Below are positions 1-64,000 of a DNA stretch of 64,000 nucleotides, in pieces. The stretch lies in the IMG/VR virus record IMGVR_UViG_3300045988_115635, positions 41,405-105,404 of that record; one strand, given 5' to 3'. The notes under the pieces were generated by a model. The model ran no database searches and was not told where the DNA came from. It worked only from the letters and a program-made list of their open reading frames with translations. Positions within the stretch are counted from its first letter, which is position 1. Each line of letters starts with the position of its first letter. This DNA comes from a virus. The position numbers were made by a program, and so were the translations under genes.

Positions 1-680
1 AACAACTCTGTACGCCTGCCAATATCGAACGGGTCAAGTTCGAGTGTCGCAAAATATACGTTCCAACCTCTCTCGGCTGCTCTAAGAGCCGTTAAAGCTG
101 CAAACCACGTTTTACCCTTACCAGTAGGAGCAACCAGTACAGCAAGCTCTCCTGGCTTTATACCGCCTGTTTCAACGTTTAATTCATCAAAGGGGTATGG
201 CGCGCCATTTTCATTTATTTTTGCATTAGCAAGCTTTTTGTATACGTCCATATTTTCGCCGTATACAATTTTTTGCTGCCTTGGAGTTACGTTATCCACT
301 ATTGCAGATAAGCTATCACGTAACAACTTAGCTTTATAGCAAGAATCAATATCAGCATCAATCAGACCAGAACGCACGACTTCCGTCATTTGCATAAAAG
401 TGTATTGGTCCTTTAATTTTTTAGATAAATAAGCGGGTGCTGCCCCCTCTGCATTTGCTATTAAAACATCGTAGTCGCTAAATTTATTCCTTAGAATATC
501 AACTGTCGGTGCAGACTTCATAGCTGAATAATTAAGCCAGTAGTCTATAGCAAAGTCATAAATTTCACCCATCTTTTCATCAGCAAAATGGGTTTTGTCT
601 ATTCCCTCTTGATAAAAGACCATTAAAGCATCGGCGTTGGTAACAGCTTTAACAATCTCTGTTTCTACGTCTAATGCCAT
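1..680 (-). CDS. Putative SF2-type DNA helicase, N-terminal part; the gene runs off the left edge of the window
   Basis: ATG at 680-678 (minus strand). Manual in-frame translation of 140-99 gives V-L-V-A-P-T-G-K-G-K-T-W-F-A, a helicase motif I (AxTGxGKT) about 185 aa from the start. It is translationally coupled downstream of the DnaC-like gene. Confidence 0.45.
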   Translation of the reverse strand, partial: MALDVETEIVKAVTNADALMVFYQEGIDKTHFADEKMGEIYDFAIDYWLNYSAMKSAPTVDILRNKFSDYDVLIANAEGAAPAYLSKKLKDQYTFMQMTEVVRSGLIDADIDSCYKAKLLRDSLSAIVDNVTPRQQKIVYGENMDVYKKLANAKINENGAPYPFDELNVETGGIKPGELAVLVAPTGKGKTWFAALTALRAAERGWNVYFATLELDPFDIGRRTEL

Positions 681-1493
681 TTAATAAATCCTCTTTAGCT
701 TACGTTTTGCATTTGCTTGATGCCTATAGTCAGACCCGCTTACAGATACTAAGTCACATGTTTCTGTTAACAATGATACGAAATAACTACCATATACTTT
801 TTCAACACCTGATGGACAGTCGAGGTTAGTTGTAAAGATAGTTGCTCGTGACTGTTGTGTTCTAACCCTTAAAAGATTTTCGATCTGCTTTTTGGCGTAT
901 TTATTGCCTTTGTCAGAATCTAATTCTTTGCCAAGATCATCAATCACTAAGATTCTTGCACTACTGATTTTAGTTTTATGCCAGTCCGCGAACTCTGGGT
1001 CGTTCCAGCCTTTTTTAGTATCATCAATCAAACTTTTAGAAGTTGTTAGATAACATTCGATACCACGTAAAACTACTTGCTTTAAGAACAAAGCAGAAAG
1101 CATCGTTTTACCAGTACCAGCAGGACCAAATAAAATAAACCCTTTACCTGTCATCATATTTTCTTGGAGGTTTTGCAACCACGTAAGCACATAGTTTTTG
1201 GCGTTTACGTCTCCTACAAAATCCTCCCAGGTTAAGCGTTGGTAAGTGATACCAATACCAGCGTTAAGGTAGTGTTTGTAGCGTTGTAGTTGGTCTTTAC
1301 AATTACAAATGTATTGCTTGCCATCTACCTCTAATATGCCGTCTACGCCCTCTCCTTGGTTCTTAAAACAAGTAGGGCAATACTCCAAGTAATCGGACCC
1401 AAGATCAGGATAAAATTTATAAAGTTTATCAGCATCTTGTTGTGACAATGCAACATCGACTAATGGAGAATCTTCTAAACGTTCTACAGCCAT
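681..1493 (-). CDS. DnaC/IstB-like AAA+ helicase-loader ATPase
   Basis: Walker A FILFGPAGTGKTMLSA and Walker B LVIDDLGKE, the typical DnaC/IstB arrangement. N-terminal CPTC...CNC zinc-binding pair. 270 aa. Confidence 0.6.
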   Translation of the reverse strand: MAVERLEDSPLVDVALSQQDADKLYKFYPDLGSDYLEYCPTCFKNQGEGVDGILEVDGKQYICNCKDQLQRYKHYLNAGIGITYQRLTWEDFVGDVNAKNYVLTWLQNLQENMMTGKGFILFGPAGTGKTMLSALFLKQVVLRGIECYLTTSKSLIDDTKKGWNDPEFADWHKTKISSARILVIDDLGKELDSDKGNKYAKKQIENLLRVRTQQSRATIFTTNLDCPSGVEKVYGSYFVSLLTETCDLVSVSGSDYRHQANAKRKLKRIY

Positions 1494-1846
1494 ATATCTT
1501 GGTCCACCTCTTTAGTATTAGATTCAGCCAAAGCAGAATCGGTTAACCACCTGAATTTTTTAGAAAATAATTCTTTGCCAATAGGCTTGTTTTTAAACCT
1601 GCCACCCCATTCACCATAGATGTAAGAAACAATCTTAATAGCATCATCTTTGCCGTAGTCTCTTACAAAGCATTCAACACTGCGCATTGCAGGCGCGGTA
1701 AACATGCTTTTCTGATTCATGGGATCGATACTAAAAAGAGACATATAACAATTCCTAAAATTGTCATACACCTCTTTAATATCAGGGTTATTTTCGTAAA
1801 TGTTATGTGCCGTCCCTGGTATATTTTTTAAGTCCATAGTTATCAC
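1484..1846 (-). CDS. Hypothetical protein (120 aa)
   Basis: Uninterrupted minus-strand ORF, overlap-coupled to neighbours; no recognisable motif. Confidence 0.4.
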   Translation of the reverse strand: MITMDLKNIPGTAHNIYENNPDIKEVYDNFRNCYMSLFSIDPMNQKSMFTAPAMRSVECFVRDYGKDDAIKIVSYIYGEWGGRFKNKPIGKELFSKKFRWLTDSALAESNTKEVDQDIWL

Positions 1847-2300
1847 AGATTCCGTTTATTACTCTAGCTGCTTCTATAGGGTCATTTATAGGTAAGACAG
1901 CTTCAATGTTTTTATTCTCAATATCTTCACCATCAAGGCTAAAGACTATATTAAAGCTATATCGACTTAATATAGTCTCAATTTCGGTTTCGAGAATCTT
2001 TTTCAATGATTCATCTTGAACCTCGTCAATAAATTCAATTGGTAAATCCCTTGACACAATCAACTTTAAGGGTTGGTACATTTGCGCCATTCCTTTTACT
2101 GATTCGTTGGTAAGCATTAAATCAAATAAAAGTTGATTGATAGAGAGATTCAAAAGTTCGTCATTACCAAACTCAAAGTTTGGCATGCGTCTAAATATCT
2201 CAAAGGAGGTATGGTGATAATCTATGCAATTACTAAGCACCTTTGAAAACTTTCGTTTTTCTGCAAGGCTACCACCATATAGACCAATGTTTAATATCAT
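1803..2300 (-). CDS. Hypothetical protein (165 aa)
   Basis: Minus-strand ORF in an operon-like series; no motif. Confidence 0.4.
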   Translation of the reverse strand: MILNIGLYGGSLAEKRKFSKVLSNCIDYHHTSFEIFRRMPNFEFGNDELLNLSINQLLFDLMLTNESVKGMAQMYQPLKLIVSRDLPIEFIDEVQDESLKKILETEIETILSRYSFNIVFSLDGEDIENKNIEAVLPINDPIEAARVINGICDNYGLKKYTRDGT

Positions 2301-2578
2301 CGTGCCATTGCCGCCTGTTGTTTTGCTATAGCCTGATCAGAAATGTTTTGTGCAATACGATCAATTTCTTCATCACAAACTTTTTCGCAATCATGATTCA
2401 TTTGATGCATTACTTGCGTCAATAATTCCTGTGTTGGATACCCTGGTCCGATTTGAGACTTCATAGAAACATCTTTCTTAACCCATGAACCATCGGGTGC
2501 TTGAATTGAAAAGCCTACCTGAACGGTAGCGTCAACACGATAAACACCCTGTTGTTGCAATGTATCAGCGGTACTCAT
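2297..2578 (-). CDS. Hypothetical protein (93 aa)
   Basis: ATGA stop/start overlap with the downstream gene; no motif. Confidence 0.35.
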   Translation of the reverse strand: MSTADTLQQQGVYRVDATVQVGFSIQAPDGSWVKKDVSMKSQIGPGYPTQELLTQVMHQMNHDCEKVCDEEIDRIAQNISDQAIAKQQAAMAR

Positions 2579-3045
2579 TGGCTTACCTCTATCATCATAA
2601 ATTTCTGTCCGTCTTCACCGTCATATTCCATAAGCCCATTAGCTGAACTTTCGGAATACTCGTCAATAAGCATATTAGCTTCAAAGTCTTTTCGATGGAT
2701 AGTAATAGTACCATCTTCATTTACGTTCATTGGTGCTTCAAAGGTATAAGCAGATGATTCATAAGTAGGGTGCATTGTAACGTTTACACTCTGCAAATCA
2801 TCATCAAAATCTAATTCAAAAGATGGATATTCGTAATACTTATTGTCGTAGTCGCTATATTCATAGACGTTATAGGTATTACCAGAAATAAACTGCTTAG
2901 CCTTAGCCTGCGGTTGGGGGTCTAAGAAGAGTAAAGAAACAATTACTAACGCTAGAATAAATGCAATACAGACTGCGGCAACTGCACAGCCAAAGATCAG
3001 TGTGTTTCTGTCTTTGGCTGCAAATTTCTTTAGTTGCTCACCCAT
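2575..3045 (-). CDS. Membrane protein (single TM helix); start placed at the internal Met (MGEQLKK) to avoid overlap with the upstream gene
   Basis: Hydrophobic segment LIFGCAVAAVCIAFILALVIVSLLFL. The first Met in the ORF track (3105) would overlap the 3047..3631 gene by 59 nt; Met21 at 3045 directly follows that gene's stop. Confidence 0.4.
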   Translation of the reverse strand: MGEQLKKFAAKDRNTLIFGCAVAAVCIAFILALVIVSLLFLDPQPQAKAKQFISGNTYNVYEYSDYDNKYYEYPSFELDFDDDLQSVNVTMHPTYESSAYTFEAPMNVNEDGTITIHRKDFEANMLIDEYSESSANGLMEYDGEDGQKFMMIEVSQ

Positions 3046-3046
3046 T

Positions 3047-3631
3047 TTAATCACCCATAGGCTCAAAGCTATTGAGTTCCCTATTTGCGTAACGACCTTC
3101 TTCATTCTTAGTCATTTTGCGCAAAACAAGCTTATAGCTTGCAGGCTTTACTGTCATAACATCTTCCGAACAAACAAGGTCGGTAGGAACAAGGTCATTA
3201 AGACCAACAATAGCCTTTTCGATCTTAGATTCATCAATGATGCGAGGTACAGGGTTTACCTTAGTAACACTCTTGAATGCTTCCCAAGCTTTACCCTTTT
3301 TGTCATTAATATCTTCGCCGTAGTAAGCGTACAAAGCGTTTAACAGATTATCTTCTGTAATTTCGCGCTGTTCACCACGTGCTACTTCACGCTGAATTTT
3401 CTGCTGGTTATCAAAACCATAGATCGAAGCAGTAGTTTCGCCCGTTTCGTCAATGAGTGAGTTAATAGTAGATTTAATAGCAGAAAGATTCTTGTCAATT
3501 TCTTTCTTTTGCTTGTTAAGATCATCGTAAAGACGAACCAAAGCTTCAGCGCGTTCTGGTTTGTAAAGGTCCTCTTTTGAATAGTCCTTTACTGCTAAGA
3601 TTTGTTCAGAAACCTTTTGAATGTCAGCCAT
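3047..3631 (-). CDS. Hypothetical coiled-coil protein (194 aa)
   Basis: Charged heptad-like sequence (KEDLYKPERAEALVRLYDDLNKQKKEIDKN...); first gene after the AT-rich palindromic region at 3690-3725. Confidence 0.4.
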   Translation of the reverse strand: MADIQKVSEQILAVKDYSKEDLYKPERAEALVRLYDDLNKQKKEIDKNLSAIKSTINSLIDETGETTASIYGFDNQQKIQREVARGEQREITEDNLLNALYAYYGEDINDKKGKAWEAFKSVTKVNPVPRIIDESKIEKAIVGLNDLVPTDLVCSEDVMTVKPASYKLVLRKMTKNEEGRYANRELNSFEPMGD

Positions 3632-3732
3632 TGTAAGCCACCTTTCATCTCCTTGCTTTTGATAATTTAATGATAGCTTAGTGCGCTAAAAGTGTAAAGA
3701 AATAATTGAGATAATTATTTAAATAATTTTAT

Positions 3733-4095
3733 CTACTGAATTACCTTCCAACTTTCGCCCATGTCGGTTGATTTGTTAATAAATGTATCAGAAGGAAAAT
3801 TTGCTACCGCAAAATCGACTAATTTGTTTACCTCTGCTTCATTGTCTCCAAAGAACTCAAAGCCAATAGCAGGTAATTTGTCGGTTTCTTTCATAAGTTC
3901 TAGTAGCTGCAAACCGTTGTAGTTTCCACCGTTAGGGGTAATAGCGAACCAGCCTACTTTATCGGCTAACTCTATAATCTTGGGGTCCTGTGTCCAACTG
4001 TAATTTGTTCGCATTCCTTTGTTAGTTGGTGCAAGCCATACATTTACCCTAGCAGCTACAATTTTCATGATATTTTTCTCCCCATTAAAAGCCAA
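3733..4095 (-). CDS. Hypothetical protein (120 aa)
   Basis: ORF immediately downstream of the SNF2 helicase gene with an 11-nt overlap. Confidence 0.4.
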   Translation of the reverse strand: MAFNGEKNIMKIVAARVNVWLAPTNKGMRTNYSWTQDPKIIELADKVGWFAITPNGGNYNGLQLLELMKETDKLPAIGFEFFGDNEAEVNKLVDFAVANFPSDTFINKSTDMGESWKVIQ

Positions 4096-5863
4096 GTATG
4101 TAATCTATATTCTTCATTGTATCGTTTTCACCTGCGATCTCATACTCACCAATTCCCATATCTTGCGCTAAGGCTCGTCTACCTGCCATAGTATCTTCAA
4201 TGCGTTCTTCTATCGTTTCTCGCGTAACAAAACGATAAATTGTTACGTGATTATGCTGTGAACTAATACGATGGATACGGTCTGATCTTTGGTTGTATGC
4301 AGAATAGGTCGAAGGGGTATCATAATGAATCAAGTACCTACCTTCTGGTAAGTCTATTCCTTCTTTTCCTGCGTCACTCATTAAGATTAAGTTGTAATTT
4401 TTATCATGCCTAAAAGCATCACCGATAACTTTTCTTTCTTTTGCACTTTGCTCACCTGTATATAGCAGTGGTTTATATTGCTTTAGATGATTAGCTAGGG
4501 GAATTAAGCAGTTATTAGTGTGTTGAGCAAAGATAATAAGCTTTTCACCTCCACCGATTATCTGGTCCACTAATTCTTCTGCTTTTTGCAATTTTTCACT
4601 ATTCTTACTATCTACTAAATCTTTAGCGTATTTTTGAACAATTTGGTGTATATGTTCTAGCTGATCTTTATAAAAGAATATACCGCCGTTATACTGCCAA
4701 ATGTCATCGTTGAGTAAAACCTCTGGCATTCGACAGATACGCTCTAACATAAGCATAAATAGCGTTCGCTGCTTAGTATCTGTTTTCTGCTCACGGTCAA
4801 AAGCGCTTACTTCTTTGCCGTAATTTTCTATTTCGTTGTATAGCTTTCGCTCTATTGGTGATAAGTCTAACTCAATAACAATTTCCTGCTTTTCAGGAAA
4901 CTCTTTAGCGATTTCAGGGTTTGTTTTCTCGGCAATAAAGGTTTTACCCGCGCTCATTAAGCCCATAATGTCTAAATTTTGAAAACCAAGATAACGATTG
5001 AACATATCTTTTTCGCCATCGTTATAGGTAAATAGATGTTCAAAATCTTTAACTCTACCGTAAATATCAGGCTCTATAATTCGCCATTCATTATAAAAAT
5101 CTTCAGGACCACGTTCTAACGGGGTAGCAGTTAAACCTATCTTGTATTTAACGTCTAGCTTTTTATTAAACTCAATAAATTTCTTATGGCGTGAACTTTT
5201 CCTATTTTTAAGTCGCTGAACTTCATCGTAAACGATACAAAGCTTTTTACCTTCTAACGCCTTTATGATGTAATGCCAATCTTTAGTGTTTGCTCGGTCG
5301 TAGTTAATAACCCAAATATCACTAGTATCTGTTTGATACCATGCCTGGCGTTTAGATAATGGCTTGTTTCTATCTACTGTTCCTGCTGTTAGCTTTGTAG
5401 CAGTTTCTAACCATGAAACCCACTGCTCAATCAAAGGAGCAGGGCAAAAAACTAAGACTTTATTTATATTTCCTCTATCAAATTCACGGGTGAAAAATAC
5501 TGTGCCTAAACACGTTTTACCAGTGCCACATGAACAAATAAACATGGCGTTATTTTTGCCATCTAAAGCATGTAAACCACGTTTTTGAAAAGCTTTTAAA
5601 TCAAAAGGTAAAGTAAGAGATTCGCTCTCAATATTCGATTCGTTTCTTACTTTTTGGAATAACTTTGCAGCATCTTCAGTAAACCCAACGTTTGATACTT
5701 TAGACAATCCTTCACAAAGTTCTGTGATGCGATCTGAATTCTTTAGAACGTTGGTTCTACTTACTATAGATGCGTCTTTAAAAGGCTCTAGTACAGATTG
5801 ATCCTCTGCAATTACTTCAAATTGATCTTCGAAATAAGGTGATAGTGCGATGGTAGTATTCAT
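4085..5863 (-). CDS. SNF2/Rad54-like superfamily-2 helicase (DEAD/DEAH-box ATPase)
   Basis: Motif I FICSCGTGKTCLGT, motif II IVYDEVQRLKN (DExx-like), motif III GLTATPLERG, and a C-terminal helicase domain LILMSDAGKEGIDLPEGRYLIHYDTP. 592 aa. Confidence 0.65.
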   Translation of the reverse strand: MNTTIALSPYFEDQFEVIAEDQSVLEPFKDASIVSRTNVLKNSDRITELCEGLSKVSNVGFTEDAAKLFQKVRNESNIESESLTLPFDLKAFQKRGLHALDGKNNAMFICSCGTGKTCLGTVFFTREFDRGNINKVLVFCPAPLIEQWVSWLETATKLTAGTVDRNKPLSKRQAWYQTDTSDIWVINYDRANTKDWHYIIKALEGKKLCIVYDEVQRLKNRKSSRHKKFIEFNKKLDVKYKIGLTATPLERGPEDFYNEWRIIEPDIYGRVKDFEHLFTYNDGEKDMFNRYLGFQNLDIMGLMSAGKTFIAEKTNPEIAKEFPEKQEIVIELDLSPIERKLYNEIENYGKEVSAFDREQKTDTKQRTLFMLMLERICRMPEVLLNDDIWQYNGGIFFYKDQLEHIHQIVQKYAKDLVDSKNSEKLQKAEELVDQIIGGGEKLIIFAQHTNNCLIPLANHLKQYKPLLYTGEQSAKERKVIGDAFRHDKNYNLILMSDAGKEGIDLPEGRYLIHYDTPSTYSAYNQRSDRIHRISSQHNHVTIYRFVTRETIEERIEDTMAGRRALAQDMGIGEYEIAGENDTMKNIDYILGF

Positions 5864-5923
5864 ATTTTCTCCTTGCTCTGAAACACACTATACCACCTTT
5901 TAGCTTCATTTTTGTTTTACATT

Positions 5924-5977
5924 CTCAATAAATTTATTGAGATAGAACAAATGTACGTGTTCAATTATTTTATTGAC
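5924..5977. promoter_or_regulatory. Composite palindromic element, copy A: CTCAATAAATTTATTGAG + AGAACAAATGTAC (degenerate GAAC-N4-GTTC core) + partial inverted copy CAATTATTTTATTGAC
   Basis: Read directly from the sequence. It lies between the terminator at 5978-6012 and the SNF2 gene start at 5863. Confidence 0.6.
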
Positions 5978-6012
5978 AAAAAAAAGGAGGTATTCATAAC
6001 GAATACCCCCTA
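5978..6012 (-). terminator. Rho-independent terminator after the tail-fibre gene
   Basis: GGAGGTATTC / GAATACCCCC stem with loop ATAAC, flanked by an A8 run on plus (= U-run on the minus-strand transcript). Confidence 0.6.
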
Positions 6013-6070
6013 TCAGCGCACCCACATCATTAGAGCAAGGAGATGATGAGTGAATACATACATTATAACA

Positions 6071-7948
6071 TTAGTAATAGCTATACATATAGTTAATTGT
6101 CTTAGATGAATTACCCCCAACAGGTGATTTGTAATTGATAACGATTTGACCATTTGATAAATCGACCGTGCTAGGGAAAGTAATTGATATATCTCTATCA
6201 ATAGCAGTTGTAATACCCTGCTGCGCAACATCAGAACCAGGGAAATAACCATTTACGGTAACGCTGTTAATAAATACAGATGGTGCTACCGAACTGTCAT
6301 AACTTGATTCACCTTCATAGAATACATAAGCGTCAATATCTACTGTTCGAGATTGCAAGCCGATAACATTTAACTGATCTTCAATTCTATTTCCATCTGG
6401 TCCAACGTAATAAACATCAGAATACGATGGAATAGCCGTGAATTGAACTTCATCTTCTACGGTAGTAGAAGCAGAAATAACGCCTGTGTTGTTATCAGTT
6501 GTTTCTGTGCCCTTCCAATGGATAAGCAAAGATTTAACATCGCCTAAAGCTTCAAAGTCAGTTAACGACCATTCTGGCGTTTGCAAGTATGCACTCATAT
6601 AAGGGTCGTCTAGCTTCTTAATGTCACCTGTCGACAAACTAAAATGAGGGTTAAGTTTGATATAAGCAGATTCGAAAAATACCGATGCTCCAAATACCTT
6701 GTTTGATGAATACATTTCCGCGCCGTCAGAACTACCCCCAACATCAGAATAGTAAAAGTAACCAGCATCAATAGCAGTTACAGCAGCAAGGCTACTTGTG
6801 ATATTAAGTGTCGCTTGTTGCTGATTTACCTTAACGGTCAAAACACCATTACCAGTAGCTTTGTAATCTATTGAGCAGGTTTGACCAACAGTCATTTCAA
6901 ATGCCGTTGTATTACTAATGGTCCATTCTGCGTCCATCGAGTTACCACTACGGGTATCATAGTTAATATCACCAATAGTAAAGGTAGCGTAAAACTCATT
7001 GGTATAACCTACATAATCGCTTGCGCCTAAGCGGTTAATTTTTAAATCTTCAATGTATGGGTCTAAACACATACCAGAACTATCAATAGCAGAAACGGTA
7101 TACGTTTTTGAAGAATCATAATTATCTAACTGATAAGAGGTAAGGCGTGTCTTAGCAATCATTACCCCATCTTCATAGATGTAATAAACGAATACGCCAT
7201 TACCGCCTGTTGCTTCTGTCCAAGTAGCATAACCAACAATAGAAGCACTAAAGTCACTTTCGCCATCTTCTGTATTCCATGTCAGATCATCAGGTGTACC
7301 AATCTGAAAATCAGGTTTAGGGACAATAGCAAAAGCTTGTAACCATTCCTGGGGGTTGTTTGATAATACTCTAGCTTTAAGGGTATTAGTCTGCCTTGGT
7401 AGCGTCATTCTTGTATAGGTCTTATTTGGTAAGTCATACCACTGATACCACTTATTACCACCATCGGGGCTAAACTCCCAAAGAAGGTTTGAGTATCTAA
7501 AGCGTGCATTATCGAACCACGCTTCGCCTTCCCCATCATCGGAATATAGATTAAACGATAAACCTACACTGTCTGTAGTGTCGTCATTCTTACCCCAGCT
7601 ACGCCCCTTTTCAACCGATTCAGGGTACTTGTTATAGCTTTGCCTTACGTGGTATTCAGGACCAGTAGAACCCATCTCATCAAGTACCGCGAACATATTA
7701 GCCCAAGTGGTAGCTCTAGGGTCGGTTGTAGTAGCAGGTACAGATGTTCCTTTACCTGCTCGGTCGAAAAATCTTTTTATTTCGTTAACAGTAATGCTTT
7801 TGCCAATTCCGTTTTCGATTGAAGGGTCAAAGATATTGTAGGTATATTCTCCTAATTCCCTAGCACCATATCTAACCATTCTCACAGAACCCTGGGCGGA
7901 TTTACCGCCTTCAAAACAATTACCGATTCTTAATGTTGGGTCTGGCAT
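6071..7948 (-). CDS. Tail fibre / receptor-binding-like structural protein (625 aa)
   Basis: Last large ORF of the tail-baseplate operon, followed by a terminator. S/T/G/N-rich beta-type sequence; no enzymatic motif recognised. Confidence 0.4.
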   Translation of the reverse strand: MPDPTLRIGNCFEGGKSAQGSVRMVRYGARELGEYTYNIFDPSIENGIGKSITVNEIKRFFDRAGKGTSVPATTTDPRATTWANMFAVLDEMGSTGPEYHVRQSYNKYPESVEKGRSWGKNDDTTDSVGLSFNLYSDDGEGEAWFDNARFRYSNLLWEFSPDGGNKWYQWYDLPNKTYTRMTLPRQTNTLKARVLSNNPQEWLQAFAIVPKPDFQIGTPDDLTWNTEDGESDFSASIVGYATWTEATGGNGVFVYYIYEDGVMIAKTRLTSYQLDNYDSSKTYTVSAIDSSGMCLDPYIEDLKINRLGASDYVGYTNEFYATFTIGDINYDTRSGNSMDAEWTISNTTAFEMTVGQTCSIDYKATGNGVLTVKVNQQQATLNITSSLAAVTAIDAGYFYYSDVGGSSDGAEMYSSNKVFGASVFFESAYIKLNPHFSLSTGDIKKLDDPYMSAYLQTPEWSLTDFEALGDVKSLLIHWKGTETTDNNTGVISASTTVEDEVQFTAIPSYSDVYYVGPDGNRIEDQLNVIGLQSRTVDIDAYVFYEGESSYDSSVAPSVFINSVTVNGYFPGSDVAQQGITTAIDRDISITFPSTVDLSNGQIVINYKSPVGGNSSKTINYMYSYY

Positions 7949-9394
7949 TTATAACGTCCTCCATTCACCACGAACGCGAACATAAACACCTTCGGTTTCG
8001 TGCCACTTACCATCTTTGTAAATATAGGTTAAGCCTTGATGCCACCTGTTTTCATTAGGAACATCATAACGCCAAATAATACCGCCGTAATACTCCACAC
8101 TACAGGTAGTATTTTCACCGTCAGAATTATAAATAAGTCTGTTTTTAGTATCGTAGGCTTTCAGAGTAAACACTTGAATAGTTCTAGGTCGCTGCCTGCC
8201 TAACGTAACCTCAACATACTTTTCTCCATTTACTCCACTGTCTATAGCATCGCTTGCATTCCATGACTTAACAAGTCCGTCTAAGTCTCCTACTAATTCA
8301 AAGCGAGACAATGGATAAGAGCCATCGAACCAACCAGAATAGTAAAACTTAACTGTCTCACCCGCACAAAGAACTTCATTTCTTGTGCCACGCCTGCCAA
8401 CGCAATAAAGTTCTTCAGGAGCAACAGACGGAATTTCAAAGTAATGGATAGAATTAGACCACGTTACAGCCTTTGAGAAAGCCTGTCCGTCCCAAGTTCT
8501 AACACCAAAGTATAATTTGTCGTCTGTTTGAATATCGAACGCCAGAGAGGGGTCTACGTCCGCCGTAAGGGTATCTATTCCGTTGACAGACTGCAATAAA
8601 GTAGCGTATTGAGCAACATTATCACCTACGGTTGCTCCACTCGGTACACTGTCACCTCTGTATACGAATATGTCATACCTACTTGCGCCATTACACCTGT
8701 CCCAAGAAACGGTAACTCTTTGGTCTGATGCACGAATAATTTCAATTTCTGTTGGTGATGCTGTTACCTGCGAAGGTGAAGCAGGTCTAGGGTATACGCC
8801 AATCCAACCACCCGCTAATTCTTCAAGATTTCTATTATTTAAGAAACAACCATCATTAGGGCATGCTCTCCATGCATAAGTACCAATATGTTCATCAGCG
8901 TTCCAAGGTCTCCAATAACCTTGTGCGCCTTGCCAGTTGTTAATATCCTGTGCATTAGCGGCATAAATGCCACCGCCGCCTAAACCAGTAATAGGCGGTC
9001 TGGTAATGCAAGGAATTATATGTAATTGACCATCATCAGTACCTATTGATACTGTGCCATTAAAGACAGTAAACCAACCTTTCCAAGCAGAACCATCATA
9101 GAGCGAATCTCCATACTGCCAGTAAAAATCACCGCCACCATAGTATGAACCACTCCACTGATGACCCCAAAACCTACGGGTGGTCTTAATGTCTGCATAC
9201 TGATATGTGCCGTTTACTTTGCACTCATGAGCAATCCTAAACGAAAAATAAGAAGAATAGTTTTTAAGTCTCAATCTAATCTGCAAAGTTACTTTTACAC
9301 TGCTTGCAGTACGATTAGACGAACTTAGAGAGTATTCATAAAAAGTCTTAGGACTGCCATTTGATTGCGTAGCACCTGATAAAGGTATTGTCAT
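7949..9394 (-). CDS. Tail fibre / baseplate-associated structural protein (481 aa)
   Basis: Gly/Trp/Tyr-rich ORF abutting the 625-aa protein with a 1-nt gap. Confidence 0.4.
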   Translation of the reverse strand: MTIPLSGATQSNGSPKTFYEYSLSSSNRTASSVKVTLQIRLRLKNYSSYFSFRIAHECKVNGTYQYADIKTTRRFWGHQWSGSYYGGGDFYWQYGDSLYDGSAWKGWFTVFNGTVSIGTDDGQLHIIPCITRPPITGLGGGGIYAANAQDINNWQGAQGYWRPWNADEHIGTYAWRACPNDGCFLNNRNLEELAGGWIGVYPRPASPSQVTASPTEIEIIRASDQRVTVSWDRCNGASRYDIFVYRGDSVPSGATVGDNVAQYATLLQSVNGIDTLTADVDPSLAFDIQTDDKLYFGVRTWDGQAFSKAVTWSNSIHYFEIPSVAPEELYCVGRRGTRNEVLCAGETVKFYYSGWFDGSYPLSRFELVGDLDGLVKSWNASDAIDSGVNGEKYVEVTLGRQRPRTIQVFTLKAYDTKNRLIYNSDGENTTCSVEYYGGIIWRYDVPNENRWHQGLTYIYKDGKWHETEGVYVRVRGEWRTL

Positions 9395-9404
9395 AAAACA
9401 TCAC

Positions 9405-9998
9405 CTAGTCGATGTACTTTACGTATAAGTCACCATCACGTAATTCAGATGGTAAAGATGCTAAATCAGGGTCAGCCGTACCATAGAAAATTCTGTACAT
9501 GTCTGTAATATCAGCCATCACATGAGTATGCACCTTAGCAGCAGCAGGTAGTGTCACGTCAGTTTTACCATCAATAAAAGTGTCCGCTGCGCCATCAATA
9601 TGAATAGTAAAGCCTTTAAGAGAATCAGACGTTACAGCATGATCAGAATTTGGGACCCATTCGGGGGTAGGGTGGTAGTGTTGACTAGTAACGTATCTAG
9701 TCATACCACCTTCTTTGTGATCATCTGCTCTTTGCTGCAAATAATCATCAACAAAAAATGTTGTATCGGTTGGTACAGTAGAAACAACAATATCATCGCC
9801 ATCTTTATCTACGCCTACTGTGATATTGGTATTTCCACCATTTGATACTAATTTAGCCTTTTCTATTTTATCGAAAATAGCACCTGATACAGAAAGCCTA
9901 AAATCGGCTACTTCTTGCGTGCTATCAGCTTCACCCTCCTGGGGGGTTGAAAACCCCCAGTCTCTATCCGCGCTAATTGTCTCTAAAACGTAAGCCAT
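9405..9998 (-). CDS. Hypothetical tail protein (197 aa)
   Basis: ORF within the tail module; no motif. Confidence 0.35.
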   Translation of the reverse strand: MAYVLETISADRDWGFSTPQEGEADSTQEVADFRLSVSGAIFDKIEKAKLVSNGGNTNITVGVDKDGDDIVVSTVPTDTTFFVDDYLQQRADDHKEGGMTRYVTSQHYHPTPEWVPNSDHAVTSDSLKGFTIHIDGAADTFIDGKTDVTLPAAAKVHTHVMADITDMYRIFYGTADPDLASLPSELRDGDLYVKYID

Positions 9999-10010
9999 TC
10001 TAGCTCTCCT

Positions 10011-13000
10011 TTAGTAAGTGCCATTGTTATAAGTTCTAGTGTTGTAAATGTTGTCTATATTCTCGCACTCTGTACCGTCAATCCATACCTCCATGTTTCG
10101 ACCACGCTTATTTTCAGCGTCAATTTGCGTAGGAGTTTGATATATTGACCTTTCACCTTGTGCGCTCCACTGAATCAAAACAAAAGACTTTACACCTTCA
10201 TTAAAATCAGCGTGAGTGATAAATGAATTCAAAAAGCCGTCTGGTTCTTGAATCACTACATATAATTGCTGCTCGTAGGTGTAAACGCTCAAACGCCTTG
10301 TTTCATCTTGATAGTCAAGAATATAGCGTTCTGAAGCCGTACCACGCTGCCCCTCTGGTACTTTGTCTAAGTCAGTATCAGGCGTGTATTCAAATGTAAT
10401 AAAGCCTGCACCCGCATCAATTCTGAATGCTGTACTCATTTCTAACCATGCATCAGCATTAGCAATATGCGCACCCTTGCCCGTCTCATAAGTAATAGAG
10501 CCTGACGGGTCGTGTTCTGTCATTTCGTAACAAGGCAACTCTACAGGCTTAAATACAGCGTGATAATCTCTCATTGGCTCACGTGATTCATTTGCATAGC
10601 CAAAATAGAAGTAATAAGCACCAACAAAAGCATTGATGTCATAGTCATAATATCCATCAGCACTAGCACCTTCAGGAATATCATCTTGAATTCTGAACCA
10701 TACTTCCATATTGTCGGTAATGTCACAGTCAATTTCTTGACACTGTACGCCGTTGTAGTAAATACACCTAAAGTCTTTTAAGTCTTCACGAACCATTGGC
10801 GTTGATTGATTTCGTAAAGTGTCAAAATCAATGTTAGGGACAAACACCGTGGTACCAGCAGGGACAAAACCATCAATAGGAATTCTCACACGGTAGTCAT
10901 AAGCATTTGACCACCACATACCGCCTACTTGTGGTGTGAAGGTATTGCCGATTGTTACCCACTTGCCACCTTCAACTTCATATTTAGTATTAAATACTTC
11001 TTCTTCTGAAAGGTCCAAACATTGTAAATACCAAGTTCTAGGCTCAACGCTGAAAACATCAACCTGAATAGATGCAATAGATTGTGAGCGTACTAACTTG
11101 CTTTCAGATGATATGCCACTATCTCCACTAGAAAGATTTGCATGCAATACCGTACCAGAAACGCCAAATTCGGTAGATTCTACCTCCGAATTCATTGCGC
11201 CCCATTCCTGAATCATGTCTGACGGATAGTCAAACACTTCTCTAGGCTCGCGTTGATTTACAGCAAAGTCGAAAGTCTTAAAAGCAATAACACTATTGAG
11301 GTTAATGAACTCTAATGAGTTCATTAATTCCATAGTTGGGACCATGCGCTCGTCATTGGTAAGTTCGAAACCTGTATTTTTCTCTACTACAGATTCATCA
11401 GCCACAAATGCCACGAATTCGCTATCTGGTTCAATAATCGCACGAACACCTGAAATACCAAAAGAAATGTCTTTTATAGCTACAACATAGGCAAGATCAT
11501 TTGATCTCATATTTTGCTGTATCTTGTATTCGTGTTGACCCTCTTCGTAAAACCTCATATTTAACACTGTGCCACTTACTGGGGGTCTAGCACTAGAAGG
11601 TAACTGGTTTTCATAACGCATGCTATCGCCCAGAATAGAAGCAATAGCACCATTGTCAGTAAAACGCCAAGAATCAGGCGTTACCAAAATAGGCAAATAT
11701 AGCGGGTTATTTGTCTGTGAAATAGTATCAGCAATAGTTCTTTTTTGTTCTATTTGCTGATAGATATTAGAAGTGCCAATAGTGTCATATACGCCTAAAT
11801 TATTTTCATAAATAGGCGTATCTTGTGTAGACAATAACTGTCTGTACAATTCCATTGAATACGTGCTTGCAGGCTGATTATCAAAGTAGTGTTTAATTTC
11901 GTAAGGATAATCTCGCTCAAAAACACTAATATCATCGTCAATTACTGTATATGGAATTGAGCTTAATGTTGTGAATTCAAGTTTAATAAACTTTACCTTA
12001 CGCAAGGGCAAGGAATACTTAACACTTTGCAGCGTATAAACACTTGGATATGGTTTCCAACTTGCAGTTGCAGGGTCACTATCTTCAGTAGAATAAACAT
12101 TCATCTGACAGCCGCCCCATACAGCACTTATTGTCATATTGTTTACTCTTTGAGCGTTTCCGTCACCATCTCGCAAGTCAAAGATTAAGTATTCAACGGA
12201 TTCTTGAAGCGTGTTAGGCTGTGAACACCAAAAAGTAGAAGAATCTGCATCTAACAAGCATTCTTCATTACGCTCATAAAATTCAGTCTCTACTTTATTA
12301 CCGAACGGGTCCTCAAATGTTGCGTCTACATAATCCTCTTTTCTTTTGATGTCATAATGCAAAGCAAAATTGCTCATATCAATAGAATATGGAAAATCTT
12401 GCTCTTTTAATGCACCGTCTGACAGTGTTTTGTAGTAAGGAACGTCCAAGCGGTTAAAAACAAGTCTAAAGCCATATGCTTGCGCCAAATTAAATTTAAA
12501 AGAAACGCTAAACATGTCACCCGTAGTGCTTGCGCCGCTCCAGGTTCTGCAAGTATAAGAAAGCTGTGTGCCATATTCATTTGTGATTCTTTCCCAGGTT
12601 TCCTCTGTGTCAGACAAAAGAACGTAAGGAATAATCTCAACAGGCTTCTTAGAAATGTCGAAAGTAAGCTTGTTTACAGGAATACCCTTATCAAGCCTTA
12701 CTTCAAACCATTCTGTAGGCTTATCATCGGGGTATGCTTCATCGCTAGACCACATTCGCGAACTTCTAGCCTGCTCATTAAACTTTTCGTTTACTAGCGG
12801 GGTGTAGTCAATAGGATAGGACCAATCAGCCATACCGTCTGACCCAAAATAAGAAGCAGAATACAGTTTAGAAGAAACATCAGAAACAGCGTTTGCAGCC
12901 TTTTGTAAGTCGGTTCTATTATCCATGTCGAGATAATAGAAAGCACCTGAATGTCTTACGTCAAAATTTCCGATGTGTTCACTTGATGCCGAAACATCAT

Positions 13001-13883
13001 TAATCAAATACGTAAAGTCAAAAGCTTCTTCTTGATGATTTACCAAAGACTGCGTAGGTGCTTCACGTCTTTCATTTGGTGATACCCACAAATTAAGATC
13101 ATCGTCTACGTCATATTCCCAGTCTGGTCTACCAGTTACATAACGCTTTACCTGCCAAAGGTTAGAAGATGATTCTACCCCTCTCGGTTCTACCGTTACA
13201 TCTTCTTTGGTTTCAAGAATAAGCTTATCGAAAAATTCATCACGCTGTACGACAGTCATTATCGCGTCTTGCGGTCTGATATTTTTGGTTACTTTATTGA
13301 TGTTATAACGGTCTGCTTCAGTAACTTCAGCATCATCTACTACAACAATGTATTCGTTGTAATTTGCTTGTTCGTAGTAACCAGGCGTTAAAGCTGCCTG
13401 GTCCCCATCAGCCACATTTACGCCCTCGTAAAATTTCCAAGCTTCTAATACATTGCAAGGTTTAGCACACGCGCTTTCTGCTGCTAATTGGATACCGTAA
13501 GCGGTACCACCATACTGAAAAGCAAGCATGTATTTATAAATACGCGCCCTATACATTGAGTCTTTTGCTTCTACCTCATCCATCTGCTCACCCGTGAGCA
13601 AATTAGACTTAGGGTTATAAGAATAGCTTTCAGATTCTAAACGTCTAAAGCCAAAAGCGCGCCCGTATAATTCGTCTAAGTCCCCATAGTGAGTTTCTTC
13701 AAGGTTAGTTTGTAGACGTTTGAGCATGAGTTGGTTTCTAGCAGCACCAGCCCCAGCACCGCCACAGACAGCGTCCATGATTCTCACCATGTGACTTGAT
13801 CTGTCTTTACTATATATTTCTTCTGGTAAGCCTGATAAATAGACTTCCCTGTTAGTTGGTCTTAGCTTGTTTACGCTACCCAT
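10011..13883 (-). CDS. Large baseplate/tail structural protein (1290 aa)
   Basis: Uninterrupted 3.9 kb ORF directly downstream of the baseplate J-like gene. Aromatic/Asp-rich composition typical of fibre or baseplate-peripheral proteins. Confidence 0.45.
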   Translation of the reverse strand: MGSVNKLRPTNREVYLSGLPEEIYSKDRSSHMVRIMDAVCGGAGAGAARNQLMLKRLQTNLEETHYGDLDELYGRAFGFRRLESESYSYNPKSNLLTGEQMDEVEAKDSMYRARIYKYMLAFQYGGTAYGIQLAAESACAKPCNVLEAWKFYEGVNVADGDQAALTPGYYEQANYNEYIVVVDDAEVTEADRYNINKVTKNIRPQDAIMTVVQRDEFFDKLILETKEDVTVEPRGVESSSNLWQVKRYVTGRPDWEYDVDDDLNLWVSPNERREAPTQSLVNHQEEAFDFTYLINDVSASSEHIGNFDVRHSGAFYYLDMDNRTDLQKAANAVSDVSSKLYSASYFGSDGMADWSYPIDYTPLVNEKFNEQARSSRMWSSDEAYPDDKPTEWFEVRLDKGIPVNKLTFDISKKPVEIIPYVLLSDTEETWERITNEYGTQLSYTCRTWSGASTTGDMFSVSFKFNLAQAYGFRLVFNRLDVPYYKTLSDGALKEQDFPYSIDMSNFALHYDIKRKEDYVDATFEDPFGNKVETEFYERNEECLLDADSSTFWCSQPNTLQESVEYLIFDLRDGDGNAQRVNNMTISAVWGGCQMNVYSTEDSDPATASWKPYPSVYTLQSVKYSLPLRKVKFIKLEFTTLSSIPYTVIDDDISVFERDYPYEIKHYFDNQPASTYSMELYRQLLSTQDTPIYENNLGVYDTIGTSNIYQQIEQKRTIADTISQTNNPLYLPILVTPDSWRFTDNGAIASILGDSMRYENQLPSSARPPVSGTVLNMRFYEEGQHEYKIQQNMRSNDLAYVVAIKDISFGISGVRAIIEPDSEFVAFVADESVVEKNTGFELTNDERMVPTMELMNSLEFINLNSVIAFKTFDFAVNQREPREVFDYPSDMIQEWGAMNSEVESTEFGVSGTVLHANLSSGDSGISSESKLVRSQSIASIQVDVFSVEPRTWYLQCLDLSEEEVFNTKYEVEGGKWVTIGNTFTPQVGGMWWSNAYDYRVRIPIDGFVPAGTTVFVPNIDFDTLRNQSTPMVREDLKDFRCIYYNGVQCQEIDCDITDNMEVWFRIQDDIPEGASADGYYDYDINAFVGAYYFYFGYANESREPMRDYHAVFKPVELPCYEMTEHDPSGSITYETGKGAHIANADAWLEMSTAFRIDAGAGFITFEYTPDTDLDKVPEGQRGTASERYILDYQDETRRLSVYTYEQQLYVVIQEPDGFLNSFITHADFNEGVKSFVLIQWSAQGERSIYQTPTQIDAENKRGRNMEVWIDGTECENIDNIYNTRTYNNGTY

Positions 13884-13886
13884 CTA

Positions 13887-15878
13887 CTACCACCCTTGCT
13901 GTGTACGTCCGTAGAATTGTACGTATTGAACGTCAAAGCACTCATCGCTTCTTAATTTAAAGTCATTAGTAAATTGAGCCGTTTGAGTTTCACCATCTCG
14001 TGCATACTCAACAATACCGAAAGCACCGAAAGAACCTGCTCCTTGTGCAATGCTACCAGCAGCATCAGATTCTTTAGATACTCTTACGTTATCAACACCT
14101 GCAACGTTAGCCGCTACAGTCTCAATGTCTGAAAATTGGATTGTATAGCCAAAAGGTAAGGCGTTCGCCCAAGTAATAATAGCTTCTTCTACTGCTTGCA
14201 TAATAGAATCGCGTGTATAGACGCTAAACATTAAAGTAAGGTAAATGCCAAACCTTCTACGCTTTACCTCGTGTACCAATGTATTAGCGGTAACAACAGA
14301 TTGTTTGTCTACGAGTTCCTGAACTTCTTCTGGTACTGTGTTATAAACGAACGGGATATTCAAAGGCGTTTCGTTAGTCAAACTGATATTAGTACCATCA
14401 GGCGTGAAGGTATTCTTTTCACCTGAATAGCTACCGATAAGTTCTACAGCGTCCATCGCTCGTGAACTTCCGTCTCGCTTTTCGTAGCCAGAATCATAAA
14501 GCATCTTAAAATGTTTACCTTCTTGCAAAATAATATCAGCACCAACATTTATCATGCCGTTATAGCTTTCTAGTACGGGCTGATAAGAAAGCGGGATATA
14601 TAAGTTATTTTCAGTTGGCAAACTTCCATCATCATGCGTCCAATTGCTTTTGTTTGCAGCAGTAATACGCTTGTTAAAGTCAATAAACTGTAAGTCAGAT
14701 ACTGTCTGCCCTGATTGACCATCGACAAATACCTCTACGGTCTTAATACCTCCACGATTGATATTTGATAAATAGTCATATTCGATTGTAATAAAATCAC
14801 CGATGTTCGCTGCTTTATAGGTGTAAGTAACTAATACGGTTTGACCTACATAGTCAGTAGGAAAATCAGAATCAACGGATATTTTATTTCCTGATACTGT
14901 GTAGCCATCGGTAATAGGAACAACGCCGTCATTAGAAGTAATGCTAGAAACGCTTAAAACGTTATTTTTAGACAATTCATAAGAATTACCTCTAGCAATA
15001 GGTCCGATTAATTCTGTCGTTGATACGTCATGAAAACTAATTGATGCGTTATCAGCATCAACGTTATATTCACCTCTCGTAAAGAGTTCGTCAGTATCAG
15101 CGTTTCGAACCCAAAAGCGGTTTGTCGTGTCTAGCATTTCAGCAACTTCATCGGTGCTAAATGTAGCCGTGTAGTTAGATTGTACGTTTACAGTTTCAGA
15201 CCAGGTGCTTTCTTGCCCTACTACTGACGCTCTACTATTTGCAGTGTGAGCCAAAGCCAAACCTAAATACTGGTCCTCTGTACCAAACTCACCTCTAAAG
15301 ACCGTATTTACAAATCTTTGTCTTAGTTCTTCATCGGTTTCAACGTCTCTGCCGCCTGTCATTGGTAGAGAGTTAGTAACGGAAAAATAACCTTGATAAG
15401 AAACGGTATAAGTGACAGTATTAGCCGCTACATTTGCAGCACTACCCGCCAAAGTTGCCACTACTGGTATTTCCACCTTAGTAACACCTTTAGCCATTTC
15501 CTGATATGAGGTAGTTTGAAAATATACTGCGTCTTGTGTAGAAGTAGCAGGCTTATAAAATTGGCTGCCATATGCGATTGTCTGAATACTATCAGCGTTA
15601 TCTCTCGTAATAGTGATAGTACCTGACGCGCTTTGTGCCTGCTGCCTTGCAAAACCAAACATGCCCACAAAAGAATCTAATTCTTCACCTGAATATGCGT
15701 CAATCGAATACAAGGTATCAGTTGTGTTTTGGTCTGCTACAAGCGTTGCTAATTCTGACGCAAAAGCAGTAATCATTTTGCGAATAGGAGTACCAAGTTG
15801 CGTAGATAACTGCGGGTCTGTAATTGCAAGCTGATTTATGATTGATTGCTCAAATTGTGCCTGTGTCGTACTAGCCAT
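13887..15878 (-). CDS. Baseplate wedge protein (J/gp6-like by position)
   Basis: 663-aa ORF immediately following the gp25-like gene, the conserved gp25 then J order of contractile-tail phages. No motif verified. Confidence 0.4.
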   Translation of the reverse strand: MASTTQAQFEQSIINQLAITDPQLSTQLGTPIRKMITAFASELATLVADQNTTDTLYSIDAYSGEELDSFVGMFGFARQQAQSASGTITITRDNADSIQTIAYGSQFYKPATSTQDAVYFQTTSYQEMAKGVTKVEIPVVATLAGSAANVAANTVTYTVSYQGYFSVTNSLPMTGGRDVETDEELRQRFVNTVFRGEFGTEDQYLGLALAHTANSRASVVGQESTWSETVNVQSNYTATFSTDEVAEMLDTTNRFWVRNADTDELFTRGEYNVDADNASISFHDVSTTELIGPIARGNSYELSKNNVLSVSSITSNDGVVPITDGYTVSGNKISVDSDFPTDYVGQTVLVTYTYKAANIGDFITIEYDYLSNINRGGIKTVEVFVDGQSGQTVSDLQFIDFNKRITAANKSNWTHDDGSLPTENNLYIPLSYQPVLESYNGMINVGADIILQEGKHFKMLYDSGYEKRDGSSRAMDAVELIGSYSGEKNTFTPDGTNISLTNETPLNIPFVYNTVPEEVQELVDKQSVVTANTLVHEVKRRRFGIYLTLMFSVYTRDSIMQAVEEAIITWANALPFGYTIQFSDIETVAANVAGVDNVRVSKESDAAGSIAQGAGSFGAFGIVEYARDGETQTAQFTNDFKLRSDECFDVQYVQFYGRTQQGW

Positions 15879-15892
15879 GTATGATCTCCTAC

Positions 15893-16330
15893 TTAAATAG
15901 TCTGTTCTACGGTTACTTCTGTATCAGCAGCCGTACTTAGACTAACAATAACTCTAACGTCTGTTTCGGTTTGACTTACGTTTATGCTTGAAATAGAAGT
16001 TACAATGTCGTAATCGGTCCAACATTGCAAAAATTCCTCATTGCTCATTGATTGCTTATCTTGTGCAATTCTTTCGTTTTGAGCAGCAATGTAGTTATTT
16101 ACAACTCGCGTAACTTCAGTACGTATAGCCATTAAGTTATCTTCAAAAGCAGGTGCGCCAATATAAGTCCAAAGATCAGCACCGAATTTAGGATATACGG
16201 GGTCGGTTCCTAATGGTTCTAATAGCCACAAAGCTAATTCTTGCTTTATTCGCTCTGTGCCTTCCACCATAACGATTTTCCCGTCTCCACCCACGGAAAT
16301 ATCACCATCTATAACACGCATGCATTTCAT
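15893..16330 (-). CDS. Baseplate wedge protein, gp25/GpW family
   Basis: IKQELALWLLEPLGTDPVYPKFGADLWTYIG matches the GPW_gp25 signature (…P.FG..l…l). 145 aa. Confidence 0.6.
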   Translation of the reverse strand: MKCMRVIDGDISVGGDGKIVMVEGTERIKQELALWLLEPLGTDPVYPKFGADLWTYIGAPAFEDNLMAIRTEVTRVVNNYIAAQNERIAQDKQSMSNEEFLQCWTDYDIVTSISSINVSQTETDVRVIVSLSTAADTEVTVEQTI

Positions 16331-16333
16331 GTA

Positions 16334-16378
16334 TTGCCCTGCTTTCTTTCGTCTGGTTTTATTTTAGCAGCAGGGCAA
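16334..16378 (-). other. 10-bp-stem hairpin that abuts the gp25-like start codon and would sequester its ribosome-binding region
   Basis: TTGCCCTGCT (16334-16343) pairs with AGCAGGGCAA (16369-16378), with a 25-nt loop. No U-run, so it is not a canonical terminator. Confidence 0.3.
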
Positions 16379-16401
16379 ATATAAAGACACTTAGAACAAG
16401 G

Positions 16402-18300
16402 CTATGATTCTCTTGATATTGAGTATAGAAATAGTTCGCTTGCTAACTCTCCAAACATACTTTCTTTTTCAATATCCATAGCCATATAAACATGTCTGTC
16501 TTTAATCATAATAGGTGCTTGTACTTCGATATTAATAGCACCGTCACTGCTCTGTGTTTGATCATAACCTGTAGCTATCGTATTGTTTAATGCTGTAGCG
16601 TACCCTGTAACACCAAGGTCAATATAAAAGGACCTATCATGATCTTCAATATAGCCTGCTTTTACCGTGAGAGAGTAAATATACTCTCGTGTCTCTGTAG
16701 CGCTTTCTCCAAATAAATCTAAAAATGGATATGTTCTAGTGCTAGTAGTATCATCGACTAAATAGCCACATCGACCAATTAAGCAAAGATAACGCCCACC
16801 ATCATTTACTATATTTGTAACTGCGTTTATAGTATCGTCTGTCATATTAGACACCATAAACAAGCAAGTAGCAGCGTTACGATTATATTTTTCTTCTAGG
16901 CTCAAATCATCATCAAATAAGATGCGTAGCCTATGGCTAGTTTTATCAACAATTAGTGATGCCATTGAGTACCATGATTCCATATAGTCAATGTTTGCTT
17001 CGCTTTGCCAGTGACTAGCGTTTAATGATTGCATGGACAAAACTAAGCCATCATAGTCGCTGTTATTTACATTAGTAATTCTATATTTATCCATTGCGCG
17101 CCAAAGTTCTTCTGTAACTTCATCAGATAAAACTTTGTAATCATCATAATCACCAACAATAACTTGATTTGCTCCATATTTAGCAAGGATAGAAAACATG
17201 CCATAAGGCTGTGTAATATCTGGTACAGATAAATCAAAAATAGGCTTACATTGCTCACCTAAGCGGCAACAGATAGCTACGCATGCTTCAAAACTTCTTA
17301 ATTCACTTTGGGGGTCTGCACTGTGTTGATAAGCAATAGGCATACCAGCATAAGACCAGCCATAGCCGCCGAAACTAGAATCAATACCACTTCTTGCATA
17401 CCCTAAGCCGTCAGAATCTACTAGACAATATGCATAATCAGGAACGATAGCTATTAAGCCTGTAATGCCTATCTTATCCTTGATAGCTTGACACAATAAA
17501 CGTTGTTCTTGTGATAAAAATTCACGCCATAATAAATAATTATCATCAATGCCGTTTACTATATAATTATCGCTAGGCATGATTCTATTTTGAGAATAAA
17601 AGTTTTTATCAGCTATAGGATTTCTGTCATATGCAAGACCAGCTAGACCGATACCATCTAAGCAATAGCTTGTGATGTCGCTACCATACTTCAATCTAAG
17701 TTCATCTATTAAAGCTACGATAGCGTCTTTTGCTCCACTTGCAGACCACTTACGCGAACGTACACCTGTGTTGGTCTGTTGCTGGTAGGTAGCAAAATCA
17801 TCATTGGTTGTGTCGCTCCAAATTTCAGATGATAAAGCTACGGTAACAGCAACATTGTTGTTTCTAAATCTGTCTAATAGCTGCTTTAAAATTGGTTGAC
17901 TTTTAAGACCGTAATTTTCACAAATATCACTGTCCCAGTAAACAAAACCATTATCAGCTACTGTTAATAAGACCTCATCAAAACCAGCAGATACAATATC
18001 ATCTACTACTGCTCGCTCTTTGCCTATACAACGCGATGCGTTAAGCCTGATAACGTAACGCATTACATTGATATTTCCATTTGTGACTTTATTCCATAAA
18101 CGCCACTTGTTAGAAGCTACCTTAGAGATAAGCCAAACTTCATTTACCTTTGGAGGGGTTTCCGTATTGGATAAGTCAAAATTTATAGTAAGCGTACCTG
18201 CTTGTGTTTTGCAGGTGATGCCGTTTGAACCTACATTTACGATTTGTACGACCTGCATTTGGTCGCCGCTAAGACCTCTATCCATTGTTATTTCTCCCAA
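16402..18300 (-). CDS. Baseplate-associated protein (632 aa)
   Basis: ORF between the tail-lysin block and the gp25-like gene. Confidence 0.4.
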   Translation of the reverse strand: MGEITMDRGLSGDQMQVVQIVNVGSNGITCKTQAGTLTINFDLSNTETPPKVNEVWLISKVASNKWRLWNKVTNGNINVMRYVIRLNASRCIGKERAVVDDIVSAGFDEVLLTVADNGFVYWDSDICENYGLKSQPILKQLLDRFRNNNVAVTVALSSEIWSDTTNDDFATYQQQTNTGVRSRKWSASGAKDAIVALIDELRLKYGSDITSYCLDGIGLAGLAYDRNPIADKNFYSQNRIMPSDNYIVNGIDDNYLLWREFLSQEQRLLCQAIKDKIGITGLIAIVPDYAYCLVDSDGLGYARSGIDSSFGGYGWSYAGMPIAYQHSADPQSELRSFEACVAICCRLGEQCKPIFDLSVPDITQPYGMFSILAKYGANQVIVGDYDDYKVLSDEVTEELWRAMDKYRITNVNNSDYDGLVLSMQSLNASHWQSEANIDYMESWYSMASLIVDKTSHRLRILFDDDLSLEEKYNRNAATCLFMVSNMTDDTINAVTNIVNDGGRYLCLIGRCGYLVDDTTSTRTYPFLDLFGESATETREYIYSLTVKAGYIEDHDRSFYIDLGVTGYATALNNTIATGYDQTQSSDGAINIEVQAPIMIKDRHVYMAMDIEKESMFGELASELFLYSISRES

Positions 18301-19703
18301 GAAACCATACCAGGAAAACGTGTATCCCCTGCTTTACATTGAGGGCATAAAAGGCTTACAGACGTTGAATAGCCACCTGCACCTGGTCCGCCGCTATGTT
18401 GAACACCTGTTACATAACCAGACAAACCTAAACTTTTGACCTTAATTCTCATGCCGGGCCATATATTAGGCATCCATGTTATCTGAATTGTCATTTTGTA
18501 CTGATTTGCCCAGTTTGTCATAAATTCATACAAGGCATAAAGAAACGGCAAAATATATTGAGGATTGCTCTCTGAACCACCTGCGTTTTCTCCACCTGCT
18601 GCTGTGTCTCCACTTGGTGATTCAATTACGTGTTGTAATTGCTTCTTAGCAGGTCTAGCACCATAGCGTCTATATAGCTCTCTAGGAGTAAATCTCCACT
18701 CTTCACCCTCGGGAATGTTAATAAGTTTCTTTAATAAAGCACTAGGTTCATCAGAAATGCTATCTTCACCAATTTCAGATAAAGCAGACGAAGCAGAAGC
18801 AGCTAGGTTACTTTCAATAGATACAACGCCTTGTGTCAACGCCCATTGCATATCTGATGTTTGCCCACTACTGCCTAAATACTGTCCGCCTACGTTTACA
18901 CCTGCGCAAAATTGATGTGAAACGAATGTATCTTCTGATTGAGTAATCTTTAAGTCTATAAGTTCAATATCATCTAATAGCAAACAAGGAGTATTACCAG
19001 ATACGCCCCAGTAATCAGGATACCAAGCCATAAAGCTACCATCTGGACCAGCCATAACGGTACGCATAGAAGAATTAAAAATATCTTTGATTGTATTCCA
19101 CACGGGTTCATCGTTTGCTAAAGCGCGTTCACCTACTAAAACCTGTGAAGCCGCACTATTCATCACATTACCGAAAGAAGATGCAAAGAACCAAGCCGTA
19201 GAAGCTAGTGAGCCTGAACTTGATGATGTATCAGTACCGCCTTGTGCTTGTGCTTCTTCTACACTTGTAGCATCACCGCCGTACTGAATATCAGTAATGC
19301 CATCTTTCGACTGAACAAATCTAGGGGTTATAAACATAAAACTGTCATTGTCAGTAGTGTTTACTGATAGACAATTTTCATTAGCTAAGTCTTTTAAGTC
19401 TCCTAGTTTGCCACTGTCTGATAGGGTAAATTCCCAAGCAATACCCCAGCCAAAATAATGGATATATTTCAAAAATTTATCATTGCCGTTGTTTGCCCAA
19501 TTTTGAGCAGTCTCTTTCTTAACACGACCAGAATAGCCAAGGTTTACGGTAATACCATTATCTTTTTCGACCTTGCCAACAAACTCACGTACAGCGTTTT
19601 TAAAAGCACCCTGTAAGCCGTCTTGCCCCTCGCCTGTAGTCGTGCTTGTGTCTACGCCAGCATATTTATCATCGTCTGTAGGAACAAAGTATTTTCCTAA
19701 CAT
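18288..19703 (-). CDS. Baseplate/tail protein (471 aa)
   Basis: ORF overlap-coupled to the upstream tail-lysin paralog. Confidence 0.4.
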   Translation of the reverse strand: MLGKYFVPTDDDKYAGVDTSTTTGEGQDGLQGAFKNAVREFVGKVEKDNGITVNLGYSGRVKKETAQNWANNGNDKFLKYIHYFGWGIAWEFTLSDSGKLGDLKDLANENCLSVNTTDNDSFMFITPRFVQSKDGITDIQYGGDATSVEEAQAQGGTDTSSSSGSLASTAWFFASSFGNVMNSAASQVLVGERALANDEPVWNTIKDIFNSSMRTVMAGPDGSFMAWYPDYWGVSGNTPCLLLDDIELIDLKITQSEDTFVSHQFCAGVNVGGQYLGSSGQTSDMQWALTQGVVSIESNLAASASSALSEIGEDSISDEPSALLKKLINIPEGEEWRFTPRELYRRYGARPAKKQLQHVIESPSGDTAAGGENAGGSESNPQYILPFLYALYEFMTNWANQYKMTIQITWMPNIWPGMRIKVKSLGLSGYVTGVQHSGGPGAGGYSTSVSLLCPQCKAGDTRFPGMVSWEK

Positions 19704-20836
19704 TAAGAACCTCCAAATTGTGAGAATGCCGCCTGTGCATAAGCAACACGCTGTTCCATTCTTGGAATAGAAGCGCGTGTATATACTCGTTCAAAGGCTT
19801 CTGTTGCCCAAGGAATATCGGTTAATGCTTTGAATTGGTCAAAGGTCATTTTTTCAGCAATCCACGCTTGCGCGCCACTAGGATAGGTATATACGCCGTG
19901 TCCTGTATAAGCATCAAATTGGCTAGGTGCTTCTTGTACAAAGTATAGTAGCTGTGATTGAATATCTGTCCAATCTGCACCTCTTTGTGATGCGAACTGA
20001 CAAAGCGAATTGAAACGGTCTGAACCAACTTCCCATTGAAGTAAGCCACGACCAGGACCGCCGCCGCTCTGACACTTTGCAGGGTCAACACCTGATTCTT
20101 GTTGCATATTGCCAATAACGCCAGCAGCAGCTTGTTTTGTAAAACCTTGCGACAAACAAAAATTCCAAACGATTTCTGCGTTGGTATTTCCTGAAAAATC
20201 AGCAGCACCCGCAACACCTGAAGCAGCAGTACCGATTTTCGGTCCTGATGTTTGAAGCATTTCGTAAATATTGTTAACAAGGTCTGCACCCTGTGTATCT
20301 TCAAGCCTTACTTGGTACATATCAGTTGCCCACTGAATAACTTCATCGGGTATTTGACCAATAGATATTTTATTTGCGGGCCAATTAGCTACTGCCTGTA
20401 AAAGTCTTACGCCTTTTTTCCAATAGCCACCATCTTGGCTTGTATTATCTTGCTGCGAGAATACTAACCAATAAGAATCTTCTAGGTTGGGGTCCCAGTA
20501 CAGCCTTTGAAGCCTAAATAGAACATCTCTGCCTGTGATAGTAACCTCGCCTGCATTCAAATTAAAGTAAGGTACTGTTTGAATATATCCTGCCAACACT
20601 TGATATTTTTCGCTTTTTGTCAACCAAATAGCTATTTTATCCATAGGCGAGAATACACCCATGTACTTGTTCTTTTCATTTTTCAAAGTAATAGAAAAGT
20701 CTGAACTATCATCTGTTTTAAGGTTAATTGAAAAACGAACAATATCATCTGATACGTCATAGGCTTTAGTAGAACCATTGCTAACTGTGCCTATTTGAGC
20801 GTGAATCATTGGCGTATATGTAAGTATCTTAGTCAT
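19703..20836 (-). CDS. Tail-associated lysin, paralog 1: conserved ~205-aa N-terminal domain plus a C-terminal lysozyme-like (phage-tail-lysozyme/muramidase-type) domain
   Basis: N-terminus MTKILTYTPM… is shared with two other genes. The C-terminus carries AAAGVIGNMQQESG…GRGLLQWE, the signature of phage tail lysozyme-like domains. Confidence 0.55.
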   Translation of the reverse strand: MTKILTYTPMIHAQIGTVSNGSTKAYDVSDDIVRFSINLKTDDSSDFSITLKNEKNKYMGVFSPMDKIAIWLTKSEKYQVLAGYIQTVPYFNLNAGEVTITGRDVLFRLQRLYWDPNLEDSYWLVFSQQDNTSQDGGYWKKGVRLLQAVANWPANKISIGQIPDEVIQWATDMYQVRLEDTQGADLVNNIYEMLQTSGPKIGTAASGVAGAADFSGNTNAEIVWNFCLSQGFTKQAAAGVIGNMQQESGVDPAKCQSGGGPGRGLLQWEVGSDRFNSLCQFASQRGADWTDIQSQLLYFVQEAPSQFDAYTGHGVYTYPSGAQAWIAEKMTFDQFKALTDIPWATEAFERVYTRASIPRMEQRVAYAQAAFSQFGGS

Positions 20837-20849
20837 GCTTATATTTTAG

Positions 20850-21611
20850 CTAGAACTGTTTCCATACGCTAATAAAATAGCACCAAGAACCTTGTGCTCT
20901 TAATTCTTGTTCGCTCCATACTCTCGTATTTTCATGTGATGCTGGGTCATTGATTCTTAAATTACCGTCAGAATCTAACCACATTAAAACTAAGTGACCG
21001 CCGTAATAAACTGCTCCAAATTGACCAGCCACGCTACACCATACAGTGTGCCCCGCCTTAGCTTCATTTATTGCAAAATCTAGGTCCCACATTTGATTTG
21101 AAGCCTGTAGCCCTAAAGAATTTCTAGCAAAATCAGCAAAAGCAAGCATATAGTTTAAACCGCCATAGGTACAGCTATCTCCTACAGTATCCCTTAGCCT
21201 TAAAGGTGTAAACTCTTCGCGTGTCCAATACTCAAAAGACATTGCAGCGGTAGTTAATCCGCAACCATTTGAACCTATCGTGTTGCCATGTGCGTAACTA
21301 ACGCCGCTCCATCTCTCATCACCTTGATAATATGCTGGCATGTATCTAGGGTCGTGTTGGTCGTGCCATTCTTCCATTGCCTTTTGATAGGTAGGCTCAA
21401 TACATGAATAAGTATCGTTCATAAACGCTGCTAGACTATCAGCAATAGGCTCTAAAGTAGGTCTAGCTAAAGTAGCCTTTTGTTGGTCTAAAGTTAATTT
21501 TCTATCATCGACAGATGTATTCACGATTGCCGAAAACAGAATAATAGCGGTAATAAATAAGACCAGAAATAGATAAAGAATCTTCTTTAATATGTTGATA
21601 AACTTCTTCAC
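20850..21611 (-). CDS. Peptidase C39-like (papain-fold) cysteine peptidase with an N-terminal signal peptide / TM anchor
   Basis: N-terminus KKILYLFLVLFITAIILFSAIV is hydrophobic. Catalytic Cys in GSNGCGLTTAAMSFEYW and His in GGHLVLMW fit the Peptidase_C39_2 layout. Confidence 0.5.
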   Translation of the reverse strand: MKKFINILKKILYLFLVLFITAIILFSAIVNTSVDDRKLTLDQQKATLARPTLEPIADSLAAFMNDTYSCIEPTYQKAMEEWHDQHDPRYMPAYYQGDERWSGVSYAHGNTIGSNGCGLTTAAMSFEYWTREEFTPLRLRDTVGDSCTYGGLNYMLAFADFARNSLGLQASNQMWDLDFAINEAKAGHTVWCSVAGQFGAVYYGGHLVLMWLDSDGNLRINDPASHENTRVWSEQELRAQGSWCYFISVWKQF

Positions 21612-21651
21612 CTATTTAATGTTAGGCTTATATATTTTTACCGCTACCTAC

Positions 21652-22728
21652 TTAAACACCCGTAAATCTAAAGTAGTGCGTCCAACCGCCTGAAATGTTT
21701 ACTACAGAAACCTCTGTTCCTGTCTGGTCACCTGCTTGCGGGTTTCCTCGTGAAGAGTGAGCACCCGCTGTTTGTCCGCCACCTATGTACCATTCTGTGT
21801 GTCCACTTCTCCACATAATATCCCCACGTTGCAAGGAGTTAACATCGTTGTTATAGGGGTATTTGGTCCAACCACACCCAGGTAATTGAGAATCCATAGA
21901 GTAGGTTGTAAAAGCGTAAGAGCCTAATTGATCTTGTGTCCAACCATTGTTGAGCAGCGAGTAATAGACAAGTGACGAACAGTCATAGTCAGGATTGCCT
22001 GTACGATTTGCCTGTGAATAGCCATGAGAATCATCATTGCATATGTTGATTGCCCACTGTACAGCCGCTTCAACTGCTTCTGATGATGCTGTACCTGTAA
22101 AGCCTGTCGTTCCTGTTGTACCAATTTGAGGACCAGACGTTTTTAGCATTTCATAAATCTGATTTACTAAATCCGCGCCTTGTGTATCCTCTAATTTTGT
22201 TTGATACATTTGCACGGCCCACTCAACAACATCTTCTGGCATTTGACCAATAGATATTTTGTTGGGGTCCCAATTTGCTACTGTTGTTAAAACATTTACA
22301 CCCGAACGCCAGTATTCCTCATTGCTAGTCCACAGTGAAGAATCATTCATCAGTAATAATTGTGATGATACTAAACCGCTATCCCAGTAAAGAGCGTTTA
22401 ATCTGTATAGGGTGCATTTGCCCTGTATGTTAAAGTCGCTGCCATATAAGGACCAAAAATCACATGTAGTTATATAGCCTGCAAATACAGGTGTTTCATC
22501 TGACTTTACTAGACTAATTACAATTCTATCCATAGGCGTGAAAACGCCATTATATTTTGACTTCTTATTTTGAAGTGAGATTGAAAAGGTTGAGCAAGCA
22601 TCAGTGTTTAGGTTAATCCTAAAGTTCGTAATATCATCTGAAAGATCATAGACTTTATCGTTTCCGTCTGACTGTCTACAAGCAACCTTTGCTTTTATCA
22701 TAGGTGTATATGTAAGAATCTTTGTCAT
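21652..22728 (-). CDS. Tail-associated lysin, paralog 2: conserved N-terminal domain plus a C-terminal NlpC/P60 endopeptidase domain
   Basis: N-terminus MTKILTYTPM…. The C-terminus has YDCSSLVYYSL (catalytic Cys) and GDIMWRSGHTEWYIG (catalytic His), as in NlpC/P60. Confidence 0.55.
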   Translation of the reverse strand: MTKILTYTPMIKAKVACRQSDGNDKVYDLSDDITNFRINLNTDACSTFSISLQNKKSKYNGVFTPMDRIVISLVKSDETPVFAGYITTCDFWSLYGSDFNIQGKCTLYRLNALYWDSGLVSSQLLLMNDSSLWTSNEEYWRSGVNVLTTVANWDPNKISIGQMPEDVVEWAVQMYQTKLEDTQGADLVNQIYEMLKTSGPQIGTTGTTGFTGTASSEAVEAAVQWAINICNDDSHGYSQANRTGNPDYDCSSLVYYSLLNNGWTQDQLGSYAFTTYSMDSQLPGCGWTKYPYNNDVNSLQRGDIMWRSGHTEWYIGGGQTAGAHSSRGNPQAGDQTGTEVSVVNISGGWTHYFRFTGV

Positions 22729-23813
22729 GGTAATAGACCTGGCTTACATGGATAGTTTTGATCAAAAATAACGCCGCCATGCCAACCCCACCCCGTACCT
22801 TGCGGTACTCGCTTATTACCAGCGTTGACCCAATCCATCAACGCCCATTCTTTTACATAGCCGATATTATCCATGACGGTATTGTTGCCTACATAAATAC
22901 CAACGTGTCCGTACACATTGTCGGGGTTTCCTCCACTATTCCAACCATAGCCATAGACACAACAACCAGGAATAACTTTAGTCCAATCAGTAGACGCTCC
23001 GTATTGCCTTGCTGCTTCTCTTGCGCTTGCTGGTCGAGCGTTAGAAACGCCTGCTTTTTCAAATACGTCAGATACCCATTTTTGGCAATAACCACCTTGC
23101 GCGGTAATGCCGTACTTTTCAGAATTTTTAGCTACCTCAATAATTTTCTTTTGTGCTTCTGAAACATCACCGTTAAAAACATCACCTGACGTTTGCCCTG
23201 TATTGCCTACATTTGGTCCTGACGTTTGGAGCATTTGATAAATCTCATTTACTAAGTCTGCTCCTTGGGTATCAGCTAAACGCACGTTGTACATCTGCAT
23301 TGCCCACTGAATTACCTCTGTAGGTAATTGACCTATAGATATTTTATCAGCAGACCAATTACATACAGCAGATAAGATATTTACCGCTGCTCTCCAATAG
23401 CCGCCATCTTGGTCGGTAGATTCCGCGCTTTGAAAAGTAACTAACTCTCTACTAGACAATAAGCCACTATCCCAATAAAGAGACTGCAAGCGATATAAAA
23501 CGTCTTTGCCTGTAATGGTTACAGGACCGCTATATAAAGTAAAGGTAGGGCAAGTAGTGATATAACCAGAAAATACTTGATATTTCTCACTTTTAGTTAA
23601 CCAAATTACTATAGCGTCCATAGGCGTGAAAACACCGTTGTATTTATTGTCATTGTTTTGAAGCGTGATTGAAAAAGTCGAGCAGCCATCTGTATTAAGA
23701 GATACAGAAAAATTGGTAATATCATCTGAAAGATCATAGTATTTGTAGCCCGTTTGCTGTCTTGCCCTTACGGTAGCATGAACCATAGGGGTATAGGTTA
23801 AGATTTTCGTCAT
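22725..23813 (-). CDS. Tail-associated lysin, paralog 3: conserved N-terminal domain plus a C-terminal CHAP-like amidase/endopeptidase domain
   Basis: N-terminus MTKILTYTPM…. The C-terminus has GGYCQKWVSDVF (Cys) and NVYGHVGIYVG (His), a CHAP-like arrangement. ATGA overlap with paralog 2. Confidence 0.55.
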   Translation of the reverse strand: MTKILTYTPMVHATVRARQQTGYKYYDLSDDITNFSVSLNTDGCSTFSITLQNNDNKYNGVFTPMDAIVIWLTKSEKYQVFSGYITTCPTFTLYSGPVTITGKDVLYRLQSLYWDSGLLSSRELVTFQSAESTDQDGGYWRAAVNILSAVCNWSADKISIGQLPTEVIQWAMQMYNVRLADTQGADLVNEIYQMLQTSGPNVGNTGQTSGDVFNGDVSEAQKKIIEVAKNSEKYGITAQGGYCQKWVSDVFEKAGVSNARPASAREAARQYGASTDWTKVIPGCCVYGYGWNSGGNPDNVYGHVGIYVGNNTVMDNIGYVKEWALMDWVNAGNKRVPQGTGWGWHGGVIFDQNYPCKPGLLP

Positions 23814-24316
23814 AACAAATCTCCCCTAAAGGCTGCATCACCTTGGGCAACAATATCTTCAGTATCTACTTTGTTTGCGGGAATATCAGAAACGCCACCT
23901 GTTACGGTACTTTCGTTTCCTGCCTCCCCTGTCTCGTCTTTTAGAATTACGCATCTATAAGAATTCTGATAAGCAGAATCACTATATTTAATATCAACAG
24001 GAAAAGAAGTGATAGCAATAGTGAATACTTTGCTAATTACAGGAATAGACAAAACCATATGTGAAGGTTTTGCCATTGAAGTAAGGTATTTATGATATTC
24101 AGCTATCCACTCTGAAAAACTTAAATAATCATCACGTGATAAAAACGCCAAGCCTAATGTAATATCGGTTTTTCTTACATTTCTAGGGTAAGCAGTTTGA
24201 TTTTGGCGTGCTTGTGATTGACTGGTCATATTTAATACCAATCCATAGCTAAAATCTTCTACAATCACGCTTTTGCTTTTACCGTTGTATGTAAGAGTAC
24301 CGTTATATAAAGGCAT
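23810..24316 (-). CDS. Tail protein (168 aa)
   Basis: ORF between the tape measure and the lysin block. Confidence 0.4.
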   Translation of the reverse strand: MPLYNGTLTYNGKSKSVIVEDFSYGLVLNMTSQSQARQNQTAYPRNVRKTDITLGLAFLSRDDYLSFSEWIAEYHKYLTSMAKPSHMVLSIPVISKVFTIAITSFPVDIKYSDSAYQNSYRCVILKDETGEAGNESTVTGGVSDIPANKVDTEDIVAQGDAAFRGDLL

Positions 24317-24318
24317 GA

Positions 24319-25062
24319 CTAACTTCTTTTCATGTTATTCACTGTTGAGTTGGCAACGTCAGAAATAACACTTCCTGCTTGCTGCCAAATGGCATTTACG
24401 ATTGATGAAGTACCGCCGTCAGAACTTACTTGAACAGTACCATCATCTTCAGTAGTATCCGCTGCTTCATTTTCTTCAATAGCTTGCAATTGATCATATA
24501 AACTTACGCCGTAAGCATCGTATGAACCAGAATTTTCTACTACCTGCTTTAATGCTTGTAAGGTATTTTCCCAGTTATCTTGATCAGGGGTGTTATAGAT
24601 GTTTCTAGTCCAACCTACACCATCTTGAATAGCGTTTAGTGCATCTGTAGTAGCTGCTTCTTGGATAGTTGAAAAACCAGTGTCTACAAACATAGTAAGC
24701 TGATATGAAATAGCTGAAACCCTTGGGTTGTAGGACAGATTAGAAACATTCTTTAAAAATACTTTGCCGTCCCAGCCTAAGATAGGAAAATAAAAACGAA
24801 CGCTTTCGTTATTGGCTACGTGATAATCCATGATAGATTGCATCTGACGTTCGAATTCTTTCATACGGTCGTATCGTGTTGCATTAGTAAGACCTTTTGA
24901 AGATAAATACCCTGTAATAGTCAAGTCTCCAATGTTGCGAGAAAGAATCTGAACAACCGTACCACCATAAGTCTCAATCTTGTTAGTATTTAACTCATAA
25001 GACCATTTAGCGGTAGACGGGTCTATATCAAATAAATATCCTCCTAAAGAAGCCGTAGCCAT
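24319..25062 (-). CDS. Tail protein (247 aa), distal-tail/baseplate-assembly candidate
   Basis: ORF immediately downstream of the tape measure gene with a 1-nt overlap. Confidence 0.4.
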   Translation of the reverse strand: MATASLGGYLFDIDPSTAKWSYELNTNKIETYGGTVVQILSRNIGDLTITGYLSSKGLTNATRYDRMKEFERQMQSIMDYHVANNESVRFYFPILGWDGKVFLKNVSNLSYNPRVSAISYQLTMFVDTGFSTIQEAATTDALNAIQDGVGWTRNIYNTPDQDNWENTLQALKQVVENSGSYDAYGVSLYDQLQAIEENEAADTTEDDGTVQVSSDGGTSSIVNAIWQQAGSVISDVANSTVNNMKRS

Positions 25063-27251
25063 TATAATTCACCGTCCGATTGTAGCTGCTCTTTACCGTC
25101 CATAGCTTTGAGATAGAACATCTTAGAAGCATCTTCAGAAAATTGAATTTCGTACTTAGTCTTTTCGCCCTCTTCATTTCTGGTTGCATTACTGAACCAG
25201 TCCTGATCTTTGGTATCCCAAGTGAAGTCATTTTCGAGCCATGAAGATGCGGTTTGAGGATTGCCCCAAATATCTTTTCCGTAAGTATTGTAGGACCACG
25301 AAACATCATTGAACATTTCGTTAATGTCCTCATTAGTCATTGTGTTAATCTGATCTTCTGACACCTCGCCAGACAAAGCCATAGACTGTAAAAATACAGC
25401 TTTTTCATCTTCTGATAATTCGTCATAGCTTTTACCCAAAATGCTTTGAAGTACAGCAGAACCACGTTCACCGTTCATATCAAGACCAGATACATAGTTG
25501 CTCATGCCACTACGATAAATAGCACCGCTATCGGTAGTTACCATACTGCCCTCTGTGCTACCACCTAATGACTTAGCAGTATCTAATAATTGAGTAGTGT
25601 TTACAGGGTTTGCTGCTTCTACCGCTGCTCGGTTTACGTCATTTACTAATGGGTCGGATAAAAAGTCGAACAAATCTTCTGGGCTATCCTGGCTTACAGG
25701 AATAGCTTCACCGCCATAAAATACCTTAGACAATTCTTGCATAATAGAATTGTGGTTACGGTAAATGTTCTGATCTTCATTCCATAGACGAACGAATTCG
25801 TCTTTGTCACCATTTAATACAGCTTGAATTAAAGGACCTGCTGCTGTGCCTTGGTTTGAATAATAATCAGCATATTCACCGATTGCATAAGCGTAGGCTT
25901 GACCAGTATCCATGCCGTTGTTCTGCGCTTGCAACAATGCATTTTGAAAATAAACATCGTTTTGAGCATACTTAGCTACGCTATTAGCAACCTTTGAAGA
26001 ATCTCCTGTTTCATCTCCAAAATAGCGCGTAAAATCTACTGCAATATCTTGACCAGTAAGAACAGAACCTGTTTGCTGTTCAAAGGTATTACTAAAGGTT
26101 TGATATTGCTGCTGTACAGCAGACATAGAAGCACCTGTATTTTCTGCTACCTCTGCCAAAGAATCTAACTTTTCGTTAAGGTCGTCTACGGTAAGACCAC
26201 CGCGAACAACACTATCAATATACATTTGGGTTGCGTCTTTTACTGACAAACCTCTATTTTGATTTGCGCTTACAACCCAGTCATAACCCTGTGTATAAGA
26301 ATCGCTACCATAGGTAGCACCGCCACTCATTAAGCCGCTTTGAATTTGCTGAATTTCATTCTCGCTTAGGCTTGTTGTGAATTCGGTTAATTTAGATTGC
26401 AAACCTTGTTCAATGCCTACATTCAAGTTGCTACCGCTACCAGTAGCTTCAAGCGATGCAGAACGCAAGTTCTGAAACATATCAACGCCGCTACCAAATA
26501 GGTTAATACCAGCAGCCCCAGCACCTAAAGCAGCACCGATAGGACCTAAAAAGCTTAATGCCCCGCCTGCTTTTGATAAAATGCCACCAAGTGAAGAAAT
26601 ACCTCGTGTACCTTGCATGCTTAACGTATCAATTACAGCTGATGCCGTTTGAACATAGTCTGTTACATTGTTGGCTCCACTTTGGAAAGATTGAGCAGCA
26701 GAAGGTGTAGCAGCGTCATATGATTGCACCAATTTATCAAAAGAATCTTGCTGCGAGGTTGCAGATGATTGACGTACAACACTGTCGTACATCTTGTTGT
26801 AAAAGTTATCATCGCGTTCTTGCAGCTGTTTAGCTTGTTCTTGCCTATCTTCATCAAGCTTGCTTAAAAATTCTTCTACCTTTTGATTTCTTTGTTCTTG
26901 CTCTTCAATAATCTTCTTTTGAAGTTCGGAAAAAGATTCGCTTACCTTTTTAGATTCCTCTGTTTGCTCTTTAATAGATTCGCTAAGTTCAGGAGAATCT
27001 ACGGTAATAGTTGCACCCGTGCCATTACTGTCGGTGCTCACCTGTCCGCCGTTATCTTTAATTTCATCTATATAGTCTCTAAATACACCAATTTGCTTGG
27101 TCATTTTAGAGACTTCTTCAACTAGAGAATTTGCAGCTTCAGAAACGACATCTTTGGAAGCGTCTGCGCGTTGAACCAATTCACCCATACGCTGCGCAAC
27201 ATCAGAACTTGACGTTACTTGTTTTCTCACAGTGTTATCATCGGTAGGCAT
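25062..27251 (-). CDS. Tail tape measure protein
   Basis: 729 aa. N-terminal coiled-coil (EE/QQ/KK-rich), a Gly/Ala-rich hydrophobic segment (GPIGAALGAGAAGINLFGSG), and a position directly after the chaperone pair. Confidence 0.65.
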   Translation of the reverse strand: MPTDDNTVRKQVTSSSDVAQRMGELVQRADASKDVVSEAANSLVEEVSKMTKQIGVFRDYIDEIKDNGGQVSTDSNGTGATITVDSPELSESIKEQTEESKKVSESFSELQKKIIEEQEQRNQKVEEFLSKLDEDRQEQAKQLQERDDNFYNKMYDSVVRQSSATSQQDSFDKLVQSYDAATPSAAQSFQSGANNVTDYVQTASAVIDTLSMQGTRGISSLGGILSKAGGALSFLGPIGAALGAGAAGINLFGSGVDMFQNLRSASLEATGSGSNLNVGIEQGLQSKLTEFTTSLSENEIQQIQSGLMSGGATYGSDSYTQGYDWVVSANQNRGLSVKDATQMYIDSVVRGGLTVDDLNEKLDSLAEVAENTGASMSAVQQQYQTFSNTFEQQTGSVLTGQDIAVDFTRYFGDETGDSSKVANSVAKYAQNDVYFQNALLQAQNNGMDTGQAYAYAIGEYADYYSNQGTAAGPLIQAVLNGDKDEFVRLWNEDQNIYRNHNSIMQELSKVFYGGEAIPVSQDSPEDLFDFLSDPLVNDVNRAAVEAANPVNTTQLLDTAKSLGGSTEGSMVTTDSGAIYRSGMSNYVSGLDMNGERGSAVLQSILGKSYDELSEDEKAVFLQSMALSGEVSEDQINTMTNEDINEMFNDVSWSYNTYGKDIWGNPQTASSWLENDFTWDTKDQDWFSNATRNEEGEKTKYEIQFSEDASKMFYLKAMDGKEQLQSDGEL

Positions 27252-27583
27252 TACAGACCTTCTTCTTCCATCATCTGAATAAGACCTTCCATTGTGTCAG
27301 CGGTGATTTCTACGTCATTTCTCTTATCTATTTTACGCAATTCCCTTTGTTGCGTAATATATCTAAATGCTTCTGGCTTGGTAAACGCCAACCAAAAGTC
27401 TTTGTTATCCTCTAGCTTCTTTCTCTCACGTTTTGTTTCTACTTCATTTGCTATAAACAAACATGTAGACTGAACGTAATTTAAGTCTCCCTGTAATATA
27501 CCCGCTAATTTTGCCCGTTGAATCAGGGATAAAACGTATTTCACATTTTGCGGTAACTCTGAATAATCTTCACAGTCTATCAA
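27251..27583 (-). CDS. Tail assembly chaperone, -1 frame portion (T part of a G/GT-like pair)
   Basis: Its reading frame is the -1 frame relative to the upstream chaperone ORF and stays open back to the A7 slippery site (manual translation IKSLLIDCEDYSELPQNVKY). Confidence 0.5.
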   Translation of the reverse strand: MIDCEDYSELPQNVKYVLSLIQRAKLAGILQGDLNYVQSTCLFIANEVETKRERKKLEDNKDFWLAFTKPEAFRYITQQRELRKIDKRNDVEITADTMEGLIQMMEEEGL

Positions 27584-27591
27584 CAGGCTAT

Positions 27592-27987
27592 TTATTTTTT
27601 TAAGCTAGAAGCAATCTCACCAGCCGTTTTCACCATCTTGGTATATTCATCATAAATGTCTCTTACTACAGATGCGTACCAATCTTTAATTACTTGCGCC
27701 TTTTCATAAATCAAATCAACATCGGGTGATAATGCCTTTACCAAAGGCATTCCATCAACCGCTTCTATTGCAGCAGCAACAAAATACATTTGCATAGCAG
27801 CTAACTCACTTCGAGTACCTACATACTCTTTTGCTAGTTGCCCTACTCTTAATTCTTCACCTTGCGTAAGCGTCTTAATTAAGATTTTATGCCCTGCAAT
27901 TTCAATAGTCCTTTGAAGCTTTCCAACGTAGAGCAGCCCTGAAAAGGGCTGCTTATACTCATCGGGAAAAACATCTTCTTTGTTCAT
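27592..27987 (-). CDS. Tail assembly chaperone (G-like, 131 aa)
   Basis: Sits between the tube and tape measure genes and ends in a slippery A7 run. Ribosome-binding site GAGAGGGAA before the ATG. Confidence 0.5.
   Translation of the reverse strand: MNKEDVFPDEYKQPFSGLLYVGKLQRTIEIAGHKILIKTLTQGEELRVGQLAKEYVGTRSELAAMQMYFVAAAIEAVDGMPLVKALSPDVDLIYEKAQVIKDWYASVVRDIYDEYTKMVKTAGEIASSLKK
27595..27601 (-). other. Candidate -1 programmed ribosomal frameshift site (A_AAA_AAA) at the end of the first chaperone ORF
   Basis: Minus-strand sequence AGC TTA AAA AAA TAA: an A7 heptamer immediately before the stop codon. The -1 frame continues into the 27251..27583 ORF. Confidence 0.5.
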
Positions 27988-28009
27988 TTATTCCCTCTCT
28001 CTTTTAATT

Positions 28010-28059
28010 CTCAATAAAATAATTGAGATAGAACAAATGTTCTACTAATTATTATTGAG
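28010..28059. promoter_or_regulatory. Composite palindromic element, copy B: CTCAATAAAATAATTGAG + ATAGAACAAATGTTCTAC + degenerate inverted copy TAATTATTATTGAG
   Basis: Read directly from the sequence. Lies between the tube stop (28068) and the chaperone start (27987). Confidence 0.65.
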
Positions 28060-28067
28060 TTGGTTGC

Positions 28068-28643
28068 TTAATAAGCCAAACCTCTAGCGGTATCTCGGTC
28101 AGCAACCGTCAAATACTGAACACTTCTGTCAGTATATTTTATAGTAATATCTACCGTCATTTCCATTGTTCGGCTCTCAAAAGTCTCATTTTGAGAAACA
28201 TTAGTAACAACAGCGTTGTTGTAGGTAATAACACGCCACTGATTATCAGTTTCACCGCTACCAGCGCGTTCGAACTTCTTTACAGAGATTCTATTACCAG
28301 CTTTTCGCTGCTGCTCAAACACTTCATAAAGATTTACTAGGTTATTCGCATTAGTCGAACCACCAAGTACAGAAGTGTTTTCAAGTGCCGTAGCAATAGC
28401 TTCTTTACCCCAAAGCTGCCATACGGTACATACCAACGTACCAGAAGATTGAACAACAGGGGGAACAATTTCTTCAGGACACATTGAGCCTACTGGAATA
28501 ATATCAACAGGCTGTGTTAGAGCCGTGCCAGGGGTTTCGTTGGCTCTAGCCATAAATTTAATTGGAGCAGTAGAACCACCTTCATCACCGATAGCGATAT
28601 AGGTATTACCACCACCTGCAACACGTACTTTAGAATCAGGCAT
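28068..28643 (-). CDS. Tail tube protein
   Basis: 191-aa ORF directly after the sheath gene. Strong ribosome-binding site TTAGGAGGTAGTAAGAA-ATG. Confidence 0.55.
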   Translation of the reverse strand: MPDSKVRVAGGGNTYIAIGDEGGSTAPIKFMARANETPGTALTQPVDIIPVGSMCPEEIVPPVVQSSGTLVCTVWQLWGKEAIATALENTSVLGGSTNANNLVNLYEVFEQQRKAGNRISVKKFERAGSGETDNQWRVITYNNAVVTNVSQNETFESRTMEMTVDITIKYTDRSVQYLTVADRDTARGLAY

Positions 28644-28656
28644 TTCTTACTACCTC

Positions 28657-30591
28657 CTAAGCGGTTACAGACGTACTGTTGATAGAGAAAGAAATGTAGA
28701 TACGATTAATGCCATACATAGGCGTGTAACCCAAAGAGATGTTGATTTGTGTTGGGTCGGTCGTATCCTGCTCAACAGACGGGTCTGTATATTCTGATAG
28801 ATAACCAGCGTTTTGCATTTGAGACAAAAGCGTATCGGTACTTGATTTAATATCAAGCAGTACCTGTGCAGATGCCACAGAACCGATAAAGCCTGTCTGG
28901 AATGCCCTGCGCAAAGATTTTATAATATAAAGCTTGCAAAGCTGAATGTTAAGTTCACGCTTAATAACAGATGATGTAGAAGTCGTAATGCCCTGAATTA
29001 CAGTCATTTGGCTATTCATCTGGTCGATGTATAACAAGCCGTTGTTTACCTGATTTGACTTAATGGTAGTCGTATAAGATTCGTTAGGACCATACAAGCC
29101 TAATACAGTCTTATGCGTCAATGGCGTGTACTGTGGTAGCGAACTTGCCAAACCAGCAATAGCAGCAGCACCGTAGAAACCAGCAATAGGCTCAACAACG
29201 CTAGTAATACGATTTCTAAAATGGAATGTAGAAGGTGATACCAAAACACAATCTTCACTAGCGATACCCTGTGCATAAGAGATCATCTGATCAGAAGAAA
29301 TAGTACCTTCCGTACCATCAGCACCTAAGAAAGCAATGCGTTCATCAGCATTCTCTTTCATAGCGCGAACGTGAGATTGAGCAGCATTCCAAACTTCTTG
29401 TGAACCATCAACAGGAACAACAATATCAATACCTGTTACCTTGGTGAGTTCATCGAATGCTTGTTCGAAACTCTGCAAAGTATAGGTTGGTGCTGAATCA
29501 TCATATACTGTAGATTCACAAGCACAAGCATAGAAGTCACCCAAGCCACAAAGTGAAGCAATATAAATAGCAAGCGACAAAGGAGACTGGATATTACCTG
29601 CTGCGTCCCAGGGTACGCCGTAGGTATCAATACAAGCGTTGTAGCTTTCGAAATACTTAGCAGTTGTATAATCTTCGCCCTTGTAGTTATAAGAAACAAT
29701 AACTCTATCACCGCTCTTAATTCCACAATAGGAATAAGCGCAATAGAAGTAATTACCCTTAGAATCATCAAAAGCAGGAATGCGTGAAGATGCCGTTCTA
29801 GCAATTCTGCCAGTCTGATAATCTACAACAAAGTCCACACCTTCAATGTAGCCACCTTCTACACTACCAGAACCTGTACCATCTGGGGTATCACCATATG
29901 CGTGACCATCGGTAGCAGAAGATACAATCTTTACGGTAGAAGTAGTACCATCAGCAGCCTTGGAAACATAAGGGTGTGCAAGGGTATAAGATGCTTCACC
30001 CACAAGCTGGATTGGTTCTGCGGTAGTCCAATCAAAGGAAATGGAAAGCTGTGTACCATTTTCTAACCTGCCGCCTACTTTAGCGTAGAACATACCAGTA
30101 TTGTAGTTAATCTCGTAGTCCGTACCCTCGGTGTATTTGGTTTCTGCACTGTCCTTTACCTCAACGGTACCTGCAATCAGATAACCGTTGATAGGCTGAT
30201 TTTCTGCGTCATACAGAATAGAAAAGCTAGAAACAGCGGAATAATAAGTATACTGCTTGTTTGAAACAGTCTGCTTTTCAGTTGAAGTAGTTGTTAAGTT
30301 TCGTGCGATTGATGCTTTTTGGTCTGCACCCTGCGTGATAGTATAGTCAACTCCATTGACAAACTGCGTACCGCTGGTCGAACCAGTAACAGTATAACTA
30401 TCATCAATTACGCCACTGTTATTGAGCTGTACTGCCGTAACATTATCAAGTGTTACTTGCTGTGTAGCAGTTCTGTAACCAATTGCAGGACCCACAAAAG
30501 CGACAACAGCATTGCCACCCATTACCGTATTTAATTGAGGACCTTCAACTTCCTCCGTATAAATACCAGGCAACACATAATCTGTAGGCAT
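28657..30591 (-). CDS. Contractile tail sheath protein
   Basis: N-terminus MPTDYVLPGIYTEEVEGPQ…GNAVVAFVGPAIGY is the classic sheath start (PGVY.EE…G.a.fvG.a..G). 644 aa; ribosome-binding site AAAGGAGCG. Confidence 0.75.
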   Translation of the reverse strand: MPTDYVLPGIYTEEVEGPQLNTVMGGNAVVAFVGPAIGYRTATQQVTLDNVTAVQLNNSGVIDDSYTVTGSTSGTQFVNGVDYTITQGADQKASIARNLTTTSTEKQTVSNKQYTYYSAVSSFSILYDAENQPINGYLIAGTVEVKDSAETKYTEGTDYEINYNTGMFYAKVGGRLENGTQLSISFDWTTAEPIQLVGEASYTLAHPYVSKAADGTTSTVKIVSSATDGHAYGDTPDGTGSGSVEGGYIEGVDFVVDYQTGRIARTASSRIPAFDDSKGNYFYCAYSYCGIKSGDRVIVSYNYKGEDYTTAKYFESYNACIDTYGVPWDAAGNIQSPLSLAIYIASLCGLGDFYACACESTVYDDSAPTYTLQSFEQAFDELTKVTGIDIVVPVDGSQEVWNAAQSHVRAMKENADERIAFLGADGTEGTISSDQMISYAQGIASEDCVLVSPSTFHFRNRITSVVEPIAGFYGAAAIAGLASSLPQYTPLTHKTVLGLYGPNESYTTTIKSNQVNNGLLYIDQMNSQMTVIQGITTSTSSVIKRELNIQLCKLYIIKSLRRAFQTGFIGSVASAQVLLDIKSSTDTLLSQMQNAGYLSEYTDPSVEQDTTDPTQINISLGYTPMYGINRIYISFSINSTSVTA

Positions 30592-30661
30592 TGCGCGCTC
30601 CTTTTCTTAATGTACATTACTTTTTTAATTGTAATTTATATATATTTTGTTCGCTATTTAC

Positions 30662-31363
30662 TTACGCCCCTGGCGTTATGTAAGTAACGCTGCTTTCATC
30701 GTCATTACCTTTAATAATGTATTCGAGCTTGTCAGTATCAACCAATACAGACAGCTTGATTTTCTCAATAAATTCTGGTTTAAATGGGTTGATATAGTAG
30801 AATTCACCGCGAACATCAAAGCTAAATTGCTTAAATACTGTTACTTGATCAGCGTCCCATGGAGTACCCAAAGAATCATTACTTGCAGTATTTCGCATTG
30901 TTTTAGTATTCGGTGCAATGTTGATATAGGGGTTTGAAACAAGAGTTTTCTTAAAGGTATCATCGACCTCTAAAATAGCGATGATAGCGTCTGCTAACAG
31001 AGCTGATTCAACGGGTGATAATGCATATACATCAATAGTTATTCTGCCTGTGTATACATAACAAGCCATATCAACATATGTACCAGGATTATTTTTATCT
31101 TCGATTTGAAACCACTCATTAGGTGCGAATGGCTGCCAACCATCATTAGAATATCCAACGCGAATATAAGGGTATGCCTGTTCAGCTATTGGATAATCTG
31201 TTTCTACTTTTAAGTTTTCGTAGCCGTGAATAGCTACTGCTTCTTCTGACTGCAAAGCATGCCTAACGCTTGCTACAGCAGCGGTTAAGCACGAATAATA
31301 ATACCCAACATGCTTAGGTTCTTGCCAAACAATTACGTCTGACTGATAATCTGCGTCACTCAT
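30662..31363 (-). CDS. Head-tail joining / tail completion protein (233 aa)
   Basis: One of four consecutive small ORFs between the capsid and sheath genes; assignment by position only. Confidence 0.35.
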   Translation of the reverse strand: MSDADYQSDVIVWQEPKHVGYYYSCLTAAVASVRHALQSEEAVAIHGYENLKVETDYPIAEQAYPYIRVGYSNDGWQPFAPNEWFQIEDKNNPGTYVDMACYVYTGRITIDVYALSPVESALLADAIIAILEVDDTFKKTLVSNPYINIAPNTKTMRNTASNDSLGTPWDADQVTVFKQFSFDVRGEFYYINPFKPEFIEKIKLSVLVDTDKLEYIIKGNDDESSVTYITPGA

Positions 31364-31919
31364 TTATCCACTCTATCATTCCGCCAACATAGGCATAATC
31401 TATATCTTCTTGGTGTTTATCTATTGATTCATCAATAGCTTCAGAAATAAATTCTACAGGTTTGTGACCTGGGTGCACCCAGCTTCTAGCCTGCTTATAT
31501 TCAGGCATGAGTTCACCATCTTGATTTCTTATCCAATAGGTTTTCTTACCACTTCTAAATTGATTGATATTGGTTACTTTTCTAAAGATAAGCACGCCAT
31601 CAATCATCATCGGTATTGTTTTGCCGTAGAGTGCTTTCATACTAAAAGATTGAAAGCCGTTTTCTTGATAGATTAAGTAGTGGTAATCTTCATTGATTCC
31701 TACGCCTGCTTCACCTGCTTCATAGTCAGGCGATGGATAAAAAGCAGAAGTGCCACCTTTAAACGTCTTAAAGATAGCACTACCCTTTTCTGCTGCTATA
31801 TTGCAAGCGTCTTTACTTATTTCGTCTAAGACTTGATTAGCTAAGTGAGTGCCAGTTAATGGCATATCACTATACACGTCTTCTACTACTTTTTCGTCCA
31901 TAAAAACCTCTAGGGCCAT
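31356..31919 (-). CDS. Head-tail joining protein (187 aa)
   Basis: Position only. Confidence 0.35.
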   Translation of the reverse strand: MALEVFMDEKVVEDVYSDMPLTGTHLANQVLDEISKDACNIAAEKGSAIFKTFKGGTSAFYPSPDYEAGEAGVGINEDYHYLIYQENGFQSFSMKALYGKTIPMMIDGVLIFRKVTNINQFRSGKKTYWIRNQDGELMPEYKQARSWVHPGHKPVEFISEAIDESIDKHQEDIDYAYVGGMIEWINE

Positions 31920-32626
31920 TGTGGTTTAGATTGCCATTTATTCCCGTTTTGATTATCTGAATTCATGAGGTATTGAGGGTCGCATACATTGTCACGTGAT
32001 TCGGTTAAATCAAAATCAACACCCCAAAATTCTTTTGAATACCTTTTATCAGTAGGGAAAAGTAGCTTACCTTGACCTTGCTGCGAGATAATCATTCTTT
32101 GAAAGTTGGTAGTCATTTCAACATTATTGCTAGAAGTGACACCTTGTAGCGTTTTACATTGAACGCCGCCTTCTAGCTGAAAGATTCTACCAATTAAAGT
32201 AACTTTATCTCCTACCATATCCAAAACTTCAGCAAATACATCACCGTCATGGTAGATAGGCTCACAAGCTGCTTTTATGGTTACGTCAAACTTTTGGCTA
32301 ACACCGTCTTTGCTAACCACAGTATCATCGCTTGTGTTTTCAAGTACAACTACTCTTTTTAACTCTACAGGTCTATAGCCACCTTCAAATGTAGTGCCAA
32401 AACAATTAGGACAGTTCGAAGGTCTTTTTGATTGATGAGATACCTCGTCCCAGCAAGCAGAACAATGTTCTACTAAACCATCTTTATAATCTTGAATAGT
32501 CCAAATACGCCTTACCATAAAGGTAGAACCACAAAGACGCATAGCGTCCATAACAGATTTTCTCGTGTATAGGGTTTCTCGTGATACTTTACCAGCGTCC
32601 CAGAACCCAACTCTACCCATGCTCAT
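31910..32626 (-). CDS. Head-tail joining protein (238 aa)
   Basis: Position only. Confidence 0.35.
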   Translation of the reverse strand: MSMGRVGFWDAGKVSRETLYTRKSVMDAMRLCGSTFMVRRIWTIQDYKDGLVEHCSACWDEVSHQSKRPSNCPNCFGTTFEGGYRPVELKRVVVLENTSDDTVVSKDGVSQKFDVTIKAACEPIYHDGDVFAEVLDMVGDKVTLIGRIFQLEGGVQCKTLQGVTSSNNVEMTTNFQRMIISQQGQGKLLFPTDKRYSKEFWGVDFDLTESRDNVCDPQYLMNSDNQNGNKWQSKPQWP

Positions 32627-32628
32627 TG

Positions 32629-33204
32629 TTATCTACTCCACCAAGGCATTGCTTTTTCGTAATGCTGATAAAATGGGTAGCCTAAATTCGCCCAAGGGGT
32701 AGAAGCCCAGTCAATAAGCACCTGGTTGCTTGAAGCTGCGAGCATATCTTGAAGAATGCTTGATAACTTCTTACCCATATCTTTAAGTTGCCCCATATAG
32801 TCATTAAGTACCGTCTGCCACCTATTGAGGTAGTCTCTACGCACTACGTCAGGAGCACCAACTCGTGAAGTATCAGGAATTTCTACATAACCAATAATAT
32901 ATTCACGAATAACTTCAATTTTTAAGCCAATTTCAAAAGCCTGTTCAAAAACAGGGACGGTAAAAGGGTATGAGTTTTCATCCCAGTTAGCACCTGGGTG
33001 TAGGCAATAAGTCATTACAGTACCTATTGCCGCTGGTACTAACACAGAAACAGTATCAATAGAATATGGCGTTGTTTCTTCTAAAAATGGTCCAAATTCG
33101 TCATTGTCGAATTGCACGTTGAAATAAGAACAAACGTTTTTTACAGCGTTTTGCGCTGGTTCTGGCAATTCATCGAATGTTGGGTGTGTAGGCTGAATTT
33201 CCAT
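32629..33204 (-). CDS. Head-tail adaptor-like protein (191 aa)
   Basis: Position only. Confidence 0.35.
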   Translation of the reverse strand: MEIQPTHPTFDELPEPAQNAVKNVCSYFNVQFDNDEFGPFLEETTPYSIDTVSVLVPAAIGTVMTYCLHPGANWDENSYPFTVPVFEQAFEIGLKIEVIREYIIGYVEIPDTSRVGAPDVVRRDYLNRWQTVLNDYMGQLKDMGKKLSSILQDMLAASSNQVLIDWASTPWANLGYPFYQHYEKAMPWWSR

Positions 33205-33225
33205 ATTACCGCCCCTAGATTTTAT

Positions 33226-33744
33226 TTACTCATTGTCGTATTCAGGAATTTCCTCGGTGAGTTCTTCTAAAGGAGAAACAGATTCTTTAACTTCTTCTTT
33301 TTCTTCTTTTCCCTCGGTCTTTTCCTCGGTCTTTTCCTCGGTCTTCTTTACCCACTTACCGTCTACTTTTTCGTAGTCGTCAGGGTTTTCCTTCTTGTGT
33401 CTACCACAGAAATGAATCTTATCTTCATCGCCATTTGCAACACTTACAACAGCATTGCAAACCTCACCGTTTTTCTTAACTGCTGGACAGTGCACGACAG
33501 TCATTACTTCTTCTTCATCATCTTCCGCAACGTCAATTACCTCAACGTTAGGAATAGCAACCTTTTTCTTTTTAGGAGCGTCAACTACCTCAACTTTGCC
33601 CTGTGCAATAAGAGTTTTAATAGTTTCGTCTTCCTCGGTCGCGTTAACAATGGTTACTGTTTCGCCTGGTCCGATTTGTTTATGGTTTGCGCCATTGTTA
33701 TAAGAAAAATTCTGATAGGTGTTTGTTAGATTTTTAAGAAACAT
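33226..33744 (-). CDS. Hypothetical protein with Cys/His zinc-ribbon-like motif and a KE-rich tail (172 aa)
   Basis: HCPAVKKNGEVCNAV…HFCGRH. First gene after the capsid terminator and motif copy C. Confidence 0.4.
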   Translation of the reverse strand: MFLKNLTNTYQNFSYNNGANHKQIGPGETVTIVNATEEDETIKTLIAQGKVEVVDAPKKKKVAIPNVEVIDVAEDDEEEVMTVVHCPAVKKNGEVCNAVVSVANGDEDKIHFCGRHKKENPDDYEKVDGKWVKKTEEKTEEKTEGKEEKEEVKESVSPLEELTEEIPEYDNE

Positions 33745-33819
33745 TATGTATCTCCTTTTGTTTGGTACGTCATAAGAAAATAATAACCCAAACAGCTAAT
33801 AAACGCACCTATTCGCAAC

Positions 33820-33853
33820 CTCAATAAAATAATTGAGATAGAACAAATGTTTG
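33820..33853. promoter_or_regulatory. Composite element, copy C: CTCAATAAAATAATTGAG + ATAGAACAAATGTTTG (one mismatch in the right half-site)
   Basis: Read from the sequence. Immediately downstream (in the minus sense) of the capsid terminator. Confidence 0.6.
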
Positions 33854-33863
33854 TATTTAGGCA

Positions 33864-33896
33864 TAAAAAAAGACGGGTGGTAAAAACCACCCGCCT
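33864..33896 (-). terminator. Rho-independent terminator after the major capsid gene
   Basis: Minus-strand transcript GGCGGGUGG-UUUUUA-CCACCCGUC followed by U7. Confidence 0.7.
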
Positions 33897-33910
33897 AAGA
33901 AAGTTAATCT

Positions 33911-34876
33911 TTAGTTACCCTGAAGATCCACACGAACAATACCGTAGGAGTTAGCAACAATAAGATTGATAAGCTCGGAATATACCCAACCAATGGTGAA
34001 GTTTTCAGCCTTTGGATTATCTACGCCGTCAAGCTGCTTCAGAATTGGCATCCAACCGATGTACTCTGGCTCTGGAATCATGTAAATCTTATCCAAAGGA
34101 CAAATTACAGAAGTCATGATGGAGAACTTGCCCATCTTAGTAATAGGCTTACCGTCCATAACATCATCGAGGAATTTAACACCAGTGGTATCAATCTTCC
34201 ATGTGTACAGGTCGTTAGCCGTAGCAGGATTCATGATAACTCGGTGAGATTCAAGACGATTCTGAATAGCGATCTTTTCAGCGTTATAGAAAGCCGTAGG
34301 AGAAATATCACCAGTAACGGTAGATACATGAGAGGTAAGACCAGCAGTATCAGGAGAAGATGAGGTGATCTTAGATACAGCAGCATCGAAGCAGCTAAAC
34401 AGATAGCCGTCTTCCTGCTCCATAATACGCTGTTCAGCTTCGCCCTTAGCATAGTCAACCATGTTAATAGCCAACTTGTAAATATCCTCTTCAGAGATTA
34501 CAGGGAAAGCAGCAATACGAATTACATCATAGCGTACACGGTTGCCTTCATACTGCGAGATTTTAACCTCATTGTCATGCGGTTGCAGCTTATAAGCAGC
34601 ACCAAACTCGGTGGTAATATCGTAGAAAAGACCTGCGCCCTGTGGTAGAGGGTCTTCCATAAGAACAGAGCGAACGATGCCTTCATAGCGCAAACGGATA
34701 ATGATAGGACCTACAACGCCCTGTGCAACCTTAGTAGATGCAAGTCTAGGGTCGTGCTTATTTTCAGACAAAATACGATTCAAAGATGCCTGTCGCTTTT
34801 TAGGAGAAGATGGATTTTTACCCAACTCAGCGACAATTTCAGCAGAAGTCTTAGGCATTGCCATAGTTAAACGCAC
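33911..34876 (-). CDS. Major capsid protein (candidate). The true start may be the third Met (MAMPKTS, at 34864), which is preceded by AGGAAGGAAGG
   Basis: About 320 aa, the typical major capsid size. It follows the scaffold and a small head protein, and is followed by a strong terminator and strong ribosome-binding site, consistent with high expression. Confidence 0.5.
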   Translation of the reverse strand: MRLTMAMPKTSAEIVAELGKNPSSPKKRQASLNRILSENKHDPRLASTKVAQGVVGPIIIRLRYEGIVRSVLMEDPLPQGAGLFYDITTEFGAAYKLQPHDNEVKISQYEGNRVRYDVIRIAAFPVISEEDIYKLAINMVDYAKGEAEQRIMEQEDGYLFSCFDAAVSKITSSSPDTAGLTSHVSTVTGDISPTAFYNAEKIAIQNRLESHRVIMNPATANDLYTWKIDTTGVKFLDDVMDGKPITKMGKFSIMTSVICPLDKIYMIPEPEYIGWMPILKQLDGVDNPKAENFTIGWVYSELINLIVANSYGIVRVDLQGN

Positions 34877-34884
34877 CTTCCTTC

Positions 34885-35394
34885 CTAAATAGCAAAGGTA
34901 ACAAAGAGGGTGGTACCCTCCATACCAAGTAATTCACAAATAGTATTAGCGGTCTTAGTCTGTGCATCGGTTTCGAGAGTAAGCAAACCCTTAGCAGTAG
35001 ACTTCAAATAAACATGTTTGCCTGCTTCAAGATTAGTAATCTGTGCAGTCCAACCAGCAGAAGTATCATATGCAGGGGCATAGATAGCGAACTGTGCATC
35101 AGCACCGCCACGCCATACACCCATGAGGTTATCACCGTTTACGCGAACCTCGTCAATACCAAGGGTAGGAGCACAGAAAGAATCTGCAAGACCATAAGGA
35201 GCCTTAGTACCGTCACACAAAGTAACAACTCCATTGCCCAAGTAAGACATAACGCAACCAGGGTAAATATCACCACTAGCAGCGGTAAATTCGGTATCGA
35301 GGGTCATTGGCTGGCAAGTTGCCTGGGTCTTAGCAAACAAAGGCTTAATAGTTCTGTGCTGGTCGACATTACCAGGGGTTACCATAATAGCCAT
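34885..35394 (-). CDS. Head protein (169 aa), paralogous to the 306-aa protein at 40028..40948; decoration/auxiliary capsid candidate
   Basis: The N-terminal segment KPLFAKTQATCQPMTLDTEF…GNGVVTLCDGTKAPYGL aligns with KPIFTKTQATFRDFKVDESA…ENGVTLSTGEEAPLGL in the other protein. Confidence 0.45.
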   Translation of the reverse strand: MAIMVTPGNVDQHRTIKPLFAKTQATCQPMTLDTEFTAASGDIYPGCVMSYLGNGVVTLCDGTKAPYGLADSFCAPTLGIDEVRVNGDNLMGVWRGGADAQFAIYAPAYDTSAGWTAQITNLEAGKHVYLKSTAKGLLTLETDAQTKTANTICELLGMEGTTLFVTFAI

Positions 35395-35412
35395 ATAGAC
35401 ACACTCCTTTCT

Positions 35413-36405
35413 TTAGAACAAAGCACCGTAATTAGGTGCGGTAGATTTTTCAACATTAGCATGCTTTACTGGCATATGCTTTGCTGGCTTAATACCAGCT
35501 ACCTTTTGAGCAGAACCACAAGCACGAAGCTTTTTAGCTACAAGCTTCATTTCCTTTGCAGAATACTTGTTCATGTATTCGTTGCACTTTGCAGCTTCAC
35601 GAACAGTTGCAGGAATAACACCCGCTGCCTTTTCAGCCTTTACCATTTCGAGAGCAGCAACGAACTTTTGCTGTGCTGCTTCTACAGTCGAAGGGGGCTT
35701 TACGCCTTCGCCGTTATCCTTGGTGGTATCGTCTGGGGTGATAGATTCCTCTACCAAATCATCAGATACAGCAACCTCGGTTGCAGTGTCCTTCTGCGGC
35801 AAATCACCGTGGTCTGGGGTATCCTTTACCAAGTCGTCAGAAATAGATTCTTCTGCTTTCTTGGTACGCTTTGCCTTGCGAGAAAGTTTACGCTTTGCAG
35901 CCTTGCGCTTTGCAACTGCTTCAATAGTATCCTCTACAGCTTCTTCAATTACTTCTTCAAGCTGCTCCTGGGGTACATCAACGTCTTCTGGGATAGTTTC
36001 CATTACAGCTTCAGTAGCTTCTTCTGCTACTTCTTCTGCTACCTCGTCAACGTCTTTTCCTTCGGTATCTACATCAACGATCTCATCAAGTTCTTCACCA
36101 TGATCTTCCTGTGCAATCTTAAAGGCTTTAATCTTAATGCGTCTTGCCAAACGCTTTGCAGCCTTTTCGTCTTGCTTAGGTTCAGGCGCGGGTTCAGTTG
36201 GTGCATCAGCTGGTTCATCAACTGGCTTTTCTACTACATCATTAGTAGTATCGTCCTGATTTTCTTCCTGTGAAGTTTTGAGAGTTTTTGCGATACGGGT
36301 CTTAGGAGTAATGTTAGCCTTGCGAGACTTCAAAGAAGAAACATAAGACTGCAACATCTTCTTGCGCTGCTCTGCCGTCAGCTTACCCATAAACGCTCCT
36401 TTCAC
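35413..36405 (-). CDS. Scaffolding protein (candidate)
   Basis: 330 aa, extremely acidic and low-complexity (EE/DV/AE repeats), predicted helical, located directly upstream of the capsid genes. Confidence 0.5.
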   Translation of the reverse strand: MKGAFMGKLTAEQRKKMLQSYVSSLKSRKANITPKTRIAKTLKTSQEENQDDTTNDVVEKPVDEPADAPTEPAPEPKQDEKAAKRLARRIKIKAFKIAQEDHGEELDEIVDVDTEGKDVDEVAEEVAEEATEAVMETIPEDVDVPQEQLEEVIEEAVEDTIEAVAKRKAAKRKLSRKAKRTKKAEESISDDLVKDTPDHGDLPQKDTATEVAVSDDLVEESITPDDTTKDNGEGVKPPSTVEAAQQKFVAALEMVKAEKAAGVIPATVREAAKCNEYMNKYSAKEMKLVAKKLRACGSAQKVAGIKPAKHMPVKHANVEKSTAPNYGALF

Positions 36406-36428
36406 TTCATTAAAAAAAATGACTTATT

Positions 36429-36446
36429 TTGTATATTTCTATACAA
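36429..36446. promoter_or_regulatory. Palindrome TTGTATA-TTTC-TATACAA upstream of the scaffold-capsid operon
   Basis: Perfect 7-bp inverted arms, located between the terminator at 36484-36522 and the scaffold start at 36405. Confidence 0.35.
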
Positions 36447-36483
36447 GAATTATTTTTACATAAATTTTTTAACGCGCAACATA

Positions 36484-36522
36484 GAAAAACACACCCTGCG
36501 TTTATACAAAGGTGTGTTTTCC
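36484..36522 (-). terminator. Rho-independent terminator after the 710-aa gene; potentially bidirectional
   Basis: AACACACC / GGTGTGTT stem with a 15-nt loop, A-run before it and T-run after it on plus. Confidence 0.6.
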
Positions 36523-36563
36523 AAATGCTCTCTCTTTGATTTATTTTAGCTTAATAAACTAAT

Positions 36564-38696
36564 TTAGTCTATATAATCTAAAGCTTCTTTTTGTGCTTGT
36601 TCTAAAGTATCACAAGAACCGTCTGCTACAACCTTACCTGCTAGGCTCTGGCTCATATCTGCTACTTCCCAGTGATACTTACCTGGTACGTAGTAATCAT
36701 AGTCGATTTCAATTTCAAACGGCTCAACAAAAGCTGCCCAAACACCGCTTTGTTCTTCCCAGTCAACTTGCGCATGCTTCTTAGTCTTTGAAGCAATTCT
36801 GCTCATGTTATGATTCAACCATTCATCAGTCTTTTGCTTGCAGTATTCTACTGCTGCTTGATAAGAAGCAAAGCCGTCCTGGGGGTTATTGTATTTCTGC
36901 AACATTTCAGCATAAGAAAGAGTGTTTCTTTCCTGAATTGGCAATGCTTCTGTATCTACAGTTTTTACCTTGCAAATAGTAGTATGCTCATGCTGATTAT
37001 CCATAATTCCATCGAACCACGAATAACAACCAATATATTCGCCAGTAGAACCAAAGCTTCTATCATTAGACCAGCCAGTAAACATTACATAAACGTTAGA
37101 AAGTTCACCAACGTCTTTATATGCACCTGTTCCGTCTTCATCGTCAATCCATTCACCTTGATATTGTGCTTCTTTAGCAGCAGTAGTTACGCGAGTTAAA
37201 GGAGTAGGAGCCATAGCAGCTACAGCATCAAAGTTAAGTTTTTCAAATACAGATGCTTGCTTCATTGCGTATTGCATGTTAGGGAATAAGCCAAAGTCAA
37301 TAATTTTTCCCTGGTTAGAGCAAACAACCAATCTAGGCTTACTTCCAAGGTCGATTTGGGAAACAGTGATCGAAGCTTTTTTGTCTTTAGTATCGCCCTC
37401 GTAGTAAGCATAGAATGGGTTGCTTTCGTCATGACGTGAAACGCTTGGTGCTAAATTTGCGTCTGCTTTCTTGCTATGAGATTTTTTTTTACACTGAAAG
37501 TCGATCTTTCGTGCAACCTTTCGAGATACCTTCTTAGTAATGCGTCTTCTATAAGCATTTCTGCGTGAAGCTGCATACTCATTAGCATCTTCATTCTCAA
37601 CAAATCGAGACAAATCACCGATATTGCTATAAACATCATCGGTAAATTCTTCGATAAACATATTTAAGATTTCGCTGCTATCTACATAGTCTTTAGCGTA
37701 GTCATAAATATCATCAGTATAAATAAGACCGTTATCAATCTCATCATTGATGTATTCATAAACATCATCTTCGGTTTCAAAAGGACCGTCAGATTCGAGG
37801 TCACGCACAATATCATTTGCAAGGTCGTAAGCAGAAGCAGCAACCTTAGAAAGCGCGTTAGCTTTCTTCTTTAAGCTACTTTCTCTTTTCATTTCTTCCT
37901 CCGTAACTTCGGCTTGCCCATCTTCAAAATCTTGCTTTTCTGAAGGGTCTATATACTCCAACCACTTTTGTAGTTCACCCACATGTGCTTTTTCTTCATT
38001 CTTGATTTCGTCAAGACCAGCTTTTATAGATTCATCTTCAATAGCTGCGATTGCATTTTCGTAGCCTTGAATTGCATCTTGCTCATCAATAATCAAATCA
38101 CGAATGATATTTTGAGGTGTAGAAACATCTTCTAATGCTGAAAACTTTTCATTTTCGATACCTTGTGATTCCAAAATATCGTAAACAGCATCGTATAAGT
38201 CATAATCAAGTGCTTCTTTTACTAACTCCCACCAACGATCAGAATAATCATCTAAAGCCTGCTGATGGTCGTAGTCATAAAGAACTTCACGCTTTAGCCA
38301 ATCTACTACAGCGTTAGCCACAGACTGGTCTACCGTGTAAGCTACTTTCTTGTTGGCTTTCTTTGGCAATTTTCCACTTCCTGAAATATCCTGAAGTTCT
38401 TTTCCGTATTCTGGTAGGGTGATAGTTTCTTTTGCCGCCCCTCTACCCATGCATAAAGGTAATTTACCGTCTGCTTCAATCTTCTTACAGAATTCTCTAG
38501 CAGCCTTTTCATCGGCAAAAGTAGAGCATCTTACCGCTTCATTTGGCTTGTCTTTTTCAAAGACACCCGCCCAAATTTGATCACCCGTTTTATCAATAGA
38601 ATAGTTGTAGTTTTCACCGCATGAGGTGAAAATTTTGGGCATCTCTTCTTTCCACCTCAATGCGATCTTACCTACAACGCCTTTTTCTAATCCCAT
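36564..38696 (-). CDS. Head-module protein of unknown function (710 aa) with a ferritin/rubrerythrin-like helix-pair motif
   Basis: DEQDAIQGYENAIAAIEDE…EIKNEEKAHVGEL resembles E…Y / EExxH di-iron ligand helices; a single occurrence only. Confidence 0.35.
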   Translation of the reverse strand: MGLEKGVVGKIALRWKEEMPKIFTSCGENYNYSIDKTGDQIWAGVFEKDKPNEAVRCSTFADEKAAREFCKKIEADGKLPLCMGRGAAKETITLPEYGKELQDISGSGKLPKKANKKVAYTVDQSVANAVVDWLKREVLYDYDHQQALDDYSDRWWELVKEALDYDLYDAVYDILESQGIENEKFSALEDVSTPQNIIRDLIIDEQDAIQGYENAIAAIEDESIKAGLDEIKNEEKAHVGELQKWLEYIDPSEKQDFEDGQAEVTEEEMKRESSLKKKANALSKVAASAYDLANDIVRDLESDGPFETEDDVYEYINDEIDNGLIYTDDIYDYAKDYVDSSEILNMFIEEFTDDVYSNIGDLSRFVENEDANEYAASRRNAYRRRITKKVSRKVARKIDFQCKKKSHSKKADANLAPSVSRHDESNPFYAYYEGDTKDKKASITVSQIDLGSKPRLVVCSNQGKIIDFGLFPNMQYAMKQASVFEKLNFDAVAAMAPTPLTRVTTAAKEAQYQGEWIDDEDGTGAYKDVGELSNVYVMFTGWSNDRSFGSTGEYIGCYSWFDGIMDNQHEHTTICKVKTVDTEALPIQERNTLSYAEMLQKYNNPQDGFASYQAAVEYCKQKTDEWLNHNMSRIASKTKKHAQVDWEEQSGVWAAFVEPFEIEIDYDYYVPGKYHWEVADMSQSLAGKVVADGSCDTLEQAQKEALDYID

Positions 38697-38708
38697 AAAA
38701 TCACGACC

Positions 38709-40016
38709 TTATTTAAGGTTCTTTTCTATCAATGCGATAACCCTCATTGTGTCAATCTTTCGTGCAAGGCGGTTATGCATTGCAACCCTATAAGCAAAGC
38801 CATTATCAATGTTATAACCCTCAAAGGTGAGGTCACGACCGAAAGATTCATAGTTAAAGTAGCTTTGAAGCGTGTCTGGGTCGAGATTCTCAACACCGCC
38901 AAAGGCTTCTACTACAGCATAACCCAAATCCTGTTCGTCATTTACATCTTCATAGTATTCAACATCATCAATCTCATTAGCAGCCTGTTCAAAACCAAGA
39001 TCATCAATCAAAGTCTGAATAAAGTCTTTGTCATAGCCGCTATTTTCAAAATCAGAAATGTACTCGTTTACCTCATGGGGGTCCATGTACTCAATATCAG
39101 CACCAGCACCAAAGGTTGTATCAGCAATCATTACTTCTTCGTAAAACTCGCCGTCTGGTCCTTCTTGTGCTCTTTCAATAGCTGCGTCAATATCACTGTC
39201 AGAAGTAGGCAATGTTACCCACTCACCATTTGTTGGGTCTTCTACCGCTCCAATAAAGATTTCCCAGTCGTCTCCATAAGCAATCTTGCGATTTGCCCAA
39301 CGCTTTAGACGTGCTTCACGGTTAAGTCGCAAAGCATTAGAAGGCTTAAAAGTCTTAGCTTCTTTCTTGTAAGAATCAAAAGCCTTACGGTCTAAAATCT
39401 TGCCTACAGCAAGCATAGCGGTCTTAGAACCCATAGAAGCAAGATGATGCATAACTTCATCATTGAGCTTTGCCTTTAGCTTACGCTCTGCAATACGGGT
39501 AGCTATCCACTCTGCCTTCTTTACTTCACTTTCATCTTTTCCAAGATCATCTTCTGCCGCCTGATCAAGATCCTTAATTTCAACAGCGGTATCAAATGAA
39601 TCATTATCTTGTGAAATATGCATTGGATTTTCAGGATGTGGCTCACCATGCATAGGCCCATGTGGCCCTTTTTCTCCATGAGGGCCTTTTTTGCAGTCAC
39701 AAGCTTTGCGTGAAGCCATTTTCATAGTTTCTTCTCCATTGTGAAGCTTTTCTGCATACGCTAATGCCTCATCAAAAGTGTCAAATTCTTTCCATTCAAG
39801 TGCTCCATAACCTGTCACCCGATAATTGTGTCCTGGTTTTGAGGAATAGGTAAGCTCTTGAATAAATAACTTATCTCCATTTGGACTTGTAAAATACCAA
39901 TCCTTATGAAGCTCACCATCAACATCTTTCTCTACATATTCAAGCCAATCTGGATATGTGTCAGCAAAACGATCCATAGCAGCGTGCATTCTGCTTACTT
40001 TTCTATTTAACTTCAT
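38709..40016 (-). CDS. Head-module hypothetical protein (435 aa)
   Basis: ORF; acidic C-terminal half; no motif. Confidence 0.4.
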   Translation of the reverse strand: MKLNRKVSRMHAAMDRFADTYPDWLEYVEKDVDGELHKDWYFTSPNGDKLFIQELTYSSKPGHNYRVTGYGALEWKEFDTFDEALAYAEKLHNGEETMKMASRKACDCKKGPHGEKGPHGPMHGEPHPENPMHISQDNDSFDTAVEIKDLDQAAEDDLGKDESEVKKAEWIATRIAERKLKAKLNDEVMHHLASMGSKTAMLAVGKILDRKAFDSYKKEAKTFKPSNALRLNREARLKRWANRKIAYGDDWEIFIGAVEDPTNGEWVTLPTSDSDIDAAIERAQEGPDGEFYEEVMIADTTFGAGADIEYMDPHEVNEYISDFENSGYDKDFIQTLIDDLGFEQAANEIDDVEYYEDVNDEQDLGYAVVEAFGGVENLDPDTLQSYFNYESFGRDLTFEGYNIDNGFAYRVAMHNRLARKIDTMRVIALIEKNLK

Positions 40017-40027
40017 ATCTCAATCCC

Positions 40028-40948
40028 CTACTCACCAAAAGTACAACCGCTAAAGTCGAACGTGTAGTTGTTACCATTAGTTTCAGTATCAGCATCAGAC
40101 TGATTCTTATACAGGGTTACTTGTGCGGTTGGAGCAGATTCAGATGTTACCCAAATAATAACAATAGCACCTGCGCCGTCTCCCGTTTGACCAAATACTA
40201 ATTGTTTATCTTCACCGCCCAAGGTGTGACGTGATAAAACAGCACCGTCTGTAGCTTCCATCTTAAATGGTACGTAATAGCCTGTTCTATCCTCTTCGTG
40301 AGAAGAAAAATCGGTCCAATCAGCAATATGGTTAATAGTACCAGTGAAAGAAACAGTAGTACCTTCTTGCTGTGCCTGAATACCAGTAGTCAAAGTTGAT
40401 AACTGCTTGCCTGCAAATTCTTCATCAGTAAAGGTTGGTACGGTTACAGTCATAGTTTCTAATACTGGTTCAGGGTCCTGTCCTACAGCGTTGCTTGGTA
40501 AACCTCCTACAACGATTGTTGCAGGCTTTACTTCTAACAACTGACAAACAGCTTCGCCTTCACCGCTACCGATGGTAAGCATACCGCTTTCGTCAGATTC
40601 AAGAATTACTACCGTGCCAGAAGCTAAAGTAGTCTTTGCAGCGTCCCAGTCAGCAGAAGCATTAATAACTTCACGCTGAACCTCAACCATAGCACCGCCG
40701 CCAAAGGCAAGAACTCCTACAGTTGGTACTTCAAACACATCATAGTTTCTATAGGTTGCAATAAGTCCTAAAGGGGCTTCTTCGCCTGTAGAAAGCGTTA
40801 CGCCGTTTTCACCCATGCAAGCAACCATACCAGGCTGAAAGTTTGCGCTTTCGTCTACCTTAAAGTCTCTAAAGGTCGCTTGAGTTTTGGTAAAAATCGG
40901 CTTTAACGGTCGTACTGTTGGTACGCCATTATTTGAAATAACAGCCAT
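40028..40948 (-). CDS. Head protein (306 aa), paralog of 34885..35394
   Basis: Shared N-terminal ~60 aa with the 169-aa protein (see that entry). Confidence 0.45.
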   Translation of the reverse strand: MAVISNNGVPTVRPLKPIFTKTQATFRDFKVDESANFQPGMVACMGENGVTLSTGEEAPLGLIATYRNYDVFEVPTVGVLAFGGGAMVEVQREVINASADWDAAKTTLASGTVVILESDESGMLTIGSGEGEAVCQLLEVKPATIVVGGLPSNAVGQDPEPVLETMTVTVPTFTDEEFAGKQLSTLTTGIQAQQEGTTVSFTGTINHIADWTDFSSHEEDRTGYYVPFKMEATDGAVLSRHTLGGEDKQLVFGQTGDGAGAIVIIWVTSESAPTAQVTLYKNQSDADTETNGNNYTFDFSGCTFGE

Positions 40949-40949
40949 T

Positions 40950-43220
40950 TTACAACTCCTTTAATCCACTTAATTTTAATAAGTTTGCGAGCGATGCAGA
41001 CCTTACGCAAACTCTGTTTGCAGCGATTTTGTAATCAATATCTTCTGCATATCCAAATTGAGAAAGATCATCAAAATCAATCGAAGAATCTAACTCAAAT
41101 GAACACTTGTAATTGGCGCGTTTTTCTTCTTCATCTTCTTTGCCTTCATTTGCATCTTCCTGAACATCTTCAATATCTTCTTCTTCAGAAAGATCATCAC
41201 GCAAATTATTATTTTCTTGCGCCTTTTCAGTATCAACATCACCAAAACCAGGGGCGTATTCTACGTATTCGCAAACATCGCAATACTGACCGTCAAAGTC
41301 TGGACTGCCACAAATAGGGCAAACTCTGTCGGTATCTTGCATATCAACTTCTTCTGGAATACGTCTCTTATTTACCATGTTATCGGCTGCTTTGTTAATT
41401 TCGTTCATGGTGTTTATGTAATTGATATTATCAGCAACTTCAGCAGCTAGTCGCTCGTCAAGATTGAGTTCGTCATAGAGAAATGATGCAAAATCTTCCC
41501 TGCCACCGTTAGACTTTAAGTAAGCTTCATTTTCTTCAAAAAGGATATAGTGTGGTCCACTAGGGACGTTAATAGTAAATGTATTATCGTTTAAATATCC
41601 AATAAGTTCGCAATCCTCGCCGCTTACTGAAAAATCAGAATCAACGAATGCATAGAAGCTAAAGCCAAAATCATAACCTTCATACGATGCGTTAGAGGTA
41701 AGTTCTACGTCATAACATTTCGTACCGTCATACATTTCTTGGTCGGTAACGGTATACTTTGTGTTTTGTACAAGTCCGTCAAATGAGGTTTGCAAAATTT
41801 CATGAGGTTTAATTAGGTCTACCCATTGAGACTGTTTTTCAAGTCTCTTTGTTCTAGTCATACCTGTTGTAGCAACCTTTGAAAAATCAATTTCTAATGC
41901 ATCTTCAACGTATTCTTGCCATTCTTTATAACAATCATTTACAGCCTGTGAAACCTCTGCAAAGGTCGTGTAATCATCTAAGTCTAATTCATAGGTATTA
42001 TCTTTATAATCATTATCAGTAGAATCATGACCAGATACCCTTACTTTGCAGTAACTAGGAATATCTTCATCATAAAGAATATCGGCTTGCTCACTTTCTA
42101 AGTCGAGTTCGTCCCATTCAATGTAGAAAGTTTCCCAGCTATCAGGTGCATAACTGTAATGAATATCAGGGTTATTAGGAGCATTTGATTCTACGTAATC
42201 TCCTAATTCACCTGTCTGCTCATAAGCAGGCTTCAAGTCAGAATCATCTGGATATTGTTCATCATAAACATCTTCATTTACTATATCGAGAGGACCGTAA
42301 TCTTCGTCATATTCGCATTCATCAACAACAGCAACATATTTCTTAGCAGGTGCTTTAAGCGGTCCTGCTTCGTAATAAAGTTCATCATCATGGTAACGAT
42401 CAGCGTAATTCCAAAAATCTTTGATACATTCTTTAGCTTCGTCAAGTGTTTCAAAGTAATCATCGTAGCCTTCTTGGCTAGAAGTAAAGGTTTCTTCTTC
42501 TTTTTCCGTACCGTTGTACTCAATAGTAGAAGGATAAAAGGTAACGGTAAAAACAGTATCTTGATCTTCTTGGGCGTGTTTCTTATTAGCTAACCTGGAC
42601 ACTTTAGCTTCTTTCTCTACAACTTTTGCGGTCGGGTCTGCTGGGTCATATACCCAAGATTCTTCGAAAAATTGTATGCCGTTGCAAATCTCGTAAGCAT
42701 ATTCACCATCGTATTTTTCGCTACCTTTTGTTTTGATATGGTTGCAAAAATCCGCTGGGCTTTCTGCAACATTGCCACAAACTGAACAGGTAGTGCTTTG
42801 GCAATTAAGCCCCATAGAAACAGTATCAATTTCACCACTACGGATATAGCCACAAAGTTTAGGAAACGTTTCCTCGTCCATCTCCATAAGAATTTCTATC
42901 CATTTATCGTTTGGGTCTTCTTTGTGATAGCAAGCATCAATAATAAAACCTCTAGCGCGGTCTAAATTACTGTTCTTGTGGTTTACATAAACAGGATCGC
43001 CGATAAAGGTCTTGTAAGCAGTCTTTAATTCGTCACCTGGCAACATATCCAAGTTAAGATTAGGAACATCAGCAGTACATGCTCGCACAGATACGTAAAG
43101 AAAGCCGTTGCCCCTATCATCGTAATTAAAAGAGCCTAAAGACTTTTTAGCGGCAACTTTGCCTAAAGTCTGTTCAGAACTTACAGCTACAACTTTTGCA
43201 TTGCTAACTTTAACGAACAT
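40950..43220 (-). CDS. Large head-module protein (756 aa): possible prohead protease-like N-terminal domain, acidic middle, C-terminal zinc ribbon
   Basis: The N-terminus LGSFNYDDRGNGFLYVSV…GDPVYVNHKNS…ARGFIID weakly resembles HK97-type prohead protease N-termini. CPICGSPDFDGQYCDVCEY zinc ribbon. Confidence 0.3.
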   Translation of the reverse strand: MFVKVSNAKVVAVSSEQTLGKVAAKKSLGSFNYDDRGNGFLYVSVRACTADVPNLNLDMLPGDELKTAYKTFIGDPVYVNHKNSNLDRARGFIIDACYHKEDPNDKWIEILMEMDEETFPKLCGYIRSGEIDTVSMGLNCQSTTCSVCGNVAESPADFCNHIKTKGSEKYDGEYAYEICNGIQFFEESWVYDPADPTAKVVEKEAKVSRLANKKHAQEDQDTVFTVTFYPSTIEYNGTEKEEETFTSSQEGYDDYFETLDEAKECIKDFWNYADRYHDDELYYEAGPLKAPAKKYVAVVDECEYDEDYGPLDIVNEDVYDEQYPDDSDLKPAYEQTGELGDYVESNAPNNPDIHYSYAPDSWETFYIEWDELDLESEQADILYDEDIPSYCKVRVSGHDSTDNDYKDNTYELDLDDYTTFAEVSQAVNDCYKEWQEYVEDALEIDFSKVATTGMTRTKRLEKQSQWVDLIKPHEILQTSFDGLVQNTKYTVTDQEMYDGTKCYDVELTSNASYEGYDFGFSFYAFVDSDFSVSGEDCELIGYLNDNTFTINVPSGPHYILFEENEAYLKSNGGREDFASFLYDELNLDERLAAEVADNINYINTMNEINKAADNMVNKRRIPEEVDMQDTDRVCPICGSPDFDGQYCDVCEYVEYAPGFGDVDTEKAQENNNLRDDLSEEEDIEDVQEDANEGKEDEEEKRANYKCSFELDSSIDFDDLSQFGYAEDIDYKIAANRVCVRSASLANLLKLSGLKEL

Positions 43221-43815
43221 GCCTACCTCTTTTGCTATCTCTTATTGAGATAATTGTACAAACAATTAAAGATATTTCTGTAAATATAATAAAGGTCATT
43301 TTTAAAATAAGAAACAGGGAAAGTTCTTTTGTCCCTATTAAGCCGCCGCTAATTAGCGAAATGATAGCTAATAAGATAATAGAGGTAGCAACAATATGAA
43401 GATCATCGACTATTGAGTAACGTATGCCCATTACTAAAAGCCCTGCGAAAACAATAAAAGCAGACGGCATAACAATACTATGAGGTGTAAAAGTCATGAA
43501 AGCACCAATCATAGACGACATAAAAACAAATACCGTCAATAGCATCATATCAACTGTTTTCCAACTTTTATTTGTTGCGCCTTTAAATAAAAGCACGCCA
43601 GAAAAGCCGTATATAAATAAGCTAGTTAAACGTGCAAAAGGGTTGTAGTCTCCAAAAATACCAACTACACCCGATGATGATGCCATACATAGCAAAGCAG
43701 CCGAAATATAACACATTCGGTTATCATCACACTTTTTGTAGCTTATGATTGATGCGATTAAGAAAAAGGAAAAGAATACGACAAAAGACAAATATATATA
43801 AAAATTATTATCCAT
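43210..43815 (-). CDS. Polytopic membrane protein (201 aa, at least 5 TM segments)
   Basis: Multiple 18-22-residue hydrophobic stretches; AT-rich codon usage compared with its neighbours. Confidence 0.4.
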   Translation of the reverse strand: MDNNFYIYLSFVVFFSFFLIASIISYKKCDDNRMCYISAALLCMASSSGVVGIFGDYNPFARLTSLFIYGFSGVLLFKGATNKSWKTVDMMLLTVFVFMSSMIGAFMTFTPHSIVMPSAFIVFAGLLVMGIRYSIVDDLHIVATSIILLAIISLISGGLIGTKELSLFLILKMTFIIFTEISLIVCTIISIRDSKRGRHVR

Positions 43816-44183
43816 TATGGTTTCCTCCCCTCGCTCTTATCGTCCCCCTTTTTATTAGTAATGGAAAATTTGTTTTCGAGAGAATTTATGATTTGCTCCA
43901 ATATCATAGGAGCAATTATAGCCGATGAAAAAGCGGTCCAAATTGACTGATCTACAATCACGCCAACTGCACCGCCTAATATCAAAGATGATAAGAAACC
44001 AAGATGAATGTACTTAGTACCATCTTCTTTCTTTTCGATGCTTAAAGGCATTTCTAAACAGCCGTCATTTACACAAAGGTCTCTGACAAATGCCCCGAAA
44101 GCACCTGCTAAAAATAAGAAGCAAGCCTGTTCGAAGCTATTTATCTCACTCATGTGTACAAGTGAGTTTATAAGCTCGTCCAA
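43815..44183 (-). CDS. Small membrane protein (2 TM; holin-like or antiholin-like)
   Basis: Hydrophobic helices FLFLAGAFGAFV and LGFLSSLILGGAVGVIV with a charged C-terminus; AT-rich. Confidence 0.35.
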   Translation of the reverse strand: MDELINSLVHMSEINSFEQACFLFLAGAFGAFVRDLCVNDGCLEMPLSIEKKEDGTKYIHLGFLSSLILGGAVGVIVDQSIWTAFSSAIIAPMILEQIINSLENKFSITNKKGDDKSEGRKP

Positions 44184-44198
44184 TGCTTGCCTCCTCTT

Positions 44199-45185
44199 TT
44201 AATAAAGGGAGGTGTCTTCTCCCTTAAATCTGTCATGATTCCTTGCAAGATGTCCTAATGCTTCATCTTGCAAGGCTTTTTGTTCTTGCAATGAGAAAAT
44301 TCTTGTCGCGCTTTTATTGTATCCATGTTTATTTTTTGTCGCTATCGACAAAGCAGTGCGATGTTCACCATCAGTAACGCACTTAATTTCATCAAAATCA
44401 ATTTCTTCTAAGTTATCGGCAATTTCTTTTTGCATGCTTTCGGGTACGCAAGTTTCAAGAAAATCTACCGCTTCAAGTCTTTCATCTTCATCTAGCGAAT
44501 ACAACCTTGCTACGGTCGCGTTAAATGCGAGTTCCTTAAAACAATCTGGACAAAGATCATTCATTACATCGCGTTCGCCAAACTTGCCACAGTTTGAGCA
44601 GAACCCTCTATCACTAAAAATTTGCATTGATGCCACCCTATCACCGAAAAATTCTTTACGTGCACGCGCCTTACTTTCTATAAGCGTTGCATATGCGTGA
44701 CTACACATACGACCTGTCCACCCGTCTCTACTGCCAAAGCCTGGGTTTCCGTCATGGTATTTTGCCCATTCGCAATCACACAAATAGCCTTGAATCCACC
44801 CGCCGTAGTTAGGTGATTTTGTCCACCCTCTACGTGCAAGAACTACATCGTAAGGACCACCCTTAGATACAGGGAATTTATCAGCTACTTGTGCACTCAT
44901 AACAGTAGCGTCTACTTCATCGCTATCATCTCTTTGTATAACTACACCGCCCGTAGCTACAATAGCTTCTGCTTTTGCTTTTACGTCTGCCCAAGCAGCG
45001 CGTTTTTCGATTGATGATGTTTTATCAAAAGCAACATCAACAACAGACAAAGAGCACTTAGTTATACGATCATCAGGTCGATCATATAAGCATTTTCCTA
45101 GTTTTACTTTTTCAGCTTTGCCGTCATGGTCAATGGTTTGTACGCACTGACCATTTTGGCAAAACATACAGTCACAATTATTCAT
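44199..45185 (-). CDS. SWIM-type zinc-finger protein (328 aa)
   Basis: LCDCEWAKYH…GRMCSHAYA matches CxCxnCxH (SWIM). Additional N-terminal CxxC pairs. Confidence 0.4.
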   Translation of the reverse strand: MNNCDCMFCQNGQCVQTIDHDGKAEKVKLGKCLYDRPDDRITKCSLSVVDVAFDKTSSIEKRAAWADVKAKAEAIVATGGVVIQRDDSDEVDATVMSAQVADKFPVSKGGPYDVVLARRGWTKSPNYGGWIQGYLCDCEWAKYHDGNPGFGSRDGWTGRMCSHAYATLIESKARARKEFFGDRVASMQIFSDRGFCSNCGKFGERDVMNDLCPDCFKELAFNATVARLYSLDEDERLEAVDFLETCVPESMQKEIADNLEEIDFDEIKCVTDGEHRTALSIATKNKHGYNKSATRIFSLQEQKALQDEALGHLARNHDRFKGEDTSLY

Positions 45186-47121
45186 CTTTAGACCTTATGC
45201 TATTCATACGTTTGCTAAAGTTTGCAACTCTCGTAACAACCATGCCTACATGTTTTTGGTTCCTTAAATCACTGTAGACGTTTTCCTCGGTTACGCTACC
45301 AGCCTTTGGCATATCCTCGCGTCTTTCGTCTGATTCCTCTGGTCTTGCCCCGTCTCCATATTCGTCAGAGTTTTCGTCAGAGTTTTCATCAATATCATCA
45401 ATATCTTCTATATCTGTAGAAGGTTCTTCTTTATCATCAGTCTTAGGAACGATAGCATCAATCAATTCTTTATCGTTTAGCGGTGGTATGCCATCTTTGA
45501 TGAATTTAGCAGTATCAGGCGGGACAGGAATACCTTGCTGAATACAAGATTCATAAATAGCCTTGTGTTCTTTAGCCTTCTGAATTTCAGAGTTAATTTT
45601 TTCTTGTGATGCCTGCTCTGCCGTTGATTGATAATCAATATCAGTACCAGTAAACAAATTCTGACGTGCAACAGGAATACCAGCCTTGTAAAGTTGCATA
45701 AGAAAATCGCGGGTTTTCTCGGTGGTATTAAAGTTAATGGTTTGCATCTTCAATTCGGGGTATAGAAGCTTTGGTACTTCTTTAATTACAAAGCCACCTT
45801 CACCATCATTAGCACTTTCGTCCCAAACTTCACGCCATTCATTTTTGTCAATCTTTACGCCACCTTTAATATCGTAGTCATAAATTTGATGTGCTTCTGC
45901 AACGAAAGCAGCCCTACGATTATAAAGTTCACATAAACATTTTTGATAACTTCTAAGCATCTGTGATGCTAGTTCAAACTCCATAGCAGACGTTGCGTAA
46001 GGACCACTTGCGGGTTTGAGGATAGAACTAGACAAACCCCATGCCATAAACAAACGATCATCATACATATCAATATCGTTCTTAAAGTTTGCCATTTTAT
46101 CCCCGCGGATAACCTCTTGAACATTTACGAACTGATTAGTAATCAATGCTCTAAAGTCAGAACTTAATGCTTGGTCTAATGTTGATCTGAAACTAGAAAT
46201 AGCTGCTGGGGTAGGAATGTAAGGTGTACCATCTGCTAAGTTTCCGCCTAAGCTAAACAAAAGCAAAGGTGCATACATTCTATCAGCTGTAGCAAGCATA
46301 GCTGATTGAAGTCTATCCTCTAGTCTAAGGGTATTCCAAGCACGCAAAGCAACGGGTGTACCGTGTAAGTCCCTTACGCTGTCTTTATTGGCTAAATGAA
46401 TGCATCTATCGGGTGATAAGATAATATCTTGACCGCTTCTAATGAGGTCTGCGAACTCTTTGTTTTCGTCTCTAAAGATTTTACCTGCTAAGTCGTTGCT
46501 TGATGCTACTTTTCTAGCGTCTTCACTAGGTACATACTTCAAAAGGTTTTGAGAGGTAAAAGGAATGCTAATAATTTGCATATCTCTGGGGTCGATTAGT
46601 TCTTCTTCTGTCCAAAGACCTAACTCATCGTCCCAGATGCCATTACAGAAAACCTCGCCGTATTTCCAATACTCACGACCAACATCAATCAAGTAATTTT
46701 CGTAATCTAGGTCGTCAAAGAAGATTTCACTAAAGAATTCTTCCACATCTTTGTTTTTGCACTCTAAATAAGCACCCGCAACAGGATAGCGTGAGTAAAC
46801 CTCCAAACAAGCACGCATAACGGGATTGGTTTTCATAATAACGTCAATACCGTCTAATAAATTGCGCCTTGATTCTTCATCATTATCAATATCAAGATAA
46901 TTGTTGTATCCGTAGCCGCGCGAACCGATTCTTTTTTGCATTGCAGGGTCAAAAACCCTAGGAACAGCATATTGAGAGCCACTATCGGTAAAAGATGAAT
47001 CTTTTTCAAAGCCGCCGCTTGCCAAAGGCTTTGCAGCTTCTACTTTTATTCTCAAACTATCAGCAGTACGCATATTTTTAGTATGCTGTGGTAATCTTAC
47101 GCTTGCTTGCTTATTTGCCAT
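45178..47121 (-). CDS. Portal protein (candidate)
   Basis: 647 aa with an acidic C-terminal tail, in the packaging/head-module junction. Assignment is by size and position only. Confidence 0.45.
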   Translation of the reverse strand: MANKQASVRLPQHTKNMRTADSLRIKVEAAKPLASGGFEKDSSFTDSGSQYAVPRVFDPAMQKRIGSRGYGYNNYLDIDNDEESRRNLLDGIDVIMKTNPVMRACLEVYSRYPVAGAYLECKNKDVEEFFSEIFFDDLDYENYLIDVGREYWKYGEVFCNGIWDDELGLWTEEELIDPRDMQIISIPFTSQNLLKYVPSEDARKVASSNDLAGKIFRDENKEFADLIRSGQDIILSPDRCIHLANKDSVRDLHGTPVALRAWNTLRLEDRLQSAMLATADRMYAPLLLFSLGGNLADGTPYIPTPAAISSFRSTLDQALSSDFRALITNQFVNVQEVIRGDKMANFKNDIDMYDDRLFMAWGLSSSILKPASGPYATSAMEFELASQMLRSYQKCLCELYNRRAAFVAEAHQIYDYDIKGGVKIDKNEWREVWDESANDGEGGFVIKEVPKLLYPELKMQTINFNTTEKTRDFLMQLYKAGIPVARQNLFTGTDIDYQSTAEQASQEKINSEIQKAKEHKAIYESCIQQGIPVPPDTAKFIKDGIPPLNDKELIDAIVPKTDDKEEPSTDIEDIDDIDENSDENSDEYGDGARPEESDERREDMPKAGSVTEENVYSDLRNQKHVGMVVTRVANFSKRMNSIRSKDE

Positions 47122-49495
47122 CTACTACACACCCAATTTCTCTGTAGCTGCTATTGGTACTCATGATATAAGGCTTATCTTCATAAGTTATTGTTGAGTT
47201 GGTCATAACAACTGTCGAATCTTCTAGTCTTAACGTATTCTTTCCCTCAATTATACATTCCTCAATGGAAAAATCTTCACACTGATAGATGTACACGCCT
47301 GTGTCTACTGCTTCGAAAGCATAGTAGAGTGTATTTGATAATTCTGATGTACTACCTTGCTGGTCTATTGCGCCAATTCTAAAAGCATTGGACTTAGAAG
47401 ACAAAGCAGTCTCCATAAATACAACTGTGCCAAAATCAGGTTTGCCAATAGTCCAATCTATAGCCGCTATGCCGTTAACATAGATTCTGTACTTGTAGTA
47501 AGTACCATCATCTGTCCAAGGAGCACCATCTGTAGAAGGCTGAAAAGCCAAAATAGCCTTTGTAGGGTCCTCGGGGGACTTTTGCACTGTTAAAAGTACA
47601 GGTGCCTTAATATGAGGAGGTTGATATTGGTATTCAACCGTTATAGGGTTGTTTTCCCAGTCGTTTACGGCAACTATGCTAAAGGTTGTATTGGCAATTT
47701 CGTACCAATCAGCAGCATACGTGTAATTTGTTTGCCCTGATACGTAATTTACTGTCCAAACATCGCTGTTTACACTATTTGTGATTCTAAATGAGGTCGG
47801 TATAGCAGAATCAGTAACAGGAATTGACCAACTTAACACTAATTTTGTTACATCTTGGTCGTTATAGTTGTTATCCTGCTCCGATCTAAACCAAGAAAAC
47901 GGTAAAGCAGGGCTTTCTAGCGTTAAAATTGAAGAATAATCAGAATAAAAGCCAGAAAGCGAACTATAAACCCTTGCACGAACCTTATATTCTATATATT
48001 GAGCGGTTAAAGCACCGTTAAATGACACCCAAGTATTACCATCAGTAGAATATTCGAGCAAAACGGTAGAAGAATAACGGTTATTCGAACTATTTTTAGC
48101 CGCTGCGGTCAAACTATCAGCATGGCGCGTACCTGTAGGAGTGTTTGGAGCATACAAAGTACCATATGCAACCATATTTGAGGTATTAGAAGAACCACCG
48201 CTACCGTAAGCCTGAATATAAACTGTTGCCGTTGTGCCTTTGATGTTTGAGGGCCATTGTAAGTTGTAAGTTAAGTTTGTACTTGCGCCTGAAACATTAG
48301 TAATAGTGCTTACAAGGCTATTATTTGCATAAATTCTAAAGCCTGTCCTAGGTTTTGATGCCGTAGGAGCATAGCAAGAGAATGTAACGGTAAAGCTAGT
48401 ATCAGTTACGTTTGATAACGAACAATTATAGGCTGGTTCAGGTGCTACCGCGCCGTTTGATAACGTTACTTTTAATACCGATGATGCAAAACCATCTAGT
48501 GTGTAGTTTGCAGTGCAAAAATCAGACTTATTTGTTCTGTTCCAAGCAGTATATGAGGAAACCTGGACTAATGAAAAAGTTTTAGTAGTATAGCCGCCTG
48601 TCTCACTCCACAAGCTTTGATTTGTGTAGCTTGTTACACCTGGGTTTAGCCTTGCTATCTGTGTAGCGTCAGTAGTTACAGGCTTACCATCTGTACCAAC
48701 AGTTACTGTACCTTCATAGATATAGGTATAGTAATCTGTCATTGCGTTGTTATTGGTCCAAGAAAAGCTTGCGCCAAATGTTGTTGATTCTTTTGCAGTA
48801 AAGCCGCTCGGGTCTGTAGGTGCTTGCAAAAGTAGGGTAGTACCTGATCTTTGTGAAGCACCCGATGCAGATACTGTTAAAACTCGCCTTGATATTACCG
48901 ATGCGTTTTTAGAGCCTGTATTAGTCCAAGGGTTAGCCGTTACGCTAGATGCCTGCGCCGCCCAACCAGGTGTAGCAGTATCGCTTGTAATTAGAGCGCG
49001 TTCAATATCAGTTCTATTTACTAACGCTTGCGCCGTGCTATTGGTGCTATAGCCTAAGCTTTCTTGATAGCCATTACTTGACGTATAAGAGGTAATAGTA
49101 GGTGCTGCTGGCGTTGTATAGGTTGCATTCCACGAAATAGAAGCACTGTTTGAAGCACTTGAAGTACCATTCCATGACTGCGTAGCAGTATAGTAGCAAG
49201 TAGCACTACCAGACGCATAGCCTACATTAAGAGTAAAGCTAACATCTTTGTTGTAATCTTGCCCTGAATTCCACTGTTCACCAATATCAACAGATGCTGA
49301 ACCGCCCCTGCTGGTAGACACACTAAAATAAACATGGTGATTTGATGCCCACCATGCATTTTGTATGCCCATACTATGACACCTGATAGTGATATTTACT
49401 TGCGAGCCGCTACGCCAATTTACCCAACCTTCAAAGCGAACTTGCGAGTAATATGTTTTAAGGGTCTGCCACCCCGTAGAAAAACTAGTCGCCAT
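47111..49495 (-). CDS. Ser/Thr-rich protein with fibronectin-III-like repeats (794 aa); adhesin/fibre-like
   Basis: Repeated …SFTVTFS…Y…V.A… beta-sandwich-like modules. Its start overlaps the stop of the upstream pectate-lyase-like ORF (ATGGCGACTAG). Confidence 0.45.
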   Translation of the reverse strand: MATSFSTGWQTLKTYYSQVRFEGWVNWRSGSQVNITIRCHSMGIQNAWWASNHHVYFSVSTSRGGSASVDIGEQWNSGQDYNKDVSFTLNVGYASGSATCYYTATQSWNGTSSASNSASISWNATYTTPAAPTITSYTSSNGYQESLGYSTNSTAQALVNRTDIERALITSDTATPGWAAQASSVTANPWTNTGSKNASVISRRVLTVSASGASQRSGTTLLLQAPTDPSGFTAKESTTFGASFSWTNNNAMTDYYTYIYEGTVTVGTDGKPVTTDATQIARLNPGVTSYTNQSLWSETGGYTTKTFSLVQVSSYTAWNRTNKSDFCTANYTLDGFASSVLKVTLSNGAVAPEPAYNCSLSNVTDTSFTVTFSCYAPTASKPRTGFRIYANNSLVSTITNVSGASTNLTYNLQWPSNIKGTTATVYIQAYGSGGSSNTSNMVAYGTLYAPNTPTGTRHADSLTAAAKNSSNNRYSSTVLLEYSTDGNTWVSFNGALTAQYIEYKVRARVYSSLSGFYSDYSSILTLESPALPFSWFRSEQDNNYNDQDVTKLVLSWSIPVTDSAIPTSFRITNSVNSDVWTVNYVSGQTNYTYAADWYEIANTTFSIVAVNDWENNPITVEYQYQPPHIKAPVLLTVQKSPEDPTKAILAFQPSTDGAPWTDDGTYYKYRIYVNGIAAIDWTIGKPDFGTVVFMETALSSKSNAFRIGAIDQQGSTSELSNTLYYAFEAVDTGVYIYQCEDFSIEECIIEGKNTLRLEDSTVVMTNSTITYEDKPYIMSTNSSYREIGCVVDGK

Positions 49496-49961
49496 AATTA
49501 CCCTTAATTGTCAAACGATAGATACCAGAACGTGAATTAGATACTGATAGCAAAGCAGAATTTACGCCTGGTTTTTGTTTTAGTACGGTATGTTCTTTAC
49601 TTTCGCCCTCTAGTGATACATTTCCGTCAATAGTGATTGAACTAACGATATACACACCAATAGGGACGTTTACAATACCGCCACCGAAAGATTCAACGTA
49701 ATCTATTGCAGATTGAATAGCCAAAGTATCATCGTTAATACCGTCTCCTTTGGCTCCAAAATCCGAAACTGACGCATAGCGCAAATCAGCATCGTAAGAA
49801 GATACGGAAATGGGGAATGATGATAAATCGGTATCTATTGCAACCTGCAAGTATTCTTCATATGAAATTACTAAAGAAGCATTTGCCGCTATAGATTTAT
49901 CACCTATCAAAATTCGATAGGGTGCTAGGTTTGTTATTTCCATAAATCTAAGCATTTGCAC
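49485..49961 (-). CDS. Pectate-lyase-3 / tailspike-type beta-helix N-terminal fragment (158 aa); truncated or split depolymerase-like gene
   Basis: YASVSDFGAKGDGINDDTLAIQSAIDYVESFGGGIVNVPIGVYIV is the canonical start of pectate_lyase_3 / tailspike beta-helices. The ORF ends about 60 aa later, far too short for a complete helix. Confidence 0.5.
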   Translation of the reverse strand: MQMLRFMEITNLAPYRILIGDKSIAANASLVISYEEYLQVAIDTDLSSFPISVSSYDADLRYASVSDFGAKGDGINDDTLAIQSAIDYVESFGGGIVNVPIGVYIVSSITIDGNVSLEGESKEHTVLKQKPGVNSALLSVSNSRSGIYRLTIKGNYGD

Positions 49962-50012
49962 AACTCCTTTTCCTTTGCCTAAAATTGTAGCAATGAAAAG
50001 CGTTCAACGCAT

Positions 50013-50381
50013 TTGTTAGGAATGATAATGCTTACATTAAAGATAAAAGATATTTTTAGTAATCGAACAGAGCAGACCTACGGGTTAATGTATAAAGATG
50101 AATACGAAAAAGACTGCTGTGCTTTATTCTCTTTCAAAGAACCTAAAGTTCTTAATTTTCATACTGCTAATTGCAAATTTCCTATTTTGGTTGTTTATTT
50201 GCGTGATGATTTGTCTATAGATTCCTGGTATTTAATGTATCCAAATGAATCAGGCTTTAAGTCTATAAAACCTTGCAAGTTTGCCGTTGAAATGGAATTT
50301 GATAAACATAAACTCATTGAGTTAAAACAGTCAGTAATGACTAGATTTGACTTAAAAGATAAAACGATTTCTTTTTACTAA
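50013..50381 (+). CDS. Plus-strand moron ORF (about 120 aa; TTG or ATG start at 50013/50022)
   Basis: The only credible plus-strand ORF. AT-rich, non-repetitive protein, convergent with its neighbours and followed by a bidirectional terminator. Confidence 0.4.
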   Translation: MLGMIMLTLKIKDIFSNRTEQTYGLMYKDEYEKDCCALFSFKEPKVLNFHTANCKFPILVVYLRDDLSIDSWYLMYPNESGFKSIKPCKFAVEMEFDKHKLIELKQSVMTRFDLKDKTISFY

Positions 50382-50384
50382 AAT

Positions 50385-50420
50385 CTCAATAAAATAATTG
50401 AGAACGAACATTTGTTCGTG
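50385..50420. promoter_or_regulatory. Composite element, copy D: CTCAATAAAATAATTGAG + AACGAACATTTGTTCGTG (perfect CGAAC-N4-GTTCG)
   Basis: Read from the sequence. Adjacent to the terminator at 50431-50462. Confidence 0.65.
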
Positions 50421-50430
50421 TTTTAGGCAA

Positions 50431-50462
50431 AATAAAAAGCACCCCGTAAAGAGGTGCTTTCT
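50431..50462. terminator. Bidirectional rho-independent terminator
   Basis: AGCACC-CCGTAAAGA-GGTGCT hairpin with an A-run upstream and a T-run downstream on plus. It terminates the plus-strand moron and the minus-strand holin-like gene. Confidence 0.6.
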
Positions 50463-50479
50463 AGTCTCATGGAGTTTTA

Positions 50480-50869
50480 TTACTCTGCTTTCTTTACCTC
50501 TACGCCATCTTCTTGGTCGGTAGTTTCAGCAGGTGTTTCAGTTGGGGTTTCAGTTTCAGTGTCATTTTCAGAAGTGAAATAAAACCACTTATCAAGGCTT
50601 TCACTGGTAACACCGATAGACTTAAACAAGTTGTAAGCAACCTGTACGCCACCTACAACAGCAGTAATCCAAGTAAGCAGTGTTTCAGGCGTTGGTACGC
50701 CATTTACGCAAGCGGTAAATACACCTGCAAGCAAAGAAACAACAATTGCGATAACCCAATTGGTCAATTTAGACCAAGAAGAACGCTTAACAAGCTGAAC
50801 TACGTATGGCAAGAACAATGAAAAGAAAACAGCAGCCACAGGCTGAATCCATGCTTCCCAATTCTCCAT
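50480..50869 (-). CDS. Holin-like small membrane protein (129 aa, 3 TM, acidic C-terminus)
   Basis: TM helices VAAVFFSLFLPYVVQLV, WVIAIVVSLLAGVFTACV and LLTWITAVVGGVQVAY, then an acidic tail TETETPTETPAETTDQEDG. Confidence 0.45.
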   Translation of the reverse strand: MENWEAWIQPVAAVFFSLFLPYVVQLVKRSSWSKLTNWVIAIVVSLLAGVFTACVNGVPTPETLLTWITAVVGGVQVAYNLFKSIGVTSESLDKWFYFTSENDTETETPTETPAETTDQEDGVEVKKAE

Positions 50870-50915
50870 ATCAAAACTTCCTTTCTATAGGGTGTTTTAA
50901 TTATAAACTGTGTTT

Positions 50916-52913
50916 TTAGTATCTGCTACCTGATGTCCACTCTTGCGTAGAACCACCAAAAGATTGTACTAGACCCATTTCACGCTCAAATTGAGCCGAT
51001 CTATCCTGATAAAAGCGTTCTAAGTCATTAGTCTCTAAAGCGGTTTGTTGACCTAAATAGCCTCCTTGTGCTGCTCCTACTATTGGCAATAAATTACCAG
51101 TCATAAACGCATCAATTTGTTCACTTAATAACCTTACACATACCGTAGATACGCAATCCGCCATGTCGTTATGAGTTACAGGTCCATTGTCTGGGTGGTC
51201 TACCTTTTTCCCATTTTTCAAGATTAAGAACTTTAGTTCTTTTTCAAGCATGCATACTCTGCCTAAGCCTAAAATATCATCTTTAACAAATGGAGCATGT
51301 AGCCAACCTTGATTTAGAGCCTGCTTAAATCTCTCCCAACGTTTACTATTGCTTTTCTCTGTAGCAGTTTCTTCAGTAACAATTACTGAATTGTTCATAA
51401 AGGAGCCGCGCAATTTTTCACGATTCAAAAAGTCAATAAACGCGCCGCTATTCCACTGGTCGAATGTAATTTTAGTCACGTTAAAGACCTTCAAAATAGA
51501 CTTTAACCATTCAAAAACTACTACATAGTCAATATGCCTTGACCCGTCTTCACTAGGCTCAAAGTCTTTAGCCTGGAATATCTTTTGAACATCAATAAAT
51601 GCGTGATAATAACCATCATCGCAAAGTTGTTTGTGTCCAATGCTGCAACAAAAGTTGTCGTTTGTTCGACCAGCGTCACAATGCATTGTGTACTGTACGT
51701 CAAGTCTACCTGTCTTATGAGGTACGTTTAGATTATTCTCCATAGACGGGAACGCATAAAACATTTCATCTACTTTGTGAGAATTCAAGAAAGCGTTTTC
51801 AGACTTAGCAAATTGAGCATAGTATTCTACTTTTGACTTTTCAGGGTCGCGTTCAATTTCTGCTCTAAACGATTCGTCTTGATCAGGTGAAGTTAACAAA
51901 GGCGTTCTAATCGCTGGTAAGTATTGACCGTCTGTGAACAACTCCCAAGATGGTGCTTGAATGCAAAACATTTCAGGGTTTTTAGCCATACCATCAGGGG
52001 TAGTTTCAAAAGCATCACAATACAGTTCGTAAAACTTGCCAATCTCTGATACAGGGGTTGAGGGTACGATGATCATGCCGTCTTTGCCAAACTGACGCAA
52101 AGAAGGTGTTAGTGCTTTATAAATCTCACTTGAAGATGCTTTTAATCCATCATCTAAACCATAAGCGAATTCGTCAAACATTTGTAAGAACGATGCTCTA
52201 CCACGTGCAGCGTCAGGGTTAGCAGCTTTAGGCTCAATTTGAATAGTTGACCTAGTTTTAATGTTTTTACGTCTGCCTGCTTCAATCTGCTTTTGAAGTT
52301 CTTTCTCATTAAAAACTTTGTCAGATGCCGTTTCTAGCTTAATAGCAGTTTCTGATAAGGCGTTTACATAAGGGTCGAACCATGAACACGAAATAATGGT
52401 ATTGAGCACGTCAAGGTATAAAGCACTTTTAGCCTGTGAGTAGGTAGTAGCAAGAATATCTACGTAGAGGTCCTTACCCTCTGCAATACCGTATTCTTTT
52501 TGGGGGTTTCCTAACGTGAGCATTTGAGCCACTTTGTACCCTGCAATGTGAGCAGATGTAAAACCTTTTGAACCACGTCTACCAAGTACGAATACACTTT
52601 CGCGGAAATGCTTGTAATTTCTCTTTTTCAACCATTCTATACGGTCGAAAATATCAAGCGGTATTCTAATAAGTCCGTTGTTCCTTGTGCTTTCTCTCCA
52701 CGATTCAATTACCGCAAAGTCGTATGAAGTCATTTGATCTAATTCAAGAAAAATCAACTTCATTAAGGTTTTTTGCCTTGGGTATAAAGGTGCCCACTGC
52801 AAAGATGGCGTATACATCTCATAAAAATCACAGATAGGCGGTAAATTCTTCAAAGAGATTTGAGGAGCAGCGAGCGAGGAAAAAACATCAATACCGTGTT
52901 TAATCTCACCCAT
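50916..52913 (-). CDS. terL: Terminase large subunit
   Basis: 665 aa. Walker-A-like VLGRRGSKGFTSA near the N-terminal ATPase domain. Size and two-domain organisation typical of TerL. Preceded by a small ORF (candidate TerS). Confidence 0.65.
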   Translation of the reverse strand: MGEIKHGIDVFSSLAAPQISLKNLPPICDFYEMYTPSLQWAPLYPRQKTLMKLIFLELDQMTSYDFAVIESWRESTRNNGLIRIPLDIFDRIEWLKKRNYKHFRESVFVLGRRGSKGFTSAHIAGYKVAQMLTLGNPQKEYGIAEGKDLYVDILATTYSQAKSALYLDVLNTIISCSWFDPYVNALSETAIKLETASDKVFNEKELQKQIEAGRRKNIKTRSTIQIEPKAANPDAARGRASFLQMFDEFAYGLDDGLKASSSEIYKALTPSLRQFGKDGMIIVPSTPVSEIGKFYELYCDAFETTPDGMAKNPEMFCIQAPSWELFTDGQYLPAIRTPLLTSPDQDESFRAEIERDPEKSKVEYYAQFAKSENAFLNSHKVDEMFYAFPSMENNLNVPHKTGRLDVQYTMHCDAGRTNDNFCCSIGHKQLCDDGYYHAFIDVQKIFQAKDFEPSEDGSRHIDYVVVFEWLKSILKVFNVTKITFDQWNSGAFIDFLNREKLRGSFMNNSVIVTEETATEKSNSKRWERFKQALNQGWLHAPFVKDDILGLGRVCMLEKELKFLILKNGKKVDHPDNGPVTHNDMADCVSTVCVRLLSEQIDAFMTGNLLPIVGAAQGGYLGQQTALETNDLERFYQDRSAQFEREMGLVQSFGGSTQEWTSGSRY

Positions 52914-52916
52914 GTT

Positions 52917-53351
52917 TTACCCCTGTAGTAAGTCCGTGTTATATCCTTGTTGTTTCAAGTCTTTAGAACTCATGTGTTGTGCGTCCCAGATTTTACGCTC
53001 AATGTCTATAGCAGCGTCAAGAACTGCTTGCTGCCTTTTGTCTAAGCGTGAAGTAATTGATACCTCTGGAATAAGCTGATTATTCCTTAATGCTTCAGCG
53101 TTTGGCTTAATATAACCATCAAAACCAAGTTCGAATAATCGAGTAGCAGCAAAATCTAACATTTCTTGCCAGACTTTATTCATCTCTTCTTTAGAATCAT
53201 AAATCTTAGTACCGTCTCCAAAGCGTCTGGCAAACTCACCGAAAAAGCCACCTTGCCCCATGATTCTATAATCATCGCCTGGTTTTCCGTATAAAGCGTA
53301 CTGGTCGTCTAAGTTAATGCCTACATTATGGCTATTTTCAAAATCTGGCAT
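52917..53351 (-). CDS. Possible terminase small subunit (144 aa)
   Basis: Position immediately upstream of terL only. Confidence 0.3.
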   Translation of the reverse strand: MPDFENSHNVGINLDDQYALYGKPGDDYRIMGQGGFFGEFARRFGDGTKIYDSKEEMNKVWQEMLDFAATRLFELGFDGYIKPNAEALRNNQLIPEVSITSRLDKRQQAVLDAAIDIERKIWDAQHMSSKDLKQQGYNTDLLQG

Positions 53352-53602
53352 TATTCCTCATTTTCGTTTTCGGTTTCATTTTCATCATGAGAGAGCAAGT
53401 ATCTTTCGGTCCAATCATGTATTTCTGCGTCCCTGCTTACATATGATAGACAATTGCCTAGATTAGGCTCATCTATAATTTCGGGAATATCTGTTTCGGT
53501 TTCACATAGGGCAAAACAGACCGCAAAATTATTTATTGAATCAATTCGCCTGCCGTGAAAACACGAAAAGCAAGATTGTTTTCTATTACTTACTTTTTTC
53601 AA
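53351..53602 (-). CDS. Hypothetical protein (83 aa), Cys-rich N-terminus
   Basis: ORF with a stop/start overlap to the next gene. Confidence 0.3.
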   Translation of the reverse strand: MKKVSNRKQSCFSCFHGRRIDSINNFAVCFALCETETDIPEIIDEPNLGNCLSYVSRDAEIHDWTERYLLSHDENETENENEE

Positions 53603-53619
53603 ATCTTCCCTCTTTACAA

Positions 53620-53650
53620 AATAACCCCGATTTGATTCTTCGGGGTTATT
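53620..53650 (-). terminator. Probable terminator hairpin after the 360-aa gene
   Basis: AACCCCGA / TCGGGGTT stem, followed on the minus strand by AUUUUG. Confidence 0.4.
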
Positions 53651-53677
53651 ATCTCACCAAACTATAAAAAATGAAAA

Positions 53678-54760
53678 TTAGTCATCAACCAGGATAGCAT
53701 CGCAATTCTTACAACGGCTTTCATGGTGTGCTTTAAGAATTACGTACCCTGCAAGTATTTGTAATTTTCTTACGCTGCTTGACTTGATTTCACTGATGAA
53801 ACAAGCAGATGATAAAAGACTTGCTAGTTCATCTACTGTGCCTTCTTCAGCAAAATCACTGTAAACTCTATATTCATCAAAACATGTCACAGTAACGTAT
53901 TTAATACGTGTAGGTAATCCGTGCTCTTCACAAACATGAATGATACGTTTACGCATCATTCTGATTTCATCGTATGAAACTTCAGTAAAGGTATAAGCCA
54001 GTCCATCTAATGATTCGTATGCATTATCAATCTTTTCATTGATAACACGCATAATATCATCGTAAGCCAAGTCTCTAATGCTTAATGCAGACAGATAGTT
54101 ATTAAACTCAATGATTGCACAACTATCTTCATTAAAGAGAATTGGAGAAACTTCAGGTGCCTGGAATTTCTTTTTGAGTACGAAACGAATACCGCCGTTG
54201 TACCAAGTATCATGAATCTGATAACGCTTACCAGGAATGAGAATATCAATTTGAGTGTAGCCCAAAGAATCATCGGTATTCATGATGAAAGAATTACCGC
54301 CAAGAACTTCAAGTAATTCTTTTAAGCAGTCTACTAGTTCAATCTTATCTTTATCTTGTGCTCTAAAATCAACTACGTAATCTGACGGCTTGCCTGTACC
54401 GTCTGCATAGTCAGAAAGATTTCGAACGCAAAGAATTACTTTATGATCTCCTAGCTTTTTAAGCCAGTAGTTGATATTTTCGCATCTAAAGTCGATGCCC
54501 AAACGCTCCAAGTAAGGAACAGGAATTTTAAGCAAAGCACCTACTTTATCAAGGCAATTATTGTAGCCAACAAATTCACCGTCAACATAGAACTCATCGT
54601 TTTTAACTTCAAGCTTGTTGGTTGTGGTTTCGATACGCTTAATAGAAGAGTATTGCGCATAAGCTTTTTTATAAGCATCAGAAAGTTTTACGATGCCGCC
54701 TGTATTCTCGTTGATAAGATCGCTTAAAGTTTTGCCTAAGTTCGTATATTTATCTGCCAT
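53678..54760 (-). CDS. Hypothetical protein (360 aa)
   Basis: ORF; no motif. Confidence 0.4.
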   Translation of the reverse strand: MADKYTNLGKTLSDLINENTGGIVKLSDAYKKAYAQYSSIKRIETTTNKLEVKNDEFYVDGEFVGYNNCLDKVGALLKIPVPYLERLGIDFRCENINYWLKKLGDHKVILCVRNLSDYADGTGKPSDYVVDFRAQDKDKIELVDCLKELLEVLGGNSFIMNTDDSLGYTQIDILIPGKRYQIHDTWYNGGIRFVLKKKFQAPEVSPILFNEDSCAIIEFNNYLSALSIRDLAYDDIMRVINEKIDNAYESLDGLAYTFTEVSYDEIRMMRKRIIHVCEEHGLPTRIKYVTVTCFDEYRVYSDFAEEGTVDELASLLSSACFISEIKSSSVRKLQILAGYVILKAHHESRCKNCDAILVDD

Positions 54761-55188
54761 TATTCCTCCTTGCTCATTTCTCTTTCAAGCGTTTCTGCTG
54801 CTACACTTGCGTTTTGTGCGTGCTTCATAACATCGTTATATAAGCCGCCATTTTCAACACCTAAAGAATCGGGTGTTACCTGTGCTACAACATTTAGGAC
54901 CTTTACAGGTACTAATACAGCAGAAACCCCAGCGGTTCTAAGTGAAGATGCTATAACACCTATATTTTCTTTTGTTAAGTTTGCATCGACTTCAATTATA
55001 TAGGTTGGTCTTGAAATATCGTTCTGTAAAATCATTACATTTTTGATATGTTCTAAAACACGACCAACATCATCAAAAGAGCCATTTGTTAGTAGATAAT
55101 CTACTAGCTGCTCTTTGTCCCAGGTTTCATAACCTTTATTTACGCTTTGAGTTTCCTTTTTGCGGTTCTTCTTATTGAATAGTTTCAT
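54760..55188 (-). CDS. Hypothetical protein (142 aa)
   Basis: ORF coupled to its neighbours. Confidence 0.35.
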   Translation of the reverse strand: MKLFNKKNRKKETQSVNKGYETWDKEQLVDYLLTNGSFDDVGRVLEHIKNVMILQNDISRPTYIIEVDANLTKENIGVIASSLRTAGVSAVLVPVKVLNVVAQVTPDSLGVENGGLYNDVMKHAQNASVAAETLEREMSKEE

Positions 55189-55477
55189 CTAAACCCTCAT
55201 TGATCATTTGCATCAACTCTAAAGCCTGTCGTGTAGCCATGTTAATAGGCGTTTCTGATGAGGTATCCCAAATTGGAGAATCAACATCTACAGGGTCAAA
55301 AGACTTTTTAGCTGGGTGCCAAACGCCGTTGATTCTCAAAGAAAAGGTGTATTCCCAAGTATCACCTAAATCTTTAAAACCAAAGAGTGAACCGTCTACG
55401 CCGTCCACTTTGATAACGTTTCTCCAACCAGCTAAGGTTCTTTCAAGAATTGCGGTGTATCGTTCAAAATTATTCAT
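55172..55477 (-). CDS. Hypothetical protein (101 aa)
   Basis: ORF. Confidence 0.35.
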   Translation of the reverse strand: MNNFERYTAILERTLAGWRNVIKVDGVDGSLFGFKDLGDTWEYTFSLRINGVWHPAKKSFDPVDVDSPIWDTSSETPINMATRQALELMQMINEGLDETIQ

Positions 55478-55762
55478 TTAAGATACCACCTGTACAAAAT
55501 TCAAACCTTCGGTTTTTTCTTTAATCATTTTGTTAGCTTCTTCCAAGGCTTCATTGTCGTCAGCGAGTTCAGATACTAGCCTGTTTATCTTTTCGTTTTC
55601 AGTAAGTTCAATGCTTCCAATTTCAGCAAGTTCAGATTCCAACTGTTCAATCTCATTTGCCAAAGATAGATAGCGAGCGTTTAGTTTTTCATATTCTTGA
55701 AAAGCAGCCGCCCAGTTATTAAGAGCAAGCTTTAGCGTGTTTCTTTTAGTTTCGTCTAACAT
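55478..55762 (-). CDS. Hypothetical coiled-coil protein (94 aa)
   Basis: ORF; heptad-rich. Confidence 0.35.
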   Translation of the reverse strand: MLDETKRNTLKLALNNWAAAFQEYEKLNARYLSLANEIEQLESELAEIGSIELTENEKINRLVSELADDNEALEEANKMIKEKTEGLNFVQVVS

Positions 55763-55766
55763 GGTC

Positions 55767-56324
55767 TTACTCCGCTGGCGTTGCTTCTAAGTCAACGATT
55801 GATGCAAAAGAAGGTTCAATAATGGTTTCTTTTTCTTCAATAAGTTCAGCCGTAGTGTTTGAAGCTGTAGAAGTGTTCTTTGATCTTTCTGAAGCTTTCT
55901 TCAATGGTTTTGGTGCACTCAATGGCTTTTTAGTTTGTTCTGCCATTTCCTTAGCACCGTTTTCTTGTTTTTGAATCAATGCTTCTAATCCGCCGTTATC
56001 TTCAATTTCCTTTTTAACTTCTTTATTGGTCCCTTTAGATTCTTTTCCCTGTGTAGGTTTCTTTGCCTGTCTTTTAGGTTCAGGCTTTTTAACTTCTTTA
56101 ACTTCTTTTGACTTTTCTTTGTCATGGTCTAAATAGTTCTTAAGATATTCGCGAAACAGTTCAATGTGTTTATCGCAAACTTCATATAAAGCAAGTTCAT
56201 CTTCGCCTTTGATTGATACGTAAATGTCTGGCGTATCTCCTACTTGCTCCATAATGTCTTTTGTAATATCCAATTCCTTCGAATTGGTGCAGTTTGGATA
56301 ATCGCAAACTAAACTTAAACTCAT
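55767..56324 (-). CDS. Lys-rich probable nucleic-acid-binding protein (185 aa)
   Basis: N-terminal CxxC…C…H cluster, then a KEVKEVKKPEPKRQAKKPTQGK basic low-complexity region. First gene after motif copy E. Confidence 0.4.
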   Translation of the reverse strand: MSLSLVCDYPNCTNSKELDITKDIMEQVGDTPDIYVSIKGEDELALYEVCDKHIELFREYLKNYLDHDKEKSKEVKEVKKPEPKRQAKKPTQGKESKGTNKEVKKEIEDNGGLEALIQKQENGAKEMAEQTKKPLSAPKPLKKASERSKNTSTASNTTAELIEEKETIIEPSFASIVDLEATPAE

Positions 56325-56344
56325 TTCCCGAACCTCACTTAAAT

Positions 56345-56398
56345 CTCAATTATTTTATTGAGTTCGAACATTTGTTCTATCTCAATTATTTTATTGAG
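56345..56398. promoter_or_regulatory. Composite element, copy E (complete symmetric form): CTCAATTATTTTATTGAG + TTCGAACATTTGTTCTAT + CTCAATTATTTTATTGAG
   Basis: Read from the sequence: both flanking 18-bp palindromes are intact around a CGAAC-N4-GTTCT core. Confidence 0.7.
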
Positions 56399-56429
56399 AA
56401 AATCCCTTCGATAATTATAACGTTAAACA

Positions 56430-57545
56430 TCATAGCCAGATGGAATCACATGAAAATTTCTGCCAGCAGTTAGCACTTAACACTTGCCCTACCGTAGGGT
56501 CTTTTCTACTTTGCAAAAATTCCCTAAAGTCGTTATTCCTAAAAGCTTTCAAAATTCTACCAAGCAAACCTTCATTCTCTTTGTTCTTAAACACCCGCCT
56601 GATAATTTCAGATTCTTTCAAGCAATACGCTTCAGTTTTAAACGTTTGCTCCATAGGGAATTCTTTATTTAAGGTTTTCTGAACTTCAAGGAAATAATCT
56701 TCTTTCCCGTCAACACATGAATTTTCTTGAATTTCCTCCACAGGCGTTTCATCTACTTTTTCTACATTCCAAGGTACTGTAACTGGCTTGGCTGTAGGTG
56801 TTAAATTCTCTTGGCTTGAAAGAGAATTTTGCGTTTCGCTTTTTTTATTATTATTTATATTCTCTGTATATAAATTTATATTTATATATTCTCTGTATTT
56901 GTCTGCCGATTTTTCGGGAGAGCCTTTTTGTTGATTTGTACAAACGCTTTGTACCCCGTTTTGTGGTAAGTCTGCATCAAAATTTTGTTCGTTGTTTGGC
57001 AAAAAATTTTCAGGTTCTACAAAATCGGTTTCTTCACGATCTTCAAATTCTTCATATTCTTCGTTTGGGTCATGGTCGGTGCTATAGTAATTGTTCGGGT
57101 CCATGAGTTCTTTAATACGTTCTGGATTGATCTTGATATACAAAACGTTGTTAATGTTTGTGTAAACCTTGCCTGCTGGCGTGTCATAAGAGACAGTTTG
57201 ATTTCTGAACACACGTTCGATAGCACCAAGTTTTTCAAGGAAAACTATAGCGTCTGTAGCTGCTCGCTTAGAAATGTTAAATTGTTCTGATATTTGTTTA
57301 TAGGAGCGTTGTAACAAGTCTCCCTTAAACTTCTTGGAATACCCCTTAAAAGCCCCTGTCGCTTGATCTCTGACCTCTTTAGGGCGATACCAGTATAAGA
57401 TGTCGGATAAAATCAAAATGGCGTTCATTTTCGGTTTGCCATTCGGTCCAACTATTGTTTTATAAAACATGTGTGGTACAATATTACCAACAAAGGGCAT
57501 TCTTCCGATTGCTTCTACTTCTGAAGTCATTGGTGAATTATTCAT
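56430..57545 (-). CDS. Candidate replication initiator / replisome organiser (winged-helix)
   Basis: HTH-like ISKRAATDAIVFLEKLGAIERV. An internal AT-rich low-complexity linker coincides with direct repeats and a palindrome (56850-56955). Confidence 0.4.
   Translation of the reverse strand: MNNSPMTSEVEAIGRMPFVGNIVPHMFYKTIVGPNGKPKMNAILILSDILYWYRPKEVRDQATGAFKGYSKKFKGDLLQRSYKQISEQFNISKRAATDAIVFLEKLGAIERVFRNQTVSYDTPAGKVYTNINNVLYIKINPERIKELMDPNNYYSTDHDPNEEYEEFEDREETDFVEPENFLPNNEQNFDADLPQNGVQSVCTNQQKGSPEKSADKYREYININLYTENINNNKKSETQNSLSSQENLTPTAKPVTVPWNVEKVDETPVEEIQENSCVDGKEDYFLEVQKTLNKEFPMEQTFKTEAYCLKESEIIRRVFKNKENEGLLGRILKAFRNNDFREFLQSRKDPTVGQVLSANCWQKFSCDSIWL
56850..56955. other. Candidate origin-like region inside the initiator gene: 2x TATATTCTCTGTAT direct repeats in an extremely AT-rich stretch, plus the palindrome GTACAAACGCTTTGTAC
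   Basis: Read directly from the sequence. Confidence 0.4.
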
Positions 57546-57663
57546 AATTTACCTCCTTTGAGTTGGTTTTTATTATTTTCTTTAGTTTAGTAGTTGCGAG
57601 CGACAAAATAAAGAGTGCCCTTTATTTTTTTTGCCTAGATTTTTTATCTAGGCTCTTTTTATA

Positions 57664-57692
57664 TAAAAAAAGAGCGGGTGTTAAACCCGCTC
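57664..57692 (-). terminator. Rho-independent terminator after the 378-aa gene
   Basis: GAGCGGGT-GTTAAA-ACCCGCTC hairpin preceded on plus by A7 (U7 on the minus transcript). A second hairpin, GCCTAGA…TCTAGGC, with a T-run faces the plus strand. Confidence 0.6.
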
Positions 57693-57735
57693 AAAAACAA
57701 TGGAAAGCAAAAATAAGGAAAGAACCACACTCAAA

Positions 57736-58872
57736 TTATATCGCTTGATAGCCTTTATTATCAATCATTGCGTAAAATTCTTGGGTTGGTAGCCATTTAG
57801 TAGCTTCAACGTTAAACATGTTTGCCCCAGAAGCAGAATCAGCAAATTGAATCATACCAGATTCTTTATCCATAACTTCGATGATGTTTCCATCTTCTTT
57901 TTGATACTGATCTCCTTTTTCAGCAGTATCCATGTAAACGTCATGCTTGCCAGCTTCAATAAAATCATTGTCTAAAAGCTGCTCTACAAAATGATTTGCG
58001 CCAACCTTAAAACTCTTATTGTTATTAAGATTTATGCCTTCAATACTACCTTCTTTTTTAGCGGTAATTTGCATCTTAGAGCCAGTATGGCTAGATGCGT
58101 AAATGTTGCCTGGTTCAATTCCAATATAAGTGTTGTACCAGGTCTTACAATGATCTAATGCTTCTTGATAACCTTGTGAGTAACCATTAGAGACTTCCTC
58201 GCCGCCAACTAGAATAGAATACTCTGCTGGTTTGTCGACAAAATCATTACAGAATGTAATACGTGCTTCAATGTCTGGCTCAAAGTCGTAAACATCTACA
58301 GGTATTTCAATCTCTGGCGTGAGTGCTGTGTCTATAGAAAATACAAAGCCACATTCGGTACAGATATATGAAGTTTCAAACTCATCACGATAGTATTCTT
58401 CAATGAATGGAGAGCCACAAACAGGGCAAATACTAGAATCAATAAAAGCGGGGTCGCTTGTTAAGAAGTTAAGAGATTCTACATCTCCTGCCGTTACATA
58501 CCTGCTTGCAATATCCATTTGTGATGCATAAATTTTAGAAGCTAGAACACTTGGGCGTTCCTTCAATGCTGAAAAGCGGTAAACTCTGCCTTCTTTTACA
58601 GCGTATTCTTCATCATCTTCTTCAAAGGTGTTATCAAGTGTTTCAAAATCTTCTTCAGTAGCGTGAACAATACCGTTTTCATCATCAAACTCAACGGTAC
58701 ATTCAGTAAAAGGTGCTACTAGTTCTTTAATTTCATCTTTGCAAAGCAAACGTTCGTACTCGTTAATCGCGTCTGATATTTTCTCACGCGCTTCAGCTTC
58801 TGCTTCATCGTAAGTATAGGTATCTTCGACTTCTTCCGCGATTTGAGCCAGAATATCGGTTCTATAACTCAT
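57736..58872 (-). CDS. Hypothetical acidic protein with a zinc ribbon (378 aa)
   Basis: CPVCGSPF…CTECGF motif. First gene downstream of motif copy F. Confidence 0.4.
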   Translation of the reverse strand: MSYRTDILAQIAEEVEDTYTYDEAEAEAREKISDAINEYERLLCKDEIKELVAPFTECTVEFDDENGIVHATEEDFETLDNTFEEDDEEYAVKEGRVYRFSALKERPSVLASKIYASQMDIASRYVTAGDVESLNFLTSDPAFIDSSICPVCGSPFIEEYYRDEFETSYICTECGFVFSIDTALTPEIEIPVDVYDFEPDIEARITFCNDFVDKPAEYSILVGGEEVSNGYSQGYQEALDHCKTWYNTYIGIEPGNIYASSHTGSKMQITAKKEGSIEGINLNNNKSFKVGANHFVEQLLDNDFIEAGKHDVYMDTAEKGDQYQKEDGNIIEVMDKESGMIQFADSASGANMFNVEATKWLPTQEFYAMIDNKGYQAI

Positions 58873-58941
58873 TTCCGCTCCTTATCTTTATTTGCTTAGA
58901 AAATTGTAACAATATAAGAAAAGTCTCGCACCTTATAAAAC

Positions 58942-58977
58942 CTCAATTATTTTATTGAGATAGAACATCTGTTCTTA
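58942..58977. promoter_or_regulatory. Composite element, copy F: CTCAATTATTTTATTGAG + ATAGAACATCTGTTCTTA
   Basis: Read from the sequence. Lies between the terminator at 58985-59040 and the gene start at 58872. Confidence 0.65.
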
Positions 58978-58984
58978 TTTTAGA

Positions 58985-59040
58985 AGAAAAAAAATAAAAA
59001 ATACGCCCAAGTTTCGCATCGTTGATAGGCGCTGGGCGTG
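58985..59040 (-). terminator. Terminator-like hairpin followed by a U-rich run
   Basis: ACGCCCA / TGGGCGT stem with a large loop. Downstream on the minus strand: ATTTTTTATTTTTTTT. Confidence 0.45.
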
Positions 59041-59058
59041 TCATAGATATTATAGCAA

Positions 59059-59091
59059 GTCTGACAAAGGTCTGACAAAGGTCTGACAAAA
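59059..59091. repeat. Tandem direct repeat, 3 x 11 bp (GTCTGACAAAG)
   Basis: GTCTGACAAAG GTCTGACAAAG GTCTGACAAAA, read directly. Confidence 0.8.
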
Positions 59092-59116
59092 ATAAACCTC
59101 CTGCAAAAACAGGAGG
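59085..59116 (-). terminator. Hairpin CCTCCTG-CAAAAA-CAGGAGG followed by a U-rich run on the minus transcript
   Basis: Perfect 7-bp stem; on the minus strand it is followed by UUUAUUUUU. Confidence 0.45.
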
Positions 59117-59208
59117 TTCGAGGTGCCGCCAATGGATACTGAAACAATATTGTTGGCAAAAACAAGTATAGCACACTTTTATTTTGTCTATAAAAATAAT
59201 TCCGAACA

Positions 59209-59240
59209 TAAAAAAAGGGCGAACAATCAGGTGCTCGCCC
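59209..59240 (-). terminator. Rho-independent terminator after the small-ORF operon
   Basis: GGGCGA-(12-nt loop)-TCGCCC, preceded on plus by A7 (U7 on the minus transcript). Confidence 0.55.
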
Positions 59241-59282
59241 ACTAACAGCAAAGAAATTTTAACACCTAAAAGCTGTTTGTGT

Positions 59283-59498
59283 CTATAAGTTTCTAATAAT
59301 TTTTACTGCATCTTCAGTAGATAATTTTTCATCATCTTCTAATGCTTCTAAGATCATCGGAATTTCGTAAGAATAAATCTGCATAAGGTTGCTTTTACCT
59401 TTTGTGATTTTATCTACAAATTTAAGCGTTAAAAGATCACGTTTAGTCACATGTTCTGGTCTAGTACGATTTACAAAGAACTTAGTCATACCTAGCAT
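59283..59498 (-). CDS. Hypothetical protein (71 aa)
   Basis: ORF. Confidence 0.3.
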   Translation of the reverse strand: MLGMTKFFVNRTRPEHVTKRDLLTLKFVDKITKGKSNLMQIYSYEIPMILEALEDDEKLSTEDAVKIIRNL

Positions 59499-59794
59499 TT
59501 CTTAGCGTCCTTTTCAGCTTTAGCAATAGTAGCAAAAGCATCAGCATAACCCTCTAAGTAGCCGTTCATATAAGCCTTATCAGCTTCATTAAAGTTTTCA
59601 ATCATCTTTTCGTATTGCTTTGTAACATCTTCGCCAGCGTGACCTAGAACCAAATCTAAGATGCTGTCTTTTTGTTCGTCAGTAACCATTTTAATTTTCG
59701 TCCCTTCTTTCTTGCCACGGAATAAACAATAGCTTTCTATCTTCTGAACCCCACGAAGCACTTTGTTTAGGCTGGTAATAAGTATAGGTATCAA
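59492..59794 (-). CDS. Hypothetical protein (up to 100 aa; probably starts at the internal Met MVTDEQ)
   Basis: ORF. The N-terminal 35 aa overlap the upstream gene. Confidence 0.3.
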   Translation of the reverse strand: MIPILITSLNKVLRGVQKIESYCLFRGKKEGTKIKMVTDEQKDSILDLVLGHAGEDVTKQYEKMIENFNEADKAYMNGYLEGYADAFATIAKAEKDAKKC

Positions 59795-60236
59795 TTACGT
59801 ATTTAATTATATTTTCTTTGGTTGACGTGTCAGTAAAATATAGCCAAAGTTTTAGGGTAAATTTTAGAGACTGATTATATTCAACAACCGTACCTCTATA
59901 ACCTTCGTCCCAGTCGGTAGCTGATTCTTGCCATTCATGAAAAGCGTCCTGCCATAAAGGATAAATAAGAGTTGAGGGGTATTCCCAAAATTCAACAACC
60001 GCGCCTGTATCATCTGGTTTAGATGGGTCGTAGTCCTTTACGTCATTGCGCCAAATTTGAGCCATACCAAACTTTGGAGCACCATATAATTTAATCATTT
60101 GTTGACCAGTAGTAGTTATAGGTACAGGCTCGTCCCAGACTAACTTGCACATAGTAGTCTGCTCTACCTGTTGAACGGTCATATTAGCCGAAAAATCACC
60201 TAAAGATGTTTGATCAAACATGCCTACTCCAAACAT
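59691..60236 (-). CDS. Hypothetical Trp-rich protein (181 aa)
   Basis: ORF. Confidence 0.35.
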   Translation of the reverse strand: MFGVGMFDQTSLGDFSANMTVQQVEQTTMCKLVWDEPVPITTTGQQMIKLYGAPKFGMAQIWRNDVKDYDPSKPDDTGAVVEFWEYPSTLIYPLWQDAFHEWQESATDWDEGYRGTVVEYNQSLKFTLKLWLYFTDTSTKENIIKYVIDTYTYYQPKQSASWGSEDRKLLFIPWQERRDEN

Positions 60237-60547
60237 TCGGTTGTAACGTCACCTGGTTTTGTATTTTGAAGATATTCGCAAAGTTCGCAAAGTGAGTAGT
60301 TATCGCATTTTTCGCAATACTCTCTAACGTTTTCATAATTAAAAACGTCTATTTTGTCACTTCTACACTTCTTGATGATCTCCCAGCATGAGTTACACCA
60401 ATTAAATACCCATTTGTCGCTATAGTCAGAAATATAGCGTCTGTGAATCAGCGAGCCTTTTGGTAAGACCCTACCGCAACCATCACAGACGCTAGGCTTT
60501 CTAATCTTGGTAGTTTTATCATTTGTCCTATCAATATATAAACTCAT
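60224..60547 (-). CDS. Cys-rich zinc-finger protein (107 aa)
   Basis: Four CxxC pairs: CDGC…CNSC…CEKC…CELC. Confidence 0.4.
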   Translation of the reverse strand: MSLYIDRTNDKTTKIRKPSVCDGCGRVLPKGSLIHRRYISDYSDKWVFNWCNSCWEIIKKCRSDKIDVFNYENVREYCEKCDNYSLCELCEYLQNTKPGDVTTECLE

Positions 60548-60571
60548 AGGACTATTTTAGCTTGTTTGGTT

Positions 60572-61762
60572 TTATTCGGCTTTATAGTTGTATACGCTCT
60601 TTAGTGTGTTAGTCACAAGTACCGTTTTCTTAATATATTCCAAAATATAGTCAGAATCTTTATAAGCCATTGGTGATTCATCTAAGATATTAGAAGATAT
60701 ACACGTTGAATAAATACCCTCCATAGCAGACTTAAAATCTTTTACTCTTAGGCTATTCTTAGCTTTTGAGCGTGACATCTTACGACCTGACCCATGAGGT
60801 GCGGAATAGTTATAGTCAGAATTACCTAAACCAACACCGATAATACAACCATCAGCCATGTTAAATGGAATAATTACCTTTTGACCTTCCGTTGCAGAAA
60901 TAGCACCTTTTCTAATGATCTTATTGGCGGTATCTACATAGTTGTGTGTTGAACTTACAACCTCTGAATAGTCCCAACCCATACCAGCAGCAATTTCATT
61001 GGCTATAGTCATACGATTGTATTCTGCAAAGGTGTTGCAAAAAGTAGTGTCGTGTAAGTAGTTTTCCATATCTCTACCACTTACATAGCAAAGGTCGCTA
61101 TCAACTTTAGATTCATTGCTAATCTTGTTTACGGTATCCAATACGTACTGAATAAGTTCTTGTTTACCGTCATTCTTTAGTTTCTCAATAAGCTTTTCTT
61201 TTAAGTGCTTAATACTATTTTCATAGCCTGTAGTTTGAGTAGCTATGTTTTGGTAGTATTCGCACACTTGTTTTCCAAGGTTACGTGAGCCAGTATGAAT
61301 GACTAACCAGTATTCGCCGTTTAAATCCTGGTCAACTTCTATAAAGTGATTACCGCCGCCTAAAGTACCAATAGACTTTTTAAGTCTATCTATATTCTTT
61401 AAAGCATCATAGCAAGCTAAAGAATCATATTTAATAGGTGTACTAACCTCTGAACTTCTTACGTTCATACCGCTTGGTATGCGCTCTCTAATAACAGAAT
61501 CTAGCTTATCGAAGTCTATAGATTGTCGTTTGTTGTTAATCTTATAAGCGATAACACCACAAGAAATATCTACTCCTACGATGTTAGGAATAATCTTGTC
61601 AGAATAAGTGGTAGTAAGCCCTACTACGCAACCTTTACCAGCGTGAGCATCAGGCATAATTCTAATCTTTTGGTTTTTGAAAGCAGTAGAAGCAGAAAGT
61701 TCTTCAATTTGTTTTTCAGCTTCTTTTTCTAGGTCTTTTGCGTAAATTTGAACATCAGTCAT
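60572..61762 (-). CDS. rtcB: RNA-splicing ligase RtcB (3'-phosphate/2',3'-cyclic-phosphate to 5'-OH RNA ligase)
   Basis: Diagnostic RtcB motifs: MPDAHAGKGCVVG (metal ligands), GGGNHFIE, HTGSRNLG, and SAPHGSGRKMSRS (the His of the His-GMP intermediate). 396 aa. Confidence 0.8.
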   Translation of the reverse strand: MTDVQIYAKDLEKEAEKQIEELSASTAFKNQKIRIMPDAHAGKGCVVGLTTTYSDKIIPNIVGVDISCGVIAYKINNKRQSIDFDKLDSVIRERIPSGMNVRSSEVSTPIKYDSLACYDALKNIDRLKKSIGTLGGGNHFIEVDQDLNGEYWLVIHTGSRNLGKQVCEYYQNIATQTTGYENSIKHLKEKLIEKLKNDGKQELIQYVLDTVNKISNESKVDSDLCYVSGRDMENYLHDTTFCNTFAEYNRMTIANEIAAGMGWDYSEVVSSTHNYVDTANKIIRKGAISATEGQKVIIPFNMADGCIIGVGLGNSDYNYSAPHGSGRKMSRSKAKNSLRVKDFKSAMEGIYSTCISSNILDESPMAYKDSDYILEYIKKTVLVTNTLKSVYNYKAE

Positions 61763-62120
61763 TGTTTTTCTCCTTGCTAAAATAATTGTGCCATTGATAG
61801 CTATTCAAACTTGTTTTGATAACCTTCATATTACTATCTAAATACGCTATTCCTAAAGGATTGCCTGCATTTGGTATAAAATTTCTCACCATTGCGTCAG
61901 TTTCTTTTATTCCATAGCGCGTAAATTGATCTTCGTTAGTGTCCCAGGCTATTTTGTCAAAAGCCATTTCAATATCATCAATAACATTGGTCGATTGATC
62001 TATATTTACTGAAGCTGCGGTAGTGTAAACATGATTACCGTTAAAATCAGCACAAAGCAAAAACACTAAGTCATTAAGTTCTGTTAAATAGACCTCTACA
62101 GATTCTTTCATAAAAATCAC
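61755..62120 (-). CDS. Hypothetical protein (121 aa)
   Basis: ORF overlapping the rtcB start by 8 nt. Confidence 0.35.
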   Translation of the reverse strand: MIFMKESVEVYLTELNDLVFLLCADFNGNHVYTTAASVNIDQSTNVIDDIEMAFDKIAWDTNEDQFTRYGIKETDAMVRNFIPNAGNPLGIAYLDSNMKVIKTSLNSYQWHNYFSKEKNND

Positions 62121-62145
62121 CCTGGTATATTTTACCTATAAATAC

Positions 62146-62170
62146 AAAAAGACCCCCAAATTTGGGGGTC
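62146..62170 (-). terminator. Rho-independent terminator after the collagen-like fibre gene
   Basis: Perfect palindrome GACCCCCAAATTTGGGGGTC preceded on plus by A5 (U-run on the minus transcript). Confidence 0.6.
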
Positions 62171-62182
62171 TAATCATAATTT

Positions 62183-64000
62183 TTAGTAAATCAAAATACA
62201 GGTCGCGTTAGAAGGTGCACTGCCAAGGTCTGTGCCACAATAAACTTCTTTCGCGCTAGACGCTAAAGCGGTAGCAGTAACAGAAGTTACATTGATTGTG
62301 ATATTACCGCTTAAATCACCAGAGCCTGAACCTGTAACGTTACCTGCAAGTGTCCAAGTTTTAGACGCTGATAACTTTGTAGCAGTAGTAGCACTTGTTG
62401 CACTGGTAGCCGTTGATGCATTACCAGATAAAGCACCGTAGAAAGTAGTTGCATACATTGCAGAATACTTTAGCGATGATGTGCCTACTGTGCTTGCGTT
62501 GTTGGTTGTTGGGGTGATGTTTCCTGTGCCAGAAATAGCACCGCTTACATTACCAGAGCCATTAAATGACTGTCCCCAAAGTTTCCTAGAAGTTTGCAAC
62601 GTTGTAGCAGTACCAGCGTTACCAGATACTGTTGTTTGCAATGGGTGTACATGATCTTCACGCGCCCACTTAGTAGAATCTCCTACGTCTGCTGTACCAT
62701 TAGCTAAAGGAGCAGCGGTAGCAGCACTAGGAACACCGATATTTGTCCAAGCAGTAGATTGTGAAGTGCCACCTGTACCGCCTTTTGCAATAGCTACAGC
62801 ATTTACAAAGTCAGAAGAACCATAAGGCTGTGTATCTGATACTACAAGGTACTGTGTACCGTCATATACCATCAAGTAAGGTACATTAAGTCTAAAGTAA
62901 CCAGATGTAGGTATAGCAACTACTGTACCTGTTTGTGTCAAACGTCTAATGTTCTTAGCACCAAACGAATTGATATTAAGCGTTACAGACGTTGTGGTAG
63001 AGGTTACAGACGGAATAACAACAAAGATATGACCAGTGGTATTAGCTAAAGAACTTGCCCAAGCAGGACCAGAAATAGTGCCTGTATAAGCAGAAGAACT
63101 ACCGCCTAACGTAACAACGGGTGCAGACATTCTATTATCAACCTGATTTAAGGTAATTAAACCAGGTGTAGAAGCAGCAGCGTTAGGTATTTCTTCTAAT
63201 ACATCACCAACAATTTCTTGTTTGTCTGTATCAGTCCAATAATCAGTACCCTTTTGAGGTGTATCACCTTTTTCACCGCGAGGAATACCAAAGTTTAGCC
63301 TTGCAGCGTTAGAAGTACCAACATTAGAAACTGTAGCATCACTACCAGCAGACAATGTTGTGGTTTGATTTACAACAATAGTTGCTGCGTTTCCTGGTAC
63401 GCCTTGTGGACCCTGATCGCCGTCTTGCCCTGGACTACCTGTATCTCCTTTCTCGCCTTTCTCACCTTGGGGAATACCAAAGTCAAATACAGCAGCATTA
63501 GCATTACCAGCATTTACTACAGTAGGAGTTGAACCAGGGGCTAATTTAGAAACGCTACCAACGGCAATAGTAGCCGCTGCGCCCGTATTACCTTGCGGTC
63601 CTTGGTCACCTGTGTCACCTTTGTCACCCTTCAAACCTTGGGGAATACCAAAGTTCAAAACTTTGTTAGTAGAGGTGCTAGAAGAATCTTCAGTTACAGT
63701 TGCCTGACCGCCTGCTGGTAAGGTAGTAGTCTGTCCAACAGTGATAGTTGCAGGTGTTCCCGCTGGCCCTTGTTCACCTTGTGGTCCTTGGATACCCTGG
63801 ATACCCTGGCTACCCGTATCTCCTGTGTCTCCTTTGTCCCCTTTGTCCCCTTTAGGGATAACAAAGTTAAACACAGCAGCACTAGAAGAACCTGAATTAG
63901 TAACTTGTGCATTTGTACCAGCATCACCTGTTGTAACGTTGCCTACAGAAATGGTTGCAGCAGTACCAGTATCACCTTTTTCACCGCGAGGAATACCAAA
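62183..64000 (-). CDS. Collagen-like (Gly-X-Y) repeat tail fibre protein, C-terminal part; the gene continues beyond the right edge of the window
   Basis: Repeated modules NFGIP(Q/R)G-xKGxKGDTGxQGPQG… (GXY triplets), each followed by an ATITVGQTTTL-type segment. The same repeat continues in frame to position 64000, so the Met at 63874 is internal. Confidence 0.65.
   Translation of the reverse strand, partial: FGIPRGEKGDTGTAATISVGNVTTGDAGTNAQVTNSGSSSAAVFNFVIPKGDKGDKGDTGDTGSQGIQGIQGPQGEQGPAGTPATITVGQTTTLPAGGQATVTEDSSSTSTNKVLNFGIPQGLKGDKGDTGDQGPQGNTGAAATIAVGSVSKLAPGSTPTVVNAGNANAAVFDFGIPQGEKGEKGDTGSPGQDGDQGPQGVPGNAATIVVNQTTTLSAGSDATVSNVGTSNAARLNFGIPRGEKGDTPQKGTDYWTDTDKQEIVGDVLEEIPNAAASTPGLITLNQVDNRMSAPVVTLGGSSSAYTGTISGPAWASSLANTTGHIFVVIPSVTSTTTSVTLNINSFGAKNIRRLTQTGTVVAIPTSGYFRLNVPYLMVYDGTQYLVVSDTQPYGSSDFVNAVAIAKGGTGGTSQSTAWTNIGVPSAATAAPLANGTADVGDSTKWAREDHVHPLQTTVSGNAGTATTLQTSRKLWGQSFNGSGNVSGAISGTGNITPTTNNASTVGTSSLKYSAMYATTFYGALSGNASTATSATSATTATKLSASKTWTLAGNVTGSGSGDLSGNITINVTSVTATALASSAKEVYCGTDLGSAPSNATCILIY

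Follow-up and report, generated by a model that had tools for sequence, protein, structure and literature searches.

A reiterated composite palindrome at transcription-unit junctions

We analyzed a window of 64,000 nt from the IMG/VR virus record IMGVR_UViG_3300045988_115635, in which six loci (A to F), all in non-coding DNA (4.6% of the window), carry the same composite element. On the gene (minus) strand, the order at all six is GAACAnnTGTTC, 3 bp, the 18-bp palindrome CTCAAT-W6-ATTGAG (here called the 18-mer) and then the gene, that is, with identical orientation relative to the minus-strand genes at six of six loci. The copies and the features surrounding them are as follows.

Locus A
5924..5941, minus: proximal 18-mer CTCAATAAATTTATTGAG, perfectly palindromic, with the ATG of an SNF2 helicase gene (4085-5863) 60 nt downstream
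5945..5956, minus: core GTACATTTGTTC, left half-site GTAC instead of GAAC
5960..5977, minus: distal 18-mer GTCAATAAAATAATTGAA, two mismatches, 19.6 bits
5978..6011, minus: terminator directly upstream of A, an 11-bp stem and then T8
5887..5895, minus: putative extended -10 promoter element TGgTATAGT, hexamer 32-37 nt downstream of the 18-mer
Locus B
28010..28027, minus: proximal 18-mer CTCAATTATTTTATTGAG, followed after 22 nt by the ATG of gene 27592-27987
28031..28042, minus: core GAACATTTGTTC
28045..28059, minus: truncated distal 18-mer CTCAATAATAATTAG
Locus C
33820..33837, minus: 18-mer, 3' of the major capsid gene, with gene 33226-33744 beginning 75 nt downstream
33841..33852, minus: core AAACATTTGTTC, degenerate left half
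33864..33896, minus: intrinsic terminator 3' of the capsid gene, adjoining C on its upstream side
33780..33809, minus: putative promoter downstream of C, with a GGTGCG box (33804-33809) and a TATTAT -10 (33780-33785)
Locus D
50385..50402, minus: 18-mer flanked on one side by a bidirectional terminator and on the other by the stop codon of a plus-strand DUF192 gene, nearest next minus-strand start 423 nt away
50406..50417, minus: core GAACAAATGTTC, a perfect CGAAC-N4-GTTCG counting the flanks (CGAACAAATGTTCG)
50425..50463, minus: terminator upstream of D
Locus E
56345..56362, minus: proximal 18-mer, followed after 20 nt by the ATG of gene 55767-56324
56366..56377, minus: core GAACAAATGTTC
56381..56398, minus: distal 18-mer, perfect, centre oriented as in the proximal copy
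56414..56419, minus: TATAAT, putative -10, 15 nt upstream of E and directly 3' of the stop codon of a replication-initiator-like gene
Locus F
58942..58959, minus: 18-mer, with the ATG of gene 57736-58872 69 nt downstream
58963..58974, minus: core GAACAGATGTTC
58986..59039, minus: terminator upstream of F (hairpin and T-run), the end of a short transcript from a sigma-A-type promoter at 59078-59049
58903..58932, minus: promoter downstream of F, from a clade-wide alignment, with GGTGCG (58927-58932), CTTTTCTT and TGtTACAAT (58903-58911)

All six copies described in a first-pass annotation were located, and the intrinsic terminators that it placed directly upstream of A, C, D and F were borne out; around B, neither a terminator nor a recognizable promoter was found. 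The 18-mer has seven exact copies in the window, plus the A distal copy with two mismatches. Allowing up to three mismatches, there were 11 matches to the 18-mer (3.1 expected), and allowing one, 11 to GAACAnnTGTTC (2.2 expected); in each case, 11 was reached in none of 100 shuffled sequences. Along similar lines, a position weight matrix scan, as the annotation had proposed, detected eight sites at the six loci (19.6 to 25.5 bits), far above the next match, which at 12.0 bits equaled the mean maximum of simulated sequences. Thus, a reiterated 18-bp palindromic element is real and far above background, and its description as a composite palindrome at transcription-unit junctions holds.

Other details fared less well. 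Two supposed degenerate relatives (3690-3725 and 43236-43272) share only TATCTCAAT with the element, lack the gene-proximal arm and score at noise level, and the former overlaps a TTTACA-17-TATCAT promoter. The second 18-mer is complete in E and partial in A and B, as reported, but calling it an inverted copy is not meaningful, since in E its centre has the same orientation as the first. As for the core, the proposed GAAC-N4-GTTC (LexA box-like) reading is right for four of the six copies (B, D, E and F, with D a perfect CGAACAAATGTTCG) but not for A (GTAC) or C (AAAC). The window contains eight such boxes versus 0.8 expected.

Conservation of the 18-mer in related phages

Comparison with other genomes indicated that the 18-mer is conserved in a clade of large, mostly uncultivated phages with the consensus CTCRATwAwwTwATYGAG, in lineages spanning 39 to 63% GC. 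Eggerthella phage LE2-3 has 15 sites, within which fall 16 of its 18 matches to W6-ATCGAG (both strands). Exact copies are present in lineage L020 (47% GC), and further copies in L055 (52.5% GC) and L017 (59% GC). Site C has orthologues in LE2-3 (57045), L017 and L020, site E in LE2-3 (30751) and L055 (7763), and site F in LE2-3 (27442) and L055 (4891), with downstream genes orthologous to LE23_79, LE23_55 and LE23_50, respectively; for A, B and D, no counterpart site was detected in LE2-3 or L055. The LE2-3 copies occur about once per 7.5 kb through all modules, co-oriented with transcription, often in short intergenic gaps or at gene ends. About one-third are inside coding DNA, where they keep their position across lineages despite diverging surroundings. 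The window itself had no megablast match among phage records, SPbeta included.

The core, in contrast, is absent from LE2-3, L020, L017 and L055, all of which keep the 18-mer. GAAC-N4-GTTC boxes in LE2-3 (2 versus 1.2 expected) are close to expectation, and none is near an 18-mer. These distributions indicate that the 18-mer and the core have different histories, the core belonging to the window's lineage only, and they do not support the earlier view of an SOS-like core as the heart of the element.

Neighboring promoters and symmetry of the 18-mer

Promoters were called by consensus. At six sites (A, C and F in the window; 27442, 57045 and 75102 in LE2-3), a -10 hexamer begins 32 to 37 nt downstream of the 18-mer; the chance of this spacing at three of three sites is ca. 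9e-6 in LE2-3 and 1.7e-3 in the window, values that apply to a distance range chosen after looking. The -10 position at C is conserved in LE2-3 and L017 (TAGACT). In the alignment of F sites across lineages of 39 to 63% GC, the 18-mer, GGTGCG, CTTTTCTT and TGnTAMAAT are kept, while the flanks diverge. In the E orthologues of LE2-3 and L055, the counterpart of the window's TATAAT, TGaTACAAT, abuts the 18-mer, and LE2-3 109206 has a sigma-A-like promoter whose end is 8 nt short of the 18-mer. With a promoter immediately upstream, the 18-mer of such E-type sites would cover the start site. This variable placement relative to promoters is operator-like. No recognizable promoter was present on either side at B or at LE2-3 13429, 100845, 111606 and 1892, and within the element itself no sigma-A -35/-10 reading was consistent across copies.

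Eight positions were invariant in 27 aligned sites (A5, T6, A8, T11, A13, T14, G16 and A17); since these include A8 and T11, the dyad symmetry reaches the centre of the 18-mer, the "loop" of a hypothetical hairpin. The centre was found in both orientations, as expected for a dimer on duplex DNA. Position 4/15 followed base composition (A/T where GC is low, G/C where it is high, and one mixed site in L017), a pattern indicating that either R/Y combination is tolerated and not that the bases pair. Across the LE2-3 sites, the gene-proximal arm was invariant and the outer 2 nt of the distal arm varied, with an orientation bias of 11:1, which implies a constraint on direction beyond what a simple symmetric operator would account for. 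Together, the symmetry extending into the "loop" and the uncompensated breaks in outer pairs fit a duplex DNA site for a dimeric protein, not a hairpin.

A putative operator and its alternatives

The reading that we favor, with a probability of roughly 50%, is that the 18-mer is the duplex operator of a dimeric, phage-encoded regulator acting on host-RNA-polymerase promoters at transcription-unit starts. The protein-binding operator or promoter element suggested in the first pass is thus likelier than a chance repeat. Where a terminator bounds the junction (A, C, F and the orthologous sites), the centre of the 18-mer would lie at a fixed distance, near -55, upstream of promoters that may be -35-less or of the extended -10 type. 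At E-type sites, with the -10 immediately upstream, the operator would sit over the start site or early leader. One protein could in this way stimulate certain promoters yet block others, or stop read-through. An addition confined to the window's lineage is a second, Cheo-box-like 12-bp palindrome (GAACAnnTGTTC), placed exactly 3 bp upstream of the 18-mer, which presumably serves a further dimer, be it host LexA, a LexA-like phage protein or some other protein. Among about 45 proteins of the window scanned against Pfam, PHROGs and NCBIfam, no classical regulator and no sigma factor was detected; about 45 kb of the genome lies beyond the window.

Some of the same evidence could be read as the 18-mer being itself a promoter, used by a phage sigma-like factor, a modified RNA polymerase or, through an extruded hairpin, an enzyme like the N4 virion RNA polymerase, with transcription starting at or just after the gene-proximal arm. 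The 18-mer follows terminators at A, C, D and F, its A/T-rich centre could be a melting region, and the invariant gene-proximal arm (ATYGAG) and the 11:1 bias would suit a directional signal. At B, E and six LE2-3 sites, the start codon is only 13 to 26 nt away and the Shine-Dalgarno starts 1 to 2 nt past the arm, so any promoter for those genes would need to overlap the 18-mer. Nevertheless, we consider this unlikely, given the centre in both orientations, the lack of a -10 reading fitting all copies and the conserved host-type extended -10 promoters adjoining the sites. Moreover, six-frame translations of the window and of LE2-3 revealed no RNA polymerase catalytic motif, the window proteins scanned showed no sigma-like domain, and N4-type promoters differ in having 3-nt loops and being asymmetric. 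Control by host LexA as the main function, with the core as a Cheo box of damage-responsive operons, appears more doubtful still. It would account for the excess of GAAC-N4-GTTC boxes and the four intact cores, including the perfect D (the LexA box type of the host may differ), and in 97.5%-identical relatives the C core has three substitutions, all in the N4 spacer. SOS boxes before late genes are also not without precedent: LexA-gp7 represses the late promoter P3 of GIL01 via tandem LexA boxes (PMC6182141). However, the core is missing from the four related lineages, its left half-site is degenerate in A and C, and its centre is not over a -35/-10: at A, C and F it would be near -72 of the predicted starts, a poor position for occlusion by LexA, and at E it would be within the leader. 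Its strict 3-bp register suggests that it works with the 18-mer, not as an independent host site. The window showed neither an integrase nor lysogeny genes, and its terminase has distant relatives in large myoviruses (cluster C mycobacteriophages and Rhodococcus phage E3).

By analogy with cluster A stoperators (PMC9283540) or SPBRE/MrpR of SPbeta (PMC10516654), the 18-mer could instead be a roadblock or silencing site of a prophage-type repressor, as the dispersed, co-oriented LE2-3 copies and the sites without promoters (B and several in LE2-3) might suggest. This we regard as improbable, because stoperators are asymmetric and monomer-bound (PMC9283540), integrase, repressor and partition genes were neither recognized in the window nor annotated in LE2-3, and a roadblock does not need the fixed -55 spacing to conserved promoters. 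Very improbable, in our view, is an RNA hairpin acting in RNase III processing, as proposed initially, in stability or in translation control upstream of the ribosome-binding site. Compared with shuffled sequence, the element does fold better (z-scores of -2.2 to -4.9); it also abuts the Shine-Dalgarno at many sites and shows one compensatory change between lineages (A-U to G-C at pair 4-15, with G-U in L017). Yet covariation is confined to that pair, folding is trivial for a palindrome (the 18-mer alone reaches only -3.7 to -6 kcal/mol), and outer pairs are unpaired without compensation in 8/18 and 4/18 distinct sequences. The invariant "loop" positions A8 and T11 are mirror-symmetric, the loop occurs as either complement, and the element had no Rfam match. 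With the inferred start downstream of it at A, C and F, the element would not be in the mRNA there. Least credible is the absence of any regulatory role, with the element being a selfish, MITE-like repeat or a hotspot of recombination. Variable copy structure (full in E, partial in A and B), the lack of counterparts of A, B and D in LE2-3 or L055, a 20-nt indel directly beside C in close relatives and the L020 contig break inside an 18-mer would fit mobility. However, C, E and F occupy orthologous positions though the flanking genes share only 29 to 57% protein identity, B, C and E show no presence/absence polymorphism among 96.5 to 98% identical relatives, coding-DNA copies of LE2-3 stay put, no target-site duplications were found, and pattern scans of IMG/VR, JGI metagenomes and GTDB genomes gave chance matches only.

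An operator of the kind favored here would have analogues, in phages and sequences unrelated to the window, in phi29, whose p4 binds dyad sites to repress early promoters and activate late ones, and in phiC31, where a conserved 17-bp inverted repeat reiterated in intergenic regions provides the repressor operators. In SPbeta, in silico work had pointed to SPBRE as a regulator site long before the discovery of its binder, the phage-encoded master regulator MrpR acting at about ten promoter regions; like the 18-mer, SPBRE, a 15-bp motif, is a short conserved element reiterated across a large phage genome, but SPbeta is temperate and MrpR is a recombinase-fold repressor (PMC10516654), of which no homologue, nor any lysogeny module, was seen in the window. 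Cluster O mycobacteriophages, apparently non-temperate actinobacteriophages, have more than 30 copies per genome of a 17-bp dyad (TGTTCGG-NNN-CCGAACA), for which the authors predict a dimeric binder without assigning a function (PMC4351075). Those repeats share with the 18-mer intergenic and gene-end copies, about one-third in coding DNA and a centre in either orientation, but differ in sequence and spacing, and most are not near promoters (PMC4351075), whereas several 18-mers stand at a fixed promoter spacing and the motif survives from 39 to 63% GC. Stoperators (cluster A, L5 gp71 family) are likewise co-oriented, with many copies in short intergenic regions of early and late operons, at promoters and inside operons, but are 13-bp asymmetric sites of temperate phages and not an 18-bp dyad (PMC9283540). 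SAS/ESAS of cluster K mycobacteriophages are also reiterated immediately upstream of start codons, with an inverted-repeat component, conserved at orthologous genes and with no function assigned; SAS, however, contains the ribosome-binding site, and ESAS has 17-bp arms and a variable spacer (PMC3203893), unlike the 18-mer, which has a separate Shine-Dalgarno and is in many copies 60 to 75 nt from the start codon. Finally, the window core fits the Cheo-box consensus of the GIL01 P1/P3 dinBoxes, which act with gp7 and gp6, and the GIL01 late promoter has LexA boxes adjoining a palindromic gp6 site, but there the promoter itself contains the boxes, with the gp6 site at -43.5 (PMC4551915, PMC6182141), while the core is ca. 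70 bp upstream of the predicted starts, occurs in a single lineage and is invariably joined to the 18-mer in the same register. If the operator reading is correct, the 18-mer would provide temporal control of the replication, packaging and structural operons of these phages.

The phage clade and its gene orientation

The window has a GC content of 39%, and almost all of its genes lie on the minus strand, spanning an IstB-like loader and an SNF2 helicase, then tail, head and terminase genes, and finally RtcB and a tail fibre. Given this gene orientation, the repeated element has to be read on the minus strand. No nucleotide match to the window was found among 50,697 phage records, and its only close protein-level relative among them was the Eggerthella phage LE2-3 (112 kb, 63% GC), which is syntenic with it at the protein level (68% identity in the terminase and 87% in the best segment of the capsid protein). 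More distant terminase relatives occur in cluster C mycobacteriophages and Rhodococcus phage E3. A literature search found no papers on LE2-3. Together with the related sequences L020, L055 and L017, one phage clade covers GC contents of 39, 47, 52.5, 59 and 63% (the window, L020, L055, L017 and LE2-3, respectively), with capsid proteins 75 to 90% identical. Such a GC spread at a near-constant capsid would imply large host shifts.

Distribution of the 18-mer and its core

The first-pass annotation had described six copies of a composite palindrome with a LexA-like core, and all six were recovered:
5924-5977, minus strand, copy A
28010-28059, minus strand, copy B
33820-33853, minus strand, copy C
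50385-50420, minus strand, copy D
56345-56398, minus strand, copy E
58942-58977, minus strand, copy F

On the gene strand, each copy reads GAACAnnTGTTC, 3 nt, CTCAAT-W6-ATTGAG, and then a start codon 20 to 75 nt further on (423 nt at D). Here, we refer to the palindrome CTCRATwAwwTwATYGAG as the 18-mer and to the 12-bp LexA-box-like palindrome on its gene-distal side as the core. The 18-mer is present in eight copies at the six loci in 64 kb, seven exact and one with two mismatches. In a position weight matrix (PWM) scan of the window, these eight scored 19.6 to 25.5 bits, while the runner-up scored 12.0, as simulated sequence does. With one mismatch at most, the core had 11 matches against 2.2 expected. 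Every element locus falls within the non-coding part, which makes up only 4.6% of the window. As had been proposed, A, C, D and F are each directly preceded by a hairpin with a T-run; such a terminator is absent at B and E. Two further degenerate copies claimed at 3690 and 43236 did not hold up, since they share only TATCTCAAT with the element and their PWM scores are noise. The 3690 site overlaps a TTTACA-17-TATCAT promoter, and the window's promoter at 3660-3700 is the counterpart of one at LE2-3 92644.

Beside copy D, the DUF192 gene at 50013-50381 (plus strand) is the sole clear plus-strand gene and is convergent with 50480-50869; it is also inverted in LE2-3 (LE23_64) and L055, and transcription initiated at D would be antisense to it. 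A different 18-bp palindrome, TTGTATA-gaaa-TATACAA, was found at 36429-36446, past a terminator in the 158-nt gap upstream of the gene at 35413-36405.

LE2-3 carries 15 copies of the 18-mer-type site, of the form nnCGAT-W6-ATCGAG, which contain 16 of the 18 W6-ATCGAG matches on both strands of its genome. Exact CTCAAT-W6-ATTGAG sites are present in L020, and CTCGAT-type sites in L055 and L017, so that the motif persists across a 24-point GC shift. The genes after C, E and F are orthologous to those after the LE2-3 sites 57045, 30751 and 27442 (named by record coordinate), respectively, which makes these three sites ancestral. No palindrome of this kind was present in the more distant L021 to L024 (41 to 46% capsid identity).

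The core behaves differently. None of the 18-mers of LE2-3, L020, L017 and L055 has a Cheo-box core beside it, and GAAC-N4-GTTC occurs at chance level in LE2-3, versus 8 occurrences in the window where 0.8 were expected. Four of these are in coding DNA (5745, 26460, 51227 and 57206), three of them of the form AGAAC-N4-GTTCT. Site 57206 is the same in close relatives, and site 26460 keeps both half-sites with one change in the N4 spacer. The core is conserved only in relatives 96.5 to 98% identical to the window, among which copy E is identical and the substitutions in copy C are confined to the N4 spacer of the core. On this distribution, the 18-mer and the core have separate histories.

Probable duplex DNA recognition and promoter context

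We aligned 27 sites of the 18-mer. Positions A5, T6, A8, T11, A13, T14, G16 and A17 were invariant; these include the mirror-symmetric pairs 5/14, 6/13 and 8/11, and pair 3/16 was invariant save for one site. The dyad symmetry therefore reaches into what would be the loop of a hairpin, and the non-palindromic centre was found in both orientations. The only double change was at pair 4-15 (one covarying pair of six), A-T in low-GC and G-C in high-GC lineages with a mixed site in L017, which fits a tolerated R/Y position that tracks genome composition. In 8/18 and 4/18 distinct sequences, the outer pairs no longer match and no compensating change is seen; the folding energies are those of any palindrome, and the element has no Rfam match at the gathering threshold. 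A structured RNA or RNase III site is thus not supported; symmetry into the loop, uncompensated outer pairs, trivial folding and the lack of an Rfam match favour recognition of the 18-mer as duplex DNA by a predicted symmetric dimer. Some asymmetry remains in LE2-3, where the gene-proximal ATCGAG is essentially invariant and the outer two bases of the distal arm are variable (11 sites versus 1). Nor is a MITE-like mobile repeat supported, given that the sites keep their places in relatives near and far and that exact-pattern scans for the core plus 18-mer in IMG/VR, JGI metagenomes and GTDB genomes gave only single chance matches, without homology to the window. No prophage copy of the pattern was found in the GTDB genomes.

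The element itself does not read as a sigma-A or ECF-type promoter, as no hexamer pair at 16- to 18-bp spacing suits all copies. Nevertheless, a −10 hexamer begins 32 to 37 nt past the 18-mer at six sites:

Inferred −10 elements past the 18-mer
A: TGgTATAGT
C: TATTAT
F: TGtTACAAT
LE2-3 27442: TGcTAAAAT
LE2-3 57045: TAGACT
LE2-3 75102: TAGAAT, with ATG 7 nt further on

The last of these would imply a leaderless transcript. The chance of this placement at three of three sites is ca. 9e-6 in LE2-3 and 1.7e-3 in the window, for a distance range picked after inspection. Across 39 to 63% GC, four elements of the F-site alignment are conserved between diverging flanks: the 18-mer, GGTGCG in the −35 position, CTTTTCTT and TGnTAMAAT. 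The −10 position of the C site is conserved as well. From this conserved −10 spacing at A, C, F and their orthologues, the centre of the 18-mer would lie at ca. −55 and the core of the window at ca. −72 relative to inferred, unmapped starts. The GGTGCG box, 10 to 11 nt past the 18-mer, may be a separate recognition element of this promoter class:
33804-33809, GGTGCG box in the window
58927-58932, GGTGCG box in the window
27470-27475, GGTGCG box in LE2-3
ca. 4919-4924, GGTGCG box in L055

The relatives L013 to L016, 96.5 to 98% identical to the window, differ from its positions 33800-33820 by an indel of 20 nt, or about two helical turns, placed exactly between the 18-mer of C and this box.

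The arrangement differs at other sites. In E orthologues, TGaTACAAT comes after the upstream gene's stop codon and directly borders the 18-mer. Copy E of the window has a TATAAT 15 nt upstream, and LE2-3 109206 has an A/T-rich sigma-A-like promoter whose end is 8 nt away from the 18-mer that follows. Judged from these consensus-read promoters, the 18-mer would here lie over the start or leader. Such variable placement is typical of operators and unlike core promoter elements.

Other promoter-like features were observed. The stretch 58986-59285 (minus strand) holds three tandem units, each with a strong sigma-A-type extended −10 promoter and a hairpin/T-run terminator within ca. 40 to 70 nt; they are candidate small RNAs, with no Rfam or tRNA matches, and a comparable promoter-hairpin-terminator unit is found in L055 (6802-6948). 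The promoters are as follows:
59285-59256, minus strand, first tandem promoter
59194-59165, minus strand, second tandem promoter
59078-59049, minus strand, third tandem promoter, overlapping three direct repeats of TTTGTCAGAC

LE2-3 has a second recurrent A/T-rich motif, TCTTAAYTTcTT...TTTAC(A) (for example, at 8080-8123, 11340-11373, 22763-22796, 92644-92675, 108036-108058 and 109152-109169), whose occurrences look like host-type promoters with UP-like regions.

With regard to LexA, the proposed consensus fit of the core was borne out in four of the six copies: B, D, E and F match GAAC-N4-GTTC fully, D being perfect over the 14 bp of CGAAC-N4-GTTCG, and A (GTAC) and C (AAAC) have one mismatch each. 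In a host with this box type, LexA binding to the four Cheo-box copies would be expected. A classical SOS operator would overlap or adjoin the −35, −10 or start and be conserved at orthologous sites. Here, ca. 70 to 75 bp separate the centre of the core from the inferred start downstream of it at A, C and F, copy E has its core within the leader, and the core is missing in LE2-3, L020, L017 and L055. Its restriction to a single lineage, strict 3-bp register with the 18-mer and position far upstream of the inferred starts argue against a classical SOS operator and for a putative accessory site that works together with the 18-mer. LexA boxes at a late promoter have a precedent in P3 of phage GIL01 (PMC6182141).

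Candidate binders, related systems and meaning

Pfam, PHROGs and NCBIfam revealed no sigma factor or classical regulator among the proteins of the window, nor did a search for the catalytic DxDGD-type motif find a phage RNA polymerase. Two proteins are encoded next to the element:
56430-57545, just upstream of E, winged-helix protein with a well-conserved N-terminal DNA-binding domain
57736-58872, after F, conserved 378-aa protein, acidic at its N-terminus, with beta-barrel repeats and a CxxC...CxxC zinc ribbon

The winged-helix protein belongs to the DnaD/DUF6017/HTH_36 replication initiators, common in conjugative elements and also found in phages. It is a possible but non-specific candidate binder of the 18-mer and was not adopted as such. 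The closest relatives of its N-terminal domain are element proteins of Tissierellia and Peptoniphilaceae; the host of LE2-3 is an actinobacterium. A low-confidence model of the 378-aa protein (pTM 0.27) matched Tudor domains, Spt5 KOW arrays and the N-terminal domain of RapA. This protein may associate with RNA polymerase, the modelled KOW/Tudor likeness being only a lead. The products of the first genes after E (55767-56324) and C (33226-33744) are small proteins that carry Cys...Cys...Cys-x2-His motifs and have long charged tails; that of C has a weak, sub-threshold DUF7444 match.

The closest known reiterated phage operator-like repeats include SPBRE/MrpR (PMC10516654), the 17-bp dyads of cluster O, whose function is unknown (PMC4351075), stoperators (PMC9283540) and SAS/ESAS (PMC3203893). 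Identity with SPBRE of SPbeta was rejected, as none of the phage records matched the window at the nucleotide level. The element does not fit a stoperator, which in cluster A mycobacteriophages is an asymmetric 13-bp site bound by a monomer, whereas here we have an 18-bp dyad with an orientation bias in the outer 2 nt only. The many near-identical, dispersed and mainly intergenic copies are as expected of a reiterated phage operator, and the dyad symmetry suits a dimeric DNA-binding protein, as in SPBRE, phiC31 CIR and the cluster O type. By its sequence features, the 18-mer belongs with these repeats, and a categorically new mechanism is not indicated on present evidence.

A more far-reaching reading, to which we give a probability of roughly one in eight, is that the 18-mer would be the site of a so far unrecognised, clade-specific phage switch protein, near-constant over hosts of 39 to 63% GC, and that the low-GC lineage would have become SOS-wired by a LexA box fused in register to every copy; in a variant, the 18-mer would be a self-contained promoter. 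No recognisable promoter was found at B, D and the LE2-3 sites 13429, 100845, 111606 and 1892. All of these save D keep alive both a self-contained promoter (the 18-mer or dyad read by a phage factor), against which the operator-like variable placement speaks, and a site of transcriptional roadblock.

To our knowledge, almost nothing is known about how transcription is controlled in large lytic phages whose hosts are gut Actinobacteria or Firmicutes-like. A precise and testable cis-element, CTCRATwAwwTwATYGAG, is now in hand, and it stands out by keeping a fixed distance to a conserved promoter. The architecture (18-mer, 10 nt, GGTGCG and then TGnTAMAAT) is common to the isolated LE2-3, with the culturable host Eggerthella lenta DSM 2243, and to uncultivated relatives; with such a host, the binder could be captured by DNA affinity and start sites could be mapped. 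The motif can also be used as a marker of transcription-unit boundaries in annotating the clade. If the SOS-wired switch is true, a large and apparently lytic myovirus would have replication, packaging and structural operons that respond to DNA damage. Should the SOS-like box fused in this one lineage prove functional, it would exemplify the gain of a regulatory module atop an ancestral one.

Follow-up and report, generated by a model that had tools for sequence, protein, structure and literature searches.

Three lysin-bearing front halves and one rear half encoded at a phage baseplate locus: evidence for a split, multi-copy tail hub

Can paralogues mix to make up a central part of a phage tail, one that sets its symmetry? 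The question is raised by a 64,000-nucleotide stretch of viral DNA (IMG/VR record IMGVR_UViG_3300045988_115635, positions 41,405 to 105,404; hereafter the window), in which an earlier note had described three tandem paralogues that share an N-terminal domain of ~205 residues and then diverge into different peptidoglycan-cleaving enzymes. The three open reading frames, here called A, B and C, lie as described (Table 1) and all begin with MTKILTYTPM. Residues 1–205 are pairwise 54–64% identical in protein and 62–66% in DNA, whereas the C-terminal parts share 17–22% protein identity, which is background and marks these domains as unrelated. A profile search with the N-terminal domain found exactly three copies in the window, each with an E-value of ~1e-123, far beyond chance. 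Among 50,697 phage records, none matched the region in a DNA search at near-identity. The genes do form one block, as claimed, but are not all adjacent, with a 253-residue C39-like gene separating B from C. The unit also extends beyond the paralogues, as gene D belongs to it and the C39-like gene probably does.

Table 1. Features of the hub block and its neighbours, in gene order (window positions).
Feature	Position	Strand	Remarks
Tape measure protein, 729 aa	25062..27251	-	named from position (after tail chaperone pair) and size only
247-aa gene	24319-25062	-	phrog_2786; between tape measure and paralogue A
168-aa gene	23810-24316	-	between tape measure and paralogue A
Paralogue A, 362 aa	22725..23813	-	N-half + NlpC/P60-like hydrolase domain
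A, hub N-half	aa 1-205 = 23199-23813	-	Gly/Thr linker next
A, NlpC/P60-like Cys/His hydrolase domain	aa ~215-362 = 22725-23171	-	Cys243, His303
Paralogue B, 358 aa	21652..22728	-	N-half + Amidase_5/ELLD papain-like peptidoglycan hydrolase
B, hub N-half	aa 1-206 = 22111-22728	-	
B, Amidase_5/ELLD domain	aa ~220-342	-	Cys250, His310
C39-like gene, 253 aa	20850..21611	-	sits between B and C
Paralogue C, 377 aa	19703..20836	-	N-half + Phage_lysozyme2
C, hub N-half	aa 1-205 = 20222-20836	-	
C, Phage_lysozyme2 domain, phi29 gp13-type	aa 219-374 = 19715-20182	-	Glu247
Gene D, 471 aa	18288..19703	-	degenerate VanY-like domain + hub C-half; directly downstream of C
D, degenerate VanY/LAS-fold domain	aa ~1-145 = 19269-19703	-	zinc-ligand His -> Phe84
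D, hub C-terminal half	aa ~185-460 = 18324-19151	-	
632-aa protein	16402-18300	-	without family match; central-spike position; downstream of D
145-aa gp25-like sheath initiator or baseplate protein	15893-16330	-	faint Sheath_initiator match on L093 orthologue
Baseplate_J wedge protein, 663 aa	13887-15878	-	Baseplate_J E 2.6e-23

The gene order (tape measure, 247 aa, 168 aa, A, B, C39-like, C, D, 632 aa, gp25-like, Baseplate_J) bears out the proposed placement between tape measure and wedge genes. This is the hub position, between tape measure/tube initiator and spike/sheath initiator/wedge genes. The order is common to Rhodococcus phage E3, Mycobacterium phage ScottMcG and all split loci described below, and the core gene order of diffocin and phage phi812 (PMC10996793, PMC13433997) matches it from tape measure to Baseplate_J. 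The tape measure call is backed by synteny with E3, ScottMcG and Eggerthella phage LE2-3, whose tape measure is annotated, and the genes downstream of D (13887..18300) gave the PHROG baseplate matches phrog_2669 and phrog_43. By position, the 247-aa and 168-aa proteins are candidate tube initiators or adaptors. Pfam, PHROG and NCBIfam held no match for the 168-aa protein, NCBIfam gave zero matches across all block genes, and sequence searches of the PDB with the 247-aa and 632-aa neighbours found nothing significant. A promoter and terminator scan detected no excess of terminator-like sites inside the block and is uninformative, because counts were no higher than in shuffled sequence. The locus is best explained as that of a contractile-tailed phage with Gram-positive hosts of the Eggerthella/Coriobacteriia type.

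Family searches matched the C-terminal domains of A, B and C to three different peptidoglycan-hydrolase families; muralytic activity is predicted for each. The lysozyme-like domain attributed to C is a Phage_lysozyme2 domain (PF18013, 97.6 bits against a gathering cut-off of 28.2, E 9.4e-28) that matches the lysozyme domain of phi29 gp13 (PDB IDs: 3CSR and 3CSQ, E 5e-8). Although of the same enzymatic family, gp13 belongs to the tail knob of a podovirus, combines lysozyme and M23 domains and has no hub half. Glu247 of C aligns with gp13 Glu45, which we take to be the catalytic residue, and hence Glu247 is the putative catalytic glutamate. The labels first given to A (CHAP) and B (NlpC/P60) captured a papain-like Cys/His pair in each but were inexact. 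B matches Amidase_5 (PF05382, 32 bits against a cut-off of 21) and ELLD (PF25309, 40.8 bits against 27), with Cys250 within DYDCSS and His310 within SGHTEWY, and appears to be an Amidase_5-type amidase or peptidase. A scores below the Pfam gathering cut-off for NlpC/P60 (PF00877, 15.7 bits against 23; its LE2-3 orthologue, 21.6 bits); it has the fold and the catalytic Cys...His of the NlpC/P60–CHAP papain-like superfamily and is, by fold, an NlpC/P60-like endopeptidase. Sequence searches of the PDB with A and B returned nothing significant.

The C39-like protein has an N-terminal transmembrane helix (aa ~10–31) and a Peptidase_C39_2 domain (PF13529, 33.4 bits against a cut-off of 24, E 8e-8; Cys117, His206), and judged by its sequence probably serves as an accessory wall peptidase. 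The gene is kept between paralogues 2 and 3 in LE2-3 and in loci L003 and L093, and in locus L006 a C39-like plus M23 module is fused onto an N-half.

The shared domain had been taken for an anchoring module at the hub. The site holds; the domain itself, rather than being a generic anchor, makes up the N-terminal half of a split gp27/gp44/XkdQ-type baseplate hub. Nor is it a wall-binding module of lysis-cassette endolysins, the endolysin candidate of LE2-3 being a separate protein that lacks it. The hub assignment rests on fold and fused homologues, because sequence searches of the PDB gave no significant match (a profile of 28 N-half sequences found chance matches only). The models display the channel-forming hub-domain fold of gp27, Mu gp44 and XkdQ, and structural alignments show the two halves to be roughly complementary in length, e.g. 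131 + 166 residues against the 325-residue gp44, in AF2 models of moderate confidence (mean pLDDT 74, with N-half residues 120–214 below 60). The other half resides in D, for which a single-sequence search of the PDB returned nothing significant, while the D profile matches residues 493–599 of the phi812 hub by sequence (E 0.02). Along PHROG 2810 (952 positions), A, B and C occupy positions 48–260/288 and D occupies 648–920. The N-terminal domain of D does not have the combination that defines VanY/LAS zinc peptidases, namely the fold together with the SxHxxGxAxD and ExxH motifs that bind zinc, and with its zinc ligands lost we rejected it as a fourth active lysin. In A, B and C the hydrolase is covalently attached to hub protein, each chain running hub N-half, linker, lysin domain, so that the lysin follows the N-half only.

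Relatives carry both halves on one chain. E3 gp119 (806 aa) comprises an N-half (1–215), SLT_3, NlpC/P60 and a C-half (502–770), with BLASTP E-values of 4e-21 against A and 1e-31 against D, and ScottMcG gp132 (948 aa) has the same layout. These E3 and Bxz1-type proteins (PHROG 2810) are sequence homologues of the N-half (~30% identity) and of D's C-half (27%) and share neighbouring genes with the window phage. They are single fused genes of 800–950 aa in one copy, without published structure or function, and the genes of the window phage are their split, multi-copy derivative.

A census with the N-half profile against 1.84 billion representative proteins gave 718 clusters; the family comprises several hundred clusters at 50% identity from gut, freshwater and soil metagenomes, and the domain is always at residues ~1–205. 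Among the best 150 of the 718, D's C-half ends 58 of the 60 long proteins (≥640 aa) and none of the 75 shorter ones. The fused chains (E3, Mycobacterium Bxz1-type and these 58) span 650–1360 aa and hold their lysins between the hub halves (Pfam domain content read from 10 examples). D aligns end to end with the VanY plus C-half portion of one such fused protein, P0241; it is the back two-thirds of the fused form, and the fission accordingly falls between lysin 1 and lysin 2. The ancestral form thus appears to have been one chain: hub N-half, glycosidase, peptidase, hub C-half.

Enzyme-bearing hubs are known, each described case being one gene and a homotrimer; a split, multi-copy hub we have not found described, and no split or heteromeric hub came up in searches of the literature. 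Diffocin CD1368 (PDB ID: 8v3w; PMC10996793) is one homotrimeric chain with a complete hub (1–314) and then C-terminal hydrolases, whereas the fused relatives insert lysins between the halves and the window phage has its hub in two pieces, lysins after the N-half and the N-half gene triplicated. In Staphylococcus phage 812/K, gp110 (ORF56, the CHAP ‘cleaver’; PDB ID: 9euf; PMC13433997) is likewise a single homotrimeric chain with one C-terminal enzyme; its clamp and weld partners were not seen in the window phage. In the phiKZ atlas the wedges are reported as heterotrimers and some fibre proteins as paralogues that have an N-domain in common, yet the hub as a homotrimer. The Eggerthella phage PhiKL11 is an unrelated 44-kb siphovirus. 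In the window and in all gut-clade loci the N-half and C-half are separate genes, and the window has three of the former and one of the latter in place of a single-copy hub.

Copy number was compared across 21 complete split loci, a census drawn from a metagenome scan (an IMG/VR scan gave only 2 loci). Thirteen have three N-half genes and one C-half gene; the other combinations (N-half, C-half) are (2,1) in three loci, (1,1) in three, (2,2) in one and (2,3) in one. N-half copies number one to three, most often three, and neither half exceeds three. In the C-half tree (neighbour-joining, without support values) two large split clades are set apart by fused lineages, and the 3 + 1 arrangement is the commonest in both. 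From these sequences, the split loci appear to form at least two separate clades.

The N-halves resemble each other more within genomes than between them (58% against 40% identity, whatever the gene position; in the second split clade, 72% against 55%). By contrast, lysin domains at the same position in the window and in L003 are orthologues. The N-halves evolve in concert within each genome, and all copies are under purifying selection over long divergence. Recent gene conversion among A, B and C was rejected, synonymous codon identity being ~45–50% and the longest exact DNA match 24 nt; because synonymous sites are saturated, either the homogenisation is of old date or co-evolution, and not gene conversion, accounts for it.

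The earlier suggestion that the paralogues are a substrate for domain shuffling is borne out by the near relative L093, in which the position-1 N-half is 82% identical, yet a lysozyme cassette replaces the NlpC/P60-like one. The breakpoint is the conserved junction at the N-half end, DTQGADLVNxIYEMLQTSGP, which is likely to be both a docking element and the recombination point for lysin cassette exchange. Paralogues of one genome usually bear different lysins, but a strict rule of three different chemistries was rejected, since L093 carries two lysozyme cassettes.

We consider it probable that these genes encode a split modular hub, in which lysin-bearing N-halves, drawn from a common pool, take the three slots by docking on a D trimer. 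An ancestral single gene would have been broken between its two lysins, with D retaining the inactive VanY-like domain and the hub C-half, and the N-half gene would have become triplicate, each copy ending in a different peptidoglycan hydrolase. Three D and three N-half subunits would rebuild a trimeric, pseudo-sixfold hub ring at the tail tube's tip. A, B and C would all be present in virions and co-assemble with D, displaying several wall-cutting chemistries on flexible Gly/Ser/Thr linkers. After sheath contraction, the enzymes would digest the thick peptidoglycan locally ahead of the tube.

A special case of this model is an ordered heterotrimer, in which every hub combines a single A, a single B and a single C on the D trimer. 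Three copies are both the modal and the maximal number, the 3 + 1 arrangement recurs in two clades set apart by fused lineages, the lysins within a genome usually differ, and the tight packing with start/stop overlaps (4 nt between B start and A stop, 1 nt between C stop and D start) fits similar expression. However, the N-halves are homogenised per genome without position-specific conservation across genomes, the opposite of what an ordered ring would lead one to expect. In phi812 the gp27-type ring alternates N-side and C-side barrels (PMC13433997); by analogy, the N-halves would mostly touch D and not each other, leaving little to enforce order. Loci of the (1,1), (2,1), (2,2) and (2,3) types work without one of each, so three different N-halves are not obligatory, and L093 has its two lysozyme-bearing copies. 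The three-copy ceiling fits a heterotrimer, while concerted N-halves and loci with one or two N-half or two to three C-half genes fit interchangeable slots at least as well. We consider it less likely than not that the hub is an obligate hetero-oligomer of three D with one each of A, B and C, arising convergently in at least two clades after independent fissions. If it is, the tail tip would lack threefold symmetry, with three different wall-cutting enzymes at fixed stations, and among gp27-type hubs none is known before it that consists of half-proteins and departs from that symmetry.

Each virion might instead carry three copies of one paralogue, giving a mixed burst that hedges against variation in host walls. 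The known hub-lysin proteins, CD1368 and gp110, are all homotrimers, and interchangeable N-halves would permit homotypic assembly, but nothing in the sequence would keep the three from mixing if they are produced jointly from a single gene block, and the three-copy ceiling is left without a reason; we regard this as unlikely. It is very improbable that only one paralogue is structural and the others are decoys or soluble lysins (for lysis or lysis from without) whose shared domain oligomerises or binds the wall: a scan of 1–10 kb of the window turned up no endolysin, and the enzyme families matched in the block, phrog_998 and phrog_3861 among them, occur in endolysins too, but the shared domain has the hub fold, is always N-terminal, always lies inside the baseplate block and is joined covalently to the C-half in most long homologues examined, every copy is under purifying selection, and LE2-3 has a separate endolysin candidate (GH25, SH3-like, LysM) without it.

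For a split hub with shared slots, the nearest functional analogue may be the ‘evolved’ VgrG paralogues of type VI secretion. VgrG1, VgrG2 and VgrG3 of V. cholerae, for example, share a gp27/gp5-type hub-spike core and differ in the effector domain at the C-terminus, in one case a peptidoglycan hydrolase, and such paralogues can mix in one trimer, so that one firing carries several effectors. They differ in being full-length, unsplit hubs fused to the spike, encoded by scattered genes, with effectors that hit target cells and do not serve phage entry, and have no sequence relationship to the window hub.

Enzyme-bearing hubs, as in diffocin and phage 812, are an only recently recognised route of contractile machines through thick Gram-positive walls. 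Here the front hub half would serve as a cartridge carrier that can be exchanged, no genome having more than three versions of it, which poses the question of a mixed-paralogue tail part with which we began. A cultured counterpart with the same layout is at hand in Eggerthella phage LE2-3, on E. lenta DSM 2243, and the conserved junction may lend itself as a natural place to splice when tail-tip lysins, or tailocins, are engineered to attack gut Actinobacteria.

On the minus strand of the window the tail genes form one unbroken block, within which the three open reading frames A, B and C (362, 358 and 377 residues) are present at exactly the coordinates assigned by the earlier note, each beginning MTKILTYTPM. 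The common N-terminal domain proposed for them was borne out by pairwise comparison, residues 1–205 being 54–64% identical in protein and 62–66% in DNA, as was the divergence beyond it, where the last 150–170 residues are 17–22% identical and so unrelated. A profile of the shared domain found three copies in the 64-kb window, namely A, B and C. The same block includes two genes that the earlier note had omitted, one for a 253-residue protein and one, D, for a protein of 471 residues.

Coordinates of features in the window and in loci of related phages
Feature	Sequence	Position	Strand	Remark
A	window	22725–23813	−	
B	window	21652–22728	−	
253-aa protein	window	20850–21611	−	between B and C
C	window	19703–20836	−	
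D	window	18288–19703	−	start overlaps C stop
N-terminal domain of D	window	19269–19703	−	degenerate VanY/LAS fold
632-aa protein	window	16402–18300	−	directly after D, central-spike position
131-aa and 110-aa ORFs	window	27251–27987	−	between tube and tape measure genes
Small-gene run	LE2-3 (L001)	11245–15237		between paralogue 2 and C39-like gene
Small-gene run	L003	5794–7565		between paralogue 2 and C39-like gene
GIY-YIG/NUMOD3 gene	L003	13985–14746		flanks Baseplate_J
NUMOD4/HNH_3 gene	L003	16810–17535		flanks Baseplate_J
Three tandem C-half copies	L064	6439–10978		
Two C-half copies	L072	6269–9151		
LE23_35	LE2-3 (L092)	15531–16700		far from tail genes

From homology and structural models, we concluded that A, B and C carry the front half of a gp27-type baseplate hub (N-half) and D the rear half (C-half). 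One PHROG profile, phrog_2810 (952 positions), is matched by A, B and C at 48–260/288 and by D at 648–920. At this position the closest cultured relatives beyond the immediate group have a single protein: gp119 of Rhodococcus phage E3 (806 aa) comprises, in order, the N-domain (1–215), an SLT_3 lysozyme domain, an NlpC/P60 domain and the C-domain (502–770), with homology to A (4e-21) and D (1e-31), and gp132 of Mycobacterium phage ScottMcG (948 aa) has the same layout. The fused actinophage proteins of PHROG 2810 are annotated as structural or minor tail proteins, nothing more. The N-domain profile, run against 1.84 billion representative proteins, hit 718 clusters, in all of which the domain is N-terminal. 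The best 150 of these fall into two size classes; among them, the C-terminal region of D ends 58 of 60 proteins of at least 640 aa and none of 75 proteins of 300–640 aa. Long-form examples run from the N-half through a glycosidase (SLT, SLT_3 or glucosaminidase) and a peptidase (VanY, M15_4, CHAP or NlpC/P60) to the C-half, and the D profile aligns end to end with the part of one of them, P0241, that spans VanY and the C-terminus (probability 100, E 5.6e-54). A further fused homologue, P0283 (1155 aa), has a LAGLIDADG_3 domain (residues 684–734), suggestive of an intein or homing endonuclease, between its two lysin domains.

In the model of A, the confident N-terminal part (residues 8–115) matches lysin-free baseplate hub proteins; the models had a mean pLDDT of 74, prediction was poor for the helical part of the N-half (residues 120–214), and the N-half had no significant match among PDB sequences. 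The gene order (tape measure, two small proteins, the A–D block, a 632-residue protein, a gp25-like protein and Baseplate_J) agrees with the baseplate cores of diffocin and Staphylococcus phage 812 (PMC10996793, PMC13433997). The 632-residue protein found no match in Pfam, PHROGs, NCBIfam or PDB sequences; its counterparts of 627–674 aa are conserved in all gut-clade loci. Upstream, the ORFs of 131 and 110 residues (the latter with TTG as its listed start) resemble the customary tail-chaperone pair made by programmed frameshifting.

That the three paralogues end in different chemistries, as the earlier note held, is right in kind, but A is better described as NlpC/P60-like than as CHAP, and B as Amidase_5 than as NlpC/P60. 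C has a clear Phage_lysozyme2 domain (Pfam, E 9.4e-28); in the PDB it matches the lysozyme domain of gp13, a tail protein of phi29, and Glu247 of C falls opposite Glu45 of gp13 in the alignment. B scores above the Pfam cut-offs for both Amidase_5 and ELLD and has a Cys250/His310 pair. Across 75 split-form representatives the Pfam families were NlpC/P60 (17), ELLD (9), Phage_lysozyme2 (8), Amidase_5 (7), CHAP (6), M23 (3), and SLT, Peptidase_C92 and C39-like (1 each), in a tally where some proteins count under more than one family and many match none. The 253-residue protein combines a Peptidase_C39_2-like Cys/His domain with a strongly hydrophobic N-terminal transmembrane helix, and occupies the same spot in the related loci LE2-3, L003 and L093; in L006, a C39-like and an M23 module are instead fused to the hub N-half. 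It would be a membrane-anchored peptidase encoded within a baseplate block. In the VanY-like domain of D, Phe84 replaces a zinc-ligand His and a YFGWGLAxE motif is kept in 56 homologues; the domain may be peptidoglycan-binding or a purely structural remnant. The D-type protein of L007 has an intact Amidase_2 domain in the slot of this dead fold.

Among cultured phages the closest is Eggerthella phage LE2-3, 112 kb long and infecting E. lenta; it too has all three paralogues, together with the C39-like gene and D. Nearly every long ORF of the window (1–64000) is on the minus strand, cumulative GC skew falls monotonically, and G+C is about 39%, much lower than in the E. lenta genome. In LE2-3 and L003 the inserted run of small genes includes several with Gp10_C-like domains and is absent from the window and L093; the two homing-endonuclease genes of L003 are likewise absent from the window. 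Homologues of D are common on metagenomic phage contigs of 100–160 kb. Both halves were counted with profiles in these contig contexts and in 79 metagenome loci, giving 21 complete split loci, which include a few near-duplicates so that the counts are not fully independent: 13 have three N-halves and one C-half, three have two and one, three have one and one, and single loci have two and two or two and three. Neither half ever exceeds three copies. The C-half is multiplied in two freshwater or soil loci, L064 and L072, each beside two N-half genes, so the rear half of the hub can diversify too, again within three copies. In a neighbour-joining C-half tree, built without support values, a split gut clade and a split freshwater/soil clade are separated by many fused lineages, and a third, single split is nested in a fused clade, which suggests more than one fission event. 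The three-to-one arrangement is the commonest in both large split clades.

The N-halves cluster by genome and not by gene position. Identity within a genome is 58% in the gut clade and 72% in the freshwater/soil clade, against 40% and 56% between genomes at the same position and 39% and 55% at other positions; position-wise orthology appears only between very closely related phages, as when the window is paired with LE2-3. For the lysin domains, by contrast, orthology follows position even between the window and the distant L003, at 36%, 60% and 52% identity and with gene order unchanged. The N-halves have thus been homogenised within genomes, or co-evolve with one common partner, whereas the lysins have not. 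Among A, B and C, synonymous sites approach saturation and no shared DNA word exceeds 24 nt, so homogenisation is not recent in this genome. Conservation among the paralogues peaks where the N-half ends, at DTQGADLVNxIYEMLQTSGP (80–90% amino-acid identity). In L093, whose D is 84% identical to that of the window, the first-position gene is 82% identical to the A N-half up to exactly this junction, past which comes a lysozyme cassette sharing 85% identity with the one in C, a direct case of cassettes being exchanged there.

On the reading that these data support best, a hub ring would be assembled from three copies of D and three N-half subunits taken from A, B and C, with the lysins suspended at the tail tip by flexible linkers. 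After contraction, the lysins would clear peptidoglycan in front of the advancing tube, the role put forward for diffocin CD1368 (PMC10996793); wall digestion by a phage 812 hub domain was shown by zymogram (PMC13433997). The three-copy ceiling fits the three hub slots. An ordered heterotrimer, its slots filled by one each of A, B and C, seems less likely than not, as the homogenised N-halves and the existence of loci with different copy numbers speak for interchangeable slots and, because the two barrel types alternate in gp27-type rings (PMC13433997), the N-halves would mainly contact D. It is unlikely that A, B and C are lysis enzymes, since the shared domain is a hub fold, is fused to the other half of the hub in most long homologues examined and lies always within the baseplate block, and LE2-3 has a separate endolysin candidate lacking it. 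This gene, LE23_35, encodes a likely endolysin with a GH25 domain, two SH3-like repeats and LysM; no homologue occurs within the 64-kb window, so the window phage's own endolysin is probably encoded outside it.

The proposed split hub differs from the known hydrolase-bearing hubs of T4 (gp27/gp5), diffocin, phage 812/K and cyanophage A-1(L), each a homotrimer of one gene product in which the enzyme follows a complete hub. No account of a split or multi-paralogue hub came up in the literature searched, which is absence of evidence within that literature only. The nearest known functional analogue comes from type VI secretion, whose 'evolved' VgrG paralogues have a common hub core and are able to mix in one trimer. 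With LE2-3 and E. lenta both in culture, the split hub can be put to a direct test.
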